DNA of 63,950 bases, the filler included, from an uncultured bacterium (GTDB lineage Bacteria > CAZSTA01): the NCBI GenBank assembly GCA_964609495.1. It is 10 parts of 10 records of this genome, joined end to end, with 100 filler letters (N's around TTAATTAATTAA, not from the genome) between each part and the next. Parts side by side here need not be neighbours in the genome. Positions count along the whole stretch, not along the records: positions 20,916 to 27,619 come from CAZSTA010000194.1; 9 more parts are not named here. One strand, given 5' to 3'. This document shows, piece by piece, positions 1 to 63,950 of the stretch (positions are counted from its first letter, which is position 1; each line of letters opens with the position of its first letter). The position numbers and the translations under genes were made by a program. The notes under the pieces are model-generated. The model worked only from the letters and a program-made list of their open reading frames with translations, searched no databases and had not been told where the DNA came from.

Positions 1-106
1 TCGTTCAAAGCTTTAAGTTCATCCCTCGATTTCTTTCCTACTCCAACACTCATATCAATGATTTATAAAGCTCATAATCACTATCTCCTTATCAGATATA
101 AGAGAC

Positions 107-141
107 GCTTGGATTAGCTCTCCTGAGGAGCTAACCCAAGC
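107..141 (-). terminator. Stem-loop downstream of GH2 gene
   Basis: GCTTGGATTAGCTC...GAGCTAACCCAAGC 14-bp inverted repeat (one G-U) 16 nt after the GH2 stop; weak U-tract. Confidence 0.5.
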
Positions 142-157
142 TTATAATTATCTTTAC

Positions 158-2326
158 CTAGAACGGAAGAGGCATAGGGATCATCGGTGGCACAAAGGTT
201 ATCTCCTCCTGATTCTCCGAGAGTATCTTACCAGTAGCTTCCATCAACTTGGCTTTGAGCAGATAATCGCCAGGTTTTAGACTTGCCAGCGTCTCATATA
301 GCCCCTTTAAGAACTGCATCATCTCCGCAGAACCCAGATCCTCAAGGGAGAAGAAAGAGACATCAGTAACACTATCGGCGGAGATATCTAGGGGAAGAGA
401 AACAAGGTCGATTCTATTTCCAGCAGAATCCTCTAGGAATAGCTCAAGGGTAGCCCCTTTGAATTCCTCATAGAGATCGTTAACCACAGCTATCCTCTCT
501 ATAAGACCGAAGATAGATCCTATCTCCATCTTCCTACGAGTTACGCTCATACTAACTAGCACAGGTTGATAGGCTAAGCGAAGCGCCTCATATCCCCTCT
601 TTGGCTGGCGGTAATAATCCACAACTGAGCAAGTGATCGAGGGCCAACAATCAACGAACATAAATTGGAAGAGACTCGTTATCCTGCTATACTTAGCTCG
701 GCGATAATTCTCTATCGCGAACTTCAATAGATCGTATTGATACTTCTGACTATTAGCGATGAACTCCTCGATATTTTCCCCTCGATCTATATGAGCGACA
801 TTGAAAGTTTGATCATATTGGAAGTCATGGTAAGCCCATTTCTTCCAATCCTTCTGGGTTTGGGGATTCAGTTCCTCCTCCGTAAACATCTCCTTCACCA
901 TATTCAAATTGGGCAAAGCTGGAGCTCCAAATTCATTTACAAACGGAGCTTGGGGTAAGGCGATATAATCTTCCATACTTCCCCAGTACCAGCCCGGATA
1001 GGTATGCTGAGAGAAATCGGAGGCAGGAGTAACAAAGCGAGTGCCATCCTCCTCTTTAACCGCTATCTCCAACACCGGATCCAGGACGTGGCGATTATGA
1101 GTTGGCTCGTTGTGACAGCACCAAACGACGATGCTAGGATGATTATAGAAACAACGAACCATATCCTTGATCTGAGTGACCGCCTTATTGGCGAAGGCAT
1201 CGGAAGCCTGATATCCCCATTGGAGAGCGAAATCTTGCCAAACAAGGATTCCTGCAGAATCACAGGCCGCGTAGAATTCCTCTCGGTTGACGTGAGCGTG
1301 AATTCTAACTCCGTTGATGTTAGCCCCTTTGAGAAGCTCCATATCCTTATTTATCATCTCCGCATCATACTCTGATAGCCACTGAGTAGGAATTATATTA
1401 GTTCCTCTGACAAAGATCTGCTTTCCGTTTAAGAACCAACGCCAATCCTTATCGATCTCTATGCTCCTTATTCCGAATTCGGTCTCGGATTGGGCGACGA
1501 TCTTATCCTCTCGAGATATAGCGGATTTCAACTTATATAGATTAGGTTCTCCGTGATCCCAGGTGTTCCATAGGTAGGGCTTCTCGATAGTCTTTACAAA
1601 TACTATCTCGTTCTCTCCGGGGTTAAGTCTTACTTCTTTAGCTAGAGCGTAAGTCTCCTCGGATTTGAAATTAGCTGGAACTATGTCGATCGCTACTTTA
1701 GCTTCAACTGGAGTAGTCTCATCATTGGCTATTTTCAAATTAGTAGTCAATATCGCTTTCCCGCTCTTCAGAATACAAGGAGAGACCTTCATCCCTTCCA
1801 GCCTCACCTTATCGGAGATCACCAGCTCCACCTTATTCCATATACCTCCGGTATTCTTTGTCTGACCTTTCTCTGGATCACTGGATCCAGGGCGACAGTC
1901 GTGATGTCCGAAGATGCCCTTGATCAAAGTTTTGTGAGCGGGCCAGACCTTGCGAGGCTCCTCATAAGGAGAATCTACTCTTACTAAGAGAATATTCTCC
2001 TCTTCGATCAGGGGAGTAACATTGAATTTGAAAGGCTGGAAATATCCTTCATGAGAGCCGATATGCTCACCGTTTAGCCAGACATCAGCGAAATAATCAA
2101 CGCCGTAGAACTTGATCCATACTTCTTTACCTTCCACCTCCTCAGGTTTGGAAAAGGTGCGCTTAAACCAGATCACCCCGCAATAATCATCTACTCCGGC
2201 TAATTGCCAGTTATTGGGAATGGACATCTCCTTCCATTCCCCCTCATCGGTTAAGTAATCCTCGAATCTACCGGTGCCTGTAGGATCCTTTCTATAATTC
2301 CACAGACCATTGAGAGATATGATCAT
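158..2326 (-). CDS. Glycoside hydrolase family 2 (beta-mannosidase/beta-galactosidase-like)
   Basis: N-terminal sugar-binding domain (FYGVDY..VWLNG..GSHEGYF), TIM barrel with HPSIVVWCCHNEP acid/base and VNEFG nucleophile motifs; AAGGAG RBS. Confidence 0.9.
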   Translation of the reverse strand: MIISLNGLWNYRKDPTGTGRFEDYLTDEGEWKEMSIPNNWQLAGVDDYCGVIWFKRTFSKPEEVEGKEVWIKFYGVDYFADVWLNGEHIGSHEGYFQPFKFNVTPLIEEENILLVRVDSPYEEPRKVWPAHKTLIKGIFGHHDCRPGSSDPEKGQTKNTGGIWNKVELVISDKVRLEGMKVSPCILKSGKAILTTNLKIANDETTPVEAKVAIDIVPANFKSEETYALAKEVRLNPGENEIVFVKTIEKPYLWNTWDHGEPNLYKLKSAISREDKIVAQSETEFGIRSIEIDKDWRWFLNGKQIFVRGTNIIPTQWLSEYDAEMINKDMELLKGANINGVRIHAHVNREEFYAACDSAGILVWQDFALQWGYQASDAFANKAVTQIKDMVRCFYNHPSIVVWCCHNEPTHNRHVLDPVLEIAVKEEDGTRFVTPASDFSQHTYPGWYWGSMEDYIALPQAPFVNEFGAPALPNLNMVKEMFTEEELNPQTQKDWKKWAYHDFQYDQTFNVAHIDRGENIEEFIANSQKYQYDLLKFAIENYRRAKYSRITSLFQFMFVDCWPSITCSVVDYYRQPKRGYEALRLAYQPVLVSMSVTRRKMEIGSIFGLIERIAVVNDLYEEFKGATLELFLEDSAGNRIDLVSLPLDISADSVTDVSFFSLEDLGSAEMMQFLKGLYETLASLKPGDYLLKAKLMEATGKILSENQEEITFVPPMIPMPLPF

Positions 2327-2386
2327 ATAATCATCTCCTTTTTATCTTAAGTTTGACAGTTATGCTCGAGGGATTATGATATGATT

Positions 2387-2490
2387 CCCCCTCACCCTAT
2401 CCCTCTCCCACAAGGGGAGAGGGAACACTGAGATAAGATTGCTCTCTTCATTTTCCCCTCCCTTGATGAGAGGGGTCAGGGGAGGGTGAT
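2387..2490. repeat. REP-like convergent double-hairpin repeat (CCCCCTCACCC..CCCTCTCCC..GGGAGAGGG family), complete copy
   Basis: Related copies at 20745-20815, 40291-40381, 47875-47907, 48048-48061 and 61297-61366. Confidence 0.85.
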
Positions 2491-2741
2491 AATTAACAAG
2501 ATTCTTTGATAGCCTTATTAATTCAGCAAAAACCAATCTAAAGGAAGTTCAAGGCATAATTTGATCTCGAATATCTCGGATAAAACAACCAGAAACTTTT
2601 CTGAAACTACTTAAATCTCCGAACTAATCGAACATTTCGCATCGGATAGCAGTCTCACCTTCACCGAATAATCATTATCAGACTATTCAGCTTAATACTC
2701 CTACTTGAGGTTTCCAACTTTGGCTAATGTCAAAGTTGGGT

Positions 2742-4085
2742 TCACTTCTCGGTTGGCATAAGGATAGAGACGATGTGAGCCTCGGTGAAGTATTTGTTAG
2801 CTATCTCCATAATATCTTCTTTAGTCACGGCCTCTATCTGCTCTGGATACTTAGCATCGAATTCATAACCAGCTCCCATAGTCTCATACCACCCCAGATA
2901 CCAAGCTTGATCCTTATTGCGCTGGTGAGCTAGGGCAAAACTTCCGATCAGGTATTTCTTAGCCTTCTCCAACTCCTCATCACTCACCAACTTGGTCTTC
3001 AACCTCTCTATCTCTTCAAGCATACCTTCCTTAGCCTGCTCTACGCTCTCTGGGCTCGTTATTATATACCCCACGAAATGACTCGGACCTTTACGGGAGG
3101 GGAAGAAGGAGCTGGTGTCATAAGCCAACCCTCTCTTATCCCGTAATTCCACAAAGAAGCGGGAACTCATCCCTCCTCCCAGAATGGTGTTTATCAGCTT
3201 GAGGATGGGATAATCATCGCTATCAACACTGGGGGCTGGATAACCGATTATCATCCACGCAGCCTGAAGCTCTCTCTCTTTGGAGACCTCTTTAGTTTCC
3301 TCCAATTTGATATCCCAGATGCGCCTCTGATCCGCTAACTGATTCAGTCTGACCCGGGCAGGCAAGGATTTTTCTGGTAACTTCCCCAGAGTCTTCTCGA
3401 GCATATCCAACATTTTAGTTGTGGAGAAGTTTCCTACTACTGAAACGATCATATTATTGGGGATACAGTAGCTCTTGTAGAAATCTACGAGGTCATCTCT
3501 CGATAAGTATTTTATCGTCTGATCGGTTCCCATCTCTACCCGGCTGTAGGGATAAGCGCCGTATAAAGTTTCTCTGAAGAGGTCATAGACCGGCGTGAAA
3601 GGACTATCGAGTCTAGCTTTGAGTTGAGCCAGTATATCTTGTCTCTCCTTCTCTATCTCCTCGGCAGGGAAATTGGAGTTTTGGATTACATCAATCAATA
3701 TCTCCAATCCCGCAGGGAAGTACTCGCTGATCGTTATGAGATATATCTCCCCCCAGTCAGGAGCTGTTTGGGTGCTTAAGACTCCTCCTATCGACTCTAT
3801 ATCATTTGCGATCTGAGTGGCTGTTCTGTTCTCGGTCCCTTTCAGTAGCATCCCTTGAGTGAAGTCAGATATCCCAGTCTCATTCTTCAACTCAATGCGC
3901 GGTCCAATCTTGAGGAAGATCTCTAAAGCGATTATATCATTAGCGTGATTCTCACGAGCTAGCACAGTAAGACCATTATCGAAAGTCACCTTAGTAACCG
4001 GCAAGGGAGCGGATTCGGAGGATATAGGTGCAAAGCTCAGAGCCAAGATGAGCATCACTGTTAATAGGAATATCTTTCTCATCAT
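2742..4085 (-). CDS. M16 family peptidase, non-catalytic subunit, with signal peptide
   Basis: M16 fold; HXXEH replaced by DFTQG; C-terminal LRDKRGLAYD R/Y motif; hydrophobic N-terminus. Confidence 0.88.
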   Translation of the reverse strand: MMRKIFLLTVMLILALSFAPISSESAPLPVTKVTFDNGLTVLARENHANDIIALEIFLKIGPRIELKNETGISDFTQGMLLKGTENRTATQIANDIESIGGVLSTQTAPDWGEIYLITISEYFPAGLEILIDVIQNSNFPAEEIEKERQDILAQLKARLDSPFTPVYDLFRETLYGAYPYSRVEMGTDQTIKYLSRDDLVDFYKSYCIPNNMIVSVVGNFSTTKMLDMLEKTLGKLPEKSLPARVRLNQLADQRRIWDIKLEETKEVSKERELQAAWMIIGYPAPSVDSDDYPILKLINTILGGGMSSRFFVELRDKRGLAYDTSSFFPSRKGPSHFVGYIITSPESVEQAKEGMLEEIERLKTKLVSDEELEKAKKYLIGSFALAHQRNKDQAWYLGWYETMGAGYEFDAKYPEQIEAVTKEDIMEIANKYFTEAHIVSILMPTEK

Positions 4086-4116
4086 AATTCATCTCTCCTT
4101 TCTTTAATCGGATTAT

Positions 4117-4150
4117 AATAGCTGCTGGATCATCAAATCCAGCAGCTATT
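4117..4150. terminator. Intercistronic perfect 14-bp hairpin between the two M16 genes
   Basis: AATAGCTGCTGGAT-catcaa-ATCCAGCAGCTATT. Confidence 0.6.
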
Positions 4151-4163
4151 TTACCGAGGTTCC

Positions 4164-5474
4164 TTATTCTCCTTTAGGCTCAAGCGCAGCCAAAGTATAG
4201 ACATCGGTGGTGAGATACTTTTGAGCGACTCGTATTACATCCTCTTTAGTAACTGATCTTATGTTCTTCAGGTAGTTACGTTCATAATCGAGGTCCGCTA
4301 TCAGTGACCAATACCCCAAAGAGAAAGCCTGATCGGAATTGGTCTCACTATTAAAGGCATATTCGGACTCGATCATTGTCTTGACCTTACCCAACTCCTC
4401 ATCAGTAACCGGCTCAGTTTTGAGTTTTTCCAACTCTTCAAGGATGGCTTCCTTAACCTCGTCCAATTTTCCCACATCGAAGAGCGCGTGAACTCTAAGC
4501 ATACCTGGCTCCTTTTGCGTAAGATAGCCAGCCCTGATAGATAGAACTAACTGTTTATTCTCCTTAACCTGCTGATACAGTCTGGAGCTTCTTCCTTCTC
4601 CCAGGATGTAGATGAGAACATCCATAATGTAGGAGTCATCGCTTTCAGCAGGAGGGGCGGGAAAAGCTACCGCCAGGTAAACTTGATTGACGTCTCTCTC
4701 CTCTATATCCTCCTTCACCTCTTTGGGCCAAACTGCCTCAAATTTGGGAGTGGGAGGTAAAGGTTTAGCCTCAAAATCAGCGAAGGCTTCTTTGACTTCG
4801 GCTATAACCTCATCTGAATCGACATCTCCTATTATCACTAAAGTCATATTATTGGGAACGTAATAGGTTTGATAGTAGTCTATTAAGGTATCTCTCGACA
4901 TGTTTTCGACGATCTCTCTAGGTCCTAAAATCGGTCGGGCGTAAGGATGTCCACTGAAGAAGTCGGAATAAATCTTACTCACTAAATAGCTGCTCGGGTT
5001 ATCATCTCTTCTGTTTATCTCCTCCAAGATAACCTTCCTCTCCATCTCAACCTCGTTTGGATCGAAAACGGAGTTCATTATAGAATCGGAGAGGACATCT
5101 AGGACTACATCAAAGTAGCGACTAGCGACTGTCACATAGTAGTAGGTGAAATCCATAGAGGTGCCGGCGTTGGATTGCCCTCCTACTGATTCTATCTCCA
5201 GATCGAAATCCCCTCGCCCTCTCTTCTCAGTTCCCTTGAACATCATATGTTCTATGAAATGGGAGATTCCGTTATTCTCATCAGTCTCGTTGATAGAGCC
5301 AGTATTTACCCAGATATTTACCGCGACCACATCGATGTTGTGAATCTCCTTGACCAGAACAGTCATTCCGTTATCCAGAACAACCTCTTTAAGTTCCTCA
5401 GCGGAAATAGAAGTAGTAGCAATCATCGCTAAAATTAAGGTTGCTACTACAACGAAATTCTTCGACGCTTTCAT
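4164..5474 (-). CDS. M16 family zinc peptidase, catalytic subunit, with signal peptide
   Basis: GISHFIEHMMFKGT (HXXEH), downstream ERKVILEE, SSRLY motif; N-terminal signal ending ISA-EE. Confidence 0.92.
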   Translation of the reverse strand: MKASKNFVVVATLILAMIATTSISAEELKEVVLDNGMTVLVKEIHNIDVVAVNIWVNTGSINETDENNGISHFIEHMMFKGTEKRGRGDFDLEIESVGGQSNAGTSMDFTYYYVTVASRYFDVVLDVLSDSIMNSVFDPNEVEMERKVILEEINRRDDNPSSYLVSKIYSDFFSGHPYARPILGPREIVENMSRDTLIDYYQTYYVPNNMTLVIIGDVDSDEVIAEVKEAFADFEAKPLPPTPKFEAVWPKEVKEDIEERDVNQVYLAVAFPAPPAESDDSYIMDVLIYILGEGRSSRLYQQVKENKQLVLSIRAGYLTQKEPGMLRVHALFDVGKLDEVKEAILEELEKLKTEPVTDEELGKVKTMIESEYAFNSETNSDQAFSLGYWSLIADLDYERNYLKNIRSVTKEDVIRVAQKYLTTDVYTLAALEPKGE

Positions 5475-5520
5475 CTCAATACCTCCTTTGCTCTAAGGAT
5501 AAAATTTCCCTCCAATCATA

Positions 5521-5892
5521 CTATTTACCAGGAGAAAGTCCTACTAAGATCACTCCCGCACAGATCATAATGACCCCGATCCAGCGAATTAGGGGCACCT
5601 CCTCCTGAGCTACAATGAAGCCTGTTTTAGAGGCTAGTAGCACTAATACATAACCTAGGCTGACCATCGGATAAGCTTTACTGATGGGGACTTTTTGGAG
5701 AGCCTTCATCCAAATGAGAGCACTGGTTACGAAGAACACAAAACCAGCCAGAATAGCAGGGGTAGTGAACATTCTGATATACTCAGCTAGCAACGATCCT
5801 CCCGTTGTCACCTGACTTATTCCCCTCTTCAGTATCAACTGTCCCAATATCGCAATAGTAACTGAGAATACTATTAGTATAAATGAACGCAA
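5521..5892 (-). CDS. SMR/EamA family small transporter (ArnE/ArnF-like)
   Basis: Four hydrophobic helices, GQLILK and ISKAYPMVSLGYV motifs; AAGGAGG RBS with TTG start. Confidence 0.8.
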   Translation of the reverse strand: MRSFILIVFSVTIAILGQLILKRGISQVTTGGSLLAEYIRMFTTPAILAGFVFFVTSALIWMKALQKVPISKAYPMVSLGYVLVLLASKTGFIVAQEEVPLIRWIGVIMICAGVILVGLSPGK

Positions 5893-5929
5893 TATCCGAT
5901 TTCCTCCTTTCTAATTTGACGTCCCCTCT

Positions 5930-5958
5930 ATTATAACTCAAAATTGCTATATACGCAA
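5930..5958 (-). promoter_or_regulatory. Sigma70-type promoter for the SMR-M16 operon
   Basis: Minus strand TTGCGT-N17-TATAAT. Confidence 0.5.
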
Positions 5959-6101
5959 GGAGAAAAATAAACTTTTAGGGTCCTTTAGAATTTGTATGAG
6001 CTATGTGGAAAGATAGTGATGATCTATCAAGCAGTAGGATGTTTTCTTGACTCGCATGATATAATATAATTGACATTGGTAGAAAGGGATTTATATTTCA
6101 T

Positions 6102-6131
6102 TTGACATATAAGCTCGAAAAGTGATATAAT
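6102..6131 (+). promoter_or_regulatory. Sigma70-type promoter for nth
   Basis: TTGACA-N18-TATAAT with extended TG. Confidence 0.5.
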
Positions 6132-6175
6132 ATAGCCAGTTTGATACTTTACCCAGATACTGTGAGGGGTAAGTT

Positions 6176-6829
6176 GTGGGAGATAATAAGATCGATAGAA
6201 TAGGGATCCTATTGGAAAAGGAGTATGGGCGGAAGGAGTGGGTGACGCATGGCGATCCTCTAAGCGAATTGATCGGGACGATCCTGTCCCAAAACACTTC
6301 TGATAAGAATTCTCACAGAGCTTTTGAGAATCTTCGCCGAAGATTTAAGGATTGGGAGGAGGTAAGGAATGCTTCTTTAGGGGAGATTAGAGAGGCTATA
6401 AAGGTGGGTGGCTTAGCTCAGATAAAGGCTAAGAGGATAAAGGATATTTTAAACGAAATCCTTGCTAGACAAGGGAGTTTAGATCTATGGTTCTTAGCTG
6501 ATTTATCTATTAAAGAAGCTAGAGATTATCTGCTGTCCTTTGAGGGGGTGGGACCTAAGACCGCGGCTTGTGTTTTATTATTCGCCTTGGGGAAGCCATC
6601 TCTTCCCGTGGATACCCATATCAATAGAGTATCCAAGCGGTTAGGACTTATAGGTGGAAAAGTCGGCGCTGATAAAGCTCATAATCTCCTTCAGGAGATG
6701 ATACCCGATGAGGATATTTACTCCTTTCATCTGAATATGATCGCTCATGGAAGGAGGATATGTCATTCTCGCTCGCCGTTGTGTAACGAATGCGTTCTGG
6801 CGGAGGAATGCGATTATTTTTCAACATAA
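6176..6829 (+). CDS. nth: Endonuclease III (HhH-GPD, 4Fe-4S)
   Basis: ILSQNT, GVGPKTA HhH, PVDTH, C-X6-C-X2-C-X5-C cluster motif. Confidence 0.9.
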   Translation: MGDNKIDRIGILLEKEYGRKEWVTHGDPLSELIGTILSQNTSDKNSHRAFENLRRRFKDWEEVRNASLGEIREAIKVGGLAQIKAKRIKDILNEILARQGSLDLWFLADLSIKEARDYLLSFEGVGPKTAACVLLFALGKPSLPVDTHINRVSKRLGLIGGKVGADKAHNLLQEMIPDEDIYSFHLNMIAHGRRICHSRSPLCNECVLAEECDYFST

Positions 6830-6933
6830 AATTAGGTGAAGTTGCTGCCTGTTTTGGTAGGTAGGCAGGATGAAGGATGAGGATAAGACAAAAGAGCAAC
6901 TTATAAATGACTTGGTGGAAATGCATCAACGAA

Positions 6934-7033
6934 NNNNNNNNNNNNNNNNNNNNNNNNNNNNNNNNNNNNNNNNNNNNTTAATTAATTAANNNNNNNNNNN
7001 NNNNNNNNNNNNNNNNNNNNNNNNNNNNNNNNN
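6934..7033. other. Artificial contig linker (first of nine; others at 13925, 20816, 27620, 34409, 41169, 47908, 54554, 61197, each 100 nt)
   Basis: N44-TTAATTAATTAA-N44 with stops in all six frames; contig lengths decrease monotonically. Confidence 0.98.
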
Positions 7034-8288
7034 CTTATTGCTCGGTTGGGTAACTATCCCAATGGCTAACGCCGAAAAGATGACCCTGTCGTTAATAGAT
7101 TGGCATCAGCCTAGGATGAACCTTTATGAGGAGAGGGTTAAGGAATACGAGCAGGTTAATCCCGATGTAAAATTCGAGCCAACTATTATCCCTTGGGAAT
7201 CATTCTGGGAAAAAGCCTTAGCTGGGGCAGCCGCGGGGAAGCCGGTGGGCGATGTGATGCAATTTCATAACGCCAAGACAAGTATATTCATGGGGTTACT
7301 AGAACCCTATCCTGAGGATCTCTTCCCTCTGGATAAGATGCGGGAGGAATTCTTCACCTTTGATCAAGCCTATGTCTTCGATGGTGAATTCTACTTCTAT
7401 CCCGGTGGAATAATGAGCTCTCTTCTCTTCTACAACAAGAAGATGTGGGATGAGTCGGGGATAGCGGAGTTTCCGAAGACTTGGGAGGATCTAAGGGCAA
7501 CTGCTAAGAAGCTGACGAAATATAGCGAGACAGGTGAGATCGATATCGCTGGTTTGGCTTTCAATGGCTATGGTGGCTTGCTCTGGGACGACTTAAATTA
7601 TCAAGTGGGTGGTTGGCACTATAATGAAGGTGGAACTGGAGTCGAGTGGGATACCGAGGCTGGACGAAAAGCTGTAACCTTCATTTGGGAGTTGATGTTT
7701 AAGGATAAGGTTAATTCCCCAGGCTTTTTGGGCTGGATGGAGGCTTTCGGCACGGAGAAATCAGCTATGGTATATGGCTGGACTTGGTTCCGAGGCTGGA
7801 TGGATGTCACCTATCCAGATGTTGAGTATATAGTCTCGGTTCTTCCCACTCCCGATGGGGATATGTGCCCCGCCGTAGCTAGGAATAACTATGAGTGTGA
7901 GCTAGCTATTCCTAAGGCTACTCCTGAGGATAAGAAGAAGGAGGGCTTCAAGTTCATCAAGTGGCTATTCGATGACGATCAACTCTTCATCGATATGAAT
8001 ATAGCTCTAGCTAGAGTTCCTGGTAGATTGAGTCTGTGGGATGATCCTCAGATAACAGGGGATAAGGTAGTGGGAGTTCTGGCTAAGCAAATTCCTTATA
8101 CTGTCTTCCCTGGTGAGTGGCCAGATAGAGGAGGAGCAGATCCTCTGACGCGAATGGAGGATGCCATCAGAAACGAGATGGATCCTCTTGAGGCTTTGAA
8201 GATGGCTGAGGAAGATGCCAATATGGCTTTGGCGGATAAGCCGGTGGATTGGGTAGTGGAAAGAGAATATAGTCCACCTTGTGAGTAA
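7034..8288 (+). CDS. Carbohydrate ABC transporter solute-binding protein (5' truncated by contig edge), paralogue 1
   Basis: LFYNKKMW..G...PKTWEDL SBP motif; aligns to 8580-9878 from within the signal peptide. Confidence 0.9.
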
Positions 8289-8299
8289 GCCGAGATTGG

Positions 8300-8332
8300 A
8301 TGCTGTCAGCTCTCGGGGCTGACAGCATTTTT
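8300..8332 (+). terminator. Rho-independent terminator after SBP paralogue 1
   Basis: ATGCTGTCAGC-tctcggg-GCTGACAGCAT followed by TTTT. Confidence 0.8.
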
Positions 8333-8397
8333 AATAAGAAGCGAGATAAATTAGTAAGGTATCAGATCCTCAATATTTATACATTTTGCAACTTCCC

Positions 8398-8426
8398 TTG
8401 ACAATCAGACTAATTTGAAGTATAAT
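8398..8426 (+). promoter_or_regulatory. Consensus sigma70 promoter for the SBP2 ABC operon
   Basis: TTGACA-N17-TATAAT exact match. Confidence 0.8.
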
Positions 8427-8579
8427 TGAAACGCCCTAACAAAAGAATTACTTATGATAAGTGTCAGCTTGGGAAAGCACTATTTGAGAGGATAAGGAGG
8501 TGATATTATAGAGTAATAGATAAATTTATTTTATCCTGTAATGTCTGATAAACACCTATAAATTAAGGAGGGTAAAAAA

Positions 8580-9878
8580 TTGAAAGGTAAAGTTATAATC
8601 TTATCAACGCTCTTTGTAGCAGCCTTATTGTTCAGTTGGGTAACTATTCCCACAGCTAATGCTGAGAAGATGACTCTGTCGTTAGTAGATTGGCATGAGC
8701 CTCGAATGATCCTTTATGAGAAGAAGACTAAGGAATACGAACAGGTTAATCCCGAGGTGAAAATCGAGACAACCATTATCCCTTGGAGTGAGTTCTGGCA
8801 AAAAGCCTTAGCTGGGGCAGCCGCCGGGCAAGTGCTGGGTGATGTGATGCAATTCCACAATGCTCAAACCAGCACGTTTATGGGACTTCTGGAGCCATAT
8901 CCCGAAGATCTCTTCCCTCTGGATGAGATGCGGGAGGAATTCTTCGCCTTTGATCAAGCCTACGTCTTCGATGGCGAATTCTACTTCTATCCTGGGGGGA
9001 TAATGTCCCCTCTTATGTTCTACAACAAGAAGATGTGGGATGAGTCGGGGATAGCGGAGTTTCCGAAGACTTGGGAGGATCTAAGGGCAACTGCTAAGAA
9101 GCTGACGAAATATAGCGAGACAGGCGAGATTGATATCGCTGGTTTAGCTTTTAATGGTGCTGCTGGCTTTATCTGGGACGACTTCAATTATCAAATGGGA
9201 GGCTGGACATACAGCGAAGAGGGCGGCACTAGGGTCGAATGGGATACTGAGGAGGGACGAAAAGTTGCAACCTTCATTTGGGAGTTGATGTTCAAGGATA
9301 AGGTTAATTCCCCAGGCTTTTTGGACTGGTCGGAGGCTTTTGGCACGGAGAAATCAGCTATGGTGTATGGCTGGACTTGGTTCCGAGGCTGGATGGATGT
9401 CACCTATCCAGATGTTGAGTATATAGTCTCGGTTCTTCCCACTCCCGATGGGGATATGTGCCCCGCCGTAGCTAGGAATAACTATGAGTGTGAGCTAGCT
9501 ATTCCTAAGGCTACTCCTGAGGATAAGAAGAAGGAAGGCTTCAAGTTCATCAAGTGGCTATTCGATGACGATCAGCTCTTCATCGATATGAATATAGCCC
9601 TAGCTAGGGTTCCTGGTAGGTTGAGTCTATGGGATGATCCTCAGATAACAGGGGATAAAGTATTGGGAGTTCTGGCTAAACAAGTTCCTTATACTGTCTT
9701 CCCCGGTGAGTATCCGGCCAGAATAAGTGATCCTCTGACTCGAATGGAGGATGCTATCAGAAACGAGATGGATCCTCTTGAAGCTTTGAAGATGGCTGAG
9801 GAAGATGCCAATATGCTCTTGGCGGATAAGCCGGTGGATTGGGTAGTGGAAAGACAGTATAGTCCACCTTGTGAGTAA
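8580..9878 (+). CDS. Carbohydrate ABC transporter solute-binding protein, paralogue 2
   Basis: Signal peptide, SBP motifs, AAGGAGG RBS with TTG start, followed by two permeases. Confidence 0.92.
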   Translation: MKGKVIILSTLFVAALLFSWVTIPTANAEKMTLSLVDWHEPRMILYEKKTKEYEQVNPEVKIETTIIPWSEFWQKALAGAAAGQVLGDVMQFHNAQTSTFMGLLEPYPEDLFPLDEMREEFFAFDQAYVFDGEFYFYPGGIMSPLMFYNKKMWDESGIAEFPKTWEDLRATAKKLTKYSETGEIDIAGLAFNGAAGFIWDDFNYQMGGWTYSEEGGTRVEWDTEEGRKVATFIWELMFKDKVNSPGFLDWSEAFGTEKSAMVYGWTWFRGWMDVTYPDVEYIVSVLPTPDGDMCPAVARNNYECELAIPKATPEDKKKEGFKFIKWLFDDDQLFIDMNIALARVPGRLSLWDDPQITGDKVLGVLAKQVPYTVFPGEYPARISDPLTRMEDAIRNEMDPLEALKMAEEDANMLLADKPVDWVVERQYSPPCE

Positions 9879-9887
9879 GCCGAAATC

Positions 9888-9924
9888 AGATACTGTCAGC
9901 CCCGAGAGCTGACAGTATCTTTTT
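9888..9924 (+). terminator. Intercistronic terminator/stabilising hairpin after SBP2
   Basis: AGATACTGTCAGC-cccgaga-GCTGACAGTATCT followed by TTTT. Confidence 0.75.
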
Positions 9925-9951
9925 CTAAAATTTATTTGAGGAGCGAGGTAA

Positions 9952-10857
9952 ATGGAAGGTAGTGTTAAACTCAGACCTAGACGCAAATTCTTTAACGAGA
10001 CAAACTTGTTGATCTTAGCGGCGATAGTCCCCTGCATATGCTTCTATATAATCTTCTCTGGAGTACCGATGATTTATGCCCTTTATTTGAGCTTCCATAA
10101 ATGGTCCTTCACCACTCCTCCCCAATGGGCAGGAACTGCAAACTTCGTCAAGGTATTTACCGGCGACAAGATATTCTATAAGGCGCTTAAAAACACCCTA
10201 TACTATGCGGTAGTTACTGTCCCAGTGGGTATGGTGTTGGCCCTCATGGTAGCTTTGATGGTCAATAGCGTCAAGAGACTCACCGGTGTGATTCGAACGA
10301 TATACTTCATTCCAGTGGTGACCTCTATGGTAGCCTGTGCTGTTGTCTGGAGATGGTTATATCAACCCCGCTTTGGGCTATTCAATACGATTCTAAGTAT
10401 GATGGGGCTTAAGAAACTTATGTGGTTAGATTCGCCGAGCTTAGCTATGCCCAGCGTTATAGCTATGAGCATCTGGAAGGGATTGGGATTCACCGTTGTG
10501 CTCTTCTTAGCTGGACTGCAAGGCATACCTCGAACCTTCTATGAGGCGGCTGAAATTGATGGAGCTAGTAGGTTAAAGGTTATACTTTACATCACTATAC
10601 CATTACTAAGACCTACTATCGCTTTTATATTGATAACCGGGATGATCGGTAGTCTCCAGGTGTTCTCCCAGATGTATATTCTAACTCAAGGAGGTCCGCT
10701 ATACGCTACGACTACCATTGTATATCATCTCTATTTACGCGCCTTTGAATTCTTTCAGATGGGTTACGCTTCATCAATAGCTTTCGTTCTCTTCATTATG
10801 ATCATCACTTTCACCATGTTCCAGTTGAGAATGGCCCGGACAAAATGGGAGTACTGA
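9952..10857 (+). CDS. Carbohydrate ABC transporter permease (MalF/UgpA-like)
   Basis: EAA loop FYEAAEIDGAS, TQGGP motif, six TM helices. Confidence 0.92.
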   Translation: MEGSVKLRPRRKFFNETNLLILAAIVPCICFYIIFSGVPMIYALYLSFHKWSFTTPPQWAGTANFVKVFTGDKIFYKALKNTLYYAVVTVPVGMVLALMVALMVNSVKRLTGVIRTIYFIPVVTSMVACAVVWRWLYQPRFGLFNTILSMMGLKKLMWLDSPSLAMPSVIAMSIWKGLGFTVVLFLAGLQGIPRTFYEAAEIDGASRLKVILYITIPLLRPTIAFILITGMIGSLQVFSQMYILTQGGPLYATTTIVYHLYLRAFEFFQMGYASSIAFVLFIMIITFTMFQLRMARTKWEY

Positions 10858-10903
10858 TATACCAGTAAGATAAGATCTGTTCTATAATTATAGAGGTGAT
10901 CCA

Positions 10904-11785
10904 ATGAATAAAGCGATATCAGGAGAAATTCGGGTAGCAAGAAAGCCTAATATCATCTCAAATATGGTTAAAAGACCCGGGAGTTTCATCAATGGTCTGC
11001 TTCTTGCTGTAGGTTCAATAATTATGTTAGCACCCTTTGTTTGGATGGTATCTACCTCCTTCAAGCTTCCCGCTGAGGTGATCGCTTATCCTCCGATCTG
11101 GATTCCCAGCCAGGTAACGTTAGAGCATTACAAAAAGGTGTTCATTGAGATGGCTTTCCTTCGCTTTTTCTTCAACAGCGCCTATATCTCAGTAACGGTA
11201 ACCTGCATCGCTGTATTCACTAGCGCTTTTGTGGGCTATGTCTTGGCGAAATTCCAGTTTTGGGGGCGTGATGTCATCTTCTTGGCGATCTTATCCACTA
11301 TGATGATTCCCTTCCCGGTTACGATGATACCTCTATACTTAATGATGTCCAAATTCGGATGGTTAGATTCTCACTTAGCTCTTATTATACCAGGGCTTTA
11401 CAGCACCTTTGGGATCTTCCTGATGCGACAATTTATGCATACTGTTCCTAATGAATTACGGGAGGCCGCGAGGATAGATGGTTGCTCCGAGTTCCGCATC
11501 TTCTGGACGATCGTTCTCCCCTTATGCAAACCGGCTCTAGCAGCTCTAGGCATTTTCACCTTTATGTGGAACTGGGACAGCTTCATCTGGCCCCTAATAG
11601 TTCTTCAGAATAAGCTGAGATTTACTCTACCGGTGGGATTAGCGATGTTTGCCAATCAGTGGTGGACAGATTATGCTCTGGTTATGGCTGGCGCTACGGT
11701 AACTGTTACTCCTGTTCTCATCGTATTTTTGATCTTACAGAAGAGGTTCATTGAGGGGATAACGCTTACAGGACTCAAAATATAA
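10904..11785 (+). CDS. Carbohydrate ABC transporter permease (MalG/UgpE-like)
   Basis: ELREAARIDGCS, WNWDSFIWPLI, QKRFIEGITLTGLK. Confidence 0.92.
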   Translation: MNKAISGEIRVARKPNIISNMVKRPGSFINGLLLAVGSIIMLAPFVWMVSTSFKLPAEVIAYPPIWIPSQVTLEHYKKVFIEMAFLRFFFNSAYISVTVTCIAVFTSAFVGYVLAKFQFWGRDVIFLAILSTMMIPFPVTMIPLYLMMSKFGWLDSHLALIIPGLYSTFGIFLMRQFMHTVPNELREAARIDGCSEFRIFWTIVLPLCKPALAALGIFTFMWNWDSFIWPLIVLQNKLRFTLPVGLAMFANQWWTDYALVMAGATVTVTPVLIVFLILQKRFIEGITLTGLKI

Positions 11786-11875
11786 TTCTCATTACCGTTC
11801 TCAAGTAGAAGATTATGTTCTAAGCAGGCAATAATGTTTAATATATAAGAAAATATCGGAAAGGGGAGAGATATT

Positions 11876-12937
11876 ATGTCGAAAGAGACTATGACGCCGC
11901 GAGAACGTTGGTTTGCTGTGCTTAACCGTGAGAAGCCAGATCGGGTCCCGATGGACTATTGGGCTACTCCTGAAGCTAACGAGAAACTTATGCGACATCT
12001 AGGCTGTGAGAACGAGAGAGCCTTATTTGACCGTTTACACATCGATAAGGTTATGAGCGTGGGTCCAGTTCCTTATTCGTTGGGCTTTCTGGGAGAGGGT
12101 GAAGACATTTTCGGTTGTCGTTACAGAGATGTAAATTATGGAACAGGTGTGTACTCGGAATGTATCTATAATCCGCTGGCTAAATATGAGACGCTTGAGG
12201 AGATCGAGCGGGAATATAAGTGGCCCAGCCTGGATGGGCTTGATTATTCTGGGATTCCTGATCAGGTCGTAGGTAAAGAGGATTATCCTATTCAGGGAGG
12301 TGGTTCGGAGCCTTTTTTGACCTACAAGAATCTGCGTGGCCAAGAACAGGCATTTATGGATTTAATACTTAATCCCGAAATTGTGCATTTCTGTCTCGAT
12401 AAGCTATTTGACCTCGCCTACCAAAATACCCTGCGGATATATGAGCAGATACCCGGCAAGGTTATGCTCACCTATGTGGCGGAAGATCTTGGGACTCAGG
12501 CGGGTCTGATGTACTCACCTGAGCAAATTCACGAATTTTTGATCCCTCGTATGAAACGTATGATGGATCTTGCTCATGAAACGGGGGCTTTTGTGTTTCA
12601 TCATAGCGACGGAGCTATTCGGGAGATTGCTCCTGATATGATCGCTGCTGGCATAGATATCTTGAATCCTATCCAATGGCGTTGCAAAGGTATGGAGCGC
12701 GAGGGTCTCAAACGTGATTTCGGTGATAAGGTGATCTTTCACGGAGGAGTTGATAACCAATACACCCTGGCATTTGGTTCGGTTGAGGAGGTTCGCCAAG
12801 AGGTTAGAGACAATCTTCGTATTCTGGGGGAGGGTGGTGGTTATATCCTCGCTCCATGCCACAATATCCAGGCGGTCAGTCCAGTGGAGAACATTGTGGC
12901 GATGTATGAGGAAGGATACGCCAACGGTTGGAATTGA
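11876..12937 (+). CDS. Uroporphyrinogen decarboxylase/MtaA-CmuA family protein
   Basis: MTPRER..PDRVP N-terminus, AEDLGTQ, FHHSDG, GGGYILAPCHNIQ..ENIVAM C-terminus. Confidence 0.85.
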   Translation: MSKETMTPRERWFAVLNREKPDRVPMDYWATPEANEKLMRHLGCENERALFDRLHIDKVMSVGPVPYSLGFLGEGEDIFGCRYRDVNYGTGVYSECIYNPLAKYETLEEIEREYKWPSLDGLDYSGIPDQVVGKEDYPIQGGGSEPFLTYKNLRGQEQAFMDLILNPEIVHFCLDKLFDLAYQNTLRIYEQIPGKVMLTYVAEDLGTQAGLMYSPEQIHEFLIPRMKRMMDLAHETGAFVFHHSDGAIREIAPDMIAAGIDILNPIQWRCKGMEREGLKRDFGDKVIFHGGVDNQYTLAFGSVEEVRQEVRDNLRILGEGGGYILAPCHNIQAVSPVENIVAMYEEGYANGWN

Positions 12938-13124
12938 TAGCGGATAAGAGACCTAGCTTATTGAAAATAGAGTAAGTTGTTTGATAATAAGAGGGGATAG
13001 GCTGGCTGATCTATCCTTCTCTGTGTTGAATTATGAAAGATACTGTTATAGTAGGACTATTTAGAGAAGGATTTAGAGTTGAAAGGACTCTAATAGTTGA
13101 TATGATAATAGGGGGATTATAATT

Positions 13125-13601
13125 ATGACAACGAATAATATCGCTAAACTCATAATTGCTATTGTAGTTTGTCAATTAGCAGGTGTCGTTGGTTCCTTAT
13201 TTACCTATCCTTCAATTCCAACCTGGTATGCTACACTTGAAAAACCAGTTTTTAGTCCGCCCAATTGGCTTTTTGCTCCCGTTTGGATCACCCTTTTCGT
13301 TCTAATGGGCATTTCAGCGTATTTGATATGGAACAAAGGGTTAGAAAATAGAGAGGTAAAAATAGCCTTGTCCATATTTGGCATCCAACTGGTGTTAAAT
13401 GCATTGTGGTCATTCCTATTCTTCGGGCTGAAATCCCCATTTTATGCTTTTATAGAGATAATAATACTTTGGGTTGCAATTGCGCTTACTATTATGAAAT
13501 TTCTCAAGATTTCTAAGAAAGCAGGCTTATTGCTCCTTCCGTATATAGCCTGGGTAAGCTTCGCGGCGATTCTCAATTTTTACATCTGGATTCTCAATTG
13601 A
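13125..13601 (+). CDS. tspO: TspO/MBR tryptophan-rich sensory protein
   Basis: WYATLEKPVFSPPNWLFAPVW, LNALWSFLFFG, LLPYIAWVSFA. Confidence 0.93.
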   Translation: MTTNNIAKLIIAIVVCQLAGVVGSLFTYPSIPTWYATLEKPVFSPPNWLFAPVWITLFVLMGISAYLIWNKGLENREVKIALSIFGIQLVLNALWSFLFFGLKSPFYAFIEIIILWVAIALTIMKFLKISKKAGLLLLPYIAWVSFAAILNFYIWILN

Positions 13602-14024
13602 GCAAGCGAGAGGATATATGAAAGGGAACTAATAACATACGGATATATATGATCTGGGCAGGCATTTGGTGAGGGGTTCTCCAGCAAATTCTGATAAAAT
13701 AGATTGGTGTTGGAAAAAGTGATAAGAAAGGGGAGGAAAAGATTTAAGGTTAGAGAGGGAGTTATAGAGCAATTGAAACCTAGCTTGGACTTATTTAAGT
13801 TGTGCTTCGAAACATCTCCCTATTTGTCTCTCCCCTATCCTTTAATCCCAGTCAGACCCCCTTTGATCGTTGCTCTAATTCTTTATTTCTGGCCTCTAAG
13901 TATCCTAGCTTATAGATGGCTATANNNNNNNNNNNNNNNNNNNNNNNNNNNNNNNNNNNNNNNNNNNNTTAATTAATTAANNNNNNNNNNNNNNNNNNNN
14001 NNNNNNNNNNNNNNNNNNNNNNNN

Positions 14025-15307
14025 CTGACACTTTTTCATTTATAGAAGCGCCGAATCCACTTTCTGATACAAATCCTACTTATCCACTAATTGAAAAAGA
14101 AGTTCCTGCTATCGGCGATCCCTTTTTTGATCTTCGCTTTGGAACAATTCTCACCCGTGCGACAGAAATTGATGGCTATAGAGGAAGACACGAATATTCT
14201 CGTTTTGACCCTTTCAATAAAGACCAATCTATGATTATCTTGGATATAGAGGAGTTATGGAATATATACAGCACTCAGTCATTTCCCTATAACCAGGCCA
14301 GTAATCTGGTTATGGCAGTTCATCTGGAGGAGCTTCGCTGGGATCCAAATGATCCGAACTTGATTTGGGGGGTAGATGAGTTCAGCATAAAGACGGTCGA
14401 CGTATCGACCGGACAAACAACTGTTATAAAGGATTTCTCACTGGATCCAATAATGGGCCCTATTATTGCCCAAGAAAATGTTTACCGGATCACTATGAAG
14501 GATGAGGGTGAATCATCTCTAGATAAGCGATACTGGGCGTTCTTTCTTCAAGGTGATGCCCAGGAGGATTATAACCAACGGTATATCTTTACCTGGGATA
14601 GAGATGCAGATACTATACTGGGGGTATACGAGATCGCTCCTGACGAAACCGAACTTGACTGGATCGGTATGTCTCCCTTGGGTAACTGGGTCTTGATTGG
14701 TGGGGACTCGTATAATGGAGGCAACCTTGCGGGACTCACCATGGCAAATAAAGAACTTACCCAGTTCCATAGATTGGACTATACCACCGCTCATTCTGAT
14801 GTAGGACTAGATACTGATGGGAATGAAGTTATTGTGATGCAAAATACAAGAACAGATTATATCGATTTGATCCCCATTGATCTAAATACCCGGCCAATTC
14901 TGGAGCTAGGTGGGAGTTATGAAAACACTAATCACATCCCCATCGTGCGGTTGTTTTATTCAGATGAATCTTCGCATGGATTTCAGGATGGTATCCATAT
15001 CTCCTGTAATGTTCCCGGATATTGTGTGGTATCTACTACCATAGAGCCTGGACTGCAAGAACAAAATTGGTTGGATCGAACCATTATCTTAGTCAGACTG
15101 GACAAGCAGAATCCGCGTGTATTCTATTTAGCAAAGCTATATAACACAACTGAAAGTTACTGGGAAGAAACTCAGGCAACTATAACAAACGACGGTTCAA
15201 AAGTAGTCTGGGCGTCAAATTGGAATCGGGCCGTTGGACAGGAAGAGGTTTTTTTGATGCAATTGACTATGCCACCCAATTGGAAAGAGCTAACTTCAAG
15301 GAGATGA
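14025..15307 (+). CDS. Hypothetical beta-propeller-like protein, 5' truncated by contig edge
   Basis: Frame is open from 14027 (..PAIGDPFFDLRFGTILTRAT..HEYSRFDPFNKD..), upstream of the listed ATG; repeated SP/NDG..V.W blade-like motifs. Confidence 0.6.
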
Positions 15308-15472
15308 GTTAGCTGAAATTGTCCACCTTGAACGGAAGGATATTATTGCCGTGCATCTGTCTGATGTTTGAGGTAATGATGATAAAGCTGGATTAGAAAC
15401 ATTTATAATCGCCTTTTTCGTAATTGCTGGGGTTAGGGCCGCTTCGATAATCTCGAACTGGAAGGTGAAATT

Positions 15473-15952
15473 ATGAATCAAATAATAATGCATCCAATCG
15501 GAATAATCCACTCGCCTTATAAAGAAGGTAAGGATATTCCTATCCAGGGGATTTTTAAGGACAAAATAGAGGCTTGGATCGAATTAGAAGATAAATATGT
15601 CAATGGCTTAAAAGACTTGGATAAATTTAGTCATGCCATAATAATATACTATTTCCATAAGTCGCAGAGGGAGGAAATCGAAGGAAAACCGTTTCTTGAA
15701 CAAAATAAACACGGGATATTCGCCATAAGAAGCCCCCACCGCCCCAATCATATAGGACTCTCTATTGTAAAAATCAAGAGGATCGAGGGGAACAAAATGT
15801 ATTTTACGGAAGTAGATGTTTTAGATGGAACACCTCTTCTCGATATAAAACCCTACGTCAAACATTTTGATAGCCGAGAAAATGTTACTTCTGGCTGGTT
15901 AGATAAGCACTTCAAAAATGGAAATATTCCGGATGAGACCATTATAAAATAA
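15473..15952 (+). CDS. tsaA: tRNA m6t6A37 methyltransferase TsaA/TrmO (YaeB family)
   Basis: PIGIIHSPY, GIFAIRSPHRPNHIGLS, DVLDGTPLLDIKPY. Confidence 0.92.
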   Translation: MNQIIMHPIGIIHSPYKEGKDIPIQGIFKDKIEAWIELEDKYVNGLKDLDKFSHAIIIYYFHKSQREEIEGKPFLEQNKHGIFAIRSPHRPNHIGLSIVKIKRIEGNKMYFTEVDVLDGTPLLDIKPYVKHFDSRENVTSGWLDKHFKNGNIPDETIIK

Positions 15953-16042
15953 TAGAGGAGTAAATTGATTAATAAAAATCTCTAATTCCACCAAATACCA
16001 ACTCAAAAAGAGGATATTACATATTAAAGGAAAGAAATAAGG

Positions 16043-17848
16043 ATGAGTGAAAGAATAGGATTCGGGCTTCAGACTAAATTAATACTGATCTTCCTAATTA
16101 TCACCCTCATCCCAATGGGAGTGGTGATGTATATAGCCTATCAGCGCGTCGCTGAACGTTTCAATACTATGGCTCAGGAGAGAATCAAGAATACCTTGCA
16201 ACATATCGAGGAGGAATATAACAATAAACAAAACGAGCTCCTAAACGAGGTAGAGAGGATATTAGAAGCGAGAAGCTTCGATATAAAGAGACTCCTGCTC
16301 CAAGGTCCCCAGTCGACACTCATTGATCTGGCAGTCGAGATGCGTGAAGCTCGAGGACTAGATATTCTGGAGATAGGCGATCAAGAGGGAACTGTCCTAG
16401 CTAAAGGAGATGAACGAGCTGGCTTTGGCTTCAGCCGGGGGGATGAGGAGGAGATCGAAAGAGCCTTGAAAGGAGAAACGGTTACGACGCTTTCCCGAGA
16501 GAGAAGATTAGGCAGAAATTATCTGATGATAGAGGCGATCGTGCCTATACGATATTCCAGCTCGAACATCGGCACCGTATTAGGAGGCTATATCCTTGAT
16601 AAGAAATTCGCTCAGCGATTGAAAGAGGTAAGCTCAGCCGAGATAATCATCTTAAATGATGATGAGATCGAGACTTCCACTATAAATACCTCCAATGCGG
16701 GCGAGAGTCTCTATTCATATCTTCAACCGCTTCTAAGTAAAATCCATAAAGGGGGATATCTGGGTACTATCACCCTCTCTCAAGATAGATATAATCTCGG
16801 AAGTGTTCCTCTGAGAGCAACGAATAAAGAGATACTAGGAACGATATTGATCGGTATCTCCGATAAGGAGAGAATGCAAACGATAAAGGATATGAGCCAA
16901 CTTTTCCTTATTCTAGCTCTAGGAGGAGTTTTGATAGCTTCTGCCTTAGGATATTTCATCGCTAGAGGTATAACTCGCCCCATAAGGGAGTTAGTTCGAG
17001 GAGCTAAAGCCATCGCGGCTGGAGATCTGGAGCACCAGATCATAACCAGATCGAGAGATGAGGTGGGAATGTTGGTAGGTGCTTTCAATCAGATGGCCAC
17101 CGATCTAAAGGAAAATCGAGAGAGAAGGATCCGAGCGGAGAGGCTTGCCGCCTGGAGGGAAGTTGCTCGCAAGGTAGCTCATGAGATAAAAAATCCCCTA
17201 TTTCCTATTCAACTCTCCATTCAAAGCCTCCGCTCGATGTATCAAGCGAATAGAGAGGGCTTTGAAGATATCTTCGATGATTGCACCACCACTGTTTTAG
17301 AAGAGGTGGAGGTTCTAAAGAATCTAGCTTCCTCCTTCTCCGAGTTCGCGAAGATGCCCACTCTGTATTTCAAATTAGATAATGTAAATGATATACTAAG
17401 GAGCGTCTTAGCTCCTTATATACAGGATGGATCCCCCTCCTATATTCATACAGAACAAAAGGTAGAGATCGAAGCTGATTATGATGATAATATCCCAGAT
17501 ACTATACTCGATAGGAAACAACTCAGCCAAGCTTTCTTAAATCTAATCTCCAATGCCTTAGATGCTATGGATGGAGGGGGGAAATTGAAGATAAAAACTG
17601 CCCTGGTAAGCTCTAATTCAGGAGAAAATGAGATCTGGGTGGAATTCACAGATAATGGTCCTGGCATACCAGAGCAGATAAGAGATAAGGTATTCAACCC
17701 CTACTTCACCACTAAGAAGACGGGAACTGGCTTAGGTTTAGCTATAACTAATAGGATTATAATAGATCATAGAGGGAGGATTGAAGTTCGGAGCGAGGAA
17801 GGAAAAGGCACTACCTTTACCCTTATCCTTCCCACCAGCTCCAGTTAA
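16043..17848 (+). CDS. Sensor histidine kinase, NtrY-like (Cache-HAMP-HisKA-HATPase)
   Basis: AAWREVARKVAHEIKNPL H-box; N, G1, F and G2 boxes; two TM helices. Confidence 0.9.
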   Translation: MSERIGFGLQTKLILIFLIITLIPMGVVMYIAYQRVAERFNTMAQERIKNTLQHIEEEYNNKQNELLNEVERILEARSFDIKRLLLQGPQSTLIDLAVEMREARGLDILEIGDQEGTVLAKGDERAGFGFSRGDEEEIERALKGETVTTLSRERRLGRNYLMIEAIVPIRYSSSNIGTVLGGYILDKKFAQRLKEVSSAEIIILNDDEIETSTINTSNAGESLYSYLQPLLSKIHKGGYLGTITLSQDRYNLGSVPLRATNKEILGTILIGISDKERMQTIKDMSQLFLILALGGVLIASALGYFIARGITRPIRELVRGAKAIAAGDLEHQIITRSRDEVGMLVGAFNQMATDLKENRERRIRAERLAAWREVARKVAHEIKNPLFPIQLSIQSLRSMYQANREGFEDIFDDCTTTVLEEVEVLKNLASSFSEFAKMPTLYFKLDNVNDILRSVLAPYIQDGSPSYIHTEQKVEIEADYDDNIPDTILDRKQLSQAFLNLISNALDAMDGGGKLKIKTALVSSNSGENEIWVEFTDNGPGIPEQIRDKVFNPYFTTKKTGTGLGLAITNRIIIDHRGRIEVRSEEGKGTTFTLILPTSSS

Positions 17849-17851
17849 ATT

Positions 17852-19219
17852 ATGTCTTCTGATAAAAGCACTATTCTCGTTGTTGATGATGAGAAGAATA
17901 TACTGAGATCGCTATCAACCGCTCTCAAGATCGAGGGCTATGCCGTATTAACCGCTCAGGAAGGTGAGGAAGCCCTTCGACTTATAGAGGAGAAACCAAT
18001 AGATCTGGTGATGCTGGACGTTTGGATGCCGGAGATGGATGGTTTAGATGTCCTGAAGAGAATAATGAAGATAAGACCAGATTTAGTCGTTATAATGATG
18101 TCTGGTCAAGCGACGATTGAGGCCGCGGTAAAAGCTACGAAGTTAGGAGCTTATGACTTCATCGAAAAGCCGATCTCGATCGAGAAGATCTCCCTTACGA
18201 TAGAGAACACGCTCAAGTTCAAGCGTCTGGAAAGGGAAAACTTAACTTTACGGCAGGCAGTTGGGCAAAAGTATGTTATGATCGGAGAAAGCCCTGAGAT
18301 GAGACGCCTCTTCGCCCAGATAAAGCAAGTAGCTCCTACTCATAGTCGGGTCCTCATCTCCGGGGAGAATGGAACTGGTAAGGAGTTAGTCGCTTGGGCG
18401 ATCTACCAGAATAGCACTCGTCGCGATAAACCATTTGTCAAGGTCAATTGTGCCGCTATCCCTGAGGATCTTATTGAGAGCGAGCTTTTCGGACATGAGA
18501 AGGGAGCTTTCACCGGTGCCACTCAAATGCGTCATGGAAAGTTTGAGTTAGGGGATGGAGGGACGATCTTTCTCGATGAGGTGGGGGATATGAGTCTGAA
18601 GACTCAGGCTAAGGTATTGCGCGTCTTAGAGTCAGGAGAATTTGAACGCGTGGGAGGATCTAAGCCGATCACGGTGGATGTGCGTGTTATCACCGCAACG
18701 AATAAGGATCTCAAGGAGGAGATTCGCCAGGGAAACTTCCGTCAGGATCTATACTATCGCCTCAACGTTATTCCTATCTTTGTTCATCCTCTAAGGGAGA
18801 AGAGGGAGGACATCCCTCTGTTGATCGAACATTTCCTTCACGAATTTTGTGAGGAATATGGAAAGAGACGGAAGCGGATGACTCCCGAGGCAATACAGAT
18901 ATTGAGGCGACACGATTGGCCCGGAAATATACGGGAATTGAAGAACATAGTCGAACGAATAGTGATTATGGTTCCGGGTGATGAGATCGATGTAGAAGAT
19001 GTGCGCCCTCTATTTATGGAACCAGTTGATATCGGCACTTATGATGATGCTCTCTCCTTGAAGGACGCAGTCAATGAATTCGAGAGGGACTATATACTTC
19101 GCAAGTTGGAGGATAATGATTGGAATGTCAGTCAAACGGCGGAGATTCTCAAGATCGAGAGGAGCCATCTTTACAAGAAGATGAGAAGCTACGGGATAAA
19201 GAAGCCCCAATATGCTTAG
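17852..19219 (+). CDS. Sigma54-dependent response regulator, NtrX/NtrC-like
   Basis: REC domain (LDVWMP), GENGTGKE Walker A, intact GAFTGA, C-terminal Fis HTH. Confidence 0.93.
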   Translation: MSSDKSTILVVDDEKNILRSLSTALKIEGYAVLTAQEGEEALRLIEEKPIDLVMLDVWMPEMDGLDVLKRIMKIRPDLVVIMMSGQATIEAAVKATKLGAYDFIEKPISIEKISLTIENTLKFKRLERENLTLRQAVGQKYVMIGESPEMRRLFAQIKQVAPTHSRVLISGENGTGKELVAWAIYQNSTRRDKPFVKVNCAAIPEDLIESELFGHEKGAFTGATQMRHGKFELGDGGTIFLDEVGDMSLKTQAKVLRVLESGEFERVGGSKPITVDVRVITATNKDLKEEIRQGNFRQDLYYRLNVIPIFVHPLREKREDIPLLIEHFLHEFCEEYGKRRKRMTPEAIQILRRHDWPGNIRELKNIVERIVIMVPGDEIDVEDVRPLFMEPVDIGTYDDALSLKDAVNEFERDYILRKLEDNDWNVSQTAEILKIERSHLYKKMRSYGIKKPQYA

Positions 19220-19254
19220 AAGATCTTCTACAATAGTCTTAGAAAGGAGATAAA

Positions 19255-20412
19255 TTGATGTCAACTGAAAGAGTGCGAGCCGCGGTTATGGCTGCCCCTG
19301 GTAAGATTGGAGTGCAAGAGTTTCCTCGCCCTTCCTTGGAGGAGGGAGCATTGTTAGTGAAAATGGAAATGTCTGGGATATGCGGGACCGATAAGCATAC
19401 CTATAGAGGGGAGGGAATTCAATATGGAGGGACTAAAGCAGAGACAAGAACTCCCTTCCCTATAATCCCCGGTCATGAAAACGTAGGGATCGTAGCGGAG
19501 ATAACTAATAGAGCTTGTAAGGATATAGAGTTCAGCGGAAAGCCACTTAAGGAGGGTGATAGAGTGGTTATATGCCCCGACATCGTCTGTGGTAAATGCT
19601 ATTACTGCAGATACATCGCTGGTTATTTATGGTGTGATAACCCTAAAGGATATGGCAATATGAGCTGTGCAGACCCTCCTCATCTATTAGGGGGATGGTC
19701 TGAATATCTATACGTAATGCCCGCCAGTTATGTCTATAAAGTCCCAGAGGATATCCCTCCTCGAATTGCTGTTTTAGCAGAGCTAATGGCGGTCACCTAT
19801 AACCTAGACAAAGCTAAGGAATTCTTCTCGATGTCAGGTGAACCATTCGGTTTCTGCGATACAGTAGTTGTGCAAGGCGTTGGCCCATTGGGATTATGTC
19901 ATCTGATCAAAGCCCGGATGCTGGGAGCAGGAGACATTATCGCGATAGATAAATCCGAATTTCGCTTGAATATGGCTAAGGAGTTCGGAGCAGATTATAT
20001 AATAAATATAAAGGATACTACTTCCGAGGATAGGATAGACTATGTAAGAGATTTAACTGAAGGAAGAGGAGCAGATGTAGTGATAGAATGCGCGGGAGTG
20101 CCTCAGGTTATCCCTGAAGGACTGGAGATGCTTCGTCGAGGAGGAATGTATATCGAAACTGGGAATTTCGTGGATATGGGAGAGGTATCAATTAACCCCC
20201 ATCGTCATCTCTGTGCTAAGAACGTTCGCTTGATCGGCCTTACTAATCATCCTAATACTGGCTATGTCCCTACCCTCAAAGCGTTCAGAAAATATGGTCA
20301 TATCTTTCCCTTCGAGAAGATAGTAACTCACTTCTATACCATAGATGAAGCGGATAAGGCCCTTGAGAAGTCGATGGAGATGGATAGCATGAAGGTAGTT
20401 ATCACCCCCTAA
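19255..20412 (+). CDS. Zinc-dependent medium-chain alcohol/sugar dehydrogenase
   Basis: GICGTD, GHE, C-X2-C-X2-C-X7-C structural zinc, GVGPLG. Confidence 0.9.
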   Translation: MMSTERVRAAVMAAPGKIGVQEFPRPSLEEGALLVKMEMSGICGTDKHTYRGEGIQYGGTKAETRTPFPIIPGHENVGIVAEITNRACKDIEFSGKPLKEGDRVVICPDIVCGKCYYCRYIAGYLWCDNPKGYGNMSCADPPHLLGGWSEYLYVMPASYVYKVPEDIPPRIAVLAELMAVTYNLDKAKEFFSMSGEPFGFCDTVVVQGVGPLGLCHLIKARMLGAGDIIAIDKSEFRLNMAKEFGADYIINIKDTTSEDRIDYVRDLTEGRGADVVIECAGVPQVIPEGLEMLRRGGMYIETGNFVDMGEVSINPHRHLCAKNVRLIGLTNHPNTGYVPTLKAFRKYGHIFPFEKIVTHFYTIDEADKALEKSMEMDSMKVVITP

Positions 20413-20453
20413 GTGATAATAGCGATTAGAACTTGTGATCTATACCGTTATTT

Positions 20454-20492
20454 ATAGGCGTCGGATTTTTTGATTCGATGCCTATTATTTTT
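20454..20492 (+). terminator. Terminator after dehydrogenase
   Basis: ATAGGCGTCGGA...TTCGATGCCTAT stem followed by TATTTTT. Confidence 0.6.
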
Positions 20493-20744
20493 ATCCATAC
20501 CTCTTGACATTATTTATGACATATGTTACAATTCTAATGCTCCGCTCGAGATATAATGAGGATAAGATACAGATAATATGCAAGAAAGCATATTTTAGCA
20601 GTGAGTTATCCGACATTGCGACGGCGGGGAAGATAGTGAGGATTAGAAGGGGAAAGGTGTTAAACTTATAGTAGAAGACAAAAGTCGATTTAATAATTTC
20701 GCTCATATTAGATTCTGCGTGCTTAGCTAAGGTTTCAAATTTAA

Positions 20745-20815
20745 ATCACCCTCCCCTAACCCCTCCCATCGAGGGAGGGGAATAAGAAGAGCAGTCCTAT
20801 CTGGATGTTCCCTCT
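20745..20815. repeat. REP-like double-hairpin repeat, partial at contig end
   Basis: Reverse-complement match to 2417-2490. Confidence 0.8.
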
Positions 20816-21162
20816 NNNNNNNNNNNNNNNNNNNNNNNNNNNNNNNNNNNNNNNNNNNNTTAATTAATTAANNNNNNNNNNNNNNNNNNNNNNNNNNNNN
20901 NNNNNNNNNNNNNNNGTTATCTCGATATACGAGATAACTAATATCATATATCGAGGTTCATTTGTTTAATGAGGATAGAGATATCCTGCCTTTAATACCA
21001 ACTTAGGATATTCTTAATTCCTCGAAGTTGCCATATTTTCCCTGTAAGATATTGAATCTATGCTAACTTGAGGAGGTGGTGATCGAATTTTTGAAGATTG
21101 TTGGAGGATTTAGAAATCTTGGGAGTGTAGTATCTTTAAGAAATTTAAAAGGAGGAGTTTCA

Positions 21163-22530
21163 ATGAGAAAGGTAAATTTGTTCTTGCTAACTTTTATACT
21201 CTCTTTAGTTCTATCCCAGTTAATTGCGATCGATATATCTCTAGCCTCGAGTAAGTCTGGGATCGAGCTATCTGAACACGAACCGTTTATGTGGAATAGG
21301 GATATTCCAGAGCCTACCAAGAAGATCGCAGTTGAGCATTGGAGAGCTACAGATCCAGTTTTCGAAGAGATTATCAACAGGGAGATCGCGGCTTTCGAGA
21401 AGGATCATCCCAATGTAAAGGTTGTCTATAATACCTTTCCCGGAGAAGAATATACTAGAAAGCTATCCTTGGCAGTTGCTGGAGGATCTGCTCCGCTTAT
21501 CGCTGAAGCTGATAGTTCCTATATCCCCCAATATGCCGATCTGGGGTTGGCAATATCTATGAATGACTATGCTAACCCAGATTATATAGAGGATCTTATC
21601 CCTGGTGCTTATGGCTCTGTTGTCTGGAAGGATAATATCTATGGCTTCCCTAATGAAGCCACCAACTTGGAGTTCATCTACAACAAAGATATCTTTAAAG
21701 ATGCTGGCCTGAATCCTCCTAAGACTTACAATGAATTTATCGAGGCTGGTCAGAAGCTGACCCTAAGGGATGAAGAGGAAAAAGTTACGCAGTGGGGTTT
21801 CATGCGGGCTTCAGGAGTAGATGGATGGAGCATGCATGTAACTTGGCAATTCTTGTGGGCGAATAGAGCTACCATCCTAAATGAATCTGGAACTGAACCA
21901 GCGGTTACGACTCCTGAACTCATCAAGGCTGTCCAAGATATCTCTGATATTTACAATAAATATCAGATCGCTCCCTTGGCAACTGTTGACGTCTCAGCTT
22001 TCAGTTTCGAGGCTAGTAATGTAGCTATGACACAGCAGGGATGTTGGATGACAGGATATCTCAGAAATCAATACCCCGATCTCAACTACGGTGTGATTTC
22101 CTTTCCTCTACCTGAAGGAGGAGATCCATTCAATGGAGTTTATGGAGGCTGGATATCCTTCGCTACCAGACAGTTCAATGCAGCAGACGAAGATTCTAAG
22201 AATGCCACTCTATTATGGCTAGCGTATTATGGATCGGGTAAATCTACGCTCACCTTCTTCAGAGATTACGGGACTTTGCCTCCGAAACAATCCACTTATA
22301 CCGATCTAATCGATTTCTCCACTTTGAGCGAGCAAGAGCAAGCATTTTTAGAGCTGATGAAGACGAATACGAGAGCTAGGATGAATCATCCGCGGTATTT
22401 GGATATCACCACAGCTTTGATGAACGGCATCCAAAATGTGATCTACAAGGGGATAGATGCGGCTACAGCTATGCAGAATACCGATGCCGAGATAAGAGGC
22501 ATCCTAGAGGAGTATGAGGAGAGTAAATAG
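21163..22530 (+). CDS. Carbohydrate ABC transporter solute-binding protein
   Basis: Start moved to the ATG after AAGGAGGAG; signal peptide; IYNKDIFKDAGLNPPKTY motif. Confidence 0.9.
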   Translation: MRKVNLFLLTFILSLVLSQLIAIDISLASSKSGIELSEHEPFMWNRDIPEPTKKIAVEHWRATDPVFEEIINREIAAFEKDHPNVKVVYNTFPGEEYTRKLSLAVAGGSAPLIAEADSSYIPQYADLGLAISMNDYANPDYIEDLIPGAYGSVVWKDNIYGFPNEATNLEFIYNKDIFKDAGLNPPKTYNEFIEAGQKLTLRDEEEKVTQWGFMRASGVDGWSMHVTWQFLWANRATILNESGTEPAVTTPELIKAVQDISDIYNKYQIAPLATVDVSAFSFEASNVAMTQQGCWMTGYLRNQYPDLNYGVISFPLPEGGDPFNGVYGGWISFATRQFNAADEDSKNATLLWLAYYGSGKSTLTFFRDYGTLPPKQSTYTDLIDFSTLSEQEQAFLELMKTNTRARMNHPRYLDITTALMNGIQNVIYKGIDAATAMQNTDAEIRGILEEYEESK

Positions 22531-22576
22531 ACTTAGACTAGTAGATGTTTAGATCAAATTAAAAGTGTGATTTATA

Positions 22577-22608
22577 GTGGCTGTTGGGTTGTAAAACTCG
22601 ACAGCCAC
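22577..22608 (+). terminator. Intercistronic hairpin after SBP
   Basis: GTGGCTGTTGGGTT-GTAA-AACTCGACAGCCAC with GNRA loop. Confidence 0.6.
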
Positions 22609-22631
22609 CTTTCAGGAGTTGGAGGAGTAAA

Positions 22632-23546
22632 ATGAATAAAGGCGAAAATTATAAGGAGACCCTATGGACTAGAGCTTTGGCAGCTTTCTTCGATAATCAA
22701 TCGATCACCGCTTATCTCTTTATCTCCCCTGCCTTCTTTCTTCTTTTGATCTTCAGCATCTTCCCTATAGTATATGTGATCTACATAAGCTTCACCAATT
22801 ATAATTTACTCAAAGTAGGTTATAAGCTGGTGGGTTTCGCCAATTACACCAAGTTATTCGGGAATTCTCTCTTTTGGGGAGCGATGAGGAATACAGCTTA
22901 TTACGTTCTCGGCTTTGTTCCCCTAAATTATATCTTTGCGCTAGCTCTGGCTTTGCTTCTCAACCAGAAGGTTAAGCTAAGAGGATTCTTCCGAGCAAGC
23001 TATTATATTCCAGTTGTTACCTCTATGGTAGTGATCGCTTTCCTCTGGAAGATCGTATATAGCTCTGCTGGTCCGCTGAACTATTCGTTAGGGCTATTTG
23101 GCATTCCTCCGCAGAAGTTCTTAAACAGTGTCACTCAGGCGTTGCCTTCAATTATAGTAACTAGTGTGTGGCAATCAGTGGGATTTAATATGATTCTTTT
23201 TCTAGCTGCTCTTCAGACTATTCCTCCGGAGCTCTATGAGGCAGCTATAGTAGATGGGGCATCCCGTTGGAAACAGTTTAGGTATATCACTTTGCCTCTC
23301 CTTAAAGGAATCAGCACCTTTATCATAATTATGTCCACTATGGGAGCTTTCAGAGTATTTACCGAGATATATATGATGACTCAAGGAGGACCGGCAAGAG
23401 CTACTACTACAATCGTATATAAGATATATACCGAGGCTTTTGGCAACTTCAACCTGGGTTATGCCTCGGCTATGTCGATGATTCTCTTCCTTCTGATCAT
23501 CGTCTTAACCCTGATCCAGCTTGAGATAAGGGCAAGGAGTGATTAG
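22632..23546 (+). CDS. Carbohydrate ABC transporter permease
   Basis: LYEAAIVDGAS EAA loop, TQGGP; start after GGAGGAG. Confidence 0.9.
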   Translation: MNKGENYKETLWTRALAAFFDNQSITAYLFISPAFFLLLIFSIFPIVYVIYISFTNYNLLKVGYKLVGFANYTKLFGNSLFWGAMRNTAYYVLGFVPLNYIFALALALLLNQKVKLRGFFRASYYIPVVTSMVVIAFLWKIVYSSAGPLNYSLGLFGIPPQKFLNSVTQALPSIIVTSVWQSVGFNMILFLAALQTIPPELYEAAIVDGASRWKQFRYITLPLLKGISTFIIIMSTMGAFRVFTEIYMMTQGGPARATTTIVYKIYTEAFGNFNLGYASAMSMILFLLIIVLTLIQLEIRARSD

Positions 23547-24417
23547 AACTATGCCCCCCAAAAAATTAATCCAGAGGTCCGGGATATTTTACAATGTGAT
23601 CAAGAGAGTCGAGAGAGTCTTTCTCTACATCCTGTTGATCTGCGGAGTAATCATTTTTCTTAGTCCCTATATCTTTATGGTTATAAGCTCCTTTAAGGCT
23701 AACAATGCTGAGATATTCACCTATCCTCCTCGCTTGCCGGTTATATGGCATATAGAGACCTATACTTCTTTATTCAAAGAAAACATCTTCGGTCGATACT
23801 TCTTTAATACTATATTAGTTTCGACTGTAACTACTTTTTTAGCGCTTCTGGTGAACTCTCTAGCAGCATATGCCTTTGCCAGATTGGAGTTTAAAGGCAA
23901 GCATTTTCTCTTTATATTTCTCCTCACAACCTTGATGATCCCTTTTGAAACGGCTATGGTCCCTCTATACTTGCTGATAAATAAATTTGGCTGGTTGAAT
24001 GACTATAAGTCTCTTATAATTCCAGGGATCGCAAATATGTTCTCCATCTTCTTTCTAAGACAATATTTCCAAACTATTCCCAAGGATCTGGAGGATGCAG
24101 CTAGAATAGATGGCTGTTCCTATGTTGGCACCTACTTTCGAATAATAATTCCTCTCACCGTTCCCGCCCTGACCGCCATAGCGATCTTAACTTATCTTTG
24201 GAATTGGAATTCCTTCCTTTGGCCACTGATCGTTTTGAGTAAACGGGAGATGTATACTCTCCAATTGGGAATCGCTAATCTTCAAGGCCTATACACTACC
24301 CAATATGCAGCTATCTTGGCTGCTTCTGTAGTTGCTTCTGTCCCTATGATCGCGATCTTCCTGGCACTTCAAAGATATTTCATTCAAGGTATCGTGATGA
24401 GTGGCCTGAAAGGATAG
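23539..24417 (+). CDS. Carbohydrate ABC transporter permease
   Basis: LEDAARIDGCS, WNSFLWPLI, QRYFIQGI. Confidence 0.9.
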   Translation: MIRTMPPKKLIQRSGIFYNVIKRVERVFLYILLICGVIIFLSPYIFMVISSFKANNAEIFTYPPRLPVIWHIETYTSLFKENIFGRYFFNTILVSTVTTFLALLVNSLAAYAFARLEFKGKHFLFIFLLTTLMIPFETAMVPLYLLINKFGWLNDYKSLIIPGIANMFSIFFLRQYFQTIPKDLEDAARIDGCSYVGTYFRIIIPLTVPALTAIAILTYLWNWNSFLWPLIVLSKREMYTLQLGIANLQGLYTTQYAAILAASVVASVPMIAIFLALQRYFIQGIVMSGLKG

Positions 24418-24753
24418 GGGAGGAGATAATCGAGATCGGCGCATCGATAGAAACAAGGGAGATTTTATGTAAAAATAAGCACCTTCCAGATCTTTACATT
24501 TAGCTCCAAATACAGCTTGAAAAATCAGCTATACCGTGAATTATGTTTAAGAACGAGGAAGGGGGATAATACAAAAGTCTCCAAAATTTTTGCTCTATCC
24601 TTAAAAAATCCCTCGGCTTGGTCTTTATTCCTTGGTATAATTATCTTGATATATGAGATTAAATATTATCTTGACATATCTGCCCTTATTATACGGCACC
24701 AGCCTTCTCCTCACAATAACGCAAATTATAAGAAAAATTTTGTAAATCTATAC

Positions 24754-24782
24754 TTGACAAATGACCAAAATGTGGGTATACT
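24754..24782 (+). promoter_or_regulatory. Sigma70 promoter upstream of the PSD-like region
   Basis: TTGACA-N17-TATACT. Confidence 0.65.
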
Positions 24783-24956
24783 TTAAACAGAAACTAAATA
24801 TCTGCTTGCAGGGAGGTGATAAGCAACCAATAGTGAAACCAGCCGTTATATTTGTGAGTGGTATTTTTCGCGTGCCACGAAGCATAGAAATGAACGAACG
24901 GTTCTCTTATAACCAATAGTTCTTTGGCACTATCAACACCAAATAGGGAGACTACC

Positions 24957-25008
24957 CGATTTTTAAGCAGGTTTTAAAAAGGTGCGTTTAAAACTTAGTA
25001 GGCAACAT
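24957..25008 (+). repeat. Putative tyrosine-recombinase site (attI/dif-like), copy 1
   Basis: 39/40 identical to 26660-26699; ends GGTGCGTTTAA-AACTTA-GTAGGCAACAT. Confidence 0.55.
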
Positions 25009-25034
25009 AGCCATTAGTTAGGAGGTAATAACAG

Positions 25035-26189
25035 ATGCCAAAAATCATTTTTAGGATGAGATTTATTCTTGCGGTTATAATATTGGTAGGAATAATTTCT
25101 TGTGTAAGCGCAGTCTCTAATTTATCTTCTGCAGAGGAAATAGAAACTGACTACCAAGCAGTTATTTCAAACCTGAAAGAACTAATTGAGAATACCCCTA
25201 CTCTCAAAGCACAAATTGATGAATCTATAAAGGTGCAAGATGAAAAATCTTACTGGCATAAAAAGTCAAGCGATGATTTTATCAAGTTTTTTGCCGAATG
25301 GCTCGTTTACAATCCCCAGCCAGAGGCCCCGGGAAAATATGTCAGGATCTTTGATGAATTTGCCAATTCGGGAGGAGCAGGAGAAATTCTTCTTAATAAC
25401 AATGTTTTCAGCTCGTGGTTTATTGCGTTTATCAATGCTAGAGCACAGTACTTGGATACCGAACGTTCAGCTGCAATCCTTGCGCAATGGATGAAGTACC
25501 CTGATTTAAGGATAAATGAGTACATTGTGCCTAAAGGCGGTTTCAAGACTTTTAACGAATTCTTCTTGCGGAAAGTCAAACCAGAGGCAAGACCACTTGA
25601 TGGCAAAGATGATTCTTCTGTAATCGTATCTCCAGCAGATGGCTCAATCTGTCAGATCTACGCCGAGGACTTAGATACGAATTACAAAATAAAAAGAGAT
25701 GTAATAAACATCCGACAAGCGCTTAACAACAGCCCTTATGCCGATAAGTTCATCGGTGGAGCAGTTGTAGATATTTTATTATGGTTTACTGACTATCATC
25801 ACTTTCACGCACCTATATCTGGTAAAATCGTCTCTATTGGCGAGTATGCCGGCTCATATAATTACAATTTCCGGAATGTAAACTGGTATCGGCAACTTGC
25901 AAAACATAAACGTTCCTGTTATATCATTGAAACCGAGAATTTTGGTTTGGTGGCTATGATTCCAATTGGCTTTTGGACTGTTGGATCAATCGTAACTGAG
26001 TGTAAACTTGGGGATTATATTAAAAAGGGAGAGGAAATCGGCTATTTTAAATATGGTGGTTCTTCCATCCTATTGGTTTTTGAACCTAATGCTGTAAAAT
26101 TTACAATTCCTATCCCTGTTCAAGACAATGGTGATAAAGGCATTCCGGTTAAAGTAAGGCAAAAGATTGGCATAGCAACGCGCCGTTGA
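25035..26189 (+). CDS. Phosphatidylserine decarboxylase-like pyruvoyl proenzyme with signal peptide
   Basis: TFNEFFLRKVKPEARP, VSPADG, DYHHFHAP, GYFKYGGSS autocleavage motif; N-terminal signal. Confidence 0.88.
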   Translation: MPKIIFRMRFILAVIILVGIISCVSAVSNLSSAEEIETDYQAVISNLKELIENTPTLKAQIDESIKVQDEKSYWHKKSSDDFIKFFAEWLVYNPQPEAPGKYVRIFDEFANSGGAGEILLNNNVFSSWFIAFINARAQYLDTERSAAILAQWMKYPDLRINEYIVPKGGFKTFNEFFLRKVKPEARPLDGKDDSSVIVSPADGSICQIYAEDLDTNYKIKRDVINIRQALNNSPYADKFIGGAVVDILLWFTDYHHFHAPISGKIVSIGEYAGSYNYNFRNVNWYRQLAKHKRSCYIIETENFGLVAMIPIGFWTVGSIVTECKLGDYIKKGEEIGYFKYGGSSILLVFEPNAVKFTIPIPVQDNGDKGIPVKVRQKIGIATRR

Positions 26190-26331
26190 TCTAGTCTACT
26201 CTGCAAGAGCTAGACATCTTCTATTGCTCTTTAGATCCGAATAAAGAGAACTACGACATAAGACTTATGGGCAATCCAGAGGAGGACATTAAAAACATCT
26301 TAAGGGAGAGATAATGGGAGGGCACGGCAAC

Positions 26332-26403
26332 GTCGCCTAACTCAGCATAAAAGGTTCGTGCCTTATGGCACTCACCCAAATTCTGCCTTTGGCGAAACTT
26401 TCC
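26332..26403 (+). repeat. Truncated integron attC-like site
   Basis: R'' GCCTAAC (RYYYAAC) followed by internal hairpins GTGCC-ttat-GGCAC and GCC-ttt-GGC; right arm missing. Confidence 0.55.
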
Positions 26404-26508
26404 AAACCTACATCCTAGTCCAGAATCCCAACTCCTCTTCTCAGATGGAGGCGATAAACAGCTATTATATTCGTGGATGGTATTTTTTTATTATAAGGAG
26501 GTGATAAC

Positions 26509-26659
26509 ATATCCACAGAAGAAATAAAAGCCACTATCCGTCGGGTCCTTGACGAAGCATGGAACAAAGGCAACGGGGACGTATTGGAGAAATTTGCGCC
26601 AAAGAAAGCATTGTAAGTGGTAGTAGAGCCTTCCCCGACTATCAAGTCACGATTGAGGT
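26509..26659 (+). pseudogene. SnoaL-like ester cyclase remnant
   Basis: AAGGAGG RBS, ATA in place of ATG, STEEIKATIRRVLDEAWNKGN, then RAFPDYQVTIE in another frame; cut at the 26660 repeat. Confidence 0.7.
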
Positions 26660-26711
26660 CGATTTTTAAGCAAGTTTTAAAAAGGTGCGTTTAAAACTTG
26701 TTAGGTGAAAT
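26660..26711 (+). repeat. Putative tyrosine-recombinase site (attI/dif-like), copy 2
   Basis: GGTGCGTTTAA-AACTTG-TTAGGTGAAAT; contains GTTAGGT (GTTRRRY). Confidence 0.6.
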
Positions 26712-26744
26712 TCGCAGTGAAAATAATTTGAAAGGAAATGAGAC

Positions 26745-27619
26745 ATGAGACAAATGAAAAGAACGATTTCTAAGATGAAACTTTATTTAGCAATAATAGT
26801 ATTGGCAGCATCGATCCTTACCTTAAGCACAGGCTTTATAGGGGACGATAGTCATAAGCCGATAACTCGAGAGCTCATAGATTTAGTGGAGAGAAATCCG
26901 GAAATCCGGGACATGTTGGAAGCATCCATCGCCGAAGCTAAAAAAATAAATCCCGACCCGAAAACGAATCCTGTTCAGAGCTTGTCAGACTATTATGATT
27001 TCATAGACAGTGCATCAGAGCTCATCCCCCACGAAGTACTTGAGAATCCGTCCAATCTCATACGTGACCAAATACTGCAAAGTATCTGTTACTTTTATTT
27101 TCTGGTTGACCAACCCCTGCCTGAATTAAAAAACAAGGGTCTGTACAAGAATGCGATTCAGTACTACAAACCTTTTTCCTCATGGTCGCGCAATTTTGCC
27201 AAGACTTGGGGAGCGTTCCTTGATACCGAAAAGTCATGGAACCAAAAAACTTATCAGGAGTTTTATAACGACCCGAACTTCGGTTTACAGAAAGGGTGGT
27301 ATGAGTCCTCATCTAACTGGAACACGTTTAACCGGTTTTTCTCCAGATACTTAAAATCGCCTAATGCGCGGCCTATCGCTTCGCCGAGCGACCCGACAGT
27401 CGTTGTTTCACCGGCTGATTCCGTCCCTCAGGGAATGTGGGCAATTGATAAAAATTCAAATATCCAGGTAGAAAACGGATTGGAAGTCAAACTTGCGCGT
27501 TATTACAGTGTCAAGGATCTGCTTGCTGAGGACAGTCAGTACAAGGATGCCTTTGCCAATGGCGTACTCACCCACACTTTCCTGAATGTATTTGACTACC
27601 ACCGCTATCATTTCGCTGT
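26745..27619 (+). CDS. Second phosphatidylserine decarboxylase-like protein with signal peptide (3' truncated)
   Basis: WNTFNRFFSRYLK..ARPI, VVSPADS, DYHRYH; runs into the linker. Confidence 0.85.
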
Positions 27620-27719
27620 NNNNNNNNNNNNNNNNNNNNNNNNNNNNNNNNNNNNNNNNNNNNTTAATTAATTAANNNNNNNNNNNNNNNNNNNNNNNNN
27701 NNNNNNNNNNNNNNNNNNN

Positions 27720-28738
27720 CGGCTTCCCTCTTATAGCCTCTATCCCTAGAAGAAACAGATGCCTCCATCCAGAATAGGAAGGGGAAGAATATTAAAGAAT
27801 CCAAAAGCGGTGTTTATAATAGCAGTAAGCTTTATTACCACAACTATACCAAGGGCTACCGCTTGCCCGATCATCCCAGCTATCCCCACCGGACCAGCTA
27901 CAGCATTAGTAGCCTCGATCTGACCCTTGGCTACCATAATGAATGCCAATACAGTGATATATACCGTCTTGCCGATATCACTTACCGCCCGAGGGAAAGC
28001 TTTGAAGAAGCCGTATTTCTCGACGATCTGCTTGGGAACTAATATGACTCCGACCTTACCTACCCCTTCAGTTAGCTCAGGGGTGACCTTGAGAGCCACC
28101 TCTTCCCCCTCTCTTAATACTATTATGGGAAGCTCTCTGTCTGAACTAACCTTCAGAATGTCAATTGCATCCTGCATTCCCTTGACAGGCTTTCCATCTA
28201 AAGATACGATCTGGTCTCCTGCTTTTAGACCAGCCTGCTCCGCGGGAGAGTCGGCGACGACATCGGCTATAACCGTGGTGTCCATATCATACTCAGGGAT
28301 GATACCACTGCTTCCCACCATAAAGAGGATCCACATCAGCAATATCGCCAAGACAAAATTCATAAATGGACCGGCAGATAGGACTAAGGCTCTCTTCCAA
28401 AGGGCTTTAGCTCGGAAGCTCCTCTCGCTATAGCTCTCCCGACCAAGTTCTTGCCCCTCCATCTTAACGAAACCACCTAAGGGGATAAGACATAGGGCAT
28501 ATTCAGTCTCCGCCCAAGTTGGTTCTTGGGTTTCCTCTTGCCCAGGCTCGATTCTATCCCTTCCTACTATATACCAACCTCTACCCCTTCGATAACTTAT
28601 CAGGCGAGGGCCAAATCCGAAGGCAAAGCTATAAACTCTGATACCCATAGCCTTGGCTACCAAGAAATGTCCTAGTTCATGGACGAATACCGATCCTCCT
28701 ATTACCAGAATTATCGCAATAGCTGAGGACAAAAACAT
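27720..28738 (-). CDS. rseP: RIP metalloprotease RseP (M50, PDZ); apparent 1-nt frameshift near contig end
   Basis: HELGHF, IPLGGFV, PDZ, GPVGI, NILPLPILDGG; continuation HLFLLGIEAIRGKP is in another frame. Confidence 0.9.
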
Positions 28739-28786
28739 CTCCCGCCTCCTTTATCAGAAAAGCTTTTCCCTTTTCTATCTTCAAAG

Positions 28787-29584
28787 TTATAATACTAGTA
28801 GTTCAAGATAATAATAGGTGACCGCCACATTGAAGAGGAGTCCATCTATTCGATCTAGGAAACCTCCGTGTCCTCTTAGGATAGTTCCCGAGTCCTTAAC
28901 CTGAGCTTGACGCTTAAGTGACGATTCCGCTAAATCACCCAATTGACCAAATATCGCGATAGTTATTCCCAAACCGAAGATATGATATAGGGGTATGGAT
29001 ATTCTCGATCCAATGAGATATACTAAGAGTATTGCGCAGGTCGCTCCTCCTATAAATCCCTCCCATGATTTGCCCGGACTGATGGAGGGACACAGGCGTC
29101 TTCTTCCCCAAGCTTTACCTATGAAATATCCCCCCACGTCGAAAGCCCAAGTAGCTAAGATAACTAATAAAGTGTAGAACAAACCAGAGGGCAACTCTCT
29201 TAATCCGATGATGTGGCTTATTAACCACCCCACGTATAAGCTAGCGAATATAGTAGAGGCAGATCTCCCCCTCGCGCTTGTGAAATCCTCTCGGAGAAAG
29301 ATCGGCCTGATCAGACTAAGAAGCACCAACAAGGTGATTGTTAAGCTCGTCGCCAAGGGGAAATCAAACTGAGCGTTTAGAAGAAAAAGGATGCTGATAA
29401 CTATCCCGATTTCCTTATAAGGTTTAAGTCCCTTCTTCTCTAATATAGCGAATAACTCATAGAGGGTCAAAAGAGTGATCGGAAGGAGGAGAAAGAAGAG
29501 CAGAAAGCCACCATAATAAATACAAATTAGGACGATAGGAAGACCGACAAGGGCAACCTTTACCCTGGAGAGTAACTCTCTCAC
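28787..29584 (-). CDS. cdsA: Phosphatidate cytidylyltransferase
   Basis: ISPGKSWEG, GDLAESSLKR..KDSG..GHGGFLDRIDG. Confidence 0.95.
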   Translation of the reverse strand: MRELLSRVKVALVGLPIVLICIYYGGFLLFFLLLPITLLTLYELFAILEKKGLKPYKEIGIVISILFLLNAQFDFPLATSLTITLLVLLSLIRPIFLREDFTSARGRSASTIFASLYVGWLISHIIGLRELPSGLFYTLLVILATWAFDVGGYFIGKAWGRRRLCPSISPGKSWEGFIGGATCAILLVYLIGSRISIPLYHIFGLGITIAIFGQLGDLAESSLKRQAQVKDSGTILRGHGGFLDRIDGLLFNVAVTYYYLELLVL

Positions 29585-30432
29585 TTAACATTCCTTAACT
29601 GAGCTATCTTCTCCTGAAGGGCTATATCGCCGATCGGACGTTTGGAAGAACCTTTAAGATCCCCGAATTTCCTTTGTCTTGTCTGATAATCTTCTAAAGC
29701 CTCGAGCAACTGTTCCCTCCCGAAATCAGGCCAATAAACCGGGGTGGTCCAAAACTCAGCATATACAGCTTGCCAAATAAGGAAGTTGCTTATCCTTCTT
29801 TCTCCAGCCGTTCTGATCAGCAGATCGGGGTCTGGCAAGCCAGCAGTATAGAGATAACTCTCGAATAAATTCTTATCTATATCATCTGGGGATAGTCTGC
29901 CAGCCTTGACTTCCTCGGCTATAAGTTTAATAGCCCTTAATATCTCGCATCTACCTCCATAGTTAAGGACGAAGTTAGTTACGAGCCGATCATTATCCTT
30001 GGTAAGCTCCATCGCCTCCTCTATACCACGAGATAGCGATTTGGGCAATCCCGCCAGATCTCCACTAATCAGGACTCTAGCTCCCTTTTCGTTCAACTCA
30101 GCTAGCTCATTTATCAGAGCCTCCTCCATTATATTCATAAGACCTGAGACCTCGTCCTTAGGTCGCTTCCAGTTTTCAGTGGAGAAGACATATAGACTTA
30201 GAACTGGGATATTAAAATCGAGGCAAGCGTTAATAGTTCTCTTAGCCGCCTGTATCCCTGCTCTGTGTCCCACTAGACGGGGAAGTCCTCTTCTCCCTGC
30301 CCAACGCCCATTGCCATCCATAATAATAGCTATATGATTAGGCAGTCGAGCATCTCTAAGGAACTCAGGTATTCCCTTCTCTTCATCTTTGCCCTTTGTT
30401 CCTCTTAGAAGATCGTATATACTTTTAAACAT
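29581..30432 (-). CDS. uppS: Undecaprenyl diphosphate synthase
   Basis: HIAIIMDGNGRWA, FSTENWKRP, NYGGR, DPDLLIRTAGERRISNFLIWQ. Confidence 0.96.
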   Translation of the reverse strand: MFKSIYDLLRGTKGKDEEKGIPEFLRDARLPNHIAIIMDGNGRWAGRRGLPRLVGHRAGIQAAKRTINACLDFNIPVLSLYVFSTENWKRPKDEVSGLMNIMEEALINELAELNEKGARVLISGDLAGLPKSLSRGIEEAMELTKDNDRLVTNFVLNYGGRCEILRAIKLIAEEVKAGRLSPDDIDKNLFESYLYTAGLPDPDLLIRTAGERRISNFLIWQAVYAEFWTTPVYWPDFGREQLLEALEDYQTRQRKFGDLKGSSKRPIGDIALQEKIAQLRNVK

Positions 30433-30458
30433 TACCTCACATTCTCCTCCTAATTCGA

Positions 30459-30482
30459 TAAGGGGGAGGAATCCTCCCCTCT
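30459..30482 (-). repeat. Intercistronic GGGGAGG-ATT-CCTCCCC hairpin repeat
   Basis: 24-bp exact match to 51151-51174; one-substitution copy at 49301-49322. Confidence 0.75.
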
Positions 30483-30492
30483 CCTATTTTAT

Positions 30493-30920
30493 TTAATGGA
30501 GTTCGATCTCCCTGCTTACCACCAGCTCCATCTCCCCCTCAGAGAGCATCCTTNNNNNNNNNNNNNNNNNNNNNNNNNNNNNNNNNNNNNNNNNNNNNNN
30601 NNNNNNNNNNNNNNNNNNNNNNNNNNNNNNNNNNNNNNNNNNNNNNNNNNNNNGAGTTCGATCTCCCTGCTTACCACCAGCTCCATCTCCCCCTCAGAGA
30701 GCATCCTTTGACGAATAACTCTTATAGAGGGAGGAATCCTCTCCCTATTTATAGAGGAGAAAGCCCCCTCTCCACCCCTCCTATATTTATAAGAACCTGA
30801 GGAGGATAAGTTGATCGGCTTCGTCAAGCATATCCTGATGACTTCTATCCCCTCATCTCTCAACTTCTCCACAGCGGTATCTAGTTTAAAACCTAAAATT
30901 TGGGGAATAATCCTGTTCAT
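30493..30920 (-). CDS. Small PASTA-like domain protein (~90 aa once the spurious gap is closed)
   Basis: IPQILGFKLDTAVEKLRDEG..RVIRQR..ELVVS resembles a PASTA repeat; sequence on both sides of gap 30554-30653 is a ~55-bp duplicate; merged end reads EIELH*. Confidence 0.55.
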
Positions 30921-31028
30921 TAAGATCGGGCAAGGAAACCCCCTTGCTTTAGCAGGGGGAGGAATTGCCCATATCCATCTCCTTAGATAAAATACTTGAC
31001 AAATCCTAAAAATATGTTATATTTATAT

Positions 31029-32252
31029 ATGATTATGAAACTTACAAGAACAGTCAAAATCAAACTTAATATTGATTCAAATAAGATTAAACCTACTATC
31101 AAGGCATATACTGAGGCATTTAACTATGTATGCAAGGTAGGATGGCAAGATGCTGACACTAATGGTGTATCTCTTCATCATAAAACTTATTATAAGATAA
31201 AGGAAAATTCTCCTTTGACATCTCAGCTTATCTGCTCTGCTAGAGTAAAAGCTACCGAAGCCCTCAAAGCAGTTGAGAAACAAAAGAAAAAGAAGCAGAA
31301 GGTTAGCTGCCCCCAGTCTAAACAATGTTCTATAAGATATGATGCTAGAAGTTATAATGTATGGTTTGATCGTAATGAAGTATCTATCAGCACCATAGAT
31401 GGTAGAAAAAGAATCCCTATTATTGTTCCTGAATACTTCAGACAGTATCTTACTTGGAAACGAACTTCTGCTGATCTGTTTATAAAAAAGAATAAGGCAT
31501 TTATTCGTATTATATTTGAGAAGGAAGTTACCGATCCCAAACCTATAGATAACTTTGTAGGTATAGATAGAGGTATTAACAAACTTGCGGTAACTTCTGA
31601 TAAACAATTCTTTAATGGTGGCGAAATTAAAAGGATTTCTAATAAATATAGGAATATGCGAAAATCCCTCCAATCTTGTGGTTCTAAATCTGCTAAAAGG
31701 CACCTTCGGAAAATATCTAAGAAGGAGAACCGTTTCCGTAGAGATGTGAACCACAGAATTAGTAAAGCTATTGTAGCTTCCCTCCCACCAGGCACCACAA
31801 TTATTCTTGAAGACCTCAAATCTATTTGACAGAGAGCTAGAATGCGTAAGAAACAACGCAGAGATCTTCACAATTGGAACTTCTACCAACTTGAGCAGTT
31901 TATTACTTATAAAGCACAAGCTAAAGGAATTAAGGTTGAATATGTTGATAGTCGCTACACCTCTCAGAAATGTTCCAGATGTGGCTATATCTCTCGTTCT
32001 AACCGTCAGTTTCAAAGTATCTTCAAGTGTAAGCAATGTGGTTTCTCCTTGAATGCTGATCTTAATGCGGCGCGAAACATTCGCCAGAATTACCTGGATG
32101 CTATATGCTACCCAGGCAAGGCTGTTGTCAACCAGCCTATTAAGGAAACTTTTGCTTCAAATAGGACTCAAGGTAAAAAAGTTTCCTTAAATCGTAGACT
32201 CCTCCTAAAAGAGGAGAGCTACAAGCCCTCGACTTTAGTCGTGGGTAGTTGA
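31029..32252 (+). pseudogene. tnpB: TnpB RNA-guided nuclease interrupted by one in-frame TGA (31827-31829)
   Basis: VGIDRG, ILEDL, CSRC/CKQC zinc ribbon, NADLNAARNI; the two listed ORFs are in the same frame, 12 nt apart. Confidence 0.9.
32140..32190 (-). mobile_element. 51-bp palindromic micro-element inserted in the tnpB 3' end
   Basis: TTAAGGAAACTTTT...AAAAGTTTCCTTAA with core AATAGGACTCAAGGT; matches 44826, 48008 and 61303 copies. Confidence 0.8.
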
Positions 32253-32253
32253 C

Positions 32254-32817
32254 CTAAAATTCTAAAATCTCCTTCTCCTTATCAGCTAAGATCTCTTCTA
32301 TCTTCTCTAATTCCTTGTCGGTTTTCTCCTGGATCTCCTTCAGCCTCCTATCCCTTTCATCTTCGGAGATATCGCTCTTCTTTTCTAATTTTTTTATCGT
32401 CTCATTCGAATCTCGACGAATATTGCGTATCGCCACTCTAGCATCCTCCGCCTTTTTCTTGATCAAGCGAACTAATTCCTGTCTTCTCTCCTGCGTAAGC
32501 TGGGGTATGGGAAGACGAATAATCCCCTTACCCTTTATGGGATTTAATCCCAAATCAGATTTCATAATAGCCTTTTCTACCTCTCCCATTATGTTATTAT
32601 CCCAAGGCTGAATTATCAATAAGCGAGGCTCTGGAGCGCTGATAGTGGCTAACTGATTGAGAGGAGTCATAGTCCCGTAATATTCGACTTTGATGTTATT
32701 CAAGAGGGCCGGACTGGCTCTTCCAGTCCGGATCGAGGATAAATCCCTCTTGAAGGAATCGATCGCTTTATCCATATGTTCATCGGTTTGCTTGAAGATC
32801 TCTTCAACTGTCGTCAT
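32254..32817 (-). CDS. frr: Ribosome recycling factor
   Basis: IRTGRASP, VEYYG..PLNQLA, ARVAIRNIRRD. Confidence 0.97.
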   Translation of the reverse strand: MTTVEEIFKQTDEHMDKAIDSFKRDLSSIRTGRASPALLNNIKVEYYGTMTPLNQLATISAPEPRLLIIQPWDNNIMGEVEKAIMKSDLGLNPIKGKGIIRLPIPQLTQERRQELVRLIKKKAEDARVAIRNIRRDSNETIKKLEKKSDISEDERDRRLKEIQEKTDKELEKIEEILADKEKEILEF

Positions 32818-32818
32818 T

Positions 32819-33535
32819 TCAATCCCCCTTAACTATAGTTCCTATATCCTCTCCTAAGATCGCCTTTTTTATGTTGCCCGGCTCAGTGGCATTGAAGACT
32901 CTGATCGATATTCCGGTGTCCATACATAAGGAGACCGCGGTAGCATCCATCGCCTTTAATCCCAGTTTCAAAACATCTATATATTTCAAACTCTTGTAGA
33001 GCTTAGCTTGAGGATTCCTCATAGGATCTGAATCATAGATCCCGTCCACCTTGGTTCCTTTCAGGATAATCTCCGCCTCGATCTCTGCGGCTCTAAGGGC
33101 CGCCGCAGTATCGGCGGAGAAGTAGGGACTTCCGGTCCCTGCCGCGAAGATCACTACTCGCTCCTTCTCCAAATGCCGAATCGCTCTTCGGCGAATGTAG
33201 GGTTCAGCTACCTCCGGCATAGAGATAGCCGTCTGAACCCTAGTCACAACTTCCATCTTCTCCAGAGAATCTTGCAAGGCTAGAGCATTTATTACTGTAG
33301 CTAACATACCCATATAGTCGCCAGAGGTTCGATCTATCCCCTGAGCACTTCCCTCAGATCCCCTGAAGATATTACCTCCTCCTACTACTATGGCTAGTTG
33401 AACTGATTTATTAGCTTCCTTTATCTCCCGAGAGAGCGAATCCAAAACCTTCGGATCGATACCATACCCCCTCTCTCCAGACAAGATCTCCCCGGAAAGC
33501 TTCAAGAGAACTCTCCTATATTTAAGTGAGGACAT
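32819..33535 (-). CDS. pyrH: Uridylate kinase
   Basis: [30 protein letters not shown]; start after GGAGG. Confidence 0.97.
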
Positions 33536-33555
33536 AGCCGCCTCCATTTAGTTAG

Positions 33556-34149
33556 CTATACTCCTAGCTGATATCTACTAAATCTTCTAACCACTATGTT
33601 CTCTCCTAGCTTAGCTATATTCTCATCTATCAACTCTCGGACCGTCTTCTCAGGATCTCTGATGAAGGGCTGCTCCATAAGGCACACCTCTTGGTAAAAC
33701 TTCTCTAGTCTGCCATTCACTATCTTCTCGATAACTTTTTCGGGCTTTCCCGTATCCTCAGCTTGCTTTCTCAGGATAACTTTCTTCTTCTCTATGACCT
33801 CGGGTGGCACCTTCTCCCTAACGATATAGTCTGGATTGGAAGCGGCAACCTGCATCGCTAAATCCTTCACTAAATTTTGGAATTGATCGGTTCTAGCCAC
33901 GAAATCGGTCTCGCAATTTACTTCTATTAATACTCCTATCTTACCGCCGGTATGAATGTAAGAGCCGATCGCCCCTTCGGAGGTGGCGCGGCCAGCCTTG
34001 GTTCTAGCTTGGGCTAATCCCTTCTCTCGGAGGAAATCCATCGCTTTCTGGAAATCTCCATTCGACTTCTGCAAGGCTCTTTTACAATCCATAATACCAG
34101 CTCCAGTTTTCCCGCGGAGCTCCTTCACCTGTTCTGCTGTAACGTTCAT
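33556..34149 (-). CDS. tsf: Elongation factor Ts (short form)
   Basis: VKELRGKTGAGIMDCK, EVNCETDFVA, GENIVVRRF. Confidence 0.97.
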   Translation of the reverse strand: MNVTAEQVKELRGKTGAGIMDCKRALQKSNGDFQKAMDFLREKGLAQARTKAGRATSEGAIGSYIHTGGKIGVLIEVNCETDFVARTDQFQNLVKDLAMQVAASNPDYIVREKVPPEVIEKKKVILRKQAEDTGKPEKVIEKIVNGRLEKFYQEVCLMEQPFIRDPEKTVRELIDENIAKLGENIVVRRFSRYQLGV

Positions 34150-34250
34150 ACTTGTTTTCTTTCCTCTCTCTTTCTTTAATTTTAATTATGCTTCTAAGGT
34201 CAAAAATTATTCAAGAGATACTAGTGGCTAGTTCCTTTTGAGTTAGATAG

Positions 34251-34364
34251 CTATAGATATCACCTCAAGAAATGGCACTAAAAGCGGACAGAAGTCAGTT
34301 ACACCTAATCGTTTTATAGCCTACTTGAATTTAGTGCCATTTCACAGGGTCTTATCTATAGATA
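34251..34364. repeat. MITE-like inverted-repeat element upstream of tsf
   Basis: GAAATGGCACTAAA (34269-34282) and TTTAGTGCCATTTC (34330-34343) perfect 14-bp IR; CTATAGATA present at both ends. Confidence 0.5.
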
Positions 34365-34556
34365 CCAGTGGCTCTAAAAAAGCAGATTCTAGACAACCAT
34401 TTCCTGCTNNNNNNNNNNNNNNNNNNNNNNNNNNNNNNNNNNNNNNNNNNNNTTAATTAATTAANNNNNNNNNNNNNNNNNNNNNNNNNNNNNNNNNNNN
34501 NNNNNNNNTTGGGTAGAGGAAATAGTAAAAATTGGAAGTAAATAGGGAGGGGGCGT

Positions 34557-36017
34557 ATGAATTCAAGTAAAGAGTTTAGAGTATGTCTCACTTTCGATGA
34601 CGTGCTTTTGGTGCCTCAGAAGTCGGAGGTGTTACCGAGGGATGTGGATGTATCCACTGATTTAGGAGCGGGAATAAAGTTAAGTCTTCCCTTTATATCC
34701 GCCGATATGGATACAGTAACCGAATCGAGGATGGCTATCGCTATGGCTAGAGAGGGAGGGTTGGGGATAATCCACAAGAATCTCAGTCCCGAGAAGCAGG
34801 CGGAGGAGGTGGAGACGGTTAAGAGATCGGAAAATGGTGTTATCTCCGACCCGATCACTGTGACTTCGGATACTCTTATCTCCAAGGCTCTGGAGATTAT
34901 GAGCCGCTTTCGAATATCTGGTATCCCCATCACTGATGACGGTAATAAACTAGTGGGGATCATCACTAACCGAGATCTTCGCTTTGTCACTGATACTAGC
35001 TTGCAAGTAAAAGCTCTGATGACCAAGGATAACTTGATCACTGCAGAAGAGGGAACTACTTTAGAGCAGGCTAAGAGCATCTTGCATCGGCATAGAATTG
35101 AGAAATTGCCCATTGTTAACGAGGAAGGCGAACTGAAGGGGCTCATAACTATCAAGGATATCGGGAAGGTTATGGACTATCCTTACGCCTCGAGGGATAA
35201 GCAAGGTCGACTTAGAGTTGGAGCTAGCGTAGGTGTAGGAAGGGGAGCTTTGGAAAGAACGGAAAGATTGGTAGATATAGGGATCGATATCATCGCAGTA
35301 TCTGCCGCTCATGGTCACTCCAAAGGTGTTATCGAGACGGTGGAGAATATTAGAAAGCACTTTCCCGATCTCCCGATCATCGCAGGTAATGTTGTGACAG
35401 CCGAGGGAACTTTCGAGCTGATTCAGGCAGGTGCTTCTTGCATTAAAGTGGGGCTAGGACCAGGTTCGATCTGCACGACTAGAATAGTCACTGGAGTGGG
35501 GATGCCCCAGCTTACTGCGATTATGGATTGTGCCGAAGAGGCGGATAAATACGATATTCCTATCATGGCTGATGGGGGTATAAAATACTCCGGTGATATC
35601 GTAAAAGCCTTAGCCGGGGGAGCAAGCACAGTTATGATCGGTGGCCTCTTCGCTGGGACTGATGAGGCTCCAGGAGCTGTAGAATATTATCAAGGACGCA
35701 CTTATAAAAGCTATCGAGGAATGGGATCTTTATCTGCGTTGCAGGAAGGGTCTAGGCAACGTTATGCTCAGGAGGGAGTCGCTAAGCTTGTTCCCGAGGG
35801 AGTGGAAGGAAGGGTGTTATTTAAGGGACCCCTAATCAATGTGATAGAGCAATTGATCGGAGGGGTGAAGAGCGGTATGGGATACTGCGGTGCTCATCAT
35901 CTAGGGGAGCTACGCGAGAAAGCTCAATTTGTAACGATTAGCTATGCCGGCTTACTGGAAAGCCATGTTCATGATATAGATATAACTAGAGAGGCGCCAA
36001 ATTATTGGAGGGCTTAA
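34557..36017 (+). CDS. guaB: IMP dehydrogenase
   Basis: LTFDDVLL, two CBS domains, [22 protein letters not shown]. Confidence 0.97.
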
Positions 36018-36291
36018 AGATAGCTCGATAAATAATGAGCTCAAGGGAGAAGCCTTTGCTTAGATTTATAGAAGTATGACCTGAAGACCCAAGGATAGAA
36101 GGCTCTGGGATTGATTGCCATTTTTTGTCTGGAGAACGCTTGATAATCTCGTATATTTGGGATATAATATATGCCTGCAAGTTGCTCTTTGAAAAGAGTA
36201 TAGGGCTGTATTAGAAATCCCTAATATGTCCAACTCGAAGGTTGGAAAAGAGAGTTGATCAAGCTGAACATAGTGATCTAAAATGGTATAA

Positions 36292-37584
36292 TTAATGCTT
36301 TCCGTTTCTCACTACTGCTAACTTATTAGCTACATCAAAAGCTAGGATTTTGGCTGGGGGATCTTTTTGGATCCAACCGTCTATCACTCGCTGGGGATTA
36401 TTCGTAGGGGATAGATGAGCTTTCTCAACCGTTTCATCACTTAAACCGCTGTAGAACCAAATCCGCTCTACTCTCTTTAACAACTCCGCGAACTTATAAG
36501 CTTTGTGAGTATATAGATGATATTCCCCTTTGATGCTTTCTAATACCTCATCGAGAGGCTTAGTTAATTCGTCATAAAAGAACTTCTTCGCCTCTTCATT
36601 AGGAGCTATCCCATTTTTGCATTCCGCTAAAAGTAGTATTTCTCCTCCATCTAGGACCGCGTTTTTGGTCAATTCCAATCCTCTTTGAGAGTTATATAAA
36701 CTCTCATCTTGAGGATATCCCCCGGGAGACACGACTAGATATTTAGCAGGTTCTACCGAGAAGCTGGCGATATTATCTACCTTAGCTATCCCCTCTGCGG
36801 TGACTTTCTCGATATTTCCGCTTGCTGACCAAACTATCTTATCCCCCGATACTATAGTCCCTAAGACGAAGATATCCGCATCTTTGACGATCAACTTCAT
36901 CGCCTCTAACATATCGTTGGCTAGGGGATTATCTCTTCTTTCTGGATCAGGATGGAAGGGGTGGTGAGCGAAGGTTGAGCGAGGATCTAGAGCTAGGCTA
37001 TGATTCATCTCGATGGTGCGGAAGGAACATATTCCGGGCAAGAAATCCTTCAAGGCGTTGGAGTAACCAGCGAAATAGTGATGCTTCATATCTGCGCCTA
37101 CGACAAATAGGTTCGCATCCAACAACTTTTCGTTAGCCCAAACCTCCGTTCCGATAGAGGTCTTCCCCATGTTTCTAAATTTATCGTTGAAACAGTCATT
37201 TATGAATATCCCTTCCGAGGGAAGCTCATATTTCTCGATGCTCTCTTTTATGTATTTCTTGATCTTGGCATTCTCAGGATTATCTATATCATGCGACCCG
37301 GTAGTGATCATAAACCGAACTTTCTTAGCCTCTTTCAAACGAGCAGAGAGACTCTCAACTATCACCTGATGGGGCTCTTTTCTAGTCCCATCCTCTATTA
37401 ACACTGTTACTGTTTTACCTTTAGCTAGGTCTTCTAATCTATCTCCATAAGGATTTTCCAAGGCTCTATTTATCGTTCCCCAAACATCATCATTAGCCTC
37501 TAAAGTCCGAGGTTTTATCAACTGAGCCAGATTATTATCCGGAATATTCAACGATAAGCTATTATCGCCCCAACTTATTTCCAT
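36292..37584 (-). CDS. LarA-superfamily (lactate racemase/DUF2088 domain) protein
   Basis: EDGTR, TGSH, HYFAGYS..K..LPG, SPGGYPQD..LY, AECKNG. Confidence 0.8.
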   Translation of the reverse strand: MEISWGDNSLSLNIPDNNLAQLIKPRTLEANDDVWGTINRALENPYGDRLEDLAKGKTVTVLIEDGTRKEPHQVIVESLSARLKEAKKVRFMITTGSHDIDNPENAKIKKYIKESIEKYELPSEGIFINDCFNDKFRNMGKTSIGTEVWANEKLLDANLFVVGADMKHHYFAGYSNALKDFLPGICSFRTIEMNHSLALDPRSTFAHHPFHPDPERRDNPLANDMLEAMKLIVKDADIFVLGTIVSGDKIVWSASGNIEKVTAEGIAKVDNIASFSVEPAKYLVVSPGGYPQDESLYNSQRGLELTKNAVLDGGEILLLAECKNGIAPNEEAKKFFYDELTKPLDEVLESIKGEYHLYTHKAYKFAELLKRVERIWFYSGLSDETVEKAHLSPTNNPQRVIDGWIQKDPPAKILAFDVANKLAVVRNGKH

Positions 37585-37618
37585 CGCTATCTACCTCCTT
37601 TTTTCTTTTTGTCCCTTA

Positions 37619-37647
37619 ATTATAGCATATACTATGAAGCTACGCAA
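37619..37647 (-). promoter_or_regulatory. Sigma70 promoter for the LarA-like gene
   Basis: Minus strand TTGCGT-N17-TATAAT with extended TG. Confidence 0.55.
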
Positions 37648-37755
37648 GCCTTTTCGATCATCTGGATTAAGTTATAATCCTTAATCTATATATAGCTATA
37701 ATTTCGCATTTTGGGGAGTGCTGAACTGAAGATTCATTTTCCCTAGGGATTTTGA

Positions 37756-37788
37756 GTAGGGGCGTGTTGCAAGCAACACACCCCCTAC
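37756..37788. repeat. Single GTAG-type REP hairpin
   Basis: GTAGGGGCGTGTTGC-aa-GCAACACACCCCCTAC. Confidence 0.65.
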
Positions 37789-38218
37789 GATAATCCGCAT
37801 TAATGCCAGATTTTCCAAACATCTGCGGAAGTATAGATATATCTTTAAAATAGAAAATTAGCTTCTCTATGAGGTTAATTAGGAGATCTTTATATAAGAA
37901 AATTAAATTTCAACATTTAGGTGATAACTTATTGACATTTTCCCAATGATATACTAAAATAGATATAAATTAAGATATCTATAACAAAATTTTATAATAC
38001 TACAATTTAGCATTTTTTGAAAATGCTAAATTGAAAGCTTAGTTTCCAAGCGACTTTTTGGGTAGAGGGTGTGGGTAATACAAACCTTGCAATAATCCCC
38101 ATTAATACTAGATTTTGAAAGATCTGAGAAAGTGTTATAGATAATGCAATAGATAAGATCACTATGCGACGATATAAACTGGGGGGGGAATCAAACGGGA
38201 ATATAGAAAGGAACTTTT

Positions 38219-39220
38219 GTGATTTTACAACTCTTTGCTTTCGTCATAGCTCTCATAATATCTTTAATTGTCACCCCTTTTATCCGTGGCTTTGGGTCGA
38301 GGATGGGATTTATGGATATACCTGGGAAGGGGAAGATTCATACCATTCCTATACCTAGAATCGGCGGCATTGCTATCTATATAGCTTTTATAATAACTGT
38401 ATTCATCCTGGTAGATTTCACTAAGGAGTTGGTTGGCTTATTGATTACCTCGACCTTTATATTCTTGATGGGGGTGGTCGATGATATAGTTAAGGGAGGT
38501 CTCCCTGGTAAGTTGAAACTAGTGGGTCAGATCGGGGCGGCTTCTGTCTTGATTCTCTTTGGAGTAAAGGTTGAGTTGATAACCCTCCTTCACGTCAATA
38601 TTCCCATCACTCTGCTGTGGATAGTGGGTATAACCAATGCTTTCAATCTATTAGATAATATGGATGGAATCTCAGCAGGACTGGCTATTATTGCTGCGAT
38701 TATCCTTTCCCTGACAGCTTGGATGTGTGGTCATACTCTCGTCAGCATTGTAGTGGCTGCTTTAGCTGGAGGAGCTTTGGGATTTTTAAGATATAATTTC
38801 CATCCAGCTTCTATCATTATGGGGGATTGTGGCAGTACCTTTTTAGGTTTTACTCTAGCCTCTCTAGCTATAATAGGAAGTTGGATGGATGTAGTTACAC
38901 TTAGTTATACCTTACTTGTGCCTATAATAATTCTAGCCATCCCTATTTTTGACACTTCCCTAGTGACTATAGATCGCTTGCGTCATGGAAAAAGTATCTT
39001 TGCGGGAGGTAAAGATCACTCCACTCATCGCTTATACGCTATGGGACTAAGCCAGAGACAAGTTGCTGTGGTCTTCTACATAATCAGCTTATCTCTGGGA
39101 CTTATCGGGATGATGGTTACTAAAGCAAGTCAATCGGTGATTATAATAGTGTTGACCTTTTTAATCATTATCGCTCTTTATGTGATGTGGAAATTAGGTA
39201 ATATCAGGTTGGGAGAATAA
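38219..39220 (+). CDS. Undecaprenyl-phosphate GlcNAc-1-phosphate transferase (WecA/TagO, MraY family)
   Basis: IPRIGG, GVVDD, NAFNLLDNMDG, NFHPASIIMGDCGS, DHSTHRL. Confidence 0.92.
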   Translation: MILQLFAFVIALIISLIVTPFIRGFGSRMGFMDIPGKGKIHTIPIPRIGGIAIYIAFIITVFILVDFTKELVGLLITSTFIFLMGVVDDIVKGGLPGKLKLVGQIGAASVLILFGVKVELITLLHVNIPITLLWIVGITNAFNLLDNMDGISAGLAIIAAIILSLTAWMCGHTLVSIVVAALAGGALGFLRYNFHPASIIMGDCGSTFLGFTLASLAIIGSWMDVVTLSYTLLVPIIILAIPIFDTSLVTIDRLRHGKSIFAGGKDHSTHRLYAMGLSQRQVAVVFYIISLSLGLIGMMVTKASQSVIIIVLTFLIIIALYVMWKLGNIRLGE

Positions 39221-39595
39221 ATCTATATAAATGAGCAGTTTGGAGGCAATGTTAGGGTAACTTCTAGTCCTTCCTCATAAGCTAGAGGTATATTCTTAGT
39301 ATCATTCCCTTGAAATTACCACCTTCAGTTAAAACTTCCGAAGTTTTTATAAAGAAGAATCGAGTTTCTTTCTTGCTTTTTAAAAGAAAATGTTATATAA
39401 TATAAATTGGGATCTCTTCAAACTTCCTATCTAACAAGGGAAAATAACAATTTCGAAGTGCTATAATCTCCATCGCTATTATGTGGGTAGATCGAGAAGT
39501 TGAATAGCTCTTATATTTAAAGGGAGATAAATATCGCTTAGGTCTGGTGATTGGCGATATTATATAAAACAAAAAATCCAATTAGGAGGTACAAA

Positions 39596-39889
39596 ATGTG
39601 GTTTTTTGGAGGTAAAAAATCTATAGAGGAGAGGACCTTAAGAGGTAACAATTCTATCTCTATTCCCTCAAGGGGGAAGGTGAGATATATGGCTGTTGAT
39701 CCAACCAACGATACCAGGGATAGAGGGGTCGTAGCTGTATTCACACTTGATAACAAGGGAAAGGTCGATTTGCTCGAGGTCAAAACCGAAGTCTTTATGG
39801 ATGGGAAAAAGTTGGAGCAAGGAGATCAGTTTGTAATTAACAAAGGAGACGTTATCAAGATAAAAGGCTACAATCATGTTGTGACTTGA
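39596..39889 (+). CDS. Small hypothetical protein, possible degenerate FHA-like fold
   Basis: AGGAGG RBS before ATG 39596; C-terminal VFMDGKKL..GDVIKI. Confidence 0.55.
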   Translation: MWFFGGKKSIEERTLRGNNSISIPSRGKVRYMAVDPTNDTRDRGVVAVFTLDNKGKVDLLEVKTEVFMDGKKLEQGDQFVINKGDVIKIKGYNHVVT

Positions 39890-40042
39890 GAATAGCCGAG
39901 GAAAGCGAGGGAGCTTACTGATTTTGAAGCGGTAGGCTTTCTCTATTTCACTGGATTGATTGCAATTTTTGGTATAGCAAGGGGGAGACTGTGTCTAAAT
40001 AATCATACTATTCCTATCCACTTTAACTCACAGGAGAGGATA

Positions 40043-40138
40043 ACGTGCTTTCTGTATCTTGATGAATCTGGAGATCCAGGTTTTCCAGGAGGTTGGATTG
40101 ACTGATCAAATGGATTAAAGTTATGGTCACTGGAATAA
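40043..40138 (+). pseudogene. Internally deleted DUF3800-family gene remnant
   Basis: AGGAG RBS, ACG at the start position, FLYLDESGDPG joined in frame to GWID*SNGLKLWSLE*. Confidence 0.65.
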
Positions 40139-40204
40139 AAAGCGGCTAGGCAGAGAGGGCGATCCTCTCTGTACGAGTCACCTAGGGTAGCCCTCCTAGT
40201 TGTA
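40135..40204 (-). ncRNA. Candidate ~70-nt structured small RNA convergent on the DUF3800 remnant
   Basis: Promoter TTGACA-N16-TATAAT with TG (40237-40210); hairpins AGGG-cta-CCCT and CAGAGAGG-atcgc-CCTCTCTG inside CTAGG/CCTAG; TTTTT end. Confidence 0.55.
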
Positions 40205-40255
40205 CCTGTATTATACCAAAAATTTTATATTTGTCAACATTAAAAAAAACAGTCA

Positions 40256-40431
40256 GGAAGCATATAAAATGGGGATCTGACATCATAAATCCCCCTCCCA
40301 TCGAGGGAGGGGGGAACTGAGGAGATAAGCTCTATCTTGCTGTTCCCTCTCCCCTTGTGGGAGAGGGCCAGGGTGAGGGGGAGTTATAACTCGATCTGAA
40401 ATCATTTTGATCCCCGATTCTATATGCATCC
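40256..40431. mobile_element. 176-bp MITE carrying a REP-like doublet; 9-bp TSD AAACAGTCA
   Basis: Imperfect TIR GGAAGCATATAAAATGGGGATC / GATCCCCGATTCTATATGCATCC; direct repeat at 40247-40255 and 40432-40440; second copy at 47810. Confidence 0.85.
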
Positions 40432-40486
40432 AAACAGTCATCTATCAGGCGGTCATAGGAAACTTACAAGAATTAGGAGGTTTTAA

Positions 40487-41168
40487 ATGTTAAACAGAAA
40501 GAAGTTAGCCTTAGCAACTATCCTGGTTGTCCTATCCTTCGTCCTGATGGGAGAGGCTCTAGGGGTCGATTTCTCTATCTCTCGTCCTAGCCTAGGTAGT
40601 TGGGTAAAATTCAAGGTTATAACTACTTCGGAAGGGAAAGAAATGCCTCCCTCCGAGATGAAATACTCCATCGTTGACGAGATAGAGAAGGAGGGAGTAA
40701 CTTATCTCAGATTGGAGATGGAGATGAGTGGTCCCGCGGTGAGGATGGCAGTATCTGAGGGAGCAGAGAAGCCAGAAGGGTCAGTTATCCTCCAGATTCT
40801 GCTCAAGTGGGATGAGAATCGTTTTGCCGCTTCCTGGAGCGATTTCTTTGATATGGCTGAGGAATTGGTGATCAGTTCACCTGGCCAGGAAGCTGCTATT
40901 TTGTTCCCCAAGGAGATGCTGGGGATGGCGCAGGAGATTGGAAAAGGATTGGGAGTAAGCTCCCTGGGATTCGGGACTTCAGGGGATATTGGCAAATCTT
41001 TCCAGCAGACTGGGAGAGAGAAACTTAATGTGGCTGGCAAATCGCTACTTTGTGATATATATGAAGGAGAGACAAAGGGTCAATTAGAGATAATGGGGAT
41101 GAAATTCAATACAACTAGTCAAGTTAAGCTCTGGTGGAATAAAGATATCCCTATCATCCCAGTTGCGA
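40487..41168 (+). CDS. Hypothetical exported protein (3' truncated)
   Basis: AGGAGG RBS, signal peptide, open frame to contig end. Confidence 0.7.
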
Positions 41169-41268
41169 NNNNNNNNNNNNNNNNNNNNNNNNNNNNNNNN
41201 NNNNNNNNNNNNTTAATTAATTAANNNNNNNNNNNNNNNNNNNNNNNNNNNNNNNNNNNNNNNNNNNN

Positions 41269-41690
41269 TAGCGAAGATGGATAGGATAAGGGAGGTGACG
41301 GATAGGTCTTCATCTGTAGTGGGGAGGTTAGGGGAGAGATCACAACAGATTGGAAAAATCGTCTCTATCATCACTGAACTAGCCGAACAAATCAGTATGC
41401 TGGCACTTAGCGCCTCTATAGAGGCAGCTAAGGCCCAGGAATATGGAGAGGGCTTCGTAGTGGTTGCTAGAGAGATGAGAGAATTAGCGGACAGTTCAGG
41501 GAGTAGTGCCCTTCAGATCAGGAAGATAGTGAGCCACATNNNNNNNNNNNNNNNNNNNNNNNNNNNNNNNNNNNNNNNNNNNNNNNNNNNNNNNNNNNNN
41601 NNNNNNNNNNNNNNNNNNNNNNNNNNNNNNNNNNNNNNNTATCAAGGTTGGGATGCCGAGATGCCTCTTAGAATAGAAAAACCATGGTAG
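41269..41690 (+). CDS. Methyl-accepting chemotaxis protein paralogue, partial, with collapsed-repeat gap
   Basis: Near-identical to parts of 41697-44822 and the same C-terminus [16 protein letters not shown]; gap 41540-41639. Confidence 0.75.
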
Positions 41691-41696
41691 TTAATT

Positions 41697-44600
41697 ATGG
41701 TTGAAAGATCAAAAACTTCTAAAAATCGAAATAGAGTATTTATCAGTGAGATCGCTATAATACTTGCTGGGGGAGCGATAGCTCTTCCTTTCGTGATATA
41801 TTATATATTAATTAATACCCGCCTTACCCCTGGAGAATCTCACCATCTCACATTAATCCCTTTTTTAATTGTGCCAGCTATTATCCTGATTGGTCTATTC
41901 CTCCTCAGAAAACTTACCGAACCAATAGACAAATTCCTCCTATTAGATGAGACGAAGAGGGAGATAGAAGAAGATATTCTCATCAGAGCTCACATAAGAG
42001 CTTTAAATATGCCTCTACTAGTGACCATAACGCTATTAACGGTCGTCATAGTCGGTATTCTTCTAGGAACTATTTATATGATTCTAGCGGCAGGAAGCGA
42101 TGTTTCTACTGCTTTCAATATGTTCTTTAGCGCCCTTTTAGGCTTAATCCCTTTAAGTTTTTATGTCCTCTTTATTAGCGAGTCCAAATCGAGACAGATA
42201 TTGAGAAGGATCGTCTTAAAAAGGAAAGGGGATACCTCTCTTCCGCCCCATAAGGTGATGAAATTTAATCTCCAGATCAGACTCCTCTCCATATTCCTAG
42301 TGATAGTCCTATTTCCTATGGTAAATCTGGGTATCTTGTCTCGCTATCGAGCCGAGGAAGTTCTATTACGCACTACTGAAGACCTGCTGAGTTCAGCCAC
42401 CTTCCAATTAGGACAAGGGATCAATCTATTGGGAAGATATATAAATAACGAAGAGGAACTGTTGAAGATAGTTCAATCTCAGTGGGAGGATATGTATAGA
42501 GTTGAAAAGAAGATCCCCTTTCTTATAAATGAGAGGGGAGATATGATATTAAGTTCTGAGCCAACTATTGCCGAACAATTATGGAAAGCGCTTCAAAATG
42601 AATGGGAATCTGCAATAAAACGTTCCCCAGATAAATCTCTTAACTTGAAGGTAGCTTCAGAGGGATCAAGGCTCTTGGAAATCCGAAACTTAAACTACAT
42701 AGTAGGGTGGACTAAGCTCCCGAATAAAGGGTGGATCGTATTACAGGCTCAACCCTTATTTTATCTTCATAAACAGCTAAAGCTTTTAGTTAGACGGATC
42801 ACGATGATAGTAGTGATAAGCCTGGTAGCAATCTTCTTCATAGCGATCTTCTTTGCCAGGAGCGTAACCCTCCCCATCTCTCAGGTAGTCTCCATCCTCA
42901 AGGATATCGCTCAAGGAGAAGGAGATCTCACCAGACACCTGAATATCCAGACCAATAACGAGATCAGCCTTCTATCCACTTGGTTCAACAAGTTCGTTGA
43001 TAGCATCTTGAGGATAGTATCTCAGGTGAGGGATGCCTCCTTGAACGTTACTTCCTCAGCCCAGGAGTTATCATTAGTAGCTGAGGACATCAATGCAGGG
43101 ACGGAGGAAATATCGGCAGCGACGGAGGAGGTGACCTCGGGAGCGGAGGTGCAGAACAAGAGGGTGATGGAGACTTCGAGGACGCTGGAGGAGATGGGGG
43201 AGTTGATGGCGGAGGTGAGGAGGCAAGCGGAGAGGTTAGGGGAGGCGAGCAGGAGAGCGGATGAGGTAGCGAAGGCAGGGGGAGAGGCTGTGGGGGAGAT
43301 GGTAGCGAAGATGGATAGGATAAGGGAGGTGACGGATAGGTCTTCCTATATAGTGGAGAGGTTAGGGGAGAGATCACAACAGATTGGGAAAATCGTCTCT
43401 ATCATCACCGAACTAGCAAGACGAACTGATATGCTGGCTTTGAACGCGGCGATAGAAGCTTCTAAAGCTGGTGATTATGGTAGAGGCTTCGCAGTAGTGG
43501 CAGAGGAGGTTCGAAGCCTAGCGGACAGTTCAGGGAGTAGTGCCCTTCAGATCAGGAAGATAGTGAGCCACATCCAAGAGGAGACCGAGGAAGTCATCTC
43601 CTCAATGAAGAGGGGAGTGGTAGAGGTAGAGGAGGGAAGAGAAGTAGTAGCTAAGACTGGAGAAGCTCTCCAACAGATAGTTGATATGGTTCGAGAGATG
43701 GCTACTATGATCGAGCAGATAAGGGCCTCAGTTCAAGGGCAAGTCCAATCTGCCCAGAGGGTAGTAAAAGCGATAGATGAAGTGAGTGTGATAGCGGAGG
43801 AGAATGCCTCCAGTGCTTCTCAGGTGTCTGCCACGATAGAGGAGCAGGTGAGGTTGACGGAGAGGATGGTCGCTTTCTCTGAAGGTATGGAGCAGATGTC
43901 CGATAACCTCCGCAAACTAGTCTCCACCTTTAAACTCAACAGGCTTGGAGTGGCATTTCAGAGCTTCTCAAATCCCTTTTTCCTGAGCATGAAGGATAGT
44001 ATTGAGGATACTGCTCCGAAGCTAGGAGTGAAAGTGACCATCTCTAATGCCGAATATGATCTATCCCAGCAACTCAGAGCAATAGAAAGATTCATCCTTG
44101 AGAGAGTCGACGCGATCCTCTTGAATCCAGTTGACAGTTGGCGAATAGCTCCCGCAATCAGAGCAGCAAATAAGATCGGGATCCCGGTGATCACTATGGA
44201 TGTCAATGCTTTAGGAGAGGAGATCGAGATCGCTTCTTTCATAGCCTCCGATAACTTCCAAGCTGGGCAGTTATGTGCTGATTATATAGTTTCTAAATTA
44301 ACGGGCAGAGGCAAGATAGCTATTCTCGGTTGGGCGGAGATGGAGAGCTGTATTAAGCGACAGGATGGATTCAAGGCTTATCTAGGTAGATATCCTCAAA
44401 TAGAGGTAGTAGCGGAGATCGACACCCAAGGAGATATGAATTTAATAGAGAAAGCGATGACTGAGATATTGAGAAAGACCCCAGATCTTGAGGCTGTCTT
44501 TGGAGTTAACGATCCGATAGCCCTAAGAGCTTGGAAGGTAGTAAAGGAAGCTGAGAGAGAGCGCGAGGTATTTACAGTGGGAGTAGATGCTAATCCAGAG

Positions 44601-44822
44601 TCGATAGAGGCGATCAGATCTCAGCAGGGATATGATCTTACTATTGCTCAATTCCCTCGAGCGATAGGGAGGAGAGCTATAGAGACAGTATTCGATATTG
44701 TGGCGGGAAGAGAGGTAGAGAAAGAGCAACTTCTCAAAGTTATGCCGATCACTATAAATAACCTCGATAGTTATCAAGGTTGGGATGCCGAGATGCCTCT
44801 TAGAATAGAAAAACCATGGTAG
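41697..44822 (+). CDS. Methyl-accepting chemotaxis protein with C-terminal RbsB-like sugar-binding domain
   Basis: Multiple TMs, HAMP (GEGDLT), [21 protein letters not shown] tip, then [26 protein letters not shown] periplasmic-binding-protein fold. Confidence 0.9.
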
Positions 44823-44825
44823 TTA

Positions 44826-44876
44826 AAAAGGGAACTTTTTTACCTTGAGTCCTATTGATTGCAAAAGTTCCCTTTT
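44826..44876 (+). mobile_element. 51-bp palindromic micro-element
   Basis: AAAAGGGAACTTTT..ACCTTGAGTCCTATT..AAAAGTTCCCTTTT, 3 nt after the MCP stop. Confidence 0.8.
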
Positions 44877-44968
44877 AGCAGTCTCGATAGATAAAGCTCA
44901 CGTTTAGACGTGAGCCACTAATTTTTAGACGGCGGAAGAATCTGCAAGCTAGAAAGGAGAACAAACCT

Positions 44969-45400
44969 ATGGAGTGGTTTAAGGGTGGTAAAATAGATAA
45001 TATATACTTTTTAAGATTAGATCGGGGAGATGATATCCAACATTGTGTTGAGGAGTTAGCCAAGAAGGAAGACATTCAATCGGGAGCAGTGATATCTGGA
45101 ATTGCAACGCTATATGAGACTCATTTGCATATGGTTACCACCACCGACTACAACCCAGTAGAGGAATTTGTAAAGATGAAGGGTGCTTTAGAAGTAACCT
45201 CCATTAATGGAATCATCGCTGATTATCAGCCTCATCTCCACATCACCGTTTCGGATACCAAACAAGCTTACGCGGGTCACCTGGAGCCAGGATGCTTAGT
45301 TCTCTATCTAGCGGAGCTAGTCATAGTGAAATTCGCCGGGATTGAACTGACAAGAGTGCCAGATGAATACGGAATCAAACAATTAAAAGCCAAGGAGTGA
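44969..45400 (+). CDS. PPC domain/DUF296 protein
   Basis: LRLDRGDD, EVTSINGII, PHLHITVSD..AGHL. Confidence 0.88.
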   Translation: MEWFKGGKIDNIYFLRLDRGDDIQHCVEELAKKEDIQSGAVISGIATLYETHLHMVTTTDYNPVEEFVKMKGALEVTSINGIIADYQPHLHITVSDTKQAYAGHLEPGCLVLYLAELVIVKFAGIELTRVPDEYGIKQLKAKE

Positions 45401-45426
45401 TATGTCCAAGCGCTAAATTTTAAATA

Positions 45427-45882
45427 TTAAAGAGAGCTTGTCCTCTTACTATCCACAATGAGTGTTACCGGCCCATCATTATATATCTCGACTAACATCA
45501 TCGCTTGGAACTTACCAGTTTGGGTAGGGATTCCCTCACTCCTCAGATAATCCGTAAAACGCTCATACAATTCCTCAGCTAACTCAGGGGGAGCCGCCTC
45601 GGTATAGCTTGGTCTCTTCCCCTTACGGCAATCTCCATAGAGCGTGAACTGAGATATAACTAAAGCCTCATCCCCCATATCCAAAAGGGATAGGTTCATC
45701 TTGCCATCTCTATCAGGGAAGATCCTCAAGCCAGCGATCTTCCTCGCTAGGTATTGGGCATCCTTCTCAGTATCATCCCTCTTAACTCCTAACAAGACCA
45801 CAACTCCTGGGCCTATCTTACCTAAGACCTCTTCCCCCACTGAAACCTGTCCCTTAGTTACCTTCTGCACTACAGCTCGCAA
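45427..45882 (-). CDS. dtd: D-aminoacyl-tRNA deacylase
   Basis: MRAVVQKV, SQFTL, NDGPVT. Confidence 0.96.
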   Translation of the reverse strand: MRAVVQKVTKGQVSVGEEVLGKIGPGVVVLLGVKRDDTEKDAQYLARKIAGLRIFPDRDGKMNLSLLDMGDEALVISQFTLYGDCRKGKRPSYTEAAPPELAEELYERFTDYLRSEGIPTQTGKFQAMMLVEIYNDGPVTLIVDSKRTSSL

Positions 45883-45901
45883 ATGACCTCTCCTTTCCTG
45901 A

Positions 45902-47596
45902 CTACTCCCTCCTCACTAGAGGTATTCTAACGATAAAGGTTGCTCCTCCCTTCTCATTGTTCATCACCTTTATATTTCCTTGATGATCCTCCTCTATTAT
46001 TCGTCGAGTGATCGCTAATCCTAAACCAGTTCCCGAGGTTTTAGTGGTAAAAAAGGGCTTAAATATGTTATTCATATCCTCCTCTGGAATCCCACTTCCC
46101 TCGTCAGATACCACTATTGTCACATAATCTCCATCTTTTTGTATTTTAACTAGGACGTCCTTGCCATCAATCGTAGCTTCGATGGCGTTCTGAATAATAT
46201 TCATAAAAGCTTGCTCCAGACGTCTTTGATCAATAACGATTGGAGGTATAGAGGGGTCCAGCTCCTTGATCAGATTTACCTCGGTATCTCCCACTAAATC
46301 CATAGCCAGAGCTATAGAATTTTTTAGAGCTTCATTTATATCTCCTTCTGCCAATTCCGGGGGAGTTTGATGAGCACAATCCGACATCTCCACCATTATC
46401 TTCTCTAACCTGGCTACCTCTCTGATCATAATATCAGCATATTTCTTATTCGGATCATCATCAGCCAACTTATTCTGAATCCTTCTAGCAAAACCACCTA
46501 TTGACACTAAAGGATTCCTGATATCATGGGCGACTCCAGCCGCTATCTCCCCCAAAGCAGCCATTCTCTCGGCTTTCAGCAATCTGTCTTGAGTTTGATG
46601 CAAGGTGAGAAGAGCGGACTCTAATCTATAGTATAACTGGGCATTTTCTATAGCTAAGGCAGCCTGATTAGCAAAAGTTGACAAAGAGAGGGCTTCTCTC
46701 TCCCCTATGCTCTGCCCACTTGGTCCATTATCGACCGCGATCGCTCCTAAAATCTTACCCTTAGCTTCCAAGGGTATCGTAGCGAAAGGACCTATTTCCT
46801 CAACCGAGACATTCGTCAGAAAGAAGTTTGTTCTATATCCAGAAGTAATATCTCTTAAGGTGAAAGGTTTTCTCTCCAATACTGTATCCGCAAGGATTCC
46901 CGCCCCTTTAATCAGGGGTATCCTTATCTTCTTGACATATCTATCATCAGCATAACCTATCGCCACTTTACCTTCTAACATATCTCCATCTTCACTTATC
47001 AAGCACAACATAGCTCGATCGAAGCCCAAGCCCTCATTGATACCCTTCACTATTATATTTAGTATCTCCCTTAAATTAAGAGTGCTAGTCATAGCTCTAC
47101 TGATATCCTGGATTATAGTTAACTCCCTTAGTTTATTGTCTAAAAGATTATTAATGCTATGAAATACATCCATATGTGATAGGATCTTAGAAGGAGGAAG
47201 TAGAGCAGGATCAGGACGAGGAGGGGTATCCTTTACCAATCTTGCCACTTCATCTAAAAGGGTGTATGGATTAAAAGGTTTAGTAATATAGGAATCGGCT
47301 CCAGTAGCGAATCCATATAACTTATTCCTTTCCTGGACTTGAGCGGTAAGTAAGATAATGGGGATCGTCTCCGTTCTAGGATTATTCTTGAGCAGACGAC
47401 AAGCTTGATATCCGTTCATCTGAGGCATCAGAATATCTAAAATTATCAAATCTGGCAACTCCTGATCTGCTATCTGAACTGCCTCTAAACCATCACGAGC
47501 GGAGATAACCTCATAACCTTTTAATTCCAAAGTCGCAGTTACCAATCTAACTATATTAGGTTCATCATCTGCTATTAAGACTTTTCTCTTACCCAT
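45902..47596 (-). CDS. Cytoplasmic hybrid sensor kinase (REC-GAF-HisKA-HATPase)
   Basis: N-terminal REC (LDILMP), GAF (FANQAALAIENA), AHDIRNPL, GTGLGL. Confidence 0.9.
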   Translation of the reverse strand: MGKRKVLIADDEPNIVRLVTATLELKGYEVISARDGLEAVQIADQELPDLIILDILMPQMNGYQACRLLKNNPRTETIPIILLTAQVQERNKLYGFATGADSYITKPFNPYTLLDEVARLVKDTPPRPDPALLPPSKILSHMDVFHSINNLLDNKLRELTIIQDISRAMTSTLNLREILNIIVKGINEGLGFDRAMLCLISEDGDMLEGKVAIGYADDRYVKKIRIPLIKGAGILADTVLERKPFTLRDITSGYRTNFFLTNVSVEEIGPFATIPLEAKGKILGAIAVDNGPSGQSIGEREALSLSTFANQAALAIENAQLYYRLESALLTLHQTQDRLLKAERMAALGEIAAGVAHDIRNPLVSIGGFARRIQNKLADDDPNKKYADIMIREVARLEKIMVEMSDCAHQTPPELAEGDINEALKNSIALAMDLVGDTEVNLIKELDPSIPPIVIDQRRLEQAFMNIIQNAIEATIDGKDVLVKIQKDGDYVTIVVSDEGSGIPEEDMNNIFKPFFTTKTSGTGLGLAITRRIIEEDHQGNIKVMNNEKGGATFIVRIPLVRRE

Positions 47597-47655
47597 TATA
47601 TGAATAACCCCCTACTCGATATCCGTTTAAGGCCTCTTAGATTATGTGTATCTTC

Positions 47656-47684
47656 ATTTTAATACATTTTTTTCTCTTTGTCAA
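47656..47684 (-). promoter_or_regulatory. Sigma70 promoter for the hybrid kinase-dtd operon
   Basis: Minus strand TTGACA-N17-TAAAAT. Confidence 0.6.
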
Positions 47685-47809
47685 CCTGGAAAACGACCAT
47701 TCCACAAAAATTGGGGATCCAAAATATTTATATGTTAAACCGATCTTCTTAAGAAGGAGTTGTGTAAAACCTAGAGCTTTATCGATAATAATGCTCGCTT
47801 AAACTATTT

Positions 47810-47907
47810 GGAAGCATATAGAATCGGGGATCAAAAAGTCTTTACTTCGTGATGATTTCAGATCGAGTTATAACTCCCCCTCACCCTGGCCCTCTCCCAC
47901 GAGGGGA
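47810..47907. mobile_element. Second, partial copy of the 176-bp MITE
   Basis: Reverse-complement match to about 40350-40431 with a ~16-bp insertion; contig ends inside the hairpin. Confidence 0.8.
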
Positions 47908-48007
47908 NNNNNNNNNNNNNNNNNNNNNNNNNNNNNNNNNNNNNNNNNNNNTTAATTAATTAANNNNNNNNNNNNNNNNNNNNNNNNNNNNNNNNNNNNN
48001 NNNNNNN

Positions 48008-48061
48008 TTTAACCTTGAGTCCTATTTGAAGCAAAAGTTACCTTTTAAGGGTGAGGGGGGA
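48008..48061 (+). repeat. Partial 51-bp micro-element nested in a REP-like hairpin
   Basis: Nearly identical to 61314-61366. Confidence 0.75.
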
Positions 48062-48173
48062 TCATATCTTGAACCCACTAGCGAAAAACCGAGAATATAA
48101 TACTCCGATTATCTGCTCAAAGATCAAAAGGGGGAACTGAAGAAGTAACCCCTCTCCTTTGAGAGATGAGATA

Positions 48174-49283
48174 TTAATCAAACATAGTATCTTGCTTTCT
48201 TAAATAAACATTCTCCAATAATCCTATCGCCATGCTAAAGACTAGGAAGGAATTCCCCCCGTAGGTTATAAAGGGTAAAGGCATCCCCGTGATCGGCATA
48301 ATCCCCATTGTCATACCCACGTTTACAAATATCTGGAAGAAGAGCATCGAGACTACGCCGATTGCCAAAATACCACCTAACCCATCCTTAGCTTGCTCCG
48401 CGATTATCAAACCTCGCCAAAGAATAACTACATAGAGGAATAGCAAGGCAACTCCTCCCATAAATCCTAGCTCCTCCCCTACTACCGCGAAGATGAAGTC
48501 AGTATGTTGGTCGGGCAAGAAGGAGAGCTGACTCTGAGTTCCAGCGAATAATCCTTTCCCCCATAGACCACCAGAACCGATTGCTATCTTCGATTGAATG
48601 AGTTGATAGCTAGCTCCCAAAGGATCTAAATCTGGATAGAGAAAAACCAACATCCTTCGTTGTTGATAGGCTTCCAGACGAGGCCAAAGTAGTAGAACTA
48701 TGATCGCCCCTAACCCAACCAAACAGATGAGATGGAAAATGGGAATTCCGCTCATGTATAACATCCCTATCAAGATCGCGACTAGGACCAATGCGGTCCC
48801 CAAATCGGGTTGTTTGAGAATTAGGAGTAGAGGGATCATAACTATAAAGCAGGATATAGCTGTATCGAATACCCCATCGAGTTTGCTGAGCCGCTTCCCA
48901 AGGAATTTGGCTAAAGCGATGATAATCGCTATCTTTGCTACCTCAGCGGGCTGAAGGCGAAAGACTTTTAAGTTTATCCACCTTTGAGCACCACGCGTGA
49001 TATTTCCTATAATAAAGACGAAAATTAGGAGTAGAATTACTCCTACATAGATCAAGTTCGCGTAATTCCCAAGGAATCTATAATCGATCAGGATCATTAT
49101 CATCAAGGCCACTAGCCCCACCAATATCCACATCATCTGCTCCTTGACGAAATAGAAAGGATCGCCGTAAACTCTGGTCGCCATGATCTTGGAAGCGGAA
49201 TATATGATTATCAATCCATAACAGGATAATAGTATATATGATAAAAGTAGGGTATAATCTAATCTTCTCAATACTTTGGACAT
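48174..49283 (-). CDS. rodA: Rod shape-determining protein RodA
   Basis: GAQRWI, QPAEVAK, QPDLGT, QSKIAIGSGG, HTDFIF. Confidence 0.95.
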   Translation of the reverse strand: MSKVLRRLDYTLLLSYILLSCYGLIIIYSASKIMATRVYGDPFYFVKEQMMWILVGLVALMIMILIDYRFLGNYANLIYVGVILLLIFVFIIGNITRGAQRWINLKVFRLQPAEVAKIAIIIALAKFLGKRLSKLDGVFDTAISCFIVMIPLLLILKQPDLGTALVLVAILIGMLYMSGIPIFHLICLVGLGAIIVLLLWPRLEAYQQRRMLVFLYPDLDPLGASYQLIQSKIAIGSGGLWGKGLFAGTQSQLSFLPDQHTDFIFAVVGEELGFMGGVALLFLYVVILWRGLIIAEQAKDGLGGILAIGVVSMLFFQIFVNVGMTMGIMPITGMPLPFITYGGNSFLVFSMAIGLLENVYLRKQDTMFD

Positions 49284-49332
49284 AATAATCTCTCCATCAT
49301 TAAGGGGGAGGGATCCTCCCCTTCTATATCAA

Positions 49333-51138
49333 TTATTTAGAGGCTAATCTATCTCCTTCCGAGGGGAGATCGAATATCCTCCTTAAGATCTCTTTAGCGA
49401 TAGGAACTGCGGTATAACTTCCTTCCCCGCCATGTTCCACAAGCACTGAGATGACTACCTGAGGGTTGTCATAAGGAGCATAAGCTATGAACCAGGCATG
49501 ATTATCACCATGGGGATTTTGGGCAGTTCCGGTCTTTCCCGCAATGGGTAGCTCCTCCATCCTTATTCGCCGGGCAGTTCCTCTAGTTCCAAAGACCGCT
49601 AGGTAAAGACCTAGACGAATAGCTCGAATGGTATCGGGAGAGAAGGATAATTTTCTTATTATCTGAGGTTTGAAATCACGTAGGACTTCGCCAGTGGGAG
49701 AGGTGATCTTCTTCACTATTTGAGGCTTATATAAAGTCCCCCCATTAGCGATAGCACTCATCACGTTCGCCATTTGAAGGGGGGTCGCCATAACGAACCC
49801 TTGCCCAATGGACATATTCACGGTATCACCAGGGAACCATGCCGTATCCCAAGTTTTCTTCTTCCACTCTGGAGTGGGGATTATCCCACTCATCTCATTA
49901 GGAAGATCTATACCTGTTTCCTTACCCAATCCCAATTGCTTAGCATAATGAGCGAGTTTCTTTACTCCCACCTCATATCCCAGAGTGTAGAAATGGACGT
50001 TACAGGATTGTTCTATCGCTTGAACGATGTTGAGGCTTCCATGACCACCCGGTTTCCAGCAATCATATTTCCATTTCCCCAAGTAGAAGCTACCTGGACA
50101 GTTTATGACTCTCCCCCTCCTGATTTCCCCCTCCGGAGATATGTCGATGTAAGTTTTGCCCTCCTCTAAAGCCGCGTAAGCAGTTACGATCTTGAATAGA
50201 GAACCAGCGGGGTAGCCAGATAAAGCTCGATTCACCATAGGGAAGTTGGGATCATTATGGAGAGCCTCCCAATCCTCAGCGGATATGCGATCATTGAAGA
50301 TATTAGGGTCAAAGCTAGGCTCACTCGCTAAGGCTAAGATCTCCCCGGTGCGCGGATCCTCTACCACTACAGTGGCTATCTTGTCACCTAGAGCCTCTTC
50401 AACTATGGTCTGAATCTCCGCATCTATAGTCAAAATGATATTATTACCGGGGGTGGGATCTTTGGTACTCAAAACCCTCAAAATTCGATTATGGGTATTG
50501 ACCTCTAGAACTTGACCTCCAGGCTCTCCTCTTAGGAAACCTTCATATTCCTTCTCTACTCCCATCTTGCCGATCTCCTCGCCCAAGCGATAATCACTGT
50601 ATTGGGGATTCTCCAGCTCCTCCTTAGTGATGCCGCGTATATATCCTAGGATGTGAGTAGCGGTCTTCCCTTGGAGATAAGAGCGTCGAGCTTCTACCTC
50701 TACTGTTATCCCCGGTAATTCCAAATTGTGTTCCTCTAGAATCACAACCGTCTTAAGGTCCACGTTCTCCTTCAGTTTGATTGGGAGATAAGAAGGAGTG
50801 TTAGAGTTCAAAACAGCATCTTCTAGCAGTTTGATATCCCAGTTGAGAAGTTCGTTAAGTTTGAGGAAGACCTCCCTTTGCTTATCCTGGCTCATCCTTT
50901 CCATAGTAACCACATAGGAAGGACTATTGGCCACTAGAGGTCTCATATATCGGTCGAAGAGCAGACCTCGAGGGGCAGGTATCCAAACCTTGCGTATCCT
51001 ATTTTTCTCTGATAGTTGCCCGTACTTATCATGGCTTATTAATTGCATAGAGAATAATTTGCTTATCAAAACAAGGAAAGCGAAGATAATAATTAAGCCA
51101 AAGATGATAAGGCGACGGCGCAATATTTCGGAATTCAC
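49333..51138 (-). CDS. mrdA: Penicillin-binding protein 2
   Basis: GSLFK (SxxK), SCN, KTGTAQ; located in the mre operon. Confidence 0.95.
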   Translation of the reverse strand: MNSEILRRRLIIFGLIIIFAFLVLISKLFSMQLISHDKYGQLSEKNRIRKVWIPAPRGLLFDRYMRPLVANSPSYVVTMERMSQDKQREVFLKLNELLNWDIKLLEDAVLNSNTPSYLPIKLKENVDLKTVVILEEHNLELPGITVEVEARRSYLQGKTATHILGYIRGITKEELENPQYSDYRLGEEIGKMGVEKEYEGFLRGEPGGQVLEVNTHNRILRVLSTKDPTPGNNIILTIDAEIQTIVEEALGDKIATVVVEDPRTGEILALASEPSFDPNIFNDRISAEDWEALHNDPNFPMVNRALSGYPAGSLFKIVTAYAALEEGKTYIDISPEGEIRRGRVINCPGSFYLGKWKYDCWKPGGHGSLNIVQAIEQSCNVHFYTLGYEVGVKKLAHYAKQLGLGKETGIDLPNEMSGIIPTPEWKKKTWDTAWFPGDTVNMSIGQGFVMATPLQMANVMSAIANGGTLYKPQIVKKITSPTGEVLRDFKPQIIRKLSFSPDTIRAIRLGLYLAVFGTRGTARRIRMEELPIAGKTGTAQNPHGDNHAWFIAYAPYDNPQVVISVLVEHGGEGSYTAVPIAKEILRRIFDLPSEGDRLASK

Positions 51139-51172
51139 ATCAACTCTCCTTAAGGGGGAGGAATCCTCCCCT

Positions 51173-51673
51173 CTATTTTAAGGATCTGCTTACCCTCTGT
51201 AACCATATAAGGATAAAGGGAGTAAGTGCTATGTTATAAAGGGAGGTGAAGAGGAAAACATCTATTAACCGTCCCCAATCAGGATTACCTAATAATCCCC
51301 AGAGATTGGAGAGGATAAAGATCGCGAGATTATGAAATATACTTGCGATGAATACTATCACTACCGAGACTATCAAATTCTCCTTGAAGAAATTAGGGCT
51401 GTACCAACCTACGAAGAATGCGATGAGAGTCTTTGTTAAAGCATTCATTCCCATCATTGCGGCCGAGAATATATCTTCGAGTAGCCCCGCGATGAAGCCG
51501 AATATAGCCCCTTTCTGAGCTCCCTGATTGAGACTGAAACAGACTGAGAGAATTAAGAGTAAATCGGGTTTAATCCCCTTAATCACTAAAATATCACTTA
51601 CCTGAAGGATAAGACATATTAAAAGTATTCCCATCAGAGATAATATCTGCCTCGGCAATCTTCTATCCTTCAT
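51173..51673 (-). CDS. mreD: Rod shape-determining protein MreD
   Basis: IKPDLLLI, GFIAGLLEDI; synteny. Confidence 0.92.
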   Translation of the reverse strand: MKDRRLPRQILSLMGILLICLILQVSDILVIKGIKPDLLLILSVCFSLNQGAQKGAIFGFIAGLLEDIFSAAMMGMNALTKTLIAFFVGWYSPNFFKENLIVSVVIVFIASIFHNLAIFILSNLWGLLGNPDWGRLIDVFLFTSLYNIALTPFILIWLQRVSRSLK

Positions 51674-52514
51674 CGGGATGTTCCACCTCAGCGGTATGGT
51701 CGCTAGCTTTTATAATGAGAACCTCCTCCAATTTAGCGAAGTCAACGCGAGGTTTTACTTCGACCTTTTGCATCAATCCAATGTTGTCCTTAGTGACCTT
51801 CATGACATCTCCGATGATCAAGCCTTTCGGGAATATCCCACCTATCCCAGAAGATATTATAATGTCATCCTTCTTGACCTGAGCTCTGCTCGATAGGTAT
51901 TTCATCTCGCATAAAAATCCCCAGGATTTCCCTACTATTACTCCCTCATCCCTAGATCTCTGCACTATAGCTCCTACTGAGCTTGTATGATCGATTATAG
52001 ACATAATATGAGCGGTATGAGCGGATACCTTTACCACTCTTCCTACCAGGCCCTGATGGCTTACTACCGGCATATTCCCAGCTACCCCATCGGCAGACCC
52101 TTTATTAACAATTATGTTTCTGAACCAATTACTGGGATCTTTCCCGATAACCTCGGCGGTGATCCTCTCTCCTGGTATATCGGAGGAAAACTTCAACAGT
52201 TCACGTAATCTCTCGTTAATTATCTTCTGCTCTTGCAGTTCACTCAATCTTGTATTAAGTCTAGCAACCTCTTCTCTGAGCCTTCTGTTCTCCTTCTGTA
52301 GATATCCTACTCTAGTCAGGGAGAACCAAAAGCGACCGATGACTCTGGTAACTTTACCGAATAAATTTTGCGGAACGGAAATCACATCCATAATAACCGA
52401 TTCTAGCCCACTAGTTCTAGTAGGTCTTGCCGCCTGCACAAACATCAGACCCAGAGATAAAATCACTAGAATCACCAAGGTTATTATTCGTTTATCCAAC
52501 CAGAATTGTAACAA
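51663..52514 (-). CDS. mreC: Rod shape-determining protein MreC
   Basis: ENRRLR coiled coil, NKGSADGV, GLVGRV, SGIGGIFPKGLIIG. Confidence 0.94.
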   Translation of the reverse strand: MLQFWLDKRIITLVILVILSLGLMFVQAARPTRTSGLESVIMDVISVPQNLFGKVTRVIGRFWFSLTRVGYLQKENRRLREEVARLNTRLSELQEQKIINERLRELLKFSSDIPGERITAEVIGKDPSNWFRNIIVNKGSADGVAGNMPVVSHQGLVGRVVKVSAHTAHIMSIIDHTSSVGAIVQRSRDEGVIVGKSWGFLCEMKYLSSRAQVKKDDIIISSGIGGIFPKGLIIGDVMKVTKDNIGLMQKVEVKPRVDFAKLEEVLIIKASDHTAEVEHPDEG

Positions 52515-52516
52515 GG

Positions 52517-53566
52517 CTATCGCTTCCCTTTGCTTATTAATTCTCCCCTATTATATATGCTTCTCAGCGCCTTTGGGTTATCTAACACCTTTCCAGCTCC
52601 GTATGCTACGCAGGATAGAGGGTCTTCCGCCACTATCACTGGAATACCCATCTCCCTAACCAACAGGATATCTAAGCCCTTCAGAAGAGAACCACCTCCA
52701 GCCATAACTAAGCCTCTGGTGGTTATATCGGCTGCTAATTCGGGCGGAGTGTTCTCTAGGGTGACCCGAACTGCTTCCACAATAGCGTTTATTGGCTCTC
52801 GCAGAGCCTCCCTAATCTGGGATTCGGTTATCTCTATCGTCTTGGGAAGTCCCTCCACCATATCACGTCCCTTGACCTCCATGGACATATCTCCATCTCT
52901 CTGACGGCAAGCAGTGCCTATCTTAAACTTTATCTCCTCAGCGGAGTGGAGTCCAATGAGAAAGTTACAATTCTTCTTCAAGTAAGATACAATAGCCTCA
53001 TCCATCTCATCGCCCGCGGTCCTGATCGATCTATCAACGACGATCCCTCCGAGAGAGATTACCGCTACCTCAGTTGTTCCTCCCCCGACATCGACTACCA
53101 TATTACCCACCGGTTCGTGGATAGGCAGACCAGCGCCGATGGCCGCGGCTATCGGCTCTTCCACTAAATATGCCTGTCTAACCCCTGCCTCTTTTACAAC
53201 CTCTATGACTGCTCTCCTTTCCACCTCGGTGACTCCTGATGGGACGCAGATAACGACTCGAGGACGTCGAAATATAGCAAATCTATTTCTTACTCGCGAG
53301 AGGAAGTACTGTAGCATACTCCTAGTTATACTGAAATCAGTGATAACGCCATCCCTTATCGGTCTTATTACTTCGATATTAATTGGAGCGCGACCGATCA
53401 TCCTTTTAGCCGCAATACCAACCGCTAGGACTTTATTCGATCCTCTCTCTACAGCTACGACCGAGGGCTCTCTCAGAATTATCCCTTTATGCATAACATA
53501 GACCAGGGTGTTCGCTGTTCCCAAATCTATTCCCAAATCTTCTCCAAATATTATCCGCATATTCAA
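52517..53566 (-). CDS. mreB: Actin-like MreB
   Basis: GIDLGTANT, EEPIAAAIGAG, VDVGGGTTE. Confidence 0.96.
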   Translation of the reverse strand: MNMRIIFGEDLGIDLGTANTLVYVMHKGIILREPSVVAVERGSNKVLAVGIAAKRMIGRAPINIEVIRPIRDGVITDFSITRSMLQYFLSRVRNRFAIFRRPRVVICVPSGVTEVERRAVIEVVKEAGVRQAYLVEEPIAAAIGAGLPIHEPVGNMVVDVGGGTTEVAVISLGGIVVDRSIRTAGDEMDEAIVSYLKKNCNFLIGLHSAEEIKFKIGTACRQRDGDMSMEVKGRDMVEGLPKTIEITESQIREALREPINAIVEAVRVTLENTPPELAADITTRGLVMAGGGSLLKGLDILLVREMGIPVIVAEDPLSCVAYGAGKVLDNPKALRSIYNRGELISKGKR

Positions 53567-53758
53567 ATCGGTGTTCTCCTTTTCCAGAGGTAGATGGCTC
53601 CTCCCCTCTACCTCTCCTATATCAATTATTAGTAATTGAAAATTAGAATATCACTGCTGACCCGACTATTCTCTGCTTTCTAACTATCATCCTCTGTCTA
53701 TATACAGATATCACATCTAAAACTGCACTTCGCTACACTATATATAATTATTATATTA

Positions 53759-54496
53759 TCATCTTCTAGCGCGGAGTTTTGAGGTGACATCTATATATCC
53801 TTTTTCTCTCAGGCTAACATATCTTCCATCACCGATAATAATATGATCGAGTAGTTCTATACCTAAGATATCACCTGCTTGTCTCAACCTTTTTGTGACC
53901 TCGATATCCTCTTGACTGGGCTGAGGATCCCCACTGGGATGATTATGAGCAGCGATTAGAGAGGCACTAGAGCTTTTCACTGCTTCCTTAAAGCACTCGC
54001 GAGGATGAGATATGTTGGAATTGAGCGATCCTATAGATACAGTATTAATTTTGATCAGTCTGCCTTTAGTATCCAATAGAGCTACCTTGAAATGCTCCTC
54101 CTCTAAATATCTCATCATCGGCATCAGGATATTTACCACATCTTCTGGGGAACTTATCACCGGTCTTATCTCTTCGTTAAAGGCAACGAGTCTTTTCCCT
54201 AACTCAAAGGCAGCCATTATCTGAGCAGCCTTAGCTAATCCAACTCCTTTGGTAGTGCTTAATTCCCCGATCCCCGCTCTCGCTAGAGCAGGTAGGTTTC
54301 TGTAGGAAGCTATTAATCTCTCTGCTAAAGCTATCGCGCTTTCGGAGGAGCTCCCTGCCCTCAGAATAATAGCTAACAGTTCGGTGGTAGATAGGGACTC
54401 AGGGCCGAGCAGGGATAATCTTTCTCGAGGGCGTTGATCTGGGGGCAACTCTTTCAAGGTGGGGCGATATTTTATTATAGCCTCTCTAGCCAACAA
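53759..54496 (-). CDS. radC: RadC/UPF0758 JAB-domain protein
   Basis: RPRERL, HPRECF, AHNHPSGDPQPSQED, LLDHIIIG. Confidence 0.95.
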   Translation of the reverse strand: MLAREAIIKYRPTLKELPPDQRPRERLSLLGPESLSTTELLAIILRAGSSSESAIALAERLIASYRNLPALARAGIGELSTTKGVGLAKAAQIMAAFELGKRLVAFNEEIRPVISSPEDVVNILMPMMRYLEEEHFKVALLDTKGRLIKINTVSIGSLNSNISHPRECFKEAVKSSSASLIAAHNHPSGDPQPSQEDIEVTKRLRQAGDILGIELLDHIIIGDGRYVSLREKGYIDVTSKLRARR

Positions 54497-54653
54497 GCTC
54501 TCTTCCCTCTCTATCTCCTCTTCTATTGCTATTTCGTCTCCTGCTCTGGGCCANNNNNNNNNNNNNNNNNNNNNNNNNNNNNNNNNNNNNNNNNNNNTTA
54601 ATTAATTAANNNNNNNNNNNNNNNNNNNNNNNNNNNNNNNNNNNNNNNNNNNN

Positions 54654-55178
54654 GGAGTGGAGCTATCCAAATGGGCAGCGAGATATGCTAGTGATATGCT
54701 AGGAGTAGAGATATATAACGGAACATTAGAAGAGGCTACCTTCTCAGATTCCTTCTTCGACGCAGTTCATATCCATAATGTTTTGGAACATTGTGAAGAT
54801 CCCTATAGTGTTCTTCTGGAGATAAAGCGAATCCTGAAAGTTGGAGGGATGGTTGTAATCGAAATTCCTAATGGGATGAGCATAATATCCAAGTTAAATA
54901 TCCTTATGGGAAAGGGATACAAACCCCTTACACCTCCTCCTGAACACCTCTATTTCTTCACTCAGAAGACTCTAAGGGATATAGTCCTAAAGAGCGGCTT
55001 TGAGATAATCAAGGAGAAGCAGGAGAGTTTAGGCGATCCGATAAGGAGTTCGGCTTATCCTATAACCCTATCTAGCTCTTGGAAGGAGCAGATTTTGAAG
55101 TTAATATTTAGAATACATCTGGATATCCTCTTAAAAGCAGCCAATTTCCTCATCATAGTTGCTAGAAAGAGCAAATGA
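54654..55178 (+). CDS. Class I SAM-dependent methyltransferase (5' truncated)
   Basis: FDAVHIHNVLEH..LKVGG..PN, EHLYFFT. Confidence 0.85.
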   Translation, partial: GVELSKWAARYASDMLGVEIYNGTLEEATFSDSFFDAVHIHNVLEHCEDPYSVLLEIKRILKVGGMVVIEIPNGMSIISKLNILMGKGYKPLTPPPEHLYFFTQKTLRDIVLKSGFEIIKEKQESLGDPIRSSAYPITLSSSWKEQILKLIFRIHLDILLKAANFLIIVARKSK

Positions 55179-56737
55179 GTATAGACTTGAGAAAAGGAGT
55201 AGCTAAGAATACCTTCTTTGTCGCCTTCCTCAGCTTCGGAGGGATGATCCTAAATCTCCTGAAGGAGGTGATAATCGCCGCCAAGTTTGGGGCGAGCTAT
55301 CATCTGGATGCCTTTCTGATCGCTTTCATTATCCCGACGTTTGTAAGCACTTTATTAATTGGCGGAATAGATTCGGCTTACATTCCAGTTATAACTAAAT
55401 ATCTCAAGAAAGAGGATAGATCGCAATTTCTCTCTATCACCAGAAATTTTTTAAGCACTTTACTCATAGTTCTACTATTCTTAGCGGTTATTATATGGCT
55501 CTCCTCTCCGCTCTTAGTTCATCTATTAGCCCCTGGTTTCTCTGCTAAAGTCTCCCATCTTGCTATGCAGATGATATGGATAACAACATCTGCTATTATT
55601 TTCATTGGATTATCTGGTGCGCTTTCTGCTATCCTGAATACCTTCGGCTTATTCACAATACCTGCCCTTGGCTCTATCGTATTCATAGGCACTTCCATAG
55701 TTACTCTGTTGCTCCTCGTCGAGAAGTGGGGCATATATAGTTTGGCGGTAGGGGTGACCCTCTCGGCAATAGCTCAAGTTCTGCTTTTGATATTATCTCC
55801 GATTAACAGGCAGAAATTATTCACCACTGTCTATTTCGGGCTTGCTCATCCCGAAGTTAAGAAGATTTACCAGATGCTCTTGGTGGTTATTCTAGGGAGG
55901 ATGATCGCTCAAGCGAATCTGATCATAGATAGGGTGATAACCTCTGGATTACGAGAAGGTAGTATCTCCATTTTGAATTATGCTAATAGAGTAGCCTTCT
56001 TTCCCCTCACTCTGATCGTAGTCCCTATATCTACGATACTCCTTCCCAATCTATCCAGATATTTCAATGAGCGAAAACCCTCCGAATTTGCGAATCTTAC
56101 CTCTGCCGCAATCAGATATATGTTGATGTTGATCATCCCTATATCAGTTGGTCTTATACTTCTTCGAGAACCGGTAATAAGGATTCTATATGAAAGGGGA
56201 GCTTTCGATAGATCGGCTACCTACTCTAGTGGAAATACCCTGATCTACTATGCTATAGGTCTCTTCGCCAACGGAGTCTATGTGATCTTAAATACTGCTC
56301 TGTATGCTATGGGTGAACCGATGATGGTGGTTAAGATAGGAGGGACAACCTTGATCTTCAATATCATCCTCGATTGCATATTGAGCAGGCTTATGGGAGT
56401 CTCAGGGATCGCCCTGACGACCTCTATAGTCAGCACGATCTGGATGATACTCCTAATAGCTCTAATGAGGAAAAGATTCGAGGGGATATGCGATCGAAAA
56501 ATCCTCATAGCGGGCTTAAAGTTCTTAACTGTCTCCCTCATTATGGGAACGGCGATTTATTTTTATTCCAATTTTCCTCCTAACTTAATAGACATTGAAT
56601 CGTTATCTGGCCAGATATTTCTATTGGGGACTTCTTCGCTGTTGGGATGCTTTATCTATCTGGGGCTACTATATCTTGCTAAATCTGAAGAATTGTTCTA
56701 TCTTTTGAATTTAGTTAGGAATGTTCTGAAGATTTAA
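55175..56737 (+). CDS. murJ: MurJ/MviN-family flippase
   Basis: IAAKFGAS..DAFLIAF, GSISILNYANR, YERGAFD; many TM helices. Confidence 0.85.
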   Translation: MSIDLRKGVAKNTFFVAFLSFGGMILNLLKEVIIAAKFGASYHLDAFLIAFIIPTFVSTLLIGGIDSAYIPVITKYLKKEDRSQFLSITRNFLSTLLIVLLFLAVIIWLSSPLLVHLLAPGFSAKVSHLAMQMIWITTSAIIFIGLSGALSAILNTFGLFTIPALGSIVFIGTSIVTLLLLVEKWGIYSLAVGVTLSAIAQVLLLILSPINRQKLFTTVYFGLAHPEVKKIYQMLLVVILGRMIAQANLIIDRVITSGLREGSISILNYANRVAFFPLTLIVVPISTILLPNLSRYFNERKPSEFANLTSAAIRYMLMLIIPISVGLILLREPVIRILYERGAFDRSATYSSGNTLIYYAIGLFANGVYVILNTALYAMGEPMMVVKIGGTTLIFNIILDCILSRLMGVSGIALTTSIVSTIWMILLIALMRKRFEGICDRKILIAGLKFLTVSLIMGTAIYFYSNFPPNLIDIESLSGQIFLLGTSSLLGCFIYLGLLYLAKSEELFYLLNLVRNVLKI

Positions 56738-56790
56738 GAAATGCTGGTCAAAATACAGAATTTAGGGTATAATGTCAAGTGGGATGTCTT

Positions 56791-57774
56791 ATGAAGTTGG
56801 TGTCTGCTAACATCTTGAACTATAATCAAAAGCATTATCTTTCGCCTTGTCTCGCTTCCCTCTTGGCTCAGACCTATCCCGAAATAGAGATAAACTTTAT
56901 GGACAACGGGTCCTCTGATGGATCAGCTGAGTTCGTTAGGGAGAACTACCCCGAGATAAACTTGATCGAGAATAAGGAGAATCTCTGGTTCACTGGAGGA
57001 CATAACAAGGGGATACGCGAGTCTAAGGGGGATTATATCCTCATTCTCAATACCGATATCGTTCTTCTGCCAAATTTCGTGGAGGAGATGGTCAAGGCGA
57101 TGGAGAGAAGGGATGATAAGAAGATAGGGGCGGTTCAAGGAAAAATTTTTTACCTTCCTCCAGATCAGGAGAGGCCAAGGGAGGAGGGAGAGAGGATAAT
57201 AGATACTACGGGGACCGTGATCTACAAGAGTAGGAGGAACTTCGATCGAGGGCAGGGGGAGAAAGATGAGGGACAGTATGATAGGATCGAATACGTCTTT
57301 TGGGCTGATGCTTGTGCTGGATTGTATAGTCGGGAGATGTTAGAGGATATAGCAGTAGAGGGAGAATACTTCGATGAGACCTTCCTAGCTTATCGAGAGA
57401 TAATAGATATGGCTTGGCGAGCTAGAGCCAGGGGGTGGGAAGTGATCTATACTCCTTATGCCATCGCCCATCATCATCGTGGCTTCAGCCACGAGGCCAG
57501 AAGAAAACAGTCTCCCTTCATAAGGGAACTTTCCTATCGCAATAGATATCTAACCCTTATCAAAAATGATTCATTGAAAGGAATCATCAAAGGGCTTCCT
57601 CAATTAGCCGCCTTTGAGATAGCTATGTTGGGATACGTTCTCCTCGTTGAGCCTCATCTTCTCAAGGCTTTGTTTCAGGTATTCAAGCTACTACCTAAAG
57701 CTCGACGTAAGAGGAGGATAATTAGAAGTAGGCGATTAGTATCTGATGATGAGATATTGAAATGGTTTCTATAA
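56791..57774 (+). CDS. Glycosyltransferase family 2
   Basis: DNGSSDGS, ILILNTD, FDETFLAY. Confidence 0.9.
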   Translation: MKLVSANILNYNQKHYLSPCLASLLAQTYPEIEINFMDNGSSDGSAEFVRENYPEINLIENKENLWFTGGHNKGIRESKGDYILILNTDIVLLPNFVEEMVKAMERRDDKKIGAVQGKIFYLPPDQERPREEGERIIDTTGTVIYKSRRNFDRGQGEKDEGQYDRIEYVFWADACAGLYSREMLEDIAVEGEYFDETFLAYREIIDMAWRARARGWEVIYTPYAIAHHHRGFSHEARRKQSPFIRELSYRNRYLTLIKNDSLKGIIKGLPQLAAFEIAMLGYVLLVEPHLLKALFQVFKLLPKARRKRRIIRSRRLVSDDEILKWFL

Positions 57775-59387
57775 CCAAGATATTTAACAAAATCAATATA
57801 TATTTGCTTATTATACTCCTCTTATCAGCGATATCTTGCCTCATCATTTATCAGAATGAACTGATAAATCGTGGTCCTCCTAAGTGGGATGAGGCTACTC
57901 ACTTTATGTTCGGGGTCAGGATATATCAAGACATAGTGAGAGGAAAGTTCATCTTTTTCCTAGAGGATACTTTTAGGCAAGATTTATGGCCATTCGTCTA
58001 TTCTTGGCAACTGGCGCTCTTCTTCCTCATAACTGGAGATTGCAGCATAACTTCCGCTAGAATCCTAAGCTTAATTCTCTTCTTCTTCTCATCATTAGTT
58101 CTATATGCTCTGGGAAAAGAGGTCACGAAGGATGACGATCGCTTGGCAGGTGCGATCACCAGCTTCCTATTCCTCATCTCTCCTCTGCCGATGTTATTCT
58201 CAGTAGAGGCTATGTTGGAGATGCCCGGATTGCTGGCCTCTTCCCTGGCCTTGCTAGCTTATATCAAAGCTAAGGAGAATAACAAGGGATTATATCTTTT
58301 GACCGGGTTTTTAGTAGCGGCTGTATTCTTAATAAAATATAATTTTGGTCTTCATCTTATAATTATGCTCATCATTATGTTTCTGGTGGATACTCGACTC
58401 AAACTTAAAAGGATTCTGTTAGAGGATAACCCCTACTCATATCTATTTTTGCCTTTGATTGGCATCCTGATTATATGGTTTGCCTTCCCCAGCTTTAAGT
58501 CGAAGATCTACCCGTTTCTTCTTCTGTCGGAAAGCACTACCTACTATCCCGCCTCGGAGTTCTACACTTGGAAAGGATTCATTTACTATCCTATCAGTCT
58601 ATTCAAGGACTATAGTTCATCAGTATTCATCTTCGCAATAACTATTATCTCTTTTATATTATCCTTTAGGGAATGGAGAAACAGACAAGTTAAGATATTG
58701 CTCATCTTCTTCATCTCCGGGTTTTTGTCGCTTATGATTCTCTCCATTAAGCAAGGTAAATTTTTGATCACTATTATGCCCGCCCTATGGGTCCTCACTT
58801 CGAACCAGGTGACTAAGGCGATCTCGAAAGTTGCCAGAAGCCGATCTATGAAGTGGGGATTAGCGATCCTATCCCTGGTCCTAATAGTTCCTGGAATACT
58901 TAATTTATATGGAGGGCGACCCACAGACTCCGATGAGGATATAGATGTATATAGAGCTCTGGATTTCATCTCGGAGCAGATAGATCCCACTCAGTTCACC
59001 ATGATCTTAGGGGAGTCCAACGATATAAGTCCAGATCTTGTTGACTGGTGGATGGTGAAAAAGACAGGGCTCTTTCATCGCGATTTGAGATTGATACGTC
59101 CATATCGCCCCCCTAGTTCCTCGACTTATGAGAGGGAATTGGATAGGATACTCAAAGCTATCGAAATCCCTTATATCGTTGCTATTGAGATGAAATCGGC
59201 AGTTCGGCGGGATTCTTGGGAGAAATGGGATGAAAAAATAGTTGGTTGGAGAGCCGCTTATATCGAGCCCCTTCAGAAGAGAGATGATTATCACCTAAGC
59301 GCGGCTAGAGAATTTACTAATCCAGAGATGACGATTAAGATCTATTCTAACTCTAAAGTCTTCGGTGAGGAGGTCAAAGATAAGTGA
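57762..59387 (+). CDS. GT-C membrane glycosyltransferase (PMT/ArnT-like)
   Basis: WDEATH loop after the first TM, many TM helices, LIKYN motif, soluble C-terminal domain. Confidence 0.75.
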   Translation: MVSITKIFNKINIYLLIILLLSAISCLIIYQNELINRGPPKWDEATHFMFGVRIYQDIVRGKFIFFLEDTFRQDLWPFVYSWQLALFFLITGDCSITSARILSLILFFFSSLVLYALGKEVTKDDDRLAGAITSFLFLISPLPMLFSVEAMLEMPGLLASSLALLAYIKAKENNKGLYLLTGFLVAAVFLIKYNFGLHLIIMLIIMFLVDTRLKLKRILLEDNPYSYLFLPLIGILIIWFAFPSFKSKIYPFLLLSESTTYYPASEFYTWKGFIYYPISLFKDYSSSVFIFAITIISFILSFREWRNRQVKILLIFFISGFLSLMILSIKQGKFLITIMPALWVLTSNQVTKAISKVARSRSMKWGLAILSLVLIVPGILNLYGGRPTDSDEDIDVYRALDFISEQIDPTQFTMILGESNDISPDLVDWWMVKKTGLFHRDLRLIRPYRPPSSSTYERELDRILKAIEIPYIVAIEMKSAVRRDSWEKWDEKIVGWRAAYIEPLQKRDDYHLSAAREFTNPEMTIKIYSNSKVFGEEVKDK

Positions 59388-60829
59388 ATATATTGATGCT
59401 CAATCCCCCATTCTTAGATAAATTCTCCCGCAGTCAGCGATCTCCGGCGGTAACTAAGAGCGGAACTTTATATTACCCTATATGGCTAGCTTATGCCACC
59501 GGTGCTCTGGAGGAGAGAGGGTTTCCCGTGAAGCTCGTCGATGCAGAAGCCCGAGGTTATAGTCTCTCCGAGGCGCTCGACGAGGTTCAGGATTTCAATC
59601 CCCACCTGATAGTGATAGATACCAGCACTCCCAGTATCTATAACGATGTTAAGGTTGCTGAGGCGATGAAGGACACCTTCAAACAGGCTTATGTCGTGCT
59701 AGTGGGGACTCACGTTTCCGCTCTTCCCACCGAGGTCTTATCGCTTAGCGATAAGATAGATGCTGTCGCTCGAAGGGAATATGACGAGACCTTGTGTGAT
59801 TTAGCTTTTACCCTCGATTCCCAAGGAGATTTAACTCAGGTAGCAGGAATAAGCTTTCGACAGGGGAATGAGATAATCCACAATCCCGATAGGAAGCCCT
59901 TGGAGGATCTGGATTCCCTGCCCTTCGTCAGTAAGGTGTATCGGAAGCATCTTAGGATAGAGGATTACTTCTATGCTATCTGTCGCTATCCTCAAGTTGC
60001 TATCGTCACTGGACGAGGCTGTCCTTATAGATGCACTTATTGTCTATTTCCTCAAACGCTTCACGGAAGGAAAGTTCGCTATCGCAGGGTGGAGAGCGTG
60101 GTGGATGAATTGGAGTTCATAGCAAATGAACTCCCGCAGGTTAAAGAGGTCTTCATCGAGGATGATACCTTAACTGTGAATAAGAAGAGATGTTTGGAGC
60201 TCTCAGATGAGATATTGAGGAGAGGGCTGAAGATCACTTGGACAGCTAACTCCAGAGCTGACATCGATCTGGAAACGCTTAAAAGTTTGAAGGCGGCGGG
60301 ATGTAGACTCCTCTGTGTAGGGGTGGAGAGTGGCGTCCAAGAGATATTAGATAACATTCATAAGGGGATAAAGCTGGATCAGATCAGGCAATTTATGAGA
60401 GATGCTAAAAAGGCAAAGGTCCTAATTCACGGATGTTTCTTAGTGGGAGGGCCAGGGGAGACGAAGGAGACGCTGAAGAAGACCCTTGATTTTGCTAAAG
60501 AGCTGAATCCTGATACCGTTCAATTCTTTCCCTTGATGGTTTATCCGGGCACCGAAGCCTATGAATGGGCTAAGACGAGCGGATATCTCACCACTCTTGA
60601 TTTTTCTCAATGGCTGACTCCAGAGGGATTGCATAACTGTGTGGTGAGCAGACCCGGACTCTCGAACAAGGAATTAGTCGCTTTCTGTGATGAGGCGCGT
60701 CGCAGATTCTATTTACGCCCCCGATATATATTAGGCAAACTAAAGCAATCTCTCACCAACTCCGAGGAGGCTAGAAGGACATTTAAATCGAGCAGAACAT
60801 TCTTTAGATATCTATTTAGATTGTCGTGA
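59384..60829 (+). CDS. B12-binding radical SAM protein (HpnJ-like)
   Basis: GRGCPYRCTYC CX3CX2C motif, N-terminal cobalamin-binding-like domain, GVESG, YPGT. Confidence 0.88.
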   Translation: MNILMLNPPFLDKFSRSQRSPAVTKSGTLYYPIWLAYATGALEERGFPVKLVDAEARGYSLSEALDEVQDFNPHLIVIDTSTPSIYNDVKVAEAMKDTFKQAYVVLVGTHVSALPTEVLSLSDKIDAVARREYDETLCDLAFTLDSQGDLTQVAGISFRQGNEIIHNPDRKPLEDLDSLPFVSKVYRKHLRIEDYFYAICRYPQVAIVTGRGCPYRCTYCLFPQTLHGRKVRYRRVESVVDELEFIANELPQVKEVFIEDDTLTVNKKRCLELSDEILRRGLKITWTANSRADIDLETLKSLKAAGCRLLCVGVESGVQEILDNIHKGIKLDQIRQFMRDAKKAKVLIHGCFLVGGPGETKETLKKTLDFAKELNPDTVQFFPLMVYPGTEAYEWAKTSGYLTTLDFSQWLTPEGLHNCVVSRPGLSNKELVAFCDEARRRFYLRPRYILGKLKQSLTNSEEARRTFKSSRTFFRYLFRLS

Positions 60830-60929
60830 CCCACCTCCAGCCTCTTAGATAGTTTTTGAGAAATTAATCGGACCGCCCTCAGAGGAGATAACTTATGATC
60901 CAGTTAATATTTCAAGGACATAAAATAAG

Positions 60930-60963
60930 AAGCTGGAGAGCTTAATGATAAACTCTCCAGCTT
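60930..60963. terminator. Hairpin between convergent genes
   Basis: AAGCTGGAGAG...CTCTCCAGCTT. Confidence 0.65.
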
Positions 60964-60986
60964 ATTTAACCAATCTCTACTTATCT

Positions 60987-61196
60987 TTACTTAACTATCG
61001 CCATCTTCTCAAGAGCTTCCACTTTCCTCTCCTCATCTCTTGCTTCTAGCTTGTAGATATATACCCCATTGTCTATTAACTCTCCTTTCTCATCTAAGCC
61101 GTCCCATTCATACTCGTTGTATCCTGCTTCAGATGGCAATCCCTCTATCTTCCTCACTAATTCCCCGGCTACGGTGTAGAGCTTCAAGGTTACTCT
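60987..61196 (-). CDS. C-terminal FlgD-Ig-like domain of a larger protein (5' truncated)
   Basis: LYTVAGELVR..WDGLDEKGELIDNGVYIYKL. Confidence 0.8.
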   Translation of the reverse strand, partial: RVTLKLYTVAGELVRKIEGLPSEAGYNEYEWDGLDEKGELIDNGVYIYKLEARDEERKVEALEKMAIVK

Positions 61197-61302
61197 NNNN
61201 NNNNNNNNNNNNNNNNNNNNNNNNNNNNNNNNNNNNNNNNTTAATTAATTAANNNNNNNNNNNNNNNNNNNNNNNNNNNNNNNNNNNNNNNNNNNNAGGG
61301 AT

Positions 61303-61353
61303 AAAAGGTAACTTTTTAACCTTGAGTCCTATTTGAAGCAAAAGTTACCTTCT
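61303..61353 (+). mobile_element. 51-bp palindromic micro-element nested in a REP-like hairpin
   Basis: AGGGAT[AAAAGGTAACTTTT..AAAAGTTACCTTCT]AAGGGTGAGGGGGG. Confidence 0.8.
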
Positions 61354-61384
61354 AAGGGTGAGGGGGGATTATATCTTGAACTCT

Positions 61385-61415
61385 AAAATAAAAAAGCCAG
61401 GCTTTGAACCTGGCT
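61385..61415 (-). terminator. Rho-independent terminator
   Basis: Minus strand AGCCAGG-ttcaaag-CCTGGCT-TTTTTATTTT. Confidence 0.75.
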
Positions 61416-61441
61416 AATTATAAGTCGATCACTCGATTTCG

Positions 61442-62170
61442 TTAATAGGCGTATATCTTCCCATAAGGACGATGCGAGTAGGGATATAACTTTCTGAATC
61501 CTGGCTTCATAACCTCCTCTAGGTCCAGACCGAAATCTTGACAATATTCGGCTAGGTATCCCCTTATCTCCTCTTCCTCTTCTAGTTCGTATATTCCTAC
61601 TCCTTTCCCAACCTGATATTCCTCTATCTCGCCTCTTATATAGACATTCCCTCCATGCATTCCAGTCCCTATATGATTGCCAAGGATAGGAACATCATCA
61701 GCTCTATCGAGTCCTAAGATGATCATAACTCCTCCAGCCATATATTCACCGAAGAAGTCCTTTGCCACTCCCCCTATAACGATCACTGGAATCTGATCTT
61801 TGTATGATTTCATATGTATCCCCACCCGATAACCGACCTCGCCTCGGATAAAGATCTTTCCTCCCCGCAGTGAATATCCGACCACATCTCCCGCATCGCC
61901 ATGAACAACTATCTTCCCAGCGTTCATAGTATTTCCGATAGCATCTTGACCATTCCCATTGACGATAATCCGCGGGCCATTCATAAAAGCGGCTAGATCA
62001 TTCCCCGGCACTCCATTGATGATGATATCAGCTTCCTGATTGACCCCACAGCCGATATATCGCTGACCATTAACGTTATCGAGTATTATCTCCCTCTCTC
62101 CTACTTTCAAAGCCTCGTGGATCATATCGTTGAGAATTTTATAATGTAATCCTTTAGCATCTATTCTCAT
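61442..62170 (-). CDS. Glutamate synthase domain-3 (GXGXG beta-helix) stand-alone protein
   Basis: GQRYIG, GNTMNAG, GEYMAGG, GTGMHGG repeats. Confidence 0.88.
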   Translation of the reverse strand: MRIDAKGLHYKILNDMIHEALKVGEREIILDNVNGQRYIGCGVNQEADIIINGVPGNDLAAFMNGPRIIVNGNGQDAIGNTMNAGKIVVHGDAGDVVGYSLRGGKIFIRGEVGYRVGIHMKSYKDQIPVIVIGGVAKDFFGEYMAGGVMIILGLDRADDVPILGNHIGTGMHGGNVYIRGEIEEYQVGKGVGIYELEEEEEIRGYLAEYCQDFGLDLEEVMKPGFRKLYPYSHRPYGKIYAY

Positions 62171-63447
62171 ATCTCTATCCCCACTCCTGATACCATATGT
62201 TTTCTATACTCCTTAGGAAGGGAGATGAAACCGAAGTCCTCGCTGATGAGATTATCTTTGAAGCTACTGATATCTACTTTATCCTCGATCAAGCCGGTTA
62301 TTATTCCCGCTCGCTCGATCCTTCCAAAGAAGATCGCTCCTACAATCCGATTTCTCTTTAAAATGATCTTCTTGTATATCAAATTCTCCTCATCGTAGTC
62401 TTGAAGGACTTCATATCCTCGCCCCTCCGGATTAGTGATCCCCACCGAGATAGTTGGAATGCCACATAATTCCACCGAGTTCATCGGGAAGCTTCCCGGA
62501 TATTCCCTTTCGATCCCAGCCATATTATAGCCTGCGATCTTGCCCTGCCTATAAGCTGTTGGCCAGATAGCGATCGTTCGATTATCATTTATTAGCCGAT
62601 CATAGGCAGAAGTGCAGTCGCCAGCCCCATAGATATCAGGAATGTTAGTCCTCATATACCTATCAACAAGTATCCCTCTGTTCATCTTAATACCCGTATT
62701 CTCAGCTAGGGCGGAATTGGGAATAACACCAATAGCGAAGATCACCAGATCGGTATCTATTTCACCGCCATCCTTCAAGATCACCTTATTGACCTTCTGA
62801 CCCCTCTCTAATATCTCAACAACCGTATTATTAGTTATAACCTCGATTCCCTCTCTTCTCAACCGCTCCTCTAAAAGATGGGAGGCAGTTTCATCAAAAG
62901 CTCTTATCATAATCCTATCCGCTAGCTCCACGATAGTAACCTTTATCCCCAATTCGAGGAAGGCTTCAGTAGATTTCATACCGATAAACCCACCACCCAC
63001 TATAACGGGAGACTTTACCCCGTTAACCTCGATGAATTCCTTGATCTCCTTAGCATCATCCCAAGTGGTGAAGGTAAATACTCCGGCGTATTGGCTTCCC
63101 TTGACCGGAGGAACGAATGGTTTACCACCAGTGGCGATCAGAAGTTTATCATAAGGAATCTCATCCTCGTTCTCCATTATGACCTTCCTCTCACGAGTTT
63201 TCAACCCGATCGCTCTCTCTCCCAGCCTAGTATCCACTCTGTTCCTCTCGTAGAAATCCTCATCTCGATAGAACATCTTATCCTCTTCGACCTTCCCTCC
63301 GAGCCAATAGGTTATCAAAGGTCGAGAATAGACGTGATAAGGTTCGTCGGAGATGATCGTTATCTTTCCTAACTGATCTTCACTGCGAATAGCTTCCACC
63401 GCTCCTATCGCCGCGCAGGAATTACCTATTATAACATAATTTTGCAT
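62167..63447 (-). CDS. FAD/NAD(P)-dependent oxidoreductase (NirB/rubredoxin reductase-like)
   Basis: YDKLLIATG, VGGGFIG, DIYGAGD. Confidence 0.88.
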   Translation of the reverse strand: MQNYVIIGNSCAAIGAVEAIRSEDQLGKITIISDEPYHVYSRPLITYWLGGKVEEDKMFYRDEDFYERNRVDTRLGERAIGLKTRERKVIMENEDEIPYDKLLIATGGKPFVPPVKGSQYAGVFTFTTWDDAKEIKEFIEVNGVKSPVIVGGGFIGMKSTEAFLELGIKVTIVELADRIMIRAFDETASHLLEERLRREGIEVITNNTVVEILERGQKVNKVILKDGGEIDTDLVIFAIGVIPNSALAENTGIKMNRGILVDRYMRTNIPDIYGAGDCTSAYDRLINDNRTIAIWPTAYRQGKIAGYNMAGIEREYPGSFPMNSVELCGIPTISVGITNPEGRGYEVLQDYDEENLIYKKIILKRNRIVGAIFFGRIERAGIITGLIEDKVDISSFKDNLISEDFGFISLPKEYRKHMVSGVGIEI

Positions 63448-63490
63448 ACTCCATACTCCTTATCTTAGGAAGATGGTAATTAGAAATAGA

Positions 63491-63949
63491 TTATACCTCG
63501 ATTTCCACTTCTTCCTCCCTATATTCTAAAGCCTCATTAGGGCAATTGGCTACACAGACAGGTATCTCCTCACCATAGCAGAGATCACATTTAGAGGCTA
63601 CTTTCCTCACATCCAACCTTCTGTTTATCACCCCGAAGGGGCAGACCATTATACACATCCAACAGCCGACACATTTATCCTCATCGCAAAGCACTGCTCC
63701 TGTTTCCTCATCCCGATACATCGCTCCGGTGATGCAAGCCTCAAGGCAGGGAGCATCTTCACAGTGGCGACATTGAAGTCCAAAGGAGAGATATCCCTTC
63801 TCCTCGACTAGAATTCGGGGAAGAGCTCTAGGAAATTCACCCTTGAAAGCCTTGATGATCTTCTTCGACTTCGAATGTTGAACTAGACAATGTATCTCGC
63901 ATAATCTGCATCCCATGCAGTATTCCTCATTTATATATATCCTCTTCAT
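63491..63949 (-). CDS. 4Fe-4S dicluster electron-transfer protein (CooF/HydN-like)
   Basis: CMGCRLC, CRHCEDAPC, CVGCWMC..CPFG, KCDLC..CP. Confidence 0.9.
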   Translation of the reverse strand: MKRIYINEEYCMGCRLCEIHCLVQHSKSKKIIKAFKGEFPRALPRILVEEKGYLSFGLQCRHCEDAPCLEACITGAMYRDEETGAVLCDEDKCVGCWMCIMVCPFGVINRRLDVRKVASKCDLCYGEEIPVCVANCPNEALEYREEEVEIEV

Positions 63950-63950
63950 A

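Follow-up and report, generated by a model that had tools for sequence, protein, structure and literature searches.

A repeated, probably attI-type recombination site precedes two phosphatidylserine-decarboxylase-family genes in an uncultured bacterium

Introduction

The pdif modules of Acinetobacter plasmids are short gene modules that lie between Xer-type sites and carry no recombinase of their own; their bounding sites are in inverted orientation, and the host XerC/D recombinases are used. XerS/difSL and XerH/difH are, like archaeal XerA, one-recombinase systems, in which the site lies by the gene. Integron integrases, as described in PMC9668308 and PMC7790495, are defined by an extra domain that is held to permit recombination of folded single-stranded attC sites. 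According to PMC12901181, attI-ORF-attI and delta-attI cassettes are known from integrons of classes 1 and 2, and they recombine.

Here, we analyze a locus whose layout reads as an attI-ORF-attI architecture. It occupies one contig (20916–27619) of a 63,950-base window, by which we mean the whole stretch of DNA analyzed, a chain of contigs from a metagenome-assembled genome (MAG) with N linkers between them. On balance, we think that two repeats in this locus belong to an integron-like gene-capture system and are its double-stranded recombination sites of the attI type. In our best reading, the locus would be a fragment of an integron-like platform, with an attI-like site, a PSD1 cassette, a broken attC, a second attI-like site, and PSD2.

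Results

Organization of the locus

The features of the locus lie on the plus strand in the order promoter, site 1, PSD1, broken attC-like site, gene remnant, site 2, PSD2. The promoter-like sequence, TTGACA-17-TATACT (24754–24782), is directed at site copy 1 and PSD1 and had been called strong in the earlier note; it does match the consensus at 11 of 12 positions but is a consensus match only, and the seven promoter-like matches in the region are no excess over the shuffle mean of 7.0. PSD1 (25035–26189) encodes a 384-residue protein of the phosphatidylserine-decarboxylase family (PF02666) with a hydrophobic N-terminus and is the putative captured cassette gene. PSD2 (26745–27619) is a partial gene of the same family, 291 codons long and ended by the contig end. 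Scores against PF02666 were 150.2 bits for PSD1 and 70.1 bits for the partial PSD2, where the gathering cut-off is 22, placing both in the family. The closest relative of PSD1 is 74% identical and comes from a WOR-1 MAG, whereas PSD1 and PSD2 are only 25% identical to each other; judged from the predicted proteins, this low identity rules out the repeat as a duplication relic of the two genes. The gene remnant (26509–26659) abuts site copy 2 and consists of a 35-codon frame with no start codon (26509–26613) followed by a frame change. The SnoaL-like label given to it previously is unsupported, as this frame had no match to a SnoaL-family Pfam model up to an E value of 10.

A near-identical site before each PSD gene

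Each site comprises a 24-nt left flank and a 28-bp dif-like core, at 24957–24980 and 24981–25008 in copy 1 (24957–25008 overall) and at 26660–26683 and 26684–26711 in copy 2 (26660–26711 overall). Positions 24957–25002 and 26660–26705 agree at 43 of 46 positions, with mismatches at 14, 41, and 42, and alignment of both copies bears out the 40-bp direct repeat (39/40) from which this work began. Two occurrences of the 24-mer core of the repeat were counted in the 63,950-base window, compared to 0 in 100 shuffles. Copy 2 reads GTTAGGT (26699–26705), and the copies do part at the G|TT position, with AG in copy 1 and GT in copy 2 before a common TAGG. The core of copy 2, GGTGCGTTTAA|AACTTG|TTAGGTGAAAT (26684–26711), has an 11-6-11 arrangement. 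The 46-mer of copy 2 in a strain-variant contig (L014) is identical to those of L001 and L018, from which the window's own copy 2 diverges at base 46 (GGT, not GGC). Counting against our best reading, it is precisely at the presumed crossover that the core of copy 1 leaves the family consensus (AACTTA | GTAGGCAACAT).

Around the 43/46 repeat, the flanks are otherwise unalignable. Set against the 25% identity of PSD1 and PSD2, conservation of the site suggests that selection or conversion may have acted on it. A functionless relic, in which ordinary recombination had copied a segment with a decayed platform that is no longer acted upon, would fit the altered crossover of copy 1. It would also fit a weaker second repeat (24837–24868 and 26456–26487; 26/32 identical) that lies upstream of both copies, so that more than the site was copied; the local alignment score of this repeat is 34 and was reached by 0 of 500 shuffles, whose scores average 17 and go no higher than 29. 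Nevertheless, the high identity of the site amid unalignable flanks and beside such dissimilar genes argues against a relic, as do copies up to 46/46 identical in other phyla that adjoin recombinase remnants diverged to 61%. Near-identity across phyla amid diverged surroundings again suggests selection, or repeated conversion, and we regard a relic as quite unlikely, although the truncation of the attC-like element and the broken state of all neighboring recombinases in relatives, both described below, speak for it.

Resemblance of the core to dif

The earlier note had read copy 2 as an Xer-type 11-6-11 site, each arm of which agrees with E. coli dif at 9/11 positions. Indeed, the best 28-mer in positions 1588500–1592500 of E. 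coli K-12 matches copy 2 at 9/11 and 9/11 arm positions, compared to 14/22 for the runner-up; to judge from its locus, this 28-mer is probably dif, and it is not annotated in the record. Thus, the core has the 28-bp length of dif, 11-bp inverted arms around a 6-bp center, and 18 of 22 matching arm positions. These matches, the direct repeats that bound a 1.7-kb module, and an associated recombinase that scores as XerA-type (see below) would be expected if the site were the organism's dif for an Xer-type recombinase and PSD1 an IMEX-like integrative element that leaves a site on each side. A dif site, however, is present once per replicon, and there are two copies 1.7 kb apart in the window and two in MAG G003. 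In a 0.5-Mb MAG with two sites, moreover, each heads cassettes ended by attC-like elements; the recurring order of site, gene, and attC-like element is integron-like rather than dif-like; and decay of the neighboring recombinase genes in 8 of 8 loci would be odd for a housekeeping function. We therefore consider a dif/IMEX origin unlikely.

The site in other genomes and metagenomes

The same element, up to 46/46 identical, recurs in about 12 metagenome contigs and in a single contig of a Saccharibacteria MAG, and the MAG and metagenome contigs that contain it are labelled Saccharibacteria, Parcubacteria, TA06, and others. The gene downstream varies, as the earlier note anticipated for a capture site: elsewhere the element precedes at least nine different genes. 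The cassette genes, which encode a patatin, two methyltransferases, an HD protein, a histidine phosphatase, and a DUF6884 protein, are unrelated to each other. Solo copies with no recombinase gene recur in L005, L007, L017, and L092, as in both window copies. Variants of the site retain TTAAAACTTGTTA and the inverted arms TGCGnnTAA / TTAnnCGCA.

One alternative is that the element is a cis-regulatory leader, operator, or promoter that co-regulates both PSD paralogues, with its palindrome binding a transcription factor. The element holds a perfect 11-8-11 palindrome, ends 27 and 34 nt ahead of the two PSD start codons, and has a weak promoter-like match over copy 2 (26698–26727, 9/12). In relatives, the left flank of the site and the −35 region of the recombinase promoter overlap, and binding there could therefore also regulate. 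Confinement of the 40-mer to psd homologues, which the earlier note had named as the sign of a shared leader, was not found, as the site is present in 0 of 55 PSD1-homologue loci (455 kb) and unrelated genes follow it in other phyla. In addition, the element has no Rfam match, and the outer arm of its palindrome varies without compensation among relatives, which argues that the site is protein-binding DNA and not an RNA hairpin. Co-regulation of the PSD genes is thus very unlikely.

Several other readings were rejected. The hairpin and variable inserted hairpins in L005, L008, and L011 had prompted consideration of a riboswitch or leader RNA; there was no Rfam match, downstream-gene theme, or compensatory change, and the element accordingly shows none of the features (covariation, functional theme, or Rfam match) of a structured cis-regulatory RNA. 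Readings as an rRNA-leader boxA, a tracrRNA-like element, or a DnaA box had only a superficial likeness behind them and were abandoned. What looked like a conserved promoter, AATTTAAGAATTTTTTGTTATAAT, is the reverse strand of recombinase codons.

The exact core is rare, which counts against our best reading: in a scan of 401 genomes of one phylum, it occurred (one mismatch or less) in 12, no more than for a reversed-pattern control; judged by the flanks, L143 looks genuine and L140, L144, and L146 look like chance matches in coding DNA. Neither the site nor the attC-like 20-mer described below was found in a viral collection. UppS, compared as a guide to the taxonomy of the organism, showed only 43–48% identity to five candidate MAGs. 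Parts of the window are present in 24 public sequencing runs, mostly salt-marsh, marsh, and marine-sediment metagenomes. Contigs of four public runs (X1, X2, X4, X5) contained no joint between the two sites and no circle junction; because these contigs are short and stop at repeats, this result says nothing for or against recombination. Candidate joints 23880–26495 and 23894–24094, from one run each, had sides of 20–21 letters and were set aside as too short to trust.

A divergent recombinase gene beside the site in relatives

In eight relatives' loci (L001, L003, L011, L018, L019, L020, L023, L027), a divergently oriented tyrosine-recombinase gene or remnant has the site directly upstream of it, and in these loci GTTAGGY or GTTATGY is present at the site. 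All eight recombinase genes beside the exact site are frameshifted or remnants, and the enzyme for this site is therefore not seen intact beside it. Intact recombinases are found only in the more distant loci L021 (317 aa), L022, and L120 (272 aa), and no recognizable site is present at L021 or L022. The absence of an integrase from the contig, reported earlier, extends to the whole window, where no homologue of the associated recombinase was detected (best tblastn E value 0.83).

The best model for the recombinase is the TIGR02249 integron integrase, matched in two stretches (model positions 4–179 and 229–315), and among solved structures the closest relative is IntI4 (2a3v, E value 2e-48), where 14 recombinase residues stand opposite 56 of the chain. 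The intact L021 recombinase scores 241 bits, where the TIGR02249 cut-off is 265, and no integron integrase above the cut-off was found in five MAGs. The site-associated recombinase passes the cut-off of NF040815, a XerA-type family (231.5 versus 220 bits). Recombinases beside the site lack the IntI-specific additional domain around patch III that marks the integrase of an integron. By sequence, then, the predicted enzymes, which were encountered only in other uncultivated bacteria, belong to a clade that is closest to integron integrases and is without their specific insertion. Because that insertion is thought to be needed for single-strand attC recombination, the link between the recombinase and the attC-like elements is by association only.

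The attC-like element

A half attC-like site had been proposed after PSD1, and a covariance model (R1) confirms a match at 26350–26401 (45.3 bits, E value 6e-10, model positions 19–73 of 102). The element as a whole (26333–26407) consists of an R''-type GCCTAAC (26336–26342) and ~70 nt of family consensus; the 3′ half of the stem and the GTT box are missing. It includes a 20-mer common to 21 loci, and its summed depth is 55–419 in its bin and 14 or less elsewhere. Members of this family are ~100 nt long and fold as a three-way junction whose interior is unusually conserved. In the family alignment, pairing holds in 93% of cells, and in 11 pairs both sides change; 0 of 500 shuffles attain these values. 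A small open reading frame (ITQHKRFVPYGTHPN) was rejected as the basis of the element, as diverged members retain structure and lose frame.

The attC-like elements form same-strand arrays in nine loci; two small MAGs contain 10 and 6 copies; and one phylum had matches in 23 of 151 genomes, where a single array holds up to 12. An integron or CALIN is defined by two or more attC sites less than 4 kb apart, all of them folded imperfect palindromes that have R''/R' boxes and stand at the 3′ end of a cassette; attC-like elements so arranged are present in L099, L100, L101, L105, L110, L111, L114, L115, L116, G003, G007, and G028; the window contig has one truncated element. No attC-like element was found in the 55 PSD1-homologue loci used as controls (455 kb). 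Of 13 loci outside the window that carry the site, 8 have an attC-like element 3′ of it on the same strand, at a distance of 387–1386 nt in seven loci, with one or two genes between, and 5.4 kb in the eighth. Cassette starts match the complement of the 5′ box of their own attC at 28 of 40 informative positions, compared to 22.7 with permuted pairings (P = 0.026). The earlier note had named the lack of any intI or attC family in the genome, together with confinement to psd homologues, as what would speak against its reading; relatives contain an attC-type family as well as an integrase-type gene.

Discussion

Multiple observations support the proposal of attI/dif-like docking sites, as the site stands beside a divergent IntI-like gene and heads cassettes whose ends are attC-like sites. 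Recombination at the site would account for a near-identical element upstream of two very different PSD-like genes. In relatives, the site lies beside the promoter of a divergent tyrosine-recombinase gene; in the mechanism that we envisage, genes would be inserted to the right of the site, all oriented away and each ending in a folded attC-like site of ~100 nt. PSD1 would have arrived by site-specific recombination. A recombinase encoded elsewhere, if any, would act in trans by binding the two inverted arms, with strand exchange probably at the edge of the 6-bp center, G|TT. The anatomy of the locus, the family, and the associations are observed; we infer the catalysis, the crossover point, capture in trans, activity of the sites in this organism, the direction of evolution, and the event that made the second site.

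A broader possibility, which we offer tentatively and rate below even chances, is a distinct integron-like capture class. It would have an IntI-related recombinase without the I2-containing insertion (never acquired or lost), a dif-like double-stranded attI, and a three-way-junction attC. It would have spread across candidate-phyla bacteria and, via shared cassettes and sites, to unrelated phyla such as that of the window's organism, with solo attI-type sites as dispersed docking points. The suggested intermediate between integrons and Xer-type modules fits a recombinase without the IntI-specific insertion and a dif-like core. If real, the distinct class could offer a present-day case of the transition from Xer to integron that Escudero et al. 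discuss (PMC4792948; PMC7790495). If insertion-less enzymes do recombine, natural proteins and sites would make the origin of integrons from Xer-type resolvases directly testable. The traffic in gene cassettes would then also reach candidate-phyla bacteria with tiny genomes, given the 23/151 sampled genomes with an attC-like element. In full-text searches of the literature, we found no description of an insertion-less IntI-like enzyme with cassettes, nor any of integrons or attC arrays from candidate-phyla bacteria, although supplementary tables of integron surveys may list such loci.

How does the locus compare to described systems? First, it resembles integrons, among them CALINs and sedentary arrays whose intI has decayed, in that a divergent recombinase gene adjoins the insertion site in relatives, GTTRRRY lies at the right edge of the site, single-gene cassettes are all oriented away from the site and end in an imperfect palindrome with a ...TAAC / GTT... 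box pair, arrays are on the same strand with a spacing of 0.5–2 kb, and both the best family and the best solved relative of the recombinase are integron integrases. It differs from integrons in the missing IntI-specific insertion, the regular dif-like 11-6-11 attI-type core, the three-way junction and unusually conserved interior of the attC-like element, and a window with no integrase and only one broken attC. Second, the attI-ORF-attI and delta-attI cassettes of PMC12901181 likewise have a gene bounded on both sides by attI-type sites with no working attC, and the minimal delta-attI1 consensus given there, AAACAAAGTTRRRY, resembles AAAACTTGTTAGGY in the window. Those cassettes, as presented in that source, are in clinical mobile integrons with active IntI1, whereas the present locus sits on a contig that looks chromosomal, from an uncultivated bacterium, and no integrase is seen there. 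Third, single-recombinase Xer/dif systems such as archaeal XerA, together with IMEX, have the 28-bp 11-6-11 core and dif-like arms; the site of such Xer/dif systems adjoins the gene, as here in relatives, and the relatives' recombinase scores above the XerA-type NCBIfam cut-off. In contrast to these systems, more than one site is present here per small genome, along with attC-like hairpin partners, cassette arrays, and decayed recombinase genes. Finally, pdif modules share with this locus a short gene module bounded by Xer-type sites and without its own recombinase, but the window sites are direct repeats and have an attC-like partner.

The repeated site upstream of the two PSD genes

The contig carrying the locus (20916–27619) encodes three ABC-transporter genes and, after a 540-nt spacer, two phosphatidylserine-decarboxylase (PSD)-family genes: PSD1 (25035–26189; 384 aa; PF02666, 150 bits) and PSD2 (26745–27619; partial, ending at the contig end; PF02666, 70 bits). 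The window is a pseudomolecule, in which MAG contigs of ~6.8 kb are chained by N44-TTAATTAATTAA-N44 linkers (6934–7033, 13925–14024, 20816–20915, 27620–27719 and further) plus two N100 runs, and genes flanking a linker are therefore not neighbors. Within the locus, a promoter-like site (24754–24782, 11/12 consensus matches) was followed by site 1 and PSD1; a broken attC-like element and a gene remnant came next, and then site 2 with PSD2. The 'SnoaL' label given to the remnant in the earlier note lacked Pfam support.

The direct repeat was real. Copies at 24957–25002 and 26660–26705 were identical at 43 of 46 positions (39/40 over the stretch first described), and the 24-mer core occurred twice in the window and never in 100 shuffles. 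Because the same arrangement was present in an independent metagenome contig, L014, the repeat is not an assembly artefact, and because the PSD1 and PSD2 proteins are just 25% identical, it does not stem from a recent duplication of the genes. Another, weaker repeat (24837–24868 and 26456–26487; 26/32, reached by 0/500 shuffles) indicates that the shared upstream sequence exceeds the site somewhat, though in a different order. Copy 1 deviated from the site family exactly at the presumed crossover, reading AACTTA/GTAGG versus AACTTG/TTAGG.

In site variants from four other locus contigs (L019, L020, L023, L027), TTAAAACTTGTTA was invariant and the inverted arms TGCGnnTAA and TTAnnCGCA around AACTTG were kept, matching the 11-6-11 Xer-type parse proposed earlier. 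The proposed likeness to dif also held: the best-matching E. coli K-12 28-mer in 1588500–1592500, which we take to be dif, agreed with copy 2 at 9/11 positions in each arm, compared to 14/22 overall for the second-best 28-mer. One rival explanation is that the site is dif and carries an IMEX-like insertion. A perfect 11-8-11 palindrome through the site was not kept as a pair, the outer arm alone changing, which argues for a protein-binding DNA site rather than an RNA hairpin. In relatives, the left flank of 24 nt can be read as the –35 box and spacer of a recombinase promoter; the window copies kept the flank, and the –10 box and recombinase gene were absent. In L005, L008, and L011, one or two additional GC-rich hairpins, differing in sequence per locus, lay between left flank and core.

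The site in other genomes

An exact 24-mer search of genomes from 185,579 species returned one contig, L001, from a Saccharibacteria MAG. A 20-mer scan of metagenome contigs yielded 16 stretches, two of them chance-like (L006, a terminator hairpin, and L015), one doubtful (L004), and one from the window's own species (L014); the remainder represented about eight distinct loci. The 46-mer was identical among L001, L018, and L014 copy 2, and window copy 2 differed at base 46 (GGT versus GGC). In all cases with a gene, the gene following the site was directed away from it and started 25–250 nt after it. These genes were mutually unrelated, encoding an unknown 446-aa protein, infC-rpmI-rplT, a histidine phosphatase, an HD protein, a methyltransferase, and others; a shared operator is a rival reading of the site. 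Allowing up to 7 substitutions, the site was found at none of 55 PSD1-homologue loci (455 kb) and is therefore not a PSD leader, which answers in the negative the earlier question of whether it is confined to psd homologues.

Solo sites without a recombinase gene were recurrent. Two, in the unrelated loci L017 (11–177) and L092 (~1300–1520), lay a short way (50–110 nt) downstream of a tRNA-Ile(GAT) gene, with no recombinase between. Long PSD homologues of the PSD1 type (L036–L082, L028–L035) occurred in MAGs and genomes labelled as widely differing phyla (WOR-1, 74% identity; Chlorobium and Omnitrophota, ~63%; Bacteroidota and Pseudoalteromonas, 35–40%), a scatter suggesting that the PSD1-type gene itself spread horizontally.

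An attC-like element follows the site

When public contigs were placed on the locus, no recombination product was seen, and summed depth in bin 26260–26397 was 55–419, versus ≤14 elsewhere. A 20-mer from this bin occurred in 21 genome contigs from very different labelled phyla, one archaeal MAG included; three of these contigs appear unrelated. The attC-like unit spans ~100 nt. The two halves of an 11-bp stem, preceded by TAAC and followed by AAC-GTT, enclose a 5-bp hairpin, then CCCAAAT, then another hairpin. The best copies had complementary 8-mer ends (CGCCTAAC / GTTAGGCG in L100), and the GTT was often followed by AGGCGAAAT, a sequence shared with the dif-like site's right arm. In an alignment of 16 sequences, 93% of cells paired and 11 pairs changed on both sides, several outer-stem changes stemming from one sequence; 0/500 shuffles matched these pairing values.

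A covariance model of the element, R1, had no matches in 455 kb of control loci. It detected same-strand arrays of 2–3 copies in nine loci, 10 and 6 copies in two MAGs of 0.5–0.6 Mb, and matches in 23 of 151 genomes of their phylum, with ≤12 in one 25-kb array. The largest array (G028:C1:260349–285828) held twelve matches on one strand in 25 kb of a 0.9-Mb genome, with no recombinase homologue ≤1.5 kb from its upstream end (L134). In the window, R1 found one copy (26350–26401; E 6e-10; model positions 19–73), with GCCTAAC 5′ of it at 26336–26342, in keeping with the half attC-like site noted earlier after PSD1. Together, the match and GCCTAAC make up the 5′ three-quarters of an element that has lost its 3′ stem and GTT box.

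Several side observations concern these elements. In L007, L011, L017, L020, L023, and L092, a semi-conserved stretch, GCCTTCGG...CACCCTCG or TTCACTTCGTTCA, lay outside model R1, ~20 nt ahead of the TAAC box on its 5′ side. In the MAG contigs L108 (1–2406, 3195–6075) and L114 (87–382), an element lay within 1–2 kb of a CRISPR array (Rfam CRISPR-DR matches below threshold). L108 also carried a recombinase gene cut short, then a restriction-modification gene pair ending in an attC-like element. A cassette between two elements in L114 (1141–1685, minus strand) had overlapping small ORFs of 101 and 83 aa that may be a toxin-antitoxin-type pair. A Deltaproteobacteria MAG contig with an element had a SECIS_3 match (L097:4268–4326; 49.6 versus gathering 63 bits).

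Among 13 site-bearing loci outside the window, an R1 match followed the site on the same strand in eight (L003, L007, L011, L017, L019, L020, L023, L092), at 387–1386 nt after one or two genes in seven and at 5.4 kb in L003. No match occurred in the available sequence of L001, L005, L008, L018, and L027, the L001 and L018 contigs ending within ~100 nt. Over ten cassettes with four informative bases each, cassette-start bases matched the complement of their own 5′ box at 28/40 positions (permuted pairings: mean 22.7, P 0.026), which gives modest support for the pattern that circularization of cassettes through attC-like sites would leave.

A recombinase gene beside the site

In L018, a tyrosine-recombinase gene lies on the opposite strand left of the site, its promoter region directly adjoining the site. 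Homologues or remnants were equally placed in L001, L003, L011, L019, L020, L023, and L027, in MAGs labelled Saccharibacteria, TA06, Parcubacteria, and 'Gammaproteobacteria'. All eight recombinase genes beside an exact site were broken, by frameshifts at differing places or large deletions, and a dead relic is a further rival reading. More distant relatives were intact in L021 (317 aa) and L022 (269 aa), with no recognizable site beside them; a third (L120, 272 aa) was closely preceded by GTTAGGC on the other strand, 85 nt from the contig end.

The family scored highest against TIGR02249, 'integron integrase', below its cut-off (241 versus 265 bits) and limited to model positions 4–179 and 229–315, and passed the cut-off of the XerA-type family NF040815 (231.5 versus 220 bits). 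The closest solved structure was the Vibrio integron integrase IntI4 (2a3v, E 2e-48), followed by XerA structures, and just 14 query residues lay opposite 2a3v chain residues 184–239. From this two-stretch match and shortened segment, the recombinase is IntI-like without the IntI-specific insertion, and its class is one without the domain held necessary for attC recombination. Five MAGs searched contained no integron-integrase match over the cut-off.

Comparison with known integrons

The system is laid out as an integron, with a recombinase gene, an insertion site by its promoter, and cassettes in one orientation that end in hairpin sites. Candidate origins of the second window site are site-by-site recombination, ordinary duplication, or insertion of PSD1 into one member of a duplicated pair of sites. 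The literature searched, supplementary tables aside, described neither an insertion-less IntI-like enzyme with cassettes nor such arrays in candidate-phyla bacteria, although those tables could list some. Published work describes archaeal integrons and CALINs, the placement of attI next to intI, and attCs 95–100% identical across domains (PMC9668308), contains the proposal that Xer-like enzymes gave rise to integron integrases via gain of the I2 helix (PMC4792948, PMC7790495), and applies IntegronFinder to resistance contigs and nothing beyond (PMC11386340). IntI1 both excises and inserts the attI1-ORF-attI1 and delta-attI cassettes of clinical integrons (PMC12901181); there, as for PSD1 in the window, a gene is bounded by two attI-type sites.

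Follow-up and report, generated by a model that had tools for sequence, protein, structure and literature searches.

To our knowledge, it is still unsettled how the smallest bacterial repeats, such as REP singlets, SDRs and RPEs, move within genomes. The SDR1-8 sequences of Nostocaceae, which are 21-27 nt long, have reportedly been proposed to be mobile and are said to show compensatory mutations and to occur nested and in mini-transposons; we know of no enzyme that serves them. Elements of the IS200/IS605 group reportedly make no target duplication, are recognized through hairpins in single-stranded DNA (ssDNA) and insert beside a short specific sequence. Known members of this group need two different ends, and a lagging-strand signature has been reported for them.

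REP sequences are described as short, abundant and mostly extragenic palindromes that are thought to be mobilised in trans, are predicted to form a hairpin in ssDNA or mRNA and leave clean empty sites upon excision, and a REPIN as a pair of REPs in inverted orientation whose repeats are separated by 71 or 110 bp of spacer (Bertels and Rainey 2011, PMC3116915). For SDRs, another source deals with SDR5/HIP1 insertion and gives SDRs as restricted to Nostocaceae (PMC5861425). RPEs are described as palindromic selfish repeats of ~150 bp, restricted to Rickettsia, which are inserted in frame into metabolic genes unrelated to one another and give the product an additional peptide while the gene is kept (PMC10969869).

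Here, we analysed a window of 63,950 nucleotides (filler included) from an uncultured bacterium, in which a very small palindromic element had been noticed. A member of the family has 51 bases and consists of a 14-bp A/T-rich stem, with the arms (T/A)AAAGG-N-AACTTTT and AAAAGTT-N'-CCTTT(A/T), and a 23-nt loop in which a variable pentamer accompanies an asymmetric, conserved core (ACCTTGAGTyyTrTT). Within this core, ACCTTGAGT is nearly invariant in the family alignment. The core ACCTTGAGTCCTATT occurs four times in the window (0.21 expected), a number that none of 100 shuffles reached. The four copies listed in the earlier note were all recovered at their coordinates, and an HMM scan of the window detected no further copy. 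The copies and their surroundings are as follows.

30996 to 32252, plus strand: broken tnpB, in two open frames (30996-31829 and 31842-32252)
32140 to 32190, minus strand: copy 1, complete 51-nt hairpin, TTAAGGAAAC...GTTTCCTTAA
32219 to 32250, minus strand: IS200/IS605-type end hairpin adjoining copy 1, CCCACGACtaaaGTCGAGGG then CTTGTAG
44826 to 44876, plus strand: copy 2, complete 51-nt element, intergenic, AAAAGGGAAC...GTTCCCTTTT
48008 to 48046, plus strand: copy 3, the 3' 39 nt only, cut by the start of contig C198
61303 to 61353, plus strand: copy 4, complete, within host repeat A (between agggat and aagggtgagggg)
61354 to 61385, plus strand: right part of host repeat A, aagggtgaggggggattatatcttgaac

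Copy 1 lies within the tnpB 3' end, in the expected omega RNA region. This placement, already proposed, agrees with a Cas12f1-like_TNB domain match at 31881-32081 (C195:4162-4362) and with a tnpB frame (...NADLNAARNI...NQPI-KETFASNRTQGKKVSL-...) that is uninterrupted across the hairpin, copy 1 itself being translated on the plus strand within the C-terminal frame as KETFASNRTQGKKVSL. End hairpins of the type adjoining it also flank other tnpB and tnpA remnants genome-wide. Copy 2 begins 4 nt past a 1041-aa ORF (41697-44822). Copies 3 and 4 indeed sit in REP-like hairpins, in a multi-copy repeat that has a hairpin (CCCTCTCCC...GGGAGAGGG) next to the element; directly behind copy 3 comes aagggtgaggggggat, the right half of host repeat A, and copy 4 carries one outer mismatch (CCTTCT). 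The empty site GATAGG, which the earlier note had reconstructed, holds for copies 3 and 4, for which at least 12 paralogous copies of host repeat A without the hairpin read gggagagggatagggtgaggg. For copy 1, no empty paralogue was found, the sole paralogue (C305) also containing part of the hairpin.

A search of the 3.78-Mb assembly by nhmmer gave 231 matches (230 without overlaps), 162 of them full length, and the 51-base hairpin is thus present some 160-230 times in this genome. At no more than one mismatch, the core was found 34 times genome-wide versus 3 for a reversed control. Two scaffold gaps coincide with element copies. Landing sites include gene spacers, PATE-like repeats, the tnpB 3' end, the loops of the element's own copies and gene reading frames. 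Insertion into other mobile DNA, which had been thought characteristic of the element, does occur, and so does insertion into its own copies, but this is no specialty: 57 of the 71 intact type-I copies have distinct flanks, and 126 of 162 copies are intergenic between ordinary genes (~10% for random places).

To compare filled and empty sites, as had been suggested, we used contigs of a related metagenome population with 88-97% identity to this assembly. Among 25 alignable sites, 15 were filled in the metagenome only and 10 were shared, with metagenome loci chosen for containing the element. The 15 hairpin-bearing indels between these contigs and the assembly had a net size of 51 nt in seven events, 50 nt in two and 52 nt in one; three were nested doubles (102, 102 and 103 nt) and two were truncated (39 and 41 nt). 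One tandem pair was missing from C8. The net gain is usually exactly 51 nt, with no target duplication of fixed length, and an element that harbours another copy within its loop remains mobile as a unit of 102 nt. Junction microhomology varied from 0 to 4 nt. Since 12 of the 13 complete events had at least 1 nt of junction identity (at least 2 nt in six, often TA or AA), a 1-nt target duplication may occur.

Paralogous empty sites, sought by separate BLAST of left and right flanks, were found for three host repeats and for the element's own loop (327 flank-pair matches). Presence or absence by itself is silent on which state is older. Recent insertions have taken the element into intergenic DNA, other repeats, its own copies and even the reading frames of conserved genes. 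It is extremely small and non-coding, and its presence or absence at orthologous and paralogous sites supports this part of the earlier note's interpretation. Contigs from four sequencing runs covering 20 kb of C5 were short and broken at repeats, with no 50-nt omission among the matches listed. None of 40 genomes of the same domain holds the loop-plus-arm pattern, and a search at the level of the phylum gave back this genome alone. This exact pattern had no match in genome_contigs either, where the arms alone matched four single palindromes from unrelated taxa with unrelated loops, which we regard as chance look-alikes and not as members of the family.

When folded as ssDNA, the three complete window copies form stems of 12-14 bp with 23-nt loops (-7.8 to -10.4 kcal/mol; z -2.9 to -4.2). 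The arms are individually non-palindromic, and the unit is a single 14-bp stem. Pairing at the variable arm position is retained in every complete window copy (A:T, G:C and T:A), and genome-wide the same position (n=108) is A:T in 38 copies, T:A in 36, G:C in 20 and other in 14. The outermost pair covaries as well (n=56; A:T 20, T:A 20, G:T 5, other 11). The genome-wide alignment called for by the earlier note bore out its covarying arms, with changes on both sides at several positions: 91.3% of 840 stem cells were paired (43-75% in slid controls), and the covariation score (0.146, versus 0.071 when shuffled) was reached by 0 of 500 shuffles. Nine stem variants are perfectly paired, namely A (25 copies), G (15), T (7), TCTGG..C (6), TCTGG (5), two of TAAGG type (3 and 1), GGGGAC (1) and AAAGAAAAC (1). 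At several stem positions, pairing is conserved and base identity is not.

The same note had also considered that the arms might be copied from each other. Continual copying in place is disfavoured, because one-sided mismatches are found in ~30 distinct stems and G:T-type (23) and A:C-type (18) mismatches, as tallied from the stem table, are about equally common. These one-sided mismatches look like neutral decay after insertion.

Some copies lie within conserved genes. The element is in frame, as 17 codons, in HypF, a phosphoglucomutase-like gene, GlyS, a GAF kinase, RACo and Wzy_C. An alignment of HypF with 3vth shows ~19 extra residues exactly at the element, and that of the phosphoglucomutase-like gene breaks in two there. 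Open frames that pass through the element may confuse gene calls.

With regard to target preference, of 57 distinct sites, 14 have YCT+A* in front of the element and 8 have its reverse complement behind it (background 5%). A G-rich purine tract lies no more than 10 nt away from 47 of 109 copies (background 10% per side, ~19% for either side).

No transposase gene flanked by the same ends, which the earlier note had proposed to look for, was found in the assembly, which is rated 99.45% complete, and neither was an intact Y1 transposase or a reverse transcriptase; the search for a cognate transposase across 12 transposase and replication-protein families was negative. Hairpin arms were absent near the nine transposase or nuclease loci examined. 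Resident families of ssDNA transposition comprise four TnpB and six IscB matches and one Y1_Tnp match, the last being an 80-aa open fragment on C343, a contig on which no hairpin arms were found. Host repeats bear IS200/IS605-like GC hairpins. The resident IS200/IS605 ends (CCCACGAC...GTCGTGGG and CCCCTACC...GGTAGGGG) have short hairpins rich in GC that bear no relation to the A/T-rich stem. Two IscB genes were considered as partners and rejected. The one on C77 lies between two hairpins, one in a pyrK-like gene and the other beyond the IscB right end, but its own ends are the CCCCTACC hairpins; for the one on C31, the nearest element is ~300 nt outside the left-end hairpin of the IscB element.

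Taken as a whole, we conclude with moderate confidence that the family is a non-autonomous mobile DNA element whose entire body is one hairpin. The best candidate for the mechanism is hairpin transposition of ssDNA. A fuller scheme, which we offer tentatively and would not yet call probable, is that the element moves as folded ssDNA and that an enzyme supplied in trans would recognize the shape of the stem and the sequence of the loop, cutting and rejoining without stagger as do HUH/Y1 transposases of the IS200/IS605 and RAYT type. Insertion would be preferred behind a pyrimidine-rich YCT(n)A(n) resembling the element's own 3' end, which would explain tandem copies, nesting and insertions beside Shine-Dalgarno-like AAGGAGG tracts. 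Copies with mispaired stems would stop moving, so that only paired variants multiply, and insertions into genes could survive as 17-residue loops because 51 nt equal 17 codons and three of the six frames are stop-free.

On the other hand, several observations count against movement as ssDNA, namely the lack of an intact Y1 transposase in the assembly, the unrelated resident end hairpins, the one symmetric hairpin where known IS200/IS605 elements need two different ends, the presence of the target motif at just 21 of 57 sites and the absence of strand bias. The lagging-strand signature of IS200/IS605 was not seen, since the loop direction is unbiased relative to both gene direction (47 same, 41 opposite) and GC skew, which here mostly follows the gene strand (r = 0.96).

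It is also conceivable, although we think it unlikely, that the element represents a new class of mobile DNA, made up of no more than a stem and a loop signal and mobilised by an enzyme outside the known transposases. Candidates would be a nicking or replication protein of the host or a novel HUH-like protein, which would nick at or beside the conserved loop or an end motif, similar to the nicking of rolling-circle origins, and insertion would be directed to targets that look like the element's own 3' end. If true, this would be, among elements whose filled and empty sites are documented, the smallest one, and a natural source of 17-residue protein insertions.

An ordinary MITE, whose 14-bp arms would serve as terminal inverted repeats that a DDE transposase binds in double-stranded form, with a target duplication of 1-2 bp and with covariation reflecting a few master copies, is a doubtful explanation of about the same standing. 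The perfect inverted arms, the junction identities described above, the two DDE_Tnp_1 genes and rve fragments in the genome and the finding that compensated stem variants are mostly multi-copy lineages all agree with it. However, a fixed duplication would give one size and not junction identities of 0-4 nt with net sizes of 50-52 nt, and a TA duplication fails at host repeat C (gggtg followed by atttaagg), at the C8 site and at the L049 site. In addition, none of the nine loci examined holds a parent insertion sequence with the same arms, no IS630/DDE_3 domain was found in the genome, and it is difficult to see how a protein that reads the bases would tolerate two-sided stem changes that arose independently about ten times or more.

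Spread by host replication and repair with no dedicated enzyme, in which a hairpin extruded at the fork is copied to end-like sites by template switching or microhomology priming, seems similarly improbable. The negative transposase search, the likeness of insertion sites to the element's terminus and the short, variable junction microhomology would fit such a process, but insertion is precise in size (51 nt in 7 of 15 events) and the strongly conserved asymmetric loop core points to sequence-specific recognition. Moreover, we know of no case in which such copying has given ~200 dispersed copies.

That the hairpin is not selfish but was spread and maintained by selection, as a structured RNA with a function or as a signal for transcription (terminator, attenuator or protein-binding hairpin), is very unlikely. 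The stem is followed by a T run in both directions, copies are enriched in intergenic DNA, and about one quarter of them lie 7-24 nt upstream of predicted start codons. However, orientation is not tied to transcription despite the asymmetric loop, the gene context is like background (tandem, convergent and divergent gaps 88/9/6 for copies and 1586/142/164 for background), copies are found both in the reading frames of conserved genes and inside one another, and more than half of the alignable sites differ between close populations. No Rfam family reached its threshold in the window, and a permissive scan gave only a sub-threshold match to an miRNA model (26.6 bits against a cut-off of 59), which we attribute to chance. 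Least credible of all is an RNA copy that was reverse-transcribed with its second arm made by fold-back priming, which would account for arms paired at birth and for the lack of a target duplication and suits the position of most copies in transcribed operon spacers, but for which the assembly holds no RVT_1 domain (one candidate scored, unmatched) and the copies show neither an orientation bias relative to transcription nor a poly-A or other 3' tail at the junctions.

If the family is, as we prefer, a one-hairpin non-autonomous element, it offers a clean case: a single hairpin as the unit, precise 51-nt insertion and many independent filled and empty sites across two natural populations, together with nested copies that still move, a stem constrained by pairing and a loop constrained by sequence. 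These properties define what the mobilising enzyme must recognize, and the 51-nt hairpin gives a ready oligonucleotide substrate for biochemistry. The in-frame copies show that conserved enzymes can gain 17-residue loops from selfish DNA in bacteria other than Rickettsia, too.

The element works like REP/REPIN sequences, cyanobacterial SDRs and Rickettsia RPEs, but lacks defining features of each. With the REPIN/RAYT system, the element shares an abundant, mostly extragenic palindromic repeat with a predicted hairpin and clean empty sites, and in both the hairpin is maintained by compensatory changes. Unlike a REPIN with its two inverted REPs, however, it has one stem and a conserved loop, its copies also lie inside genes and each other, and a search of the assembly for a RAYT gene with the repeat on its flanks, usually single-copy in that system, was negative, the contig of the Y1_Tnp fragment being free of arms. 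IS200/IS605 elements and PATEs, a family resident here as TnpB, IscB, the Y1 fragment and PATE-like repeats, likewise make no target duplication, but they have two distinct ends with short GC-rich hairpins in place of a single symmetric A/T-rich one. PATEs insert 3' of a fixed tetra- or pentanucleotide; at the sites of the 51-nt element, the pyrimidine-rich motif is enriched over background and yet missing from most of them. RPEs are similarly inserted in frame into protein-coding genes and translated as an added peptide; they are set apart by their restriction to Rickettsia and their length (~150 bp, compared with 17 codons here), and most copies of the 51-nt element are intergenic. SDRs are also very small, proposed to be mobile, structured with compensatory mutations and nested in each other and in mini-transposons. 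Compared by description and not by sequence, they are 21-27 nt cyanobacterial repeats, while the present element is larger and comes from an unrelated uncultured lineage in which HIP1 is not enriched (89 GCGATCGC in 3.78 Mb), and the 51-nt element is the one for which the present analysis documents orthologous sites in both states, filled and empty, as well as insertions in frame within genes.

The four copies that the earlier note had placed in the window were recovered at the same positions. When complete, each is a 51-nt hairpin with a 14-bp stem and a 23-nt loop that carries an asymmetric conserved core:

32140-32190, minus strand, complete (copy 1)
44826-44876, plus strand, complete (copy 2)
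48008-48046, plus strand, partial (copy 3)
61303-61353, plus strand, complete (copy 4)

The window consists of whole contigs C191-C199 and C298 of one metagenome-assembled genome (G000, GCA_964609495.1; 3,781,453 bases, 349 contigs, 43.8% G+C, rated 99.45% complete with 4.26% contamination), with N spacers between them; two further N runs of 100 bases each, at 30554-30653 (inside C195) and 41540-41639 (inside C197), are masked or withheld sequence rather than contig joins. The window contains the 15-nt core four times where 0.21 occurrences would be expected, none of 100 shuffles reached four, and a profile (HMM) built from genome copies found these four copies and no others. As single-stranded DNA, the complete copies are predicted to form a stem of 12-14 bp capped by an open loop of 23 nt (-7.8 to -10.4 kcal/mol, z -2.9 to -4.2).

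Genome-wide, the 15-nt core with at most one mismatch was found 34 times (26 times without a mismatch and 8 times with one; reversed control, 3), and a looser loop-plus-arm pattern (at most two mismatches) gave 83 matches (control, 0). A nhmmer search with a 70-copy seed returned 231 hits, or 230 once overlaps were removed, including 162 full-length copies (model positions 1-4 to 46-49) and 114 ungapped 49-mers. The consensus is (T/A)AAAGG-N-AACTTTT-kw-ACCTTGAGTyyTrTT-NNNNG-CAAAAGTT-N'-CCTTT(A/T). The loop pentamer before GCAAAAG (positions 31-35 of the 49-nt core) was hypervariable in all copies and fell into two classes, NGARG (TGAAG, GGAAG, CGAGG) and NYCNG (GCCTG, GACTG, ACCGG), with no link seen to flanks or arm variant. 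In a second type (type II) the arms are TCTGGTAAC/GTTACCAGA and the loop, AACCTTATATATTTTTG, is related. Among the matches listed, the 21 type-II copies that are complete all lie at one place within a type-I loop (CTTTTkAA/.../CACTTGAG), and the type-II copy at C33:7969 has flanks different from theirs. The exact pattern was absent from genome_contigs (one genome per species, 185,579 species). No close kin of G000 was present among the species genomes compared, the 40 nearest "relatives" sharing the domain only, and a phylum-wide search returned G000 as the sole genome. Contigs near-identical or 88-97% identical to G000 are present in several metagenome data sets.

Scanning metagenomes for the exact pattern yielded 48 loci (L-numbers), 17 of which were >99% identical to G000 and the rest 88-97% identical and syntenic. 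Gapped alignment of the diverged loci with G000 revealed 15 hairpin-bearing indels.

Hairpin-bearing indels between diverged metagenome loci and G000, by net size
51 nt: seven indels (L049, L056, L058, L059, L072, L077, L094)
50 nt: two indels (L055, with the copy in G000, and L080)
52 nt: one indel (L053)
102, 102 and 103 nt: nested double elements (L071, L078, L051)
39 and 41 nt: two indels, truncated or poorly aligned

At L048, one further nested piece was present in G000 only, and L057 has two tandem copies where contig C8 has none. Diverged contigs hold 35 full-length copies, of which 25 could be positioned, 15 of them metagenome-only and 10 shared (one opposite an N run); the metagenome-only share is biased upward because the loci were chosen for containing a copy. 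Presence or absence alone carries no direction, which comes from hairpin-less and hairpin-bearing paralogous repeats and from distant gene homologues that lack the segment. The element is recently mobile, and the nested doubles are mobile as well. Two scaffold gaps (N runs) in G000 fall exactly at element copies (C16:17738-17844 and C41:4423-4522); at the former, one and the same copy stands on either side of the gap, apparently an artefact of assembling the repeat.

The hairpin occupies a fixed place in each of three multi-copy host repeats, all of which have many empty paralogues (327 flank-pair matches). Their sites read as follows, with a slash as the junction:

gggagagggat/agggtgaggg
cacgagggga(g)agggaac
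ggggagggtg/atttaagg (host repeat C)

These host repeats contain CCCTCTCCC-acga-GGGGAGAGGG hairpins, which resemble the ends of resident IscB elements (CCCCTACC-acga-GGGTAGGGG) and also those of TnpB elements (CCCACGAC-tgaag-GTCGTGGG). A repeat family of ~150-200 nt with dozens of copies combines CCCTCTCCC-acga-GGGGAGAGGG and CCCCTCCC-tcgacg-GGGAGGGG hairpins (e.g. C128:1560-1740, C14:7150, C75:2283 and 15591; window flanks 48047-48075 and 61354-61385). This family resembles a miniature derivative of IS200/IS605-type elements and varies by population, being present or absent at L049/C128 and L067/C109. Copy 1 does lie in a tnpB 3' end, as had been proposed, and this tnpB is broken; its paralogue on C305 bears this hairpin too, with part of the hairpin deleted, so copy 1 travelled with the insertion sequence. 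Insertion into other mobile DNA was thus found in host repeats and tnpB, but such DNA is one target among many, since the 71 intact type-I copies include 57 with distinct flanks.

At least ten copies are read through in long open frames as 17 residues, giving the peptide (E)KGTFASNRTQGKKVPF in one direction and KKELFYLESYLKQKFPF in the opposite one. Three of six frames are stop-free on a reading of the consensus, and a clean insertion keeps the frame because 51 nt equals 17 codons.

Genes with an in-frame copy
HypF: residues 7-775 aligned to PDB 3vth (E 2e-234), with ~19 residues added precisely where the element lies
Phosphoglucomutase-like: alignment split (3-132 / 170-493) around the element
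GlyS beta subunit: Pfam match broken in two, the first part ending at residue 343 with the element just after, at 347-363
GAF histidine kinase: element within a matched domain
RACo linker: element beside the matched domains
Wzy_C protein: element beside the matched domain
pyrK-like gene (C77): insertion read by eye only

The arms covary, as the earlier note had claimed from the window copies. In 56 distinct copies from G000 and metagenome loci, 91.3% of 840 stem cells formed standard pairs (88.1 ± 0.7% in shuffles), and the covariation score was 0.146 (0.071 in shuffles); neither value was reached in any of 500 shuffles, and only 43-75% stayed paired when the partner was slid by 1-3 columns. 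At the variable arm position, 27 copies had A:U, 20 G:C, 4 U:A, 4 G:U and 1 another combination; the pair immediately outside the 49-nt core was A:U in 20, U:A in 20, G:U in 5 and other in 11. The palindrome ends at 51 nt because the next outward pair is unpaired in 47 of 56. Genome-wide, 1,368 of 1,482 stem cells were Watson-Crick, 26 G:T-type and 88 mismatched, many of the mismatches coming from chimeric copies with one AAAGG and one CCAGA arm. Taken with a 48-nt AATGATAAC/GTTATCATT copy, the nine perfectly paired stem variants imply that about ten two-sided changes took place, in several cases from A:T to T:A. One-sided changes are frequent in single copies (about 30 distinct stems; tally, 23 G:T-type and 18 A:C-type). 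We read these as neutral decay after insertion, with propagation from well-paired copies alone; in-place mutual correction, the earlier suggestion that arms are copied from each other, does not fit them. The constraint on the stem is pairing rather than sequence. Tentatively, and with somewhat less than even confidence, we propose that the element would transpose as folded single-stranded DNA, cut and rejoined by a trans-acting enzyme of the HUH/Y1 kind.

A rival reading is a miniature element of the DDE type that makes a duplication of 1-2 bp. DDE_Tnp_1 has two matches in G000 and rve one above the cut-off plus one weak, and DDE_3 has none; junction identity readable as duplication varies from 0 to 4 nt. 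There is no fixed target duplication, and the inserted unit is a precise 51 nt. A duplicated TA does not hold up at host repeat C (gggtg/atttaagg), at the C8 site or at the L049 site.

Most commonly the 51-nt palindrome was inserted as such, and in three events the piece was exactly T plus the 49-nt core. YCT+A* precedes the element in 14 of 57 distinct flank contexts and its reverse complement follows in 8 of 57 (background before any AAGG, 5%), and 47 of 109 copies have a G-rich purine tract no more than 10 nt away (background 10% per side, or ~19% for either side as worked out). The preferred flank therefore resembles the element's own 3' end (...TCCTTTA), which would account for tandem copies, for insertion into CTTTTTA of its own loop and for insertions just upstream of Shine-Dalgarno-like AAGGAGG (example empty site, tctagaTAAGGAGGG); by our own count, the start codon is 7-24 nt away in 25 of 100. 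The loop is asymmetric and constrained in sequence, the stem is constrained in shape, and the target resembles the element's own end.

For the proposed HUH/Y1-like enzyme, Pfam searches of G000 gave one Y1_Tnp fragment, an 80-aa open frame on C343 adjoining parA. On this short contig (C343:1-1691), which may be plasmid DNA, the Y1 transposase is IS200-like and truncated (69-80 aa open); it sits beside an intact ParA-like gene, and a TnpB-type end hairpin follows the fragment. TnpB had four matches, with an end hairpin different from that of IscB elements, and IscB-type RRXRR six, some at contig ends. Two IscB genes are intact (RRXRR plus HNH; C77:9003-10484 and C31:4080-5590) in elements bounded by CCCCTAC-type hairpins; the other four matches are partial, at contig ends. 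Resolvase had one match and IS110 none, and Y2_Tnp and Rep_1 had none in G000 or in the control genomes. The transposase gene flanked by the same ends that the earlier note envisaged did not appear: hairpin arms served as terminal repeats at none of nine loci examined, and the 18 genes between two nearby copies are housekeeping except for one IscB. Spread by the host's own replication or repair machinery, with no enzyme dedicated to it, is a further alternative. Neither the Pfam searches nor the nine loci offered a candidate partner; in so fragmented an assembly, an enzyme gene that is repeated or lies on a plasmid may be missing.

A functional RNA signal would be another explanation. On a crude gene map (longest ORFs; 3,063 genes, 87% coding), the copies were distributed as follows.

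Position of full-length copies and of 5,000 random places
Between genes: 126 of 162 copies; 523 of 5,000 random
Inside an ORF: 22 of 162 copies; 4,235 of 5,000 random
Overlapping an ORF edge: 14 of 162 copies; 242 of 5,000 random

Intergenic copies lay in tandem, convergent and divergent gaps in numbers (88/9/6) resembling the background (1,586/142/164), the asymmetric loop pointed along the gene direction 47 times and opposite to it 41 times, and orientation showed no bias relative to GC skew, all of which speaks against the element acting as a terminator or in another strand-specific RNA role. In the window, no Rfam family reached threshold. Retro-mobility would be the weakest reading, RVT_1 having no Pfam match in G000. 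A 20-kb region of short co-directional genes (C5:25372-45371, L130) has more than ten copies in its spacers; a repeat at L130:1335-2001 reached a summed contig depth of 46-230-fold in four runs.

With general search terms, rather than the element sequence, no description of this 51-nt family was found in the literature. It works like the SDRs of Nostocaceae. It also works like REPINs, which are described in PMC3116915 as hairpins in single-stranded DNA with frequent compensatory changes and clean excision, and like the Rickettsia RPEs, for which PMC10969869 describes in-frame insertion into metabolic genes. An insertion of SDR5 into HIP1 is cited in PMC5861425. REPINs, SDRs and RPEs each have a defining feature that the element fails, so we assigned it to none of them; it is a real, recently mobile 51-nt hairpin element of a kind already known, the small palindromic non-autonomous repeats.
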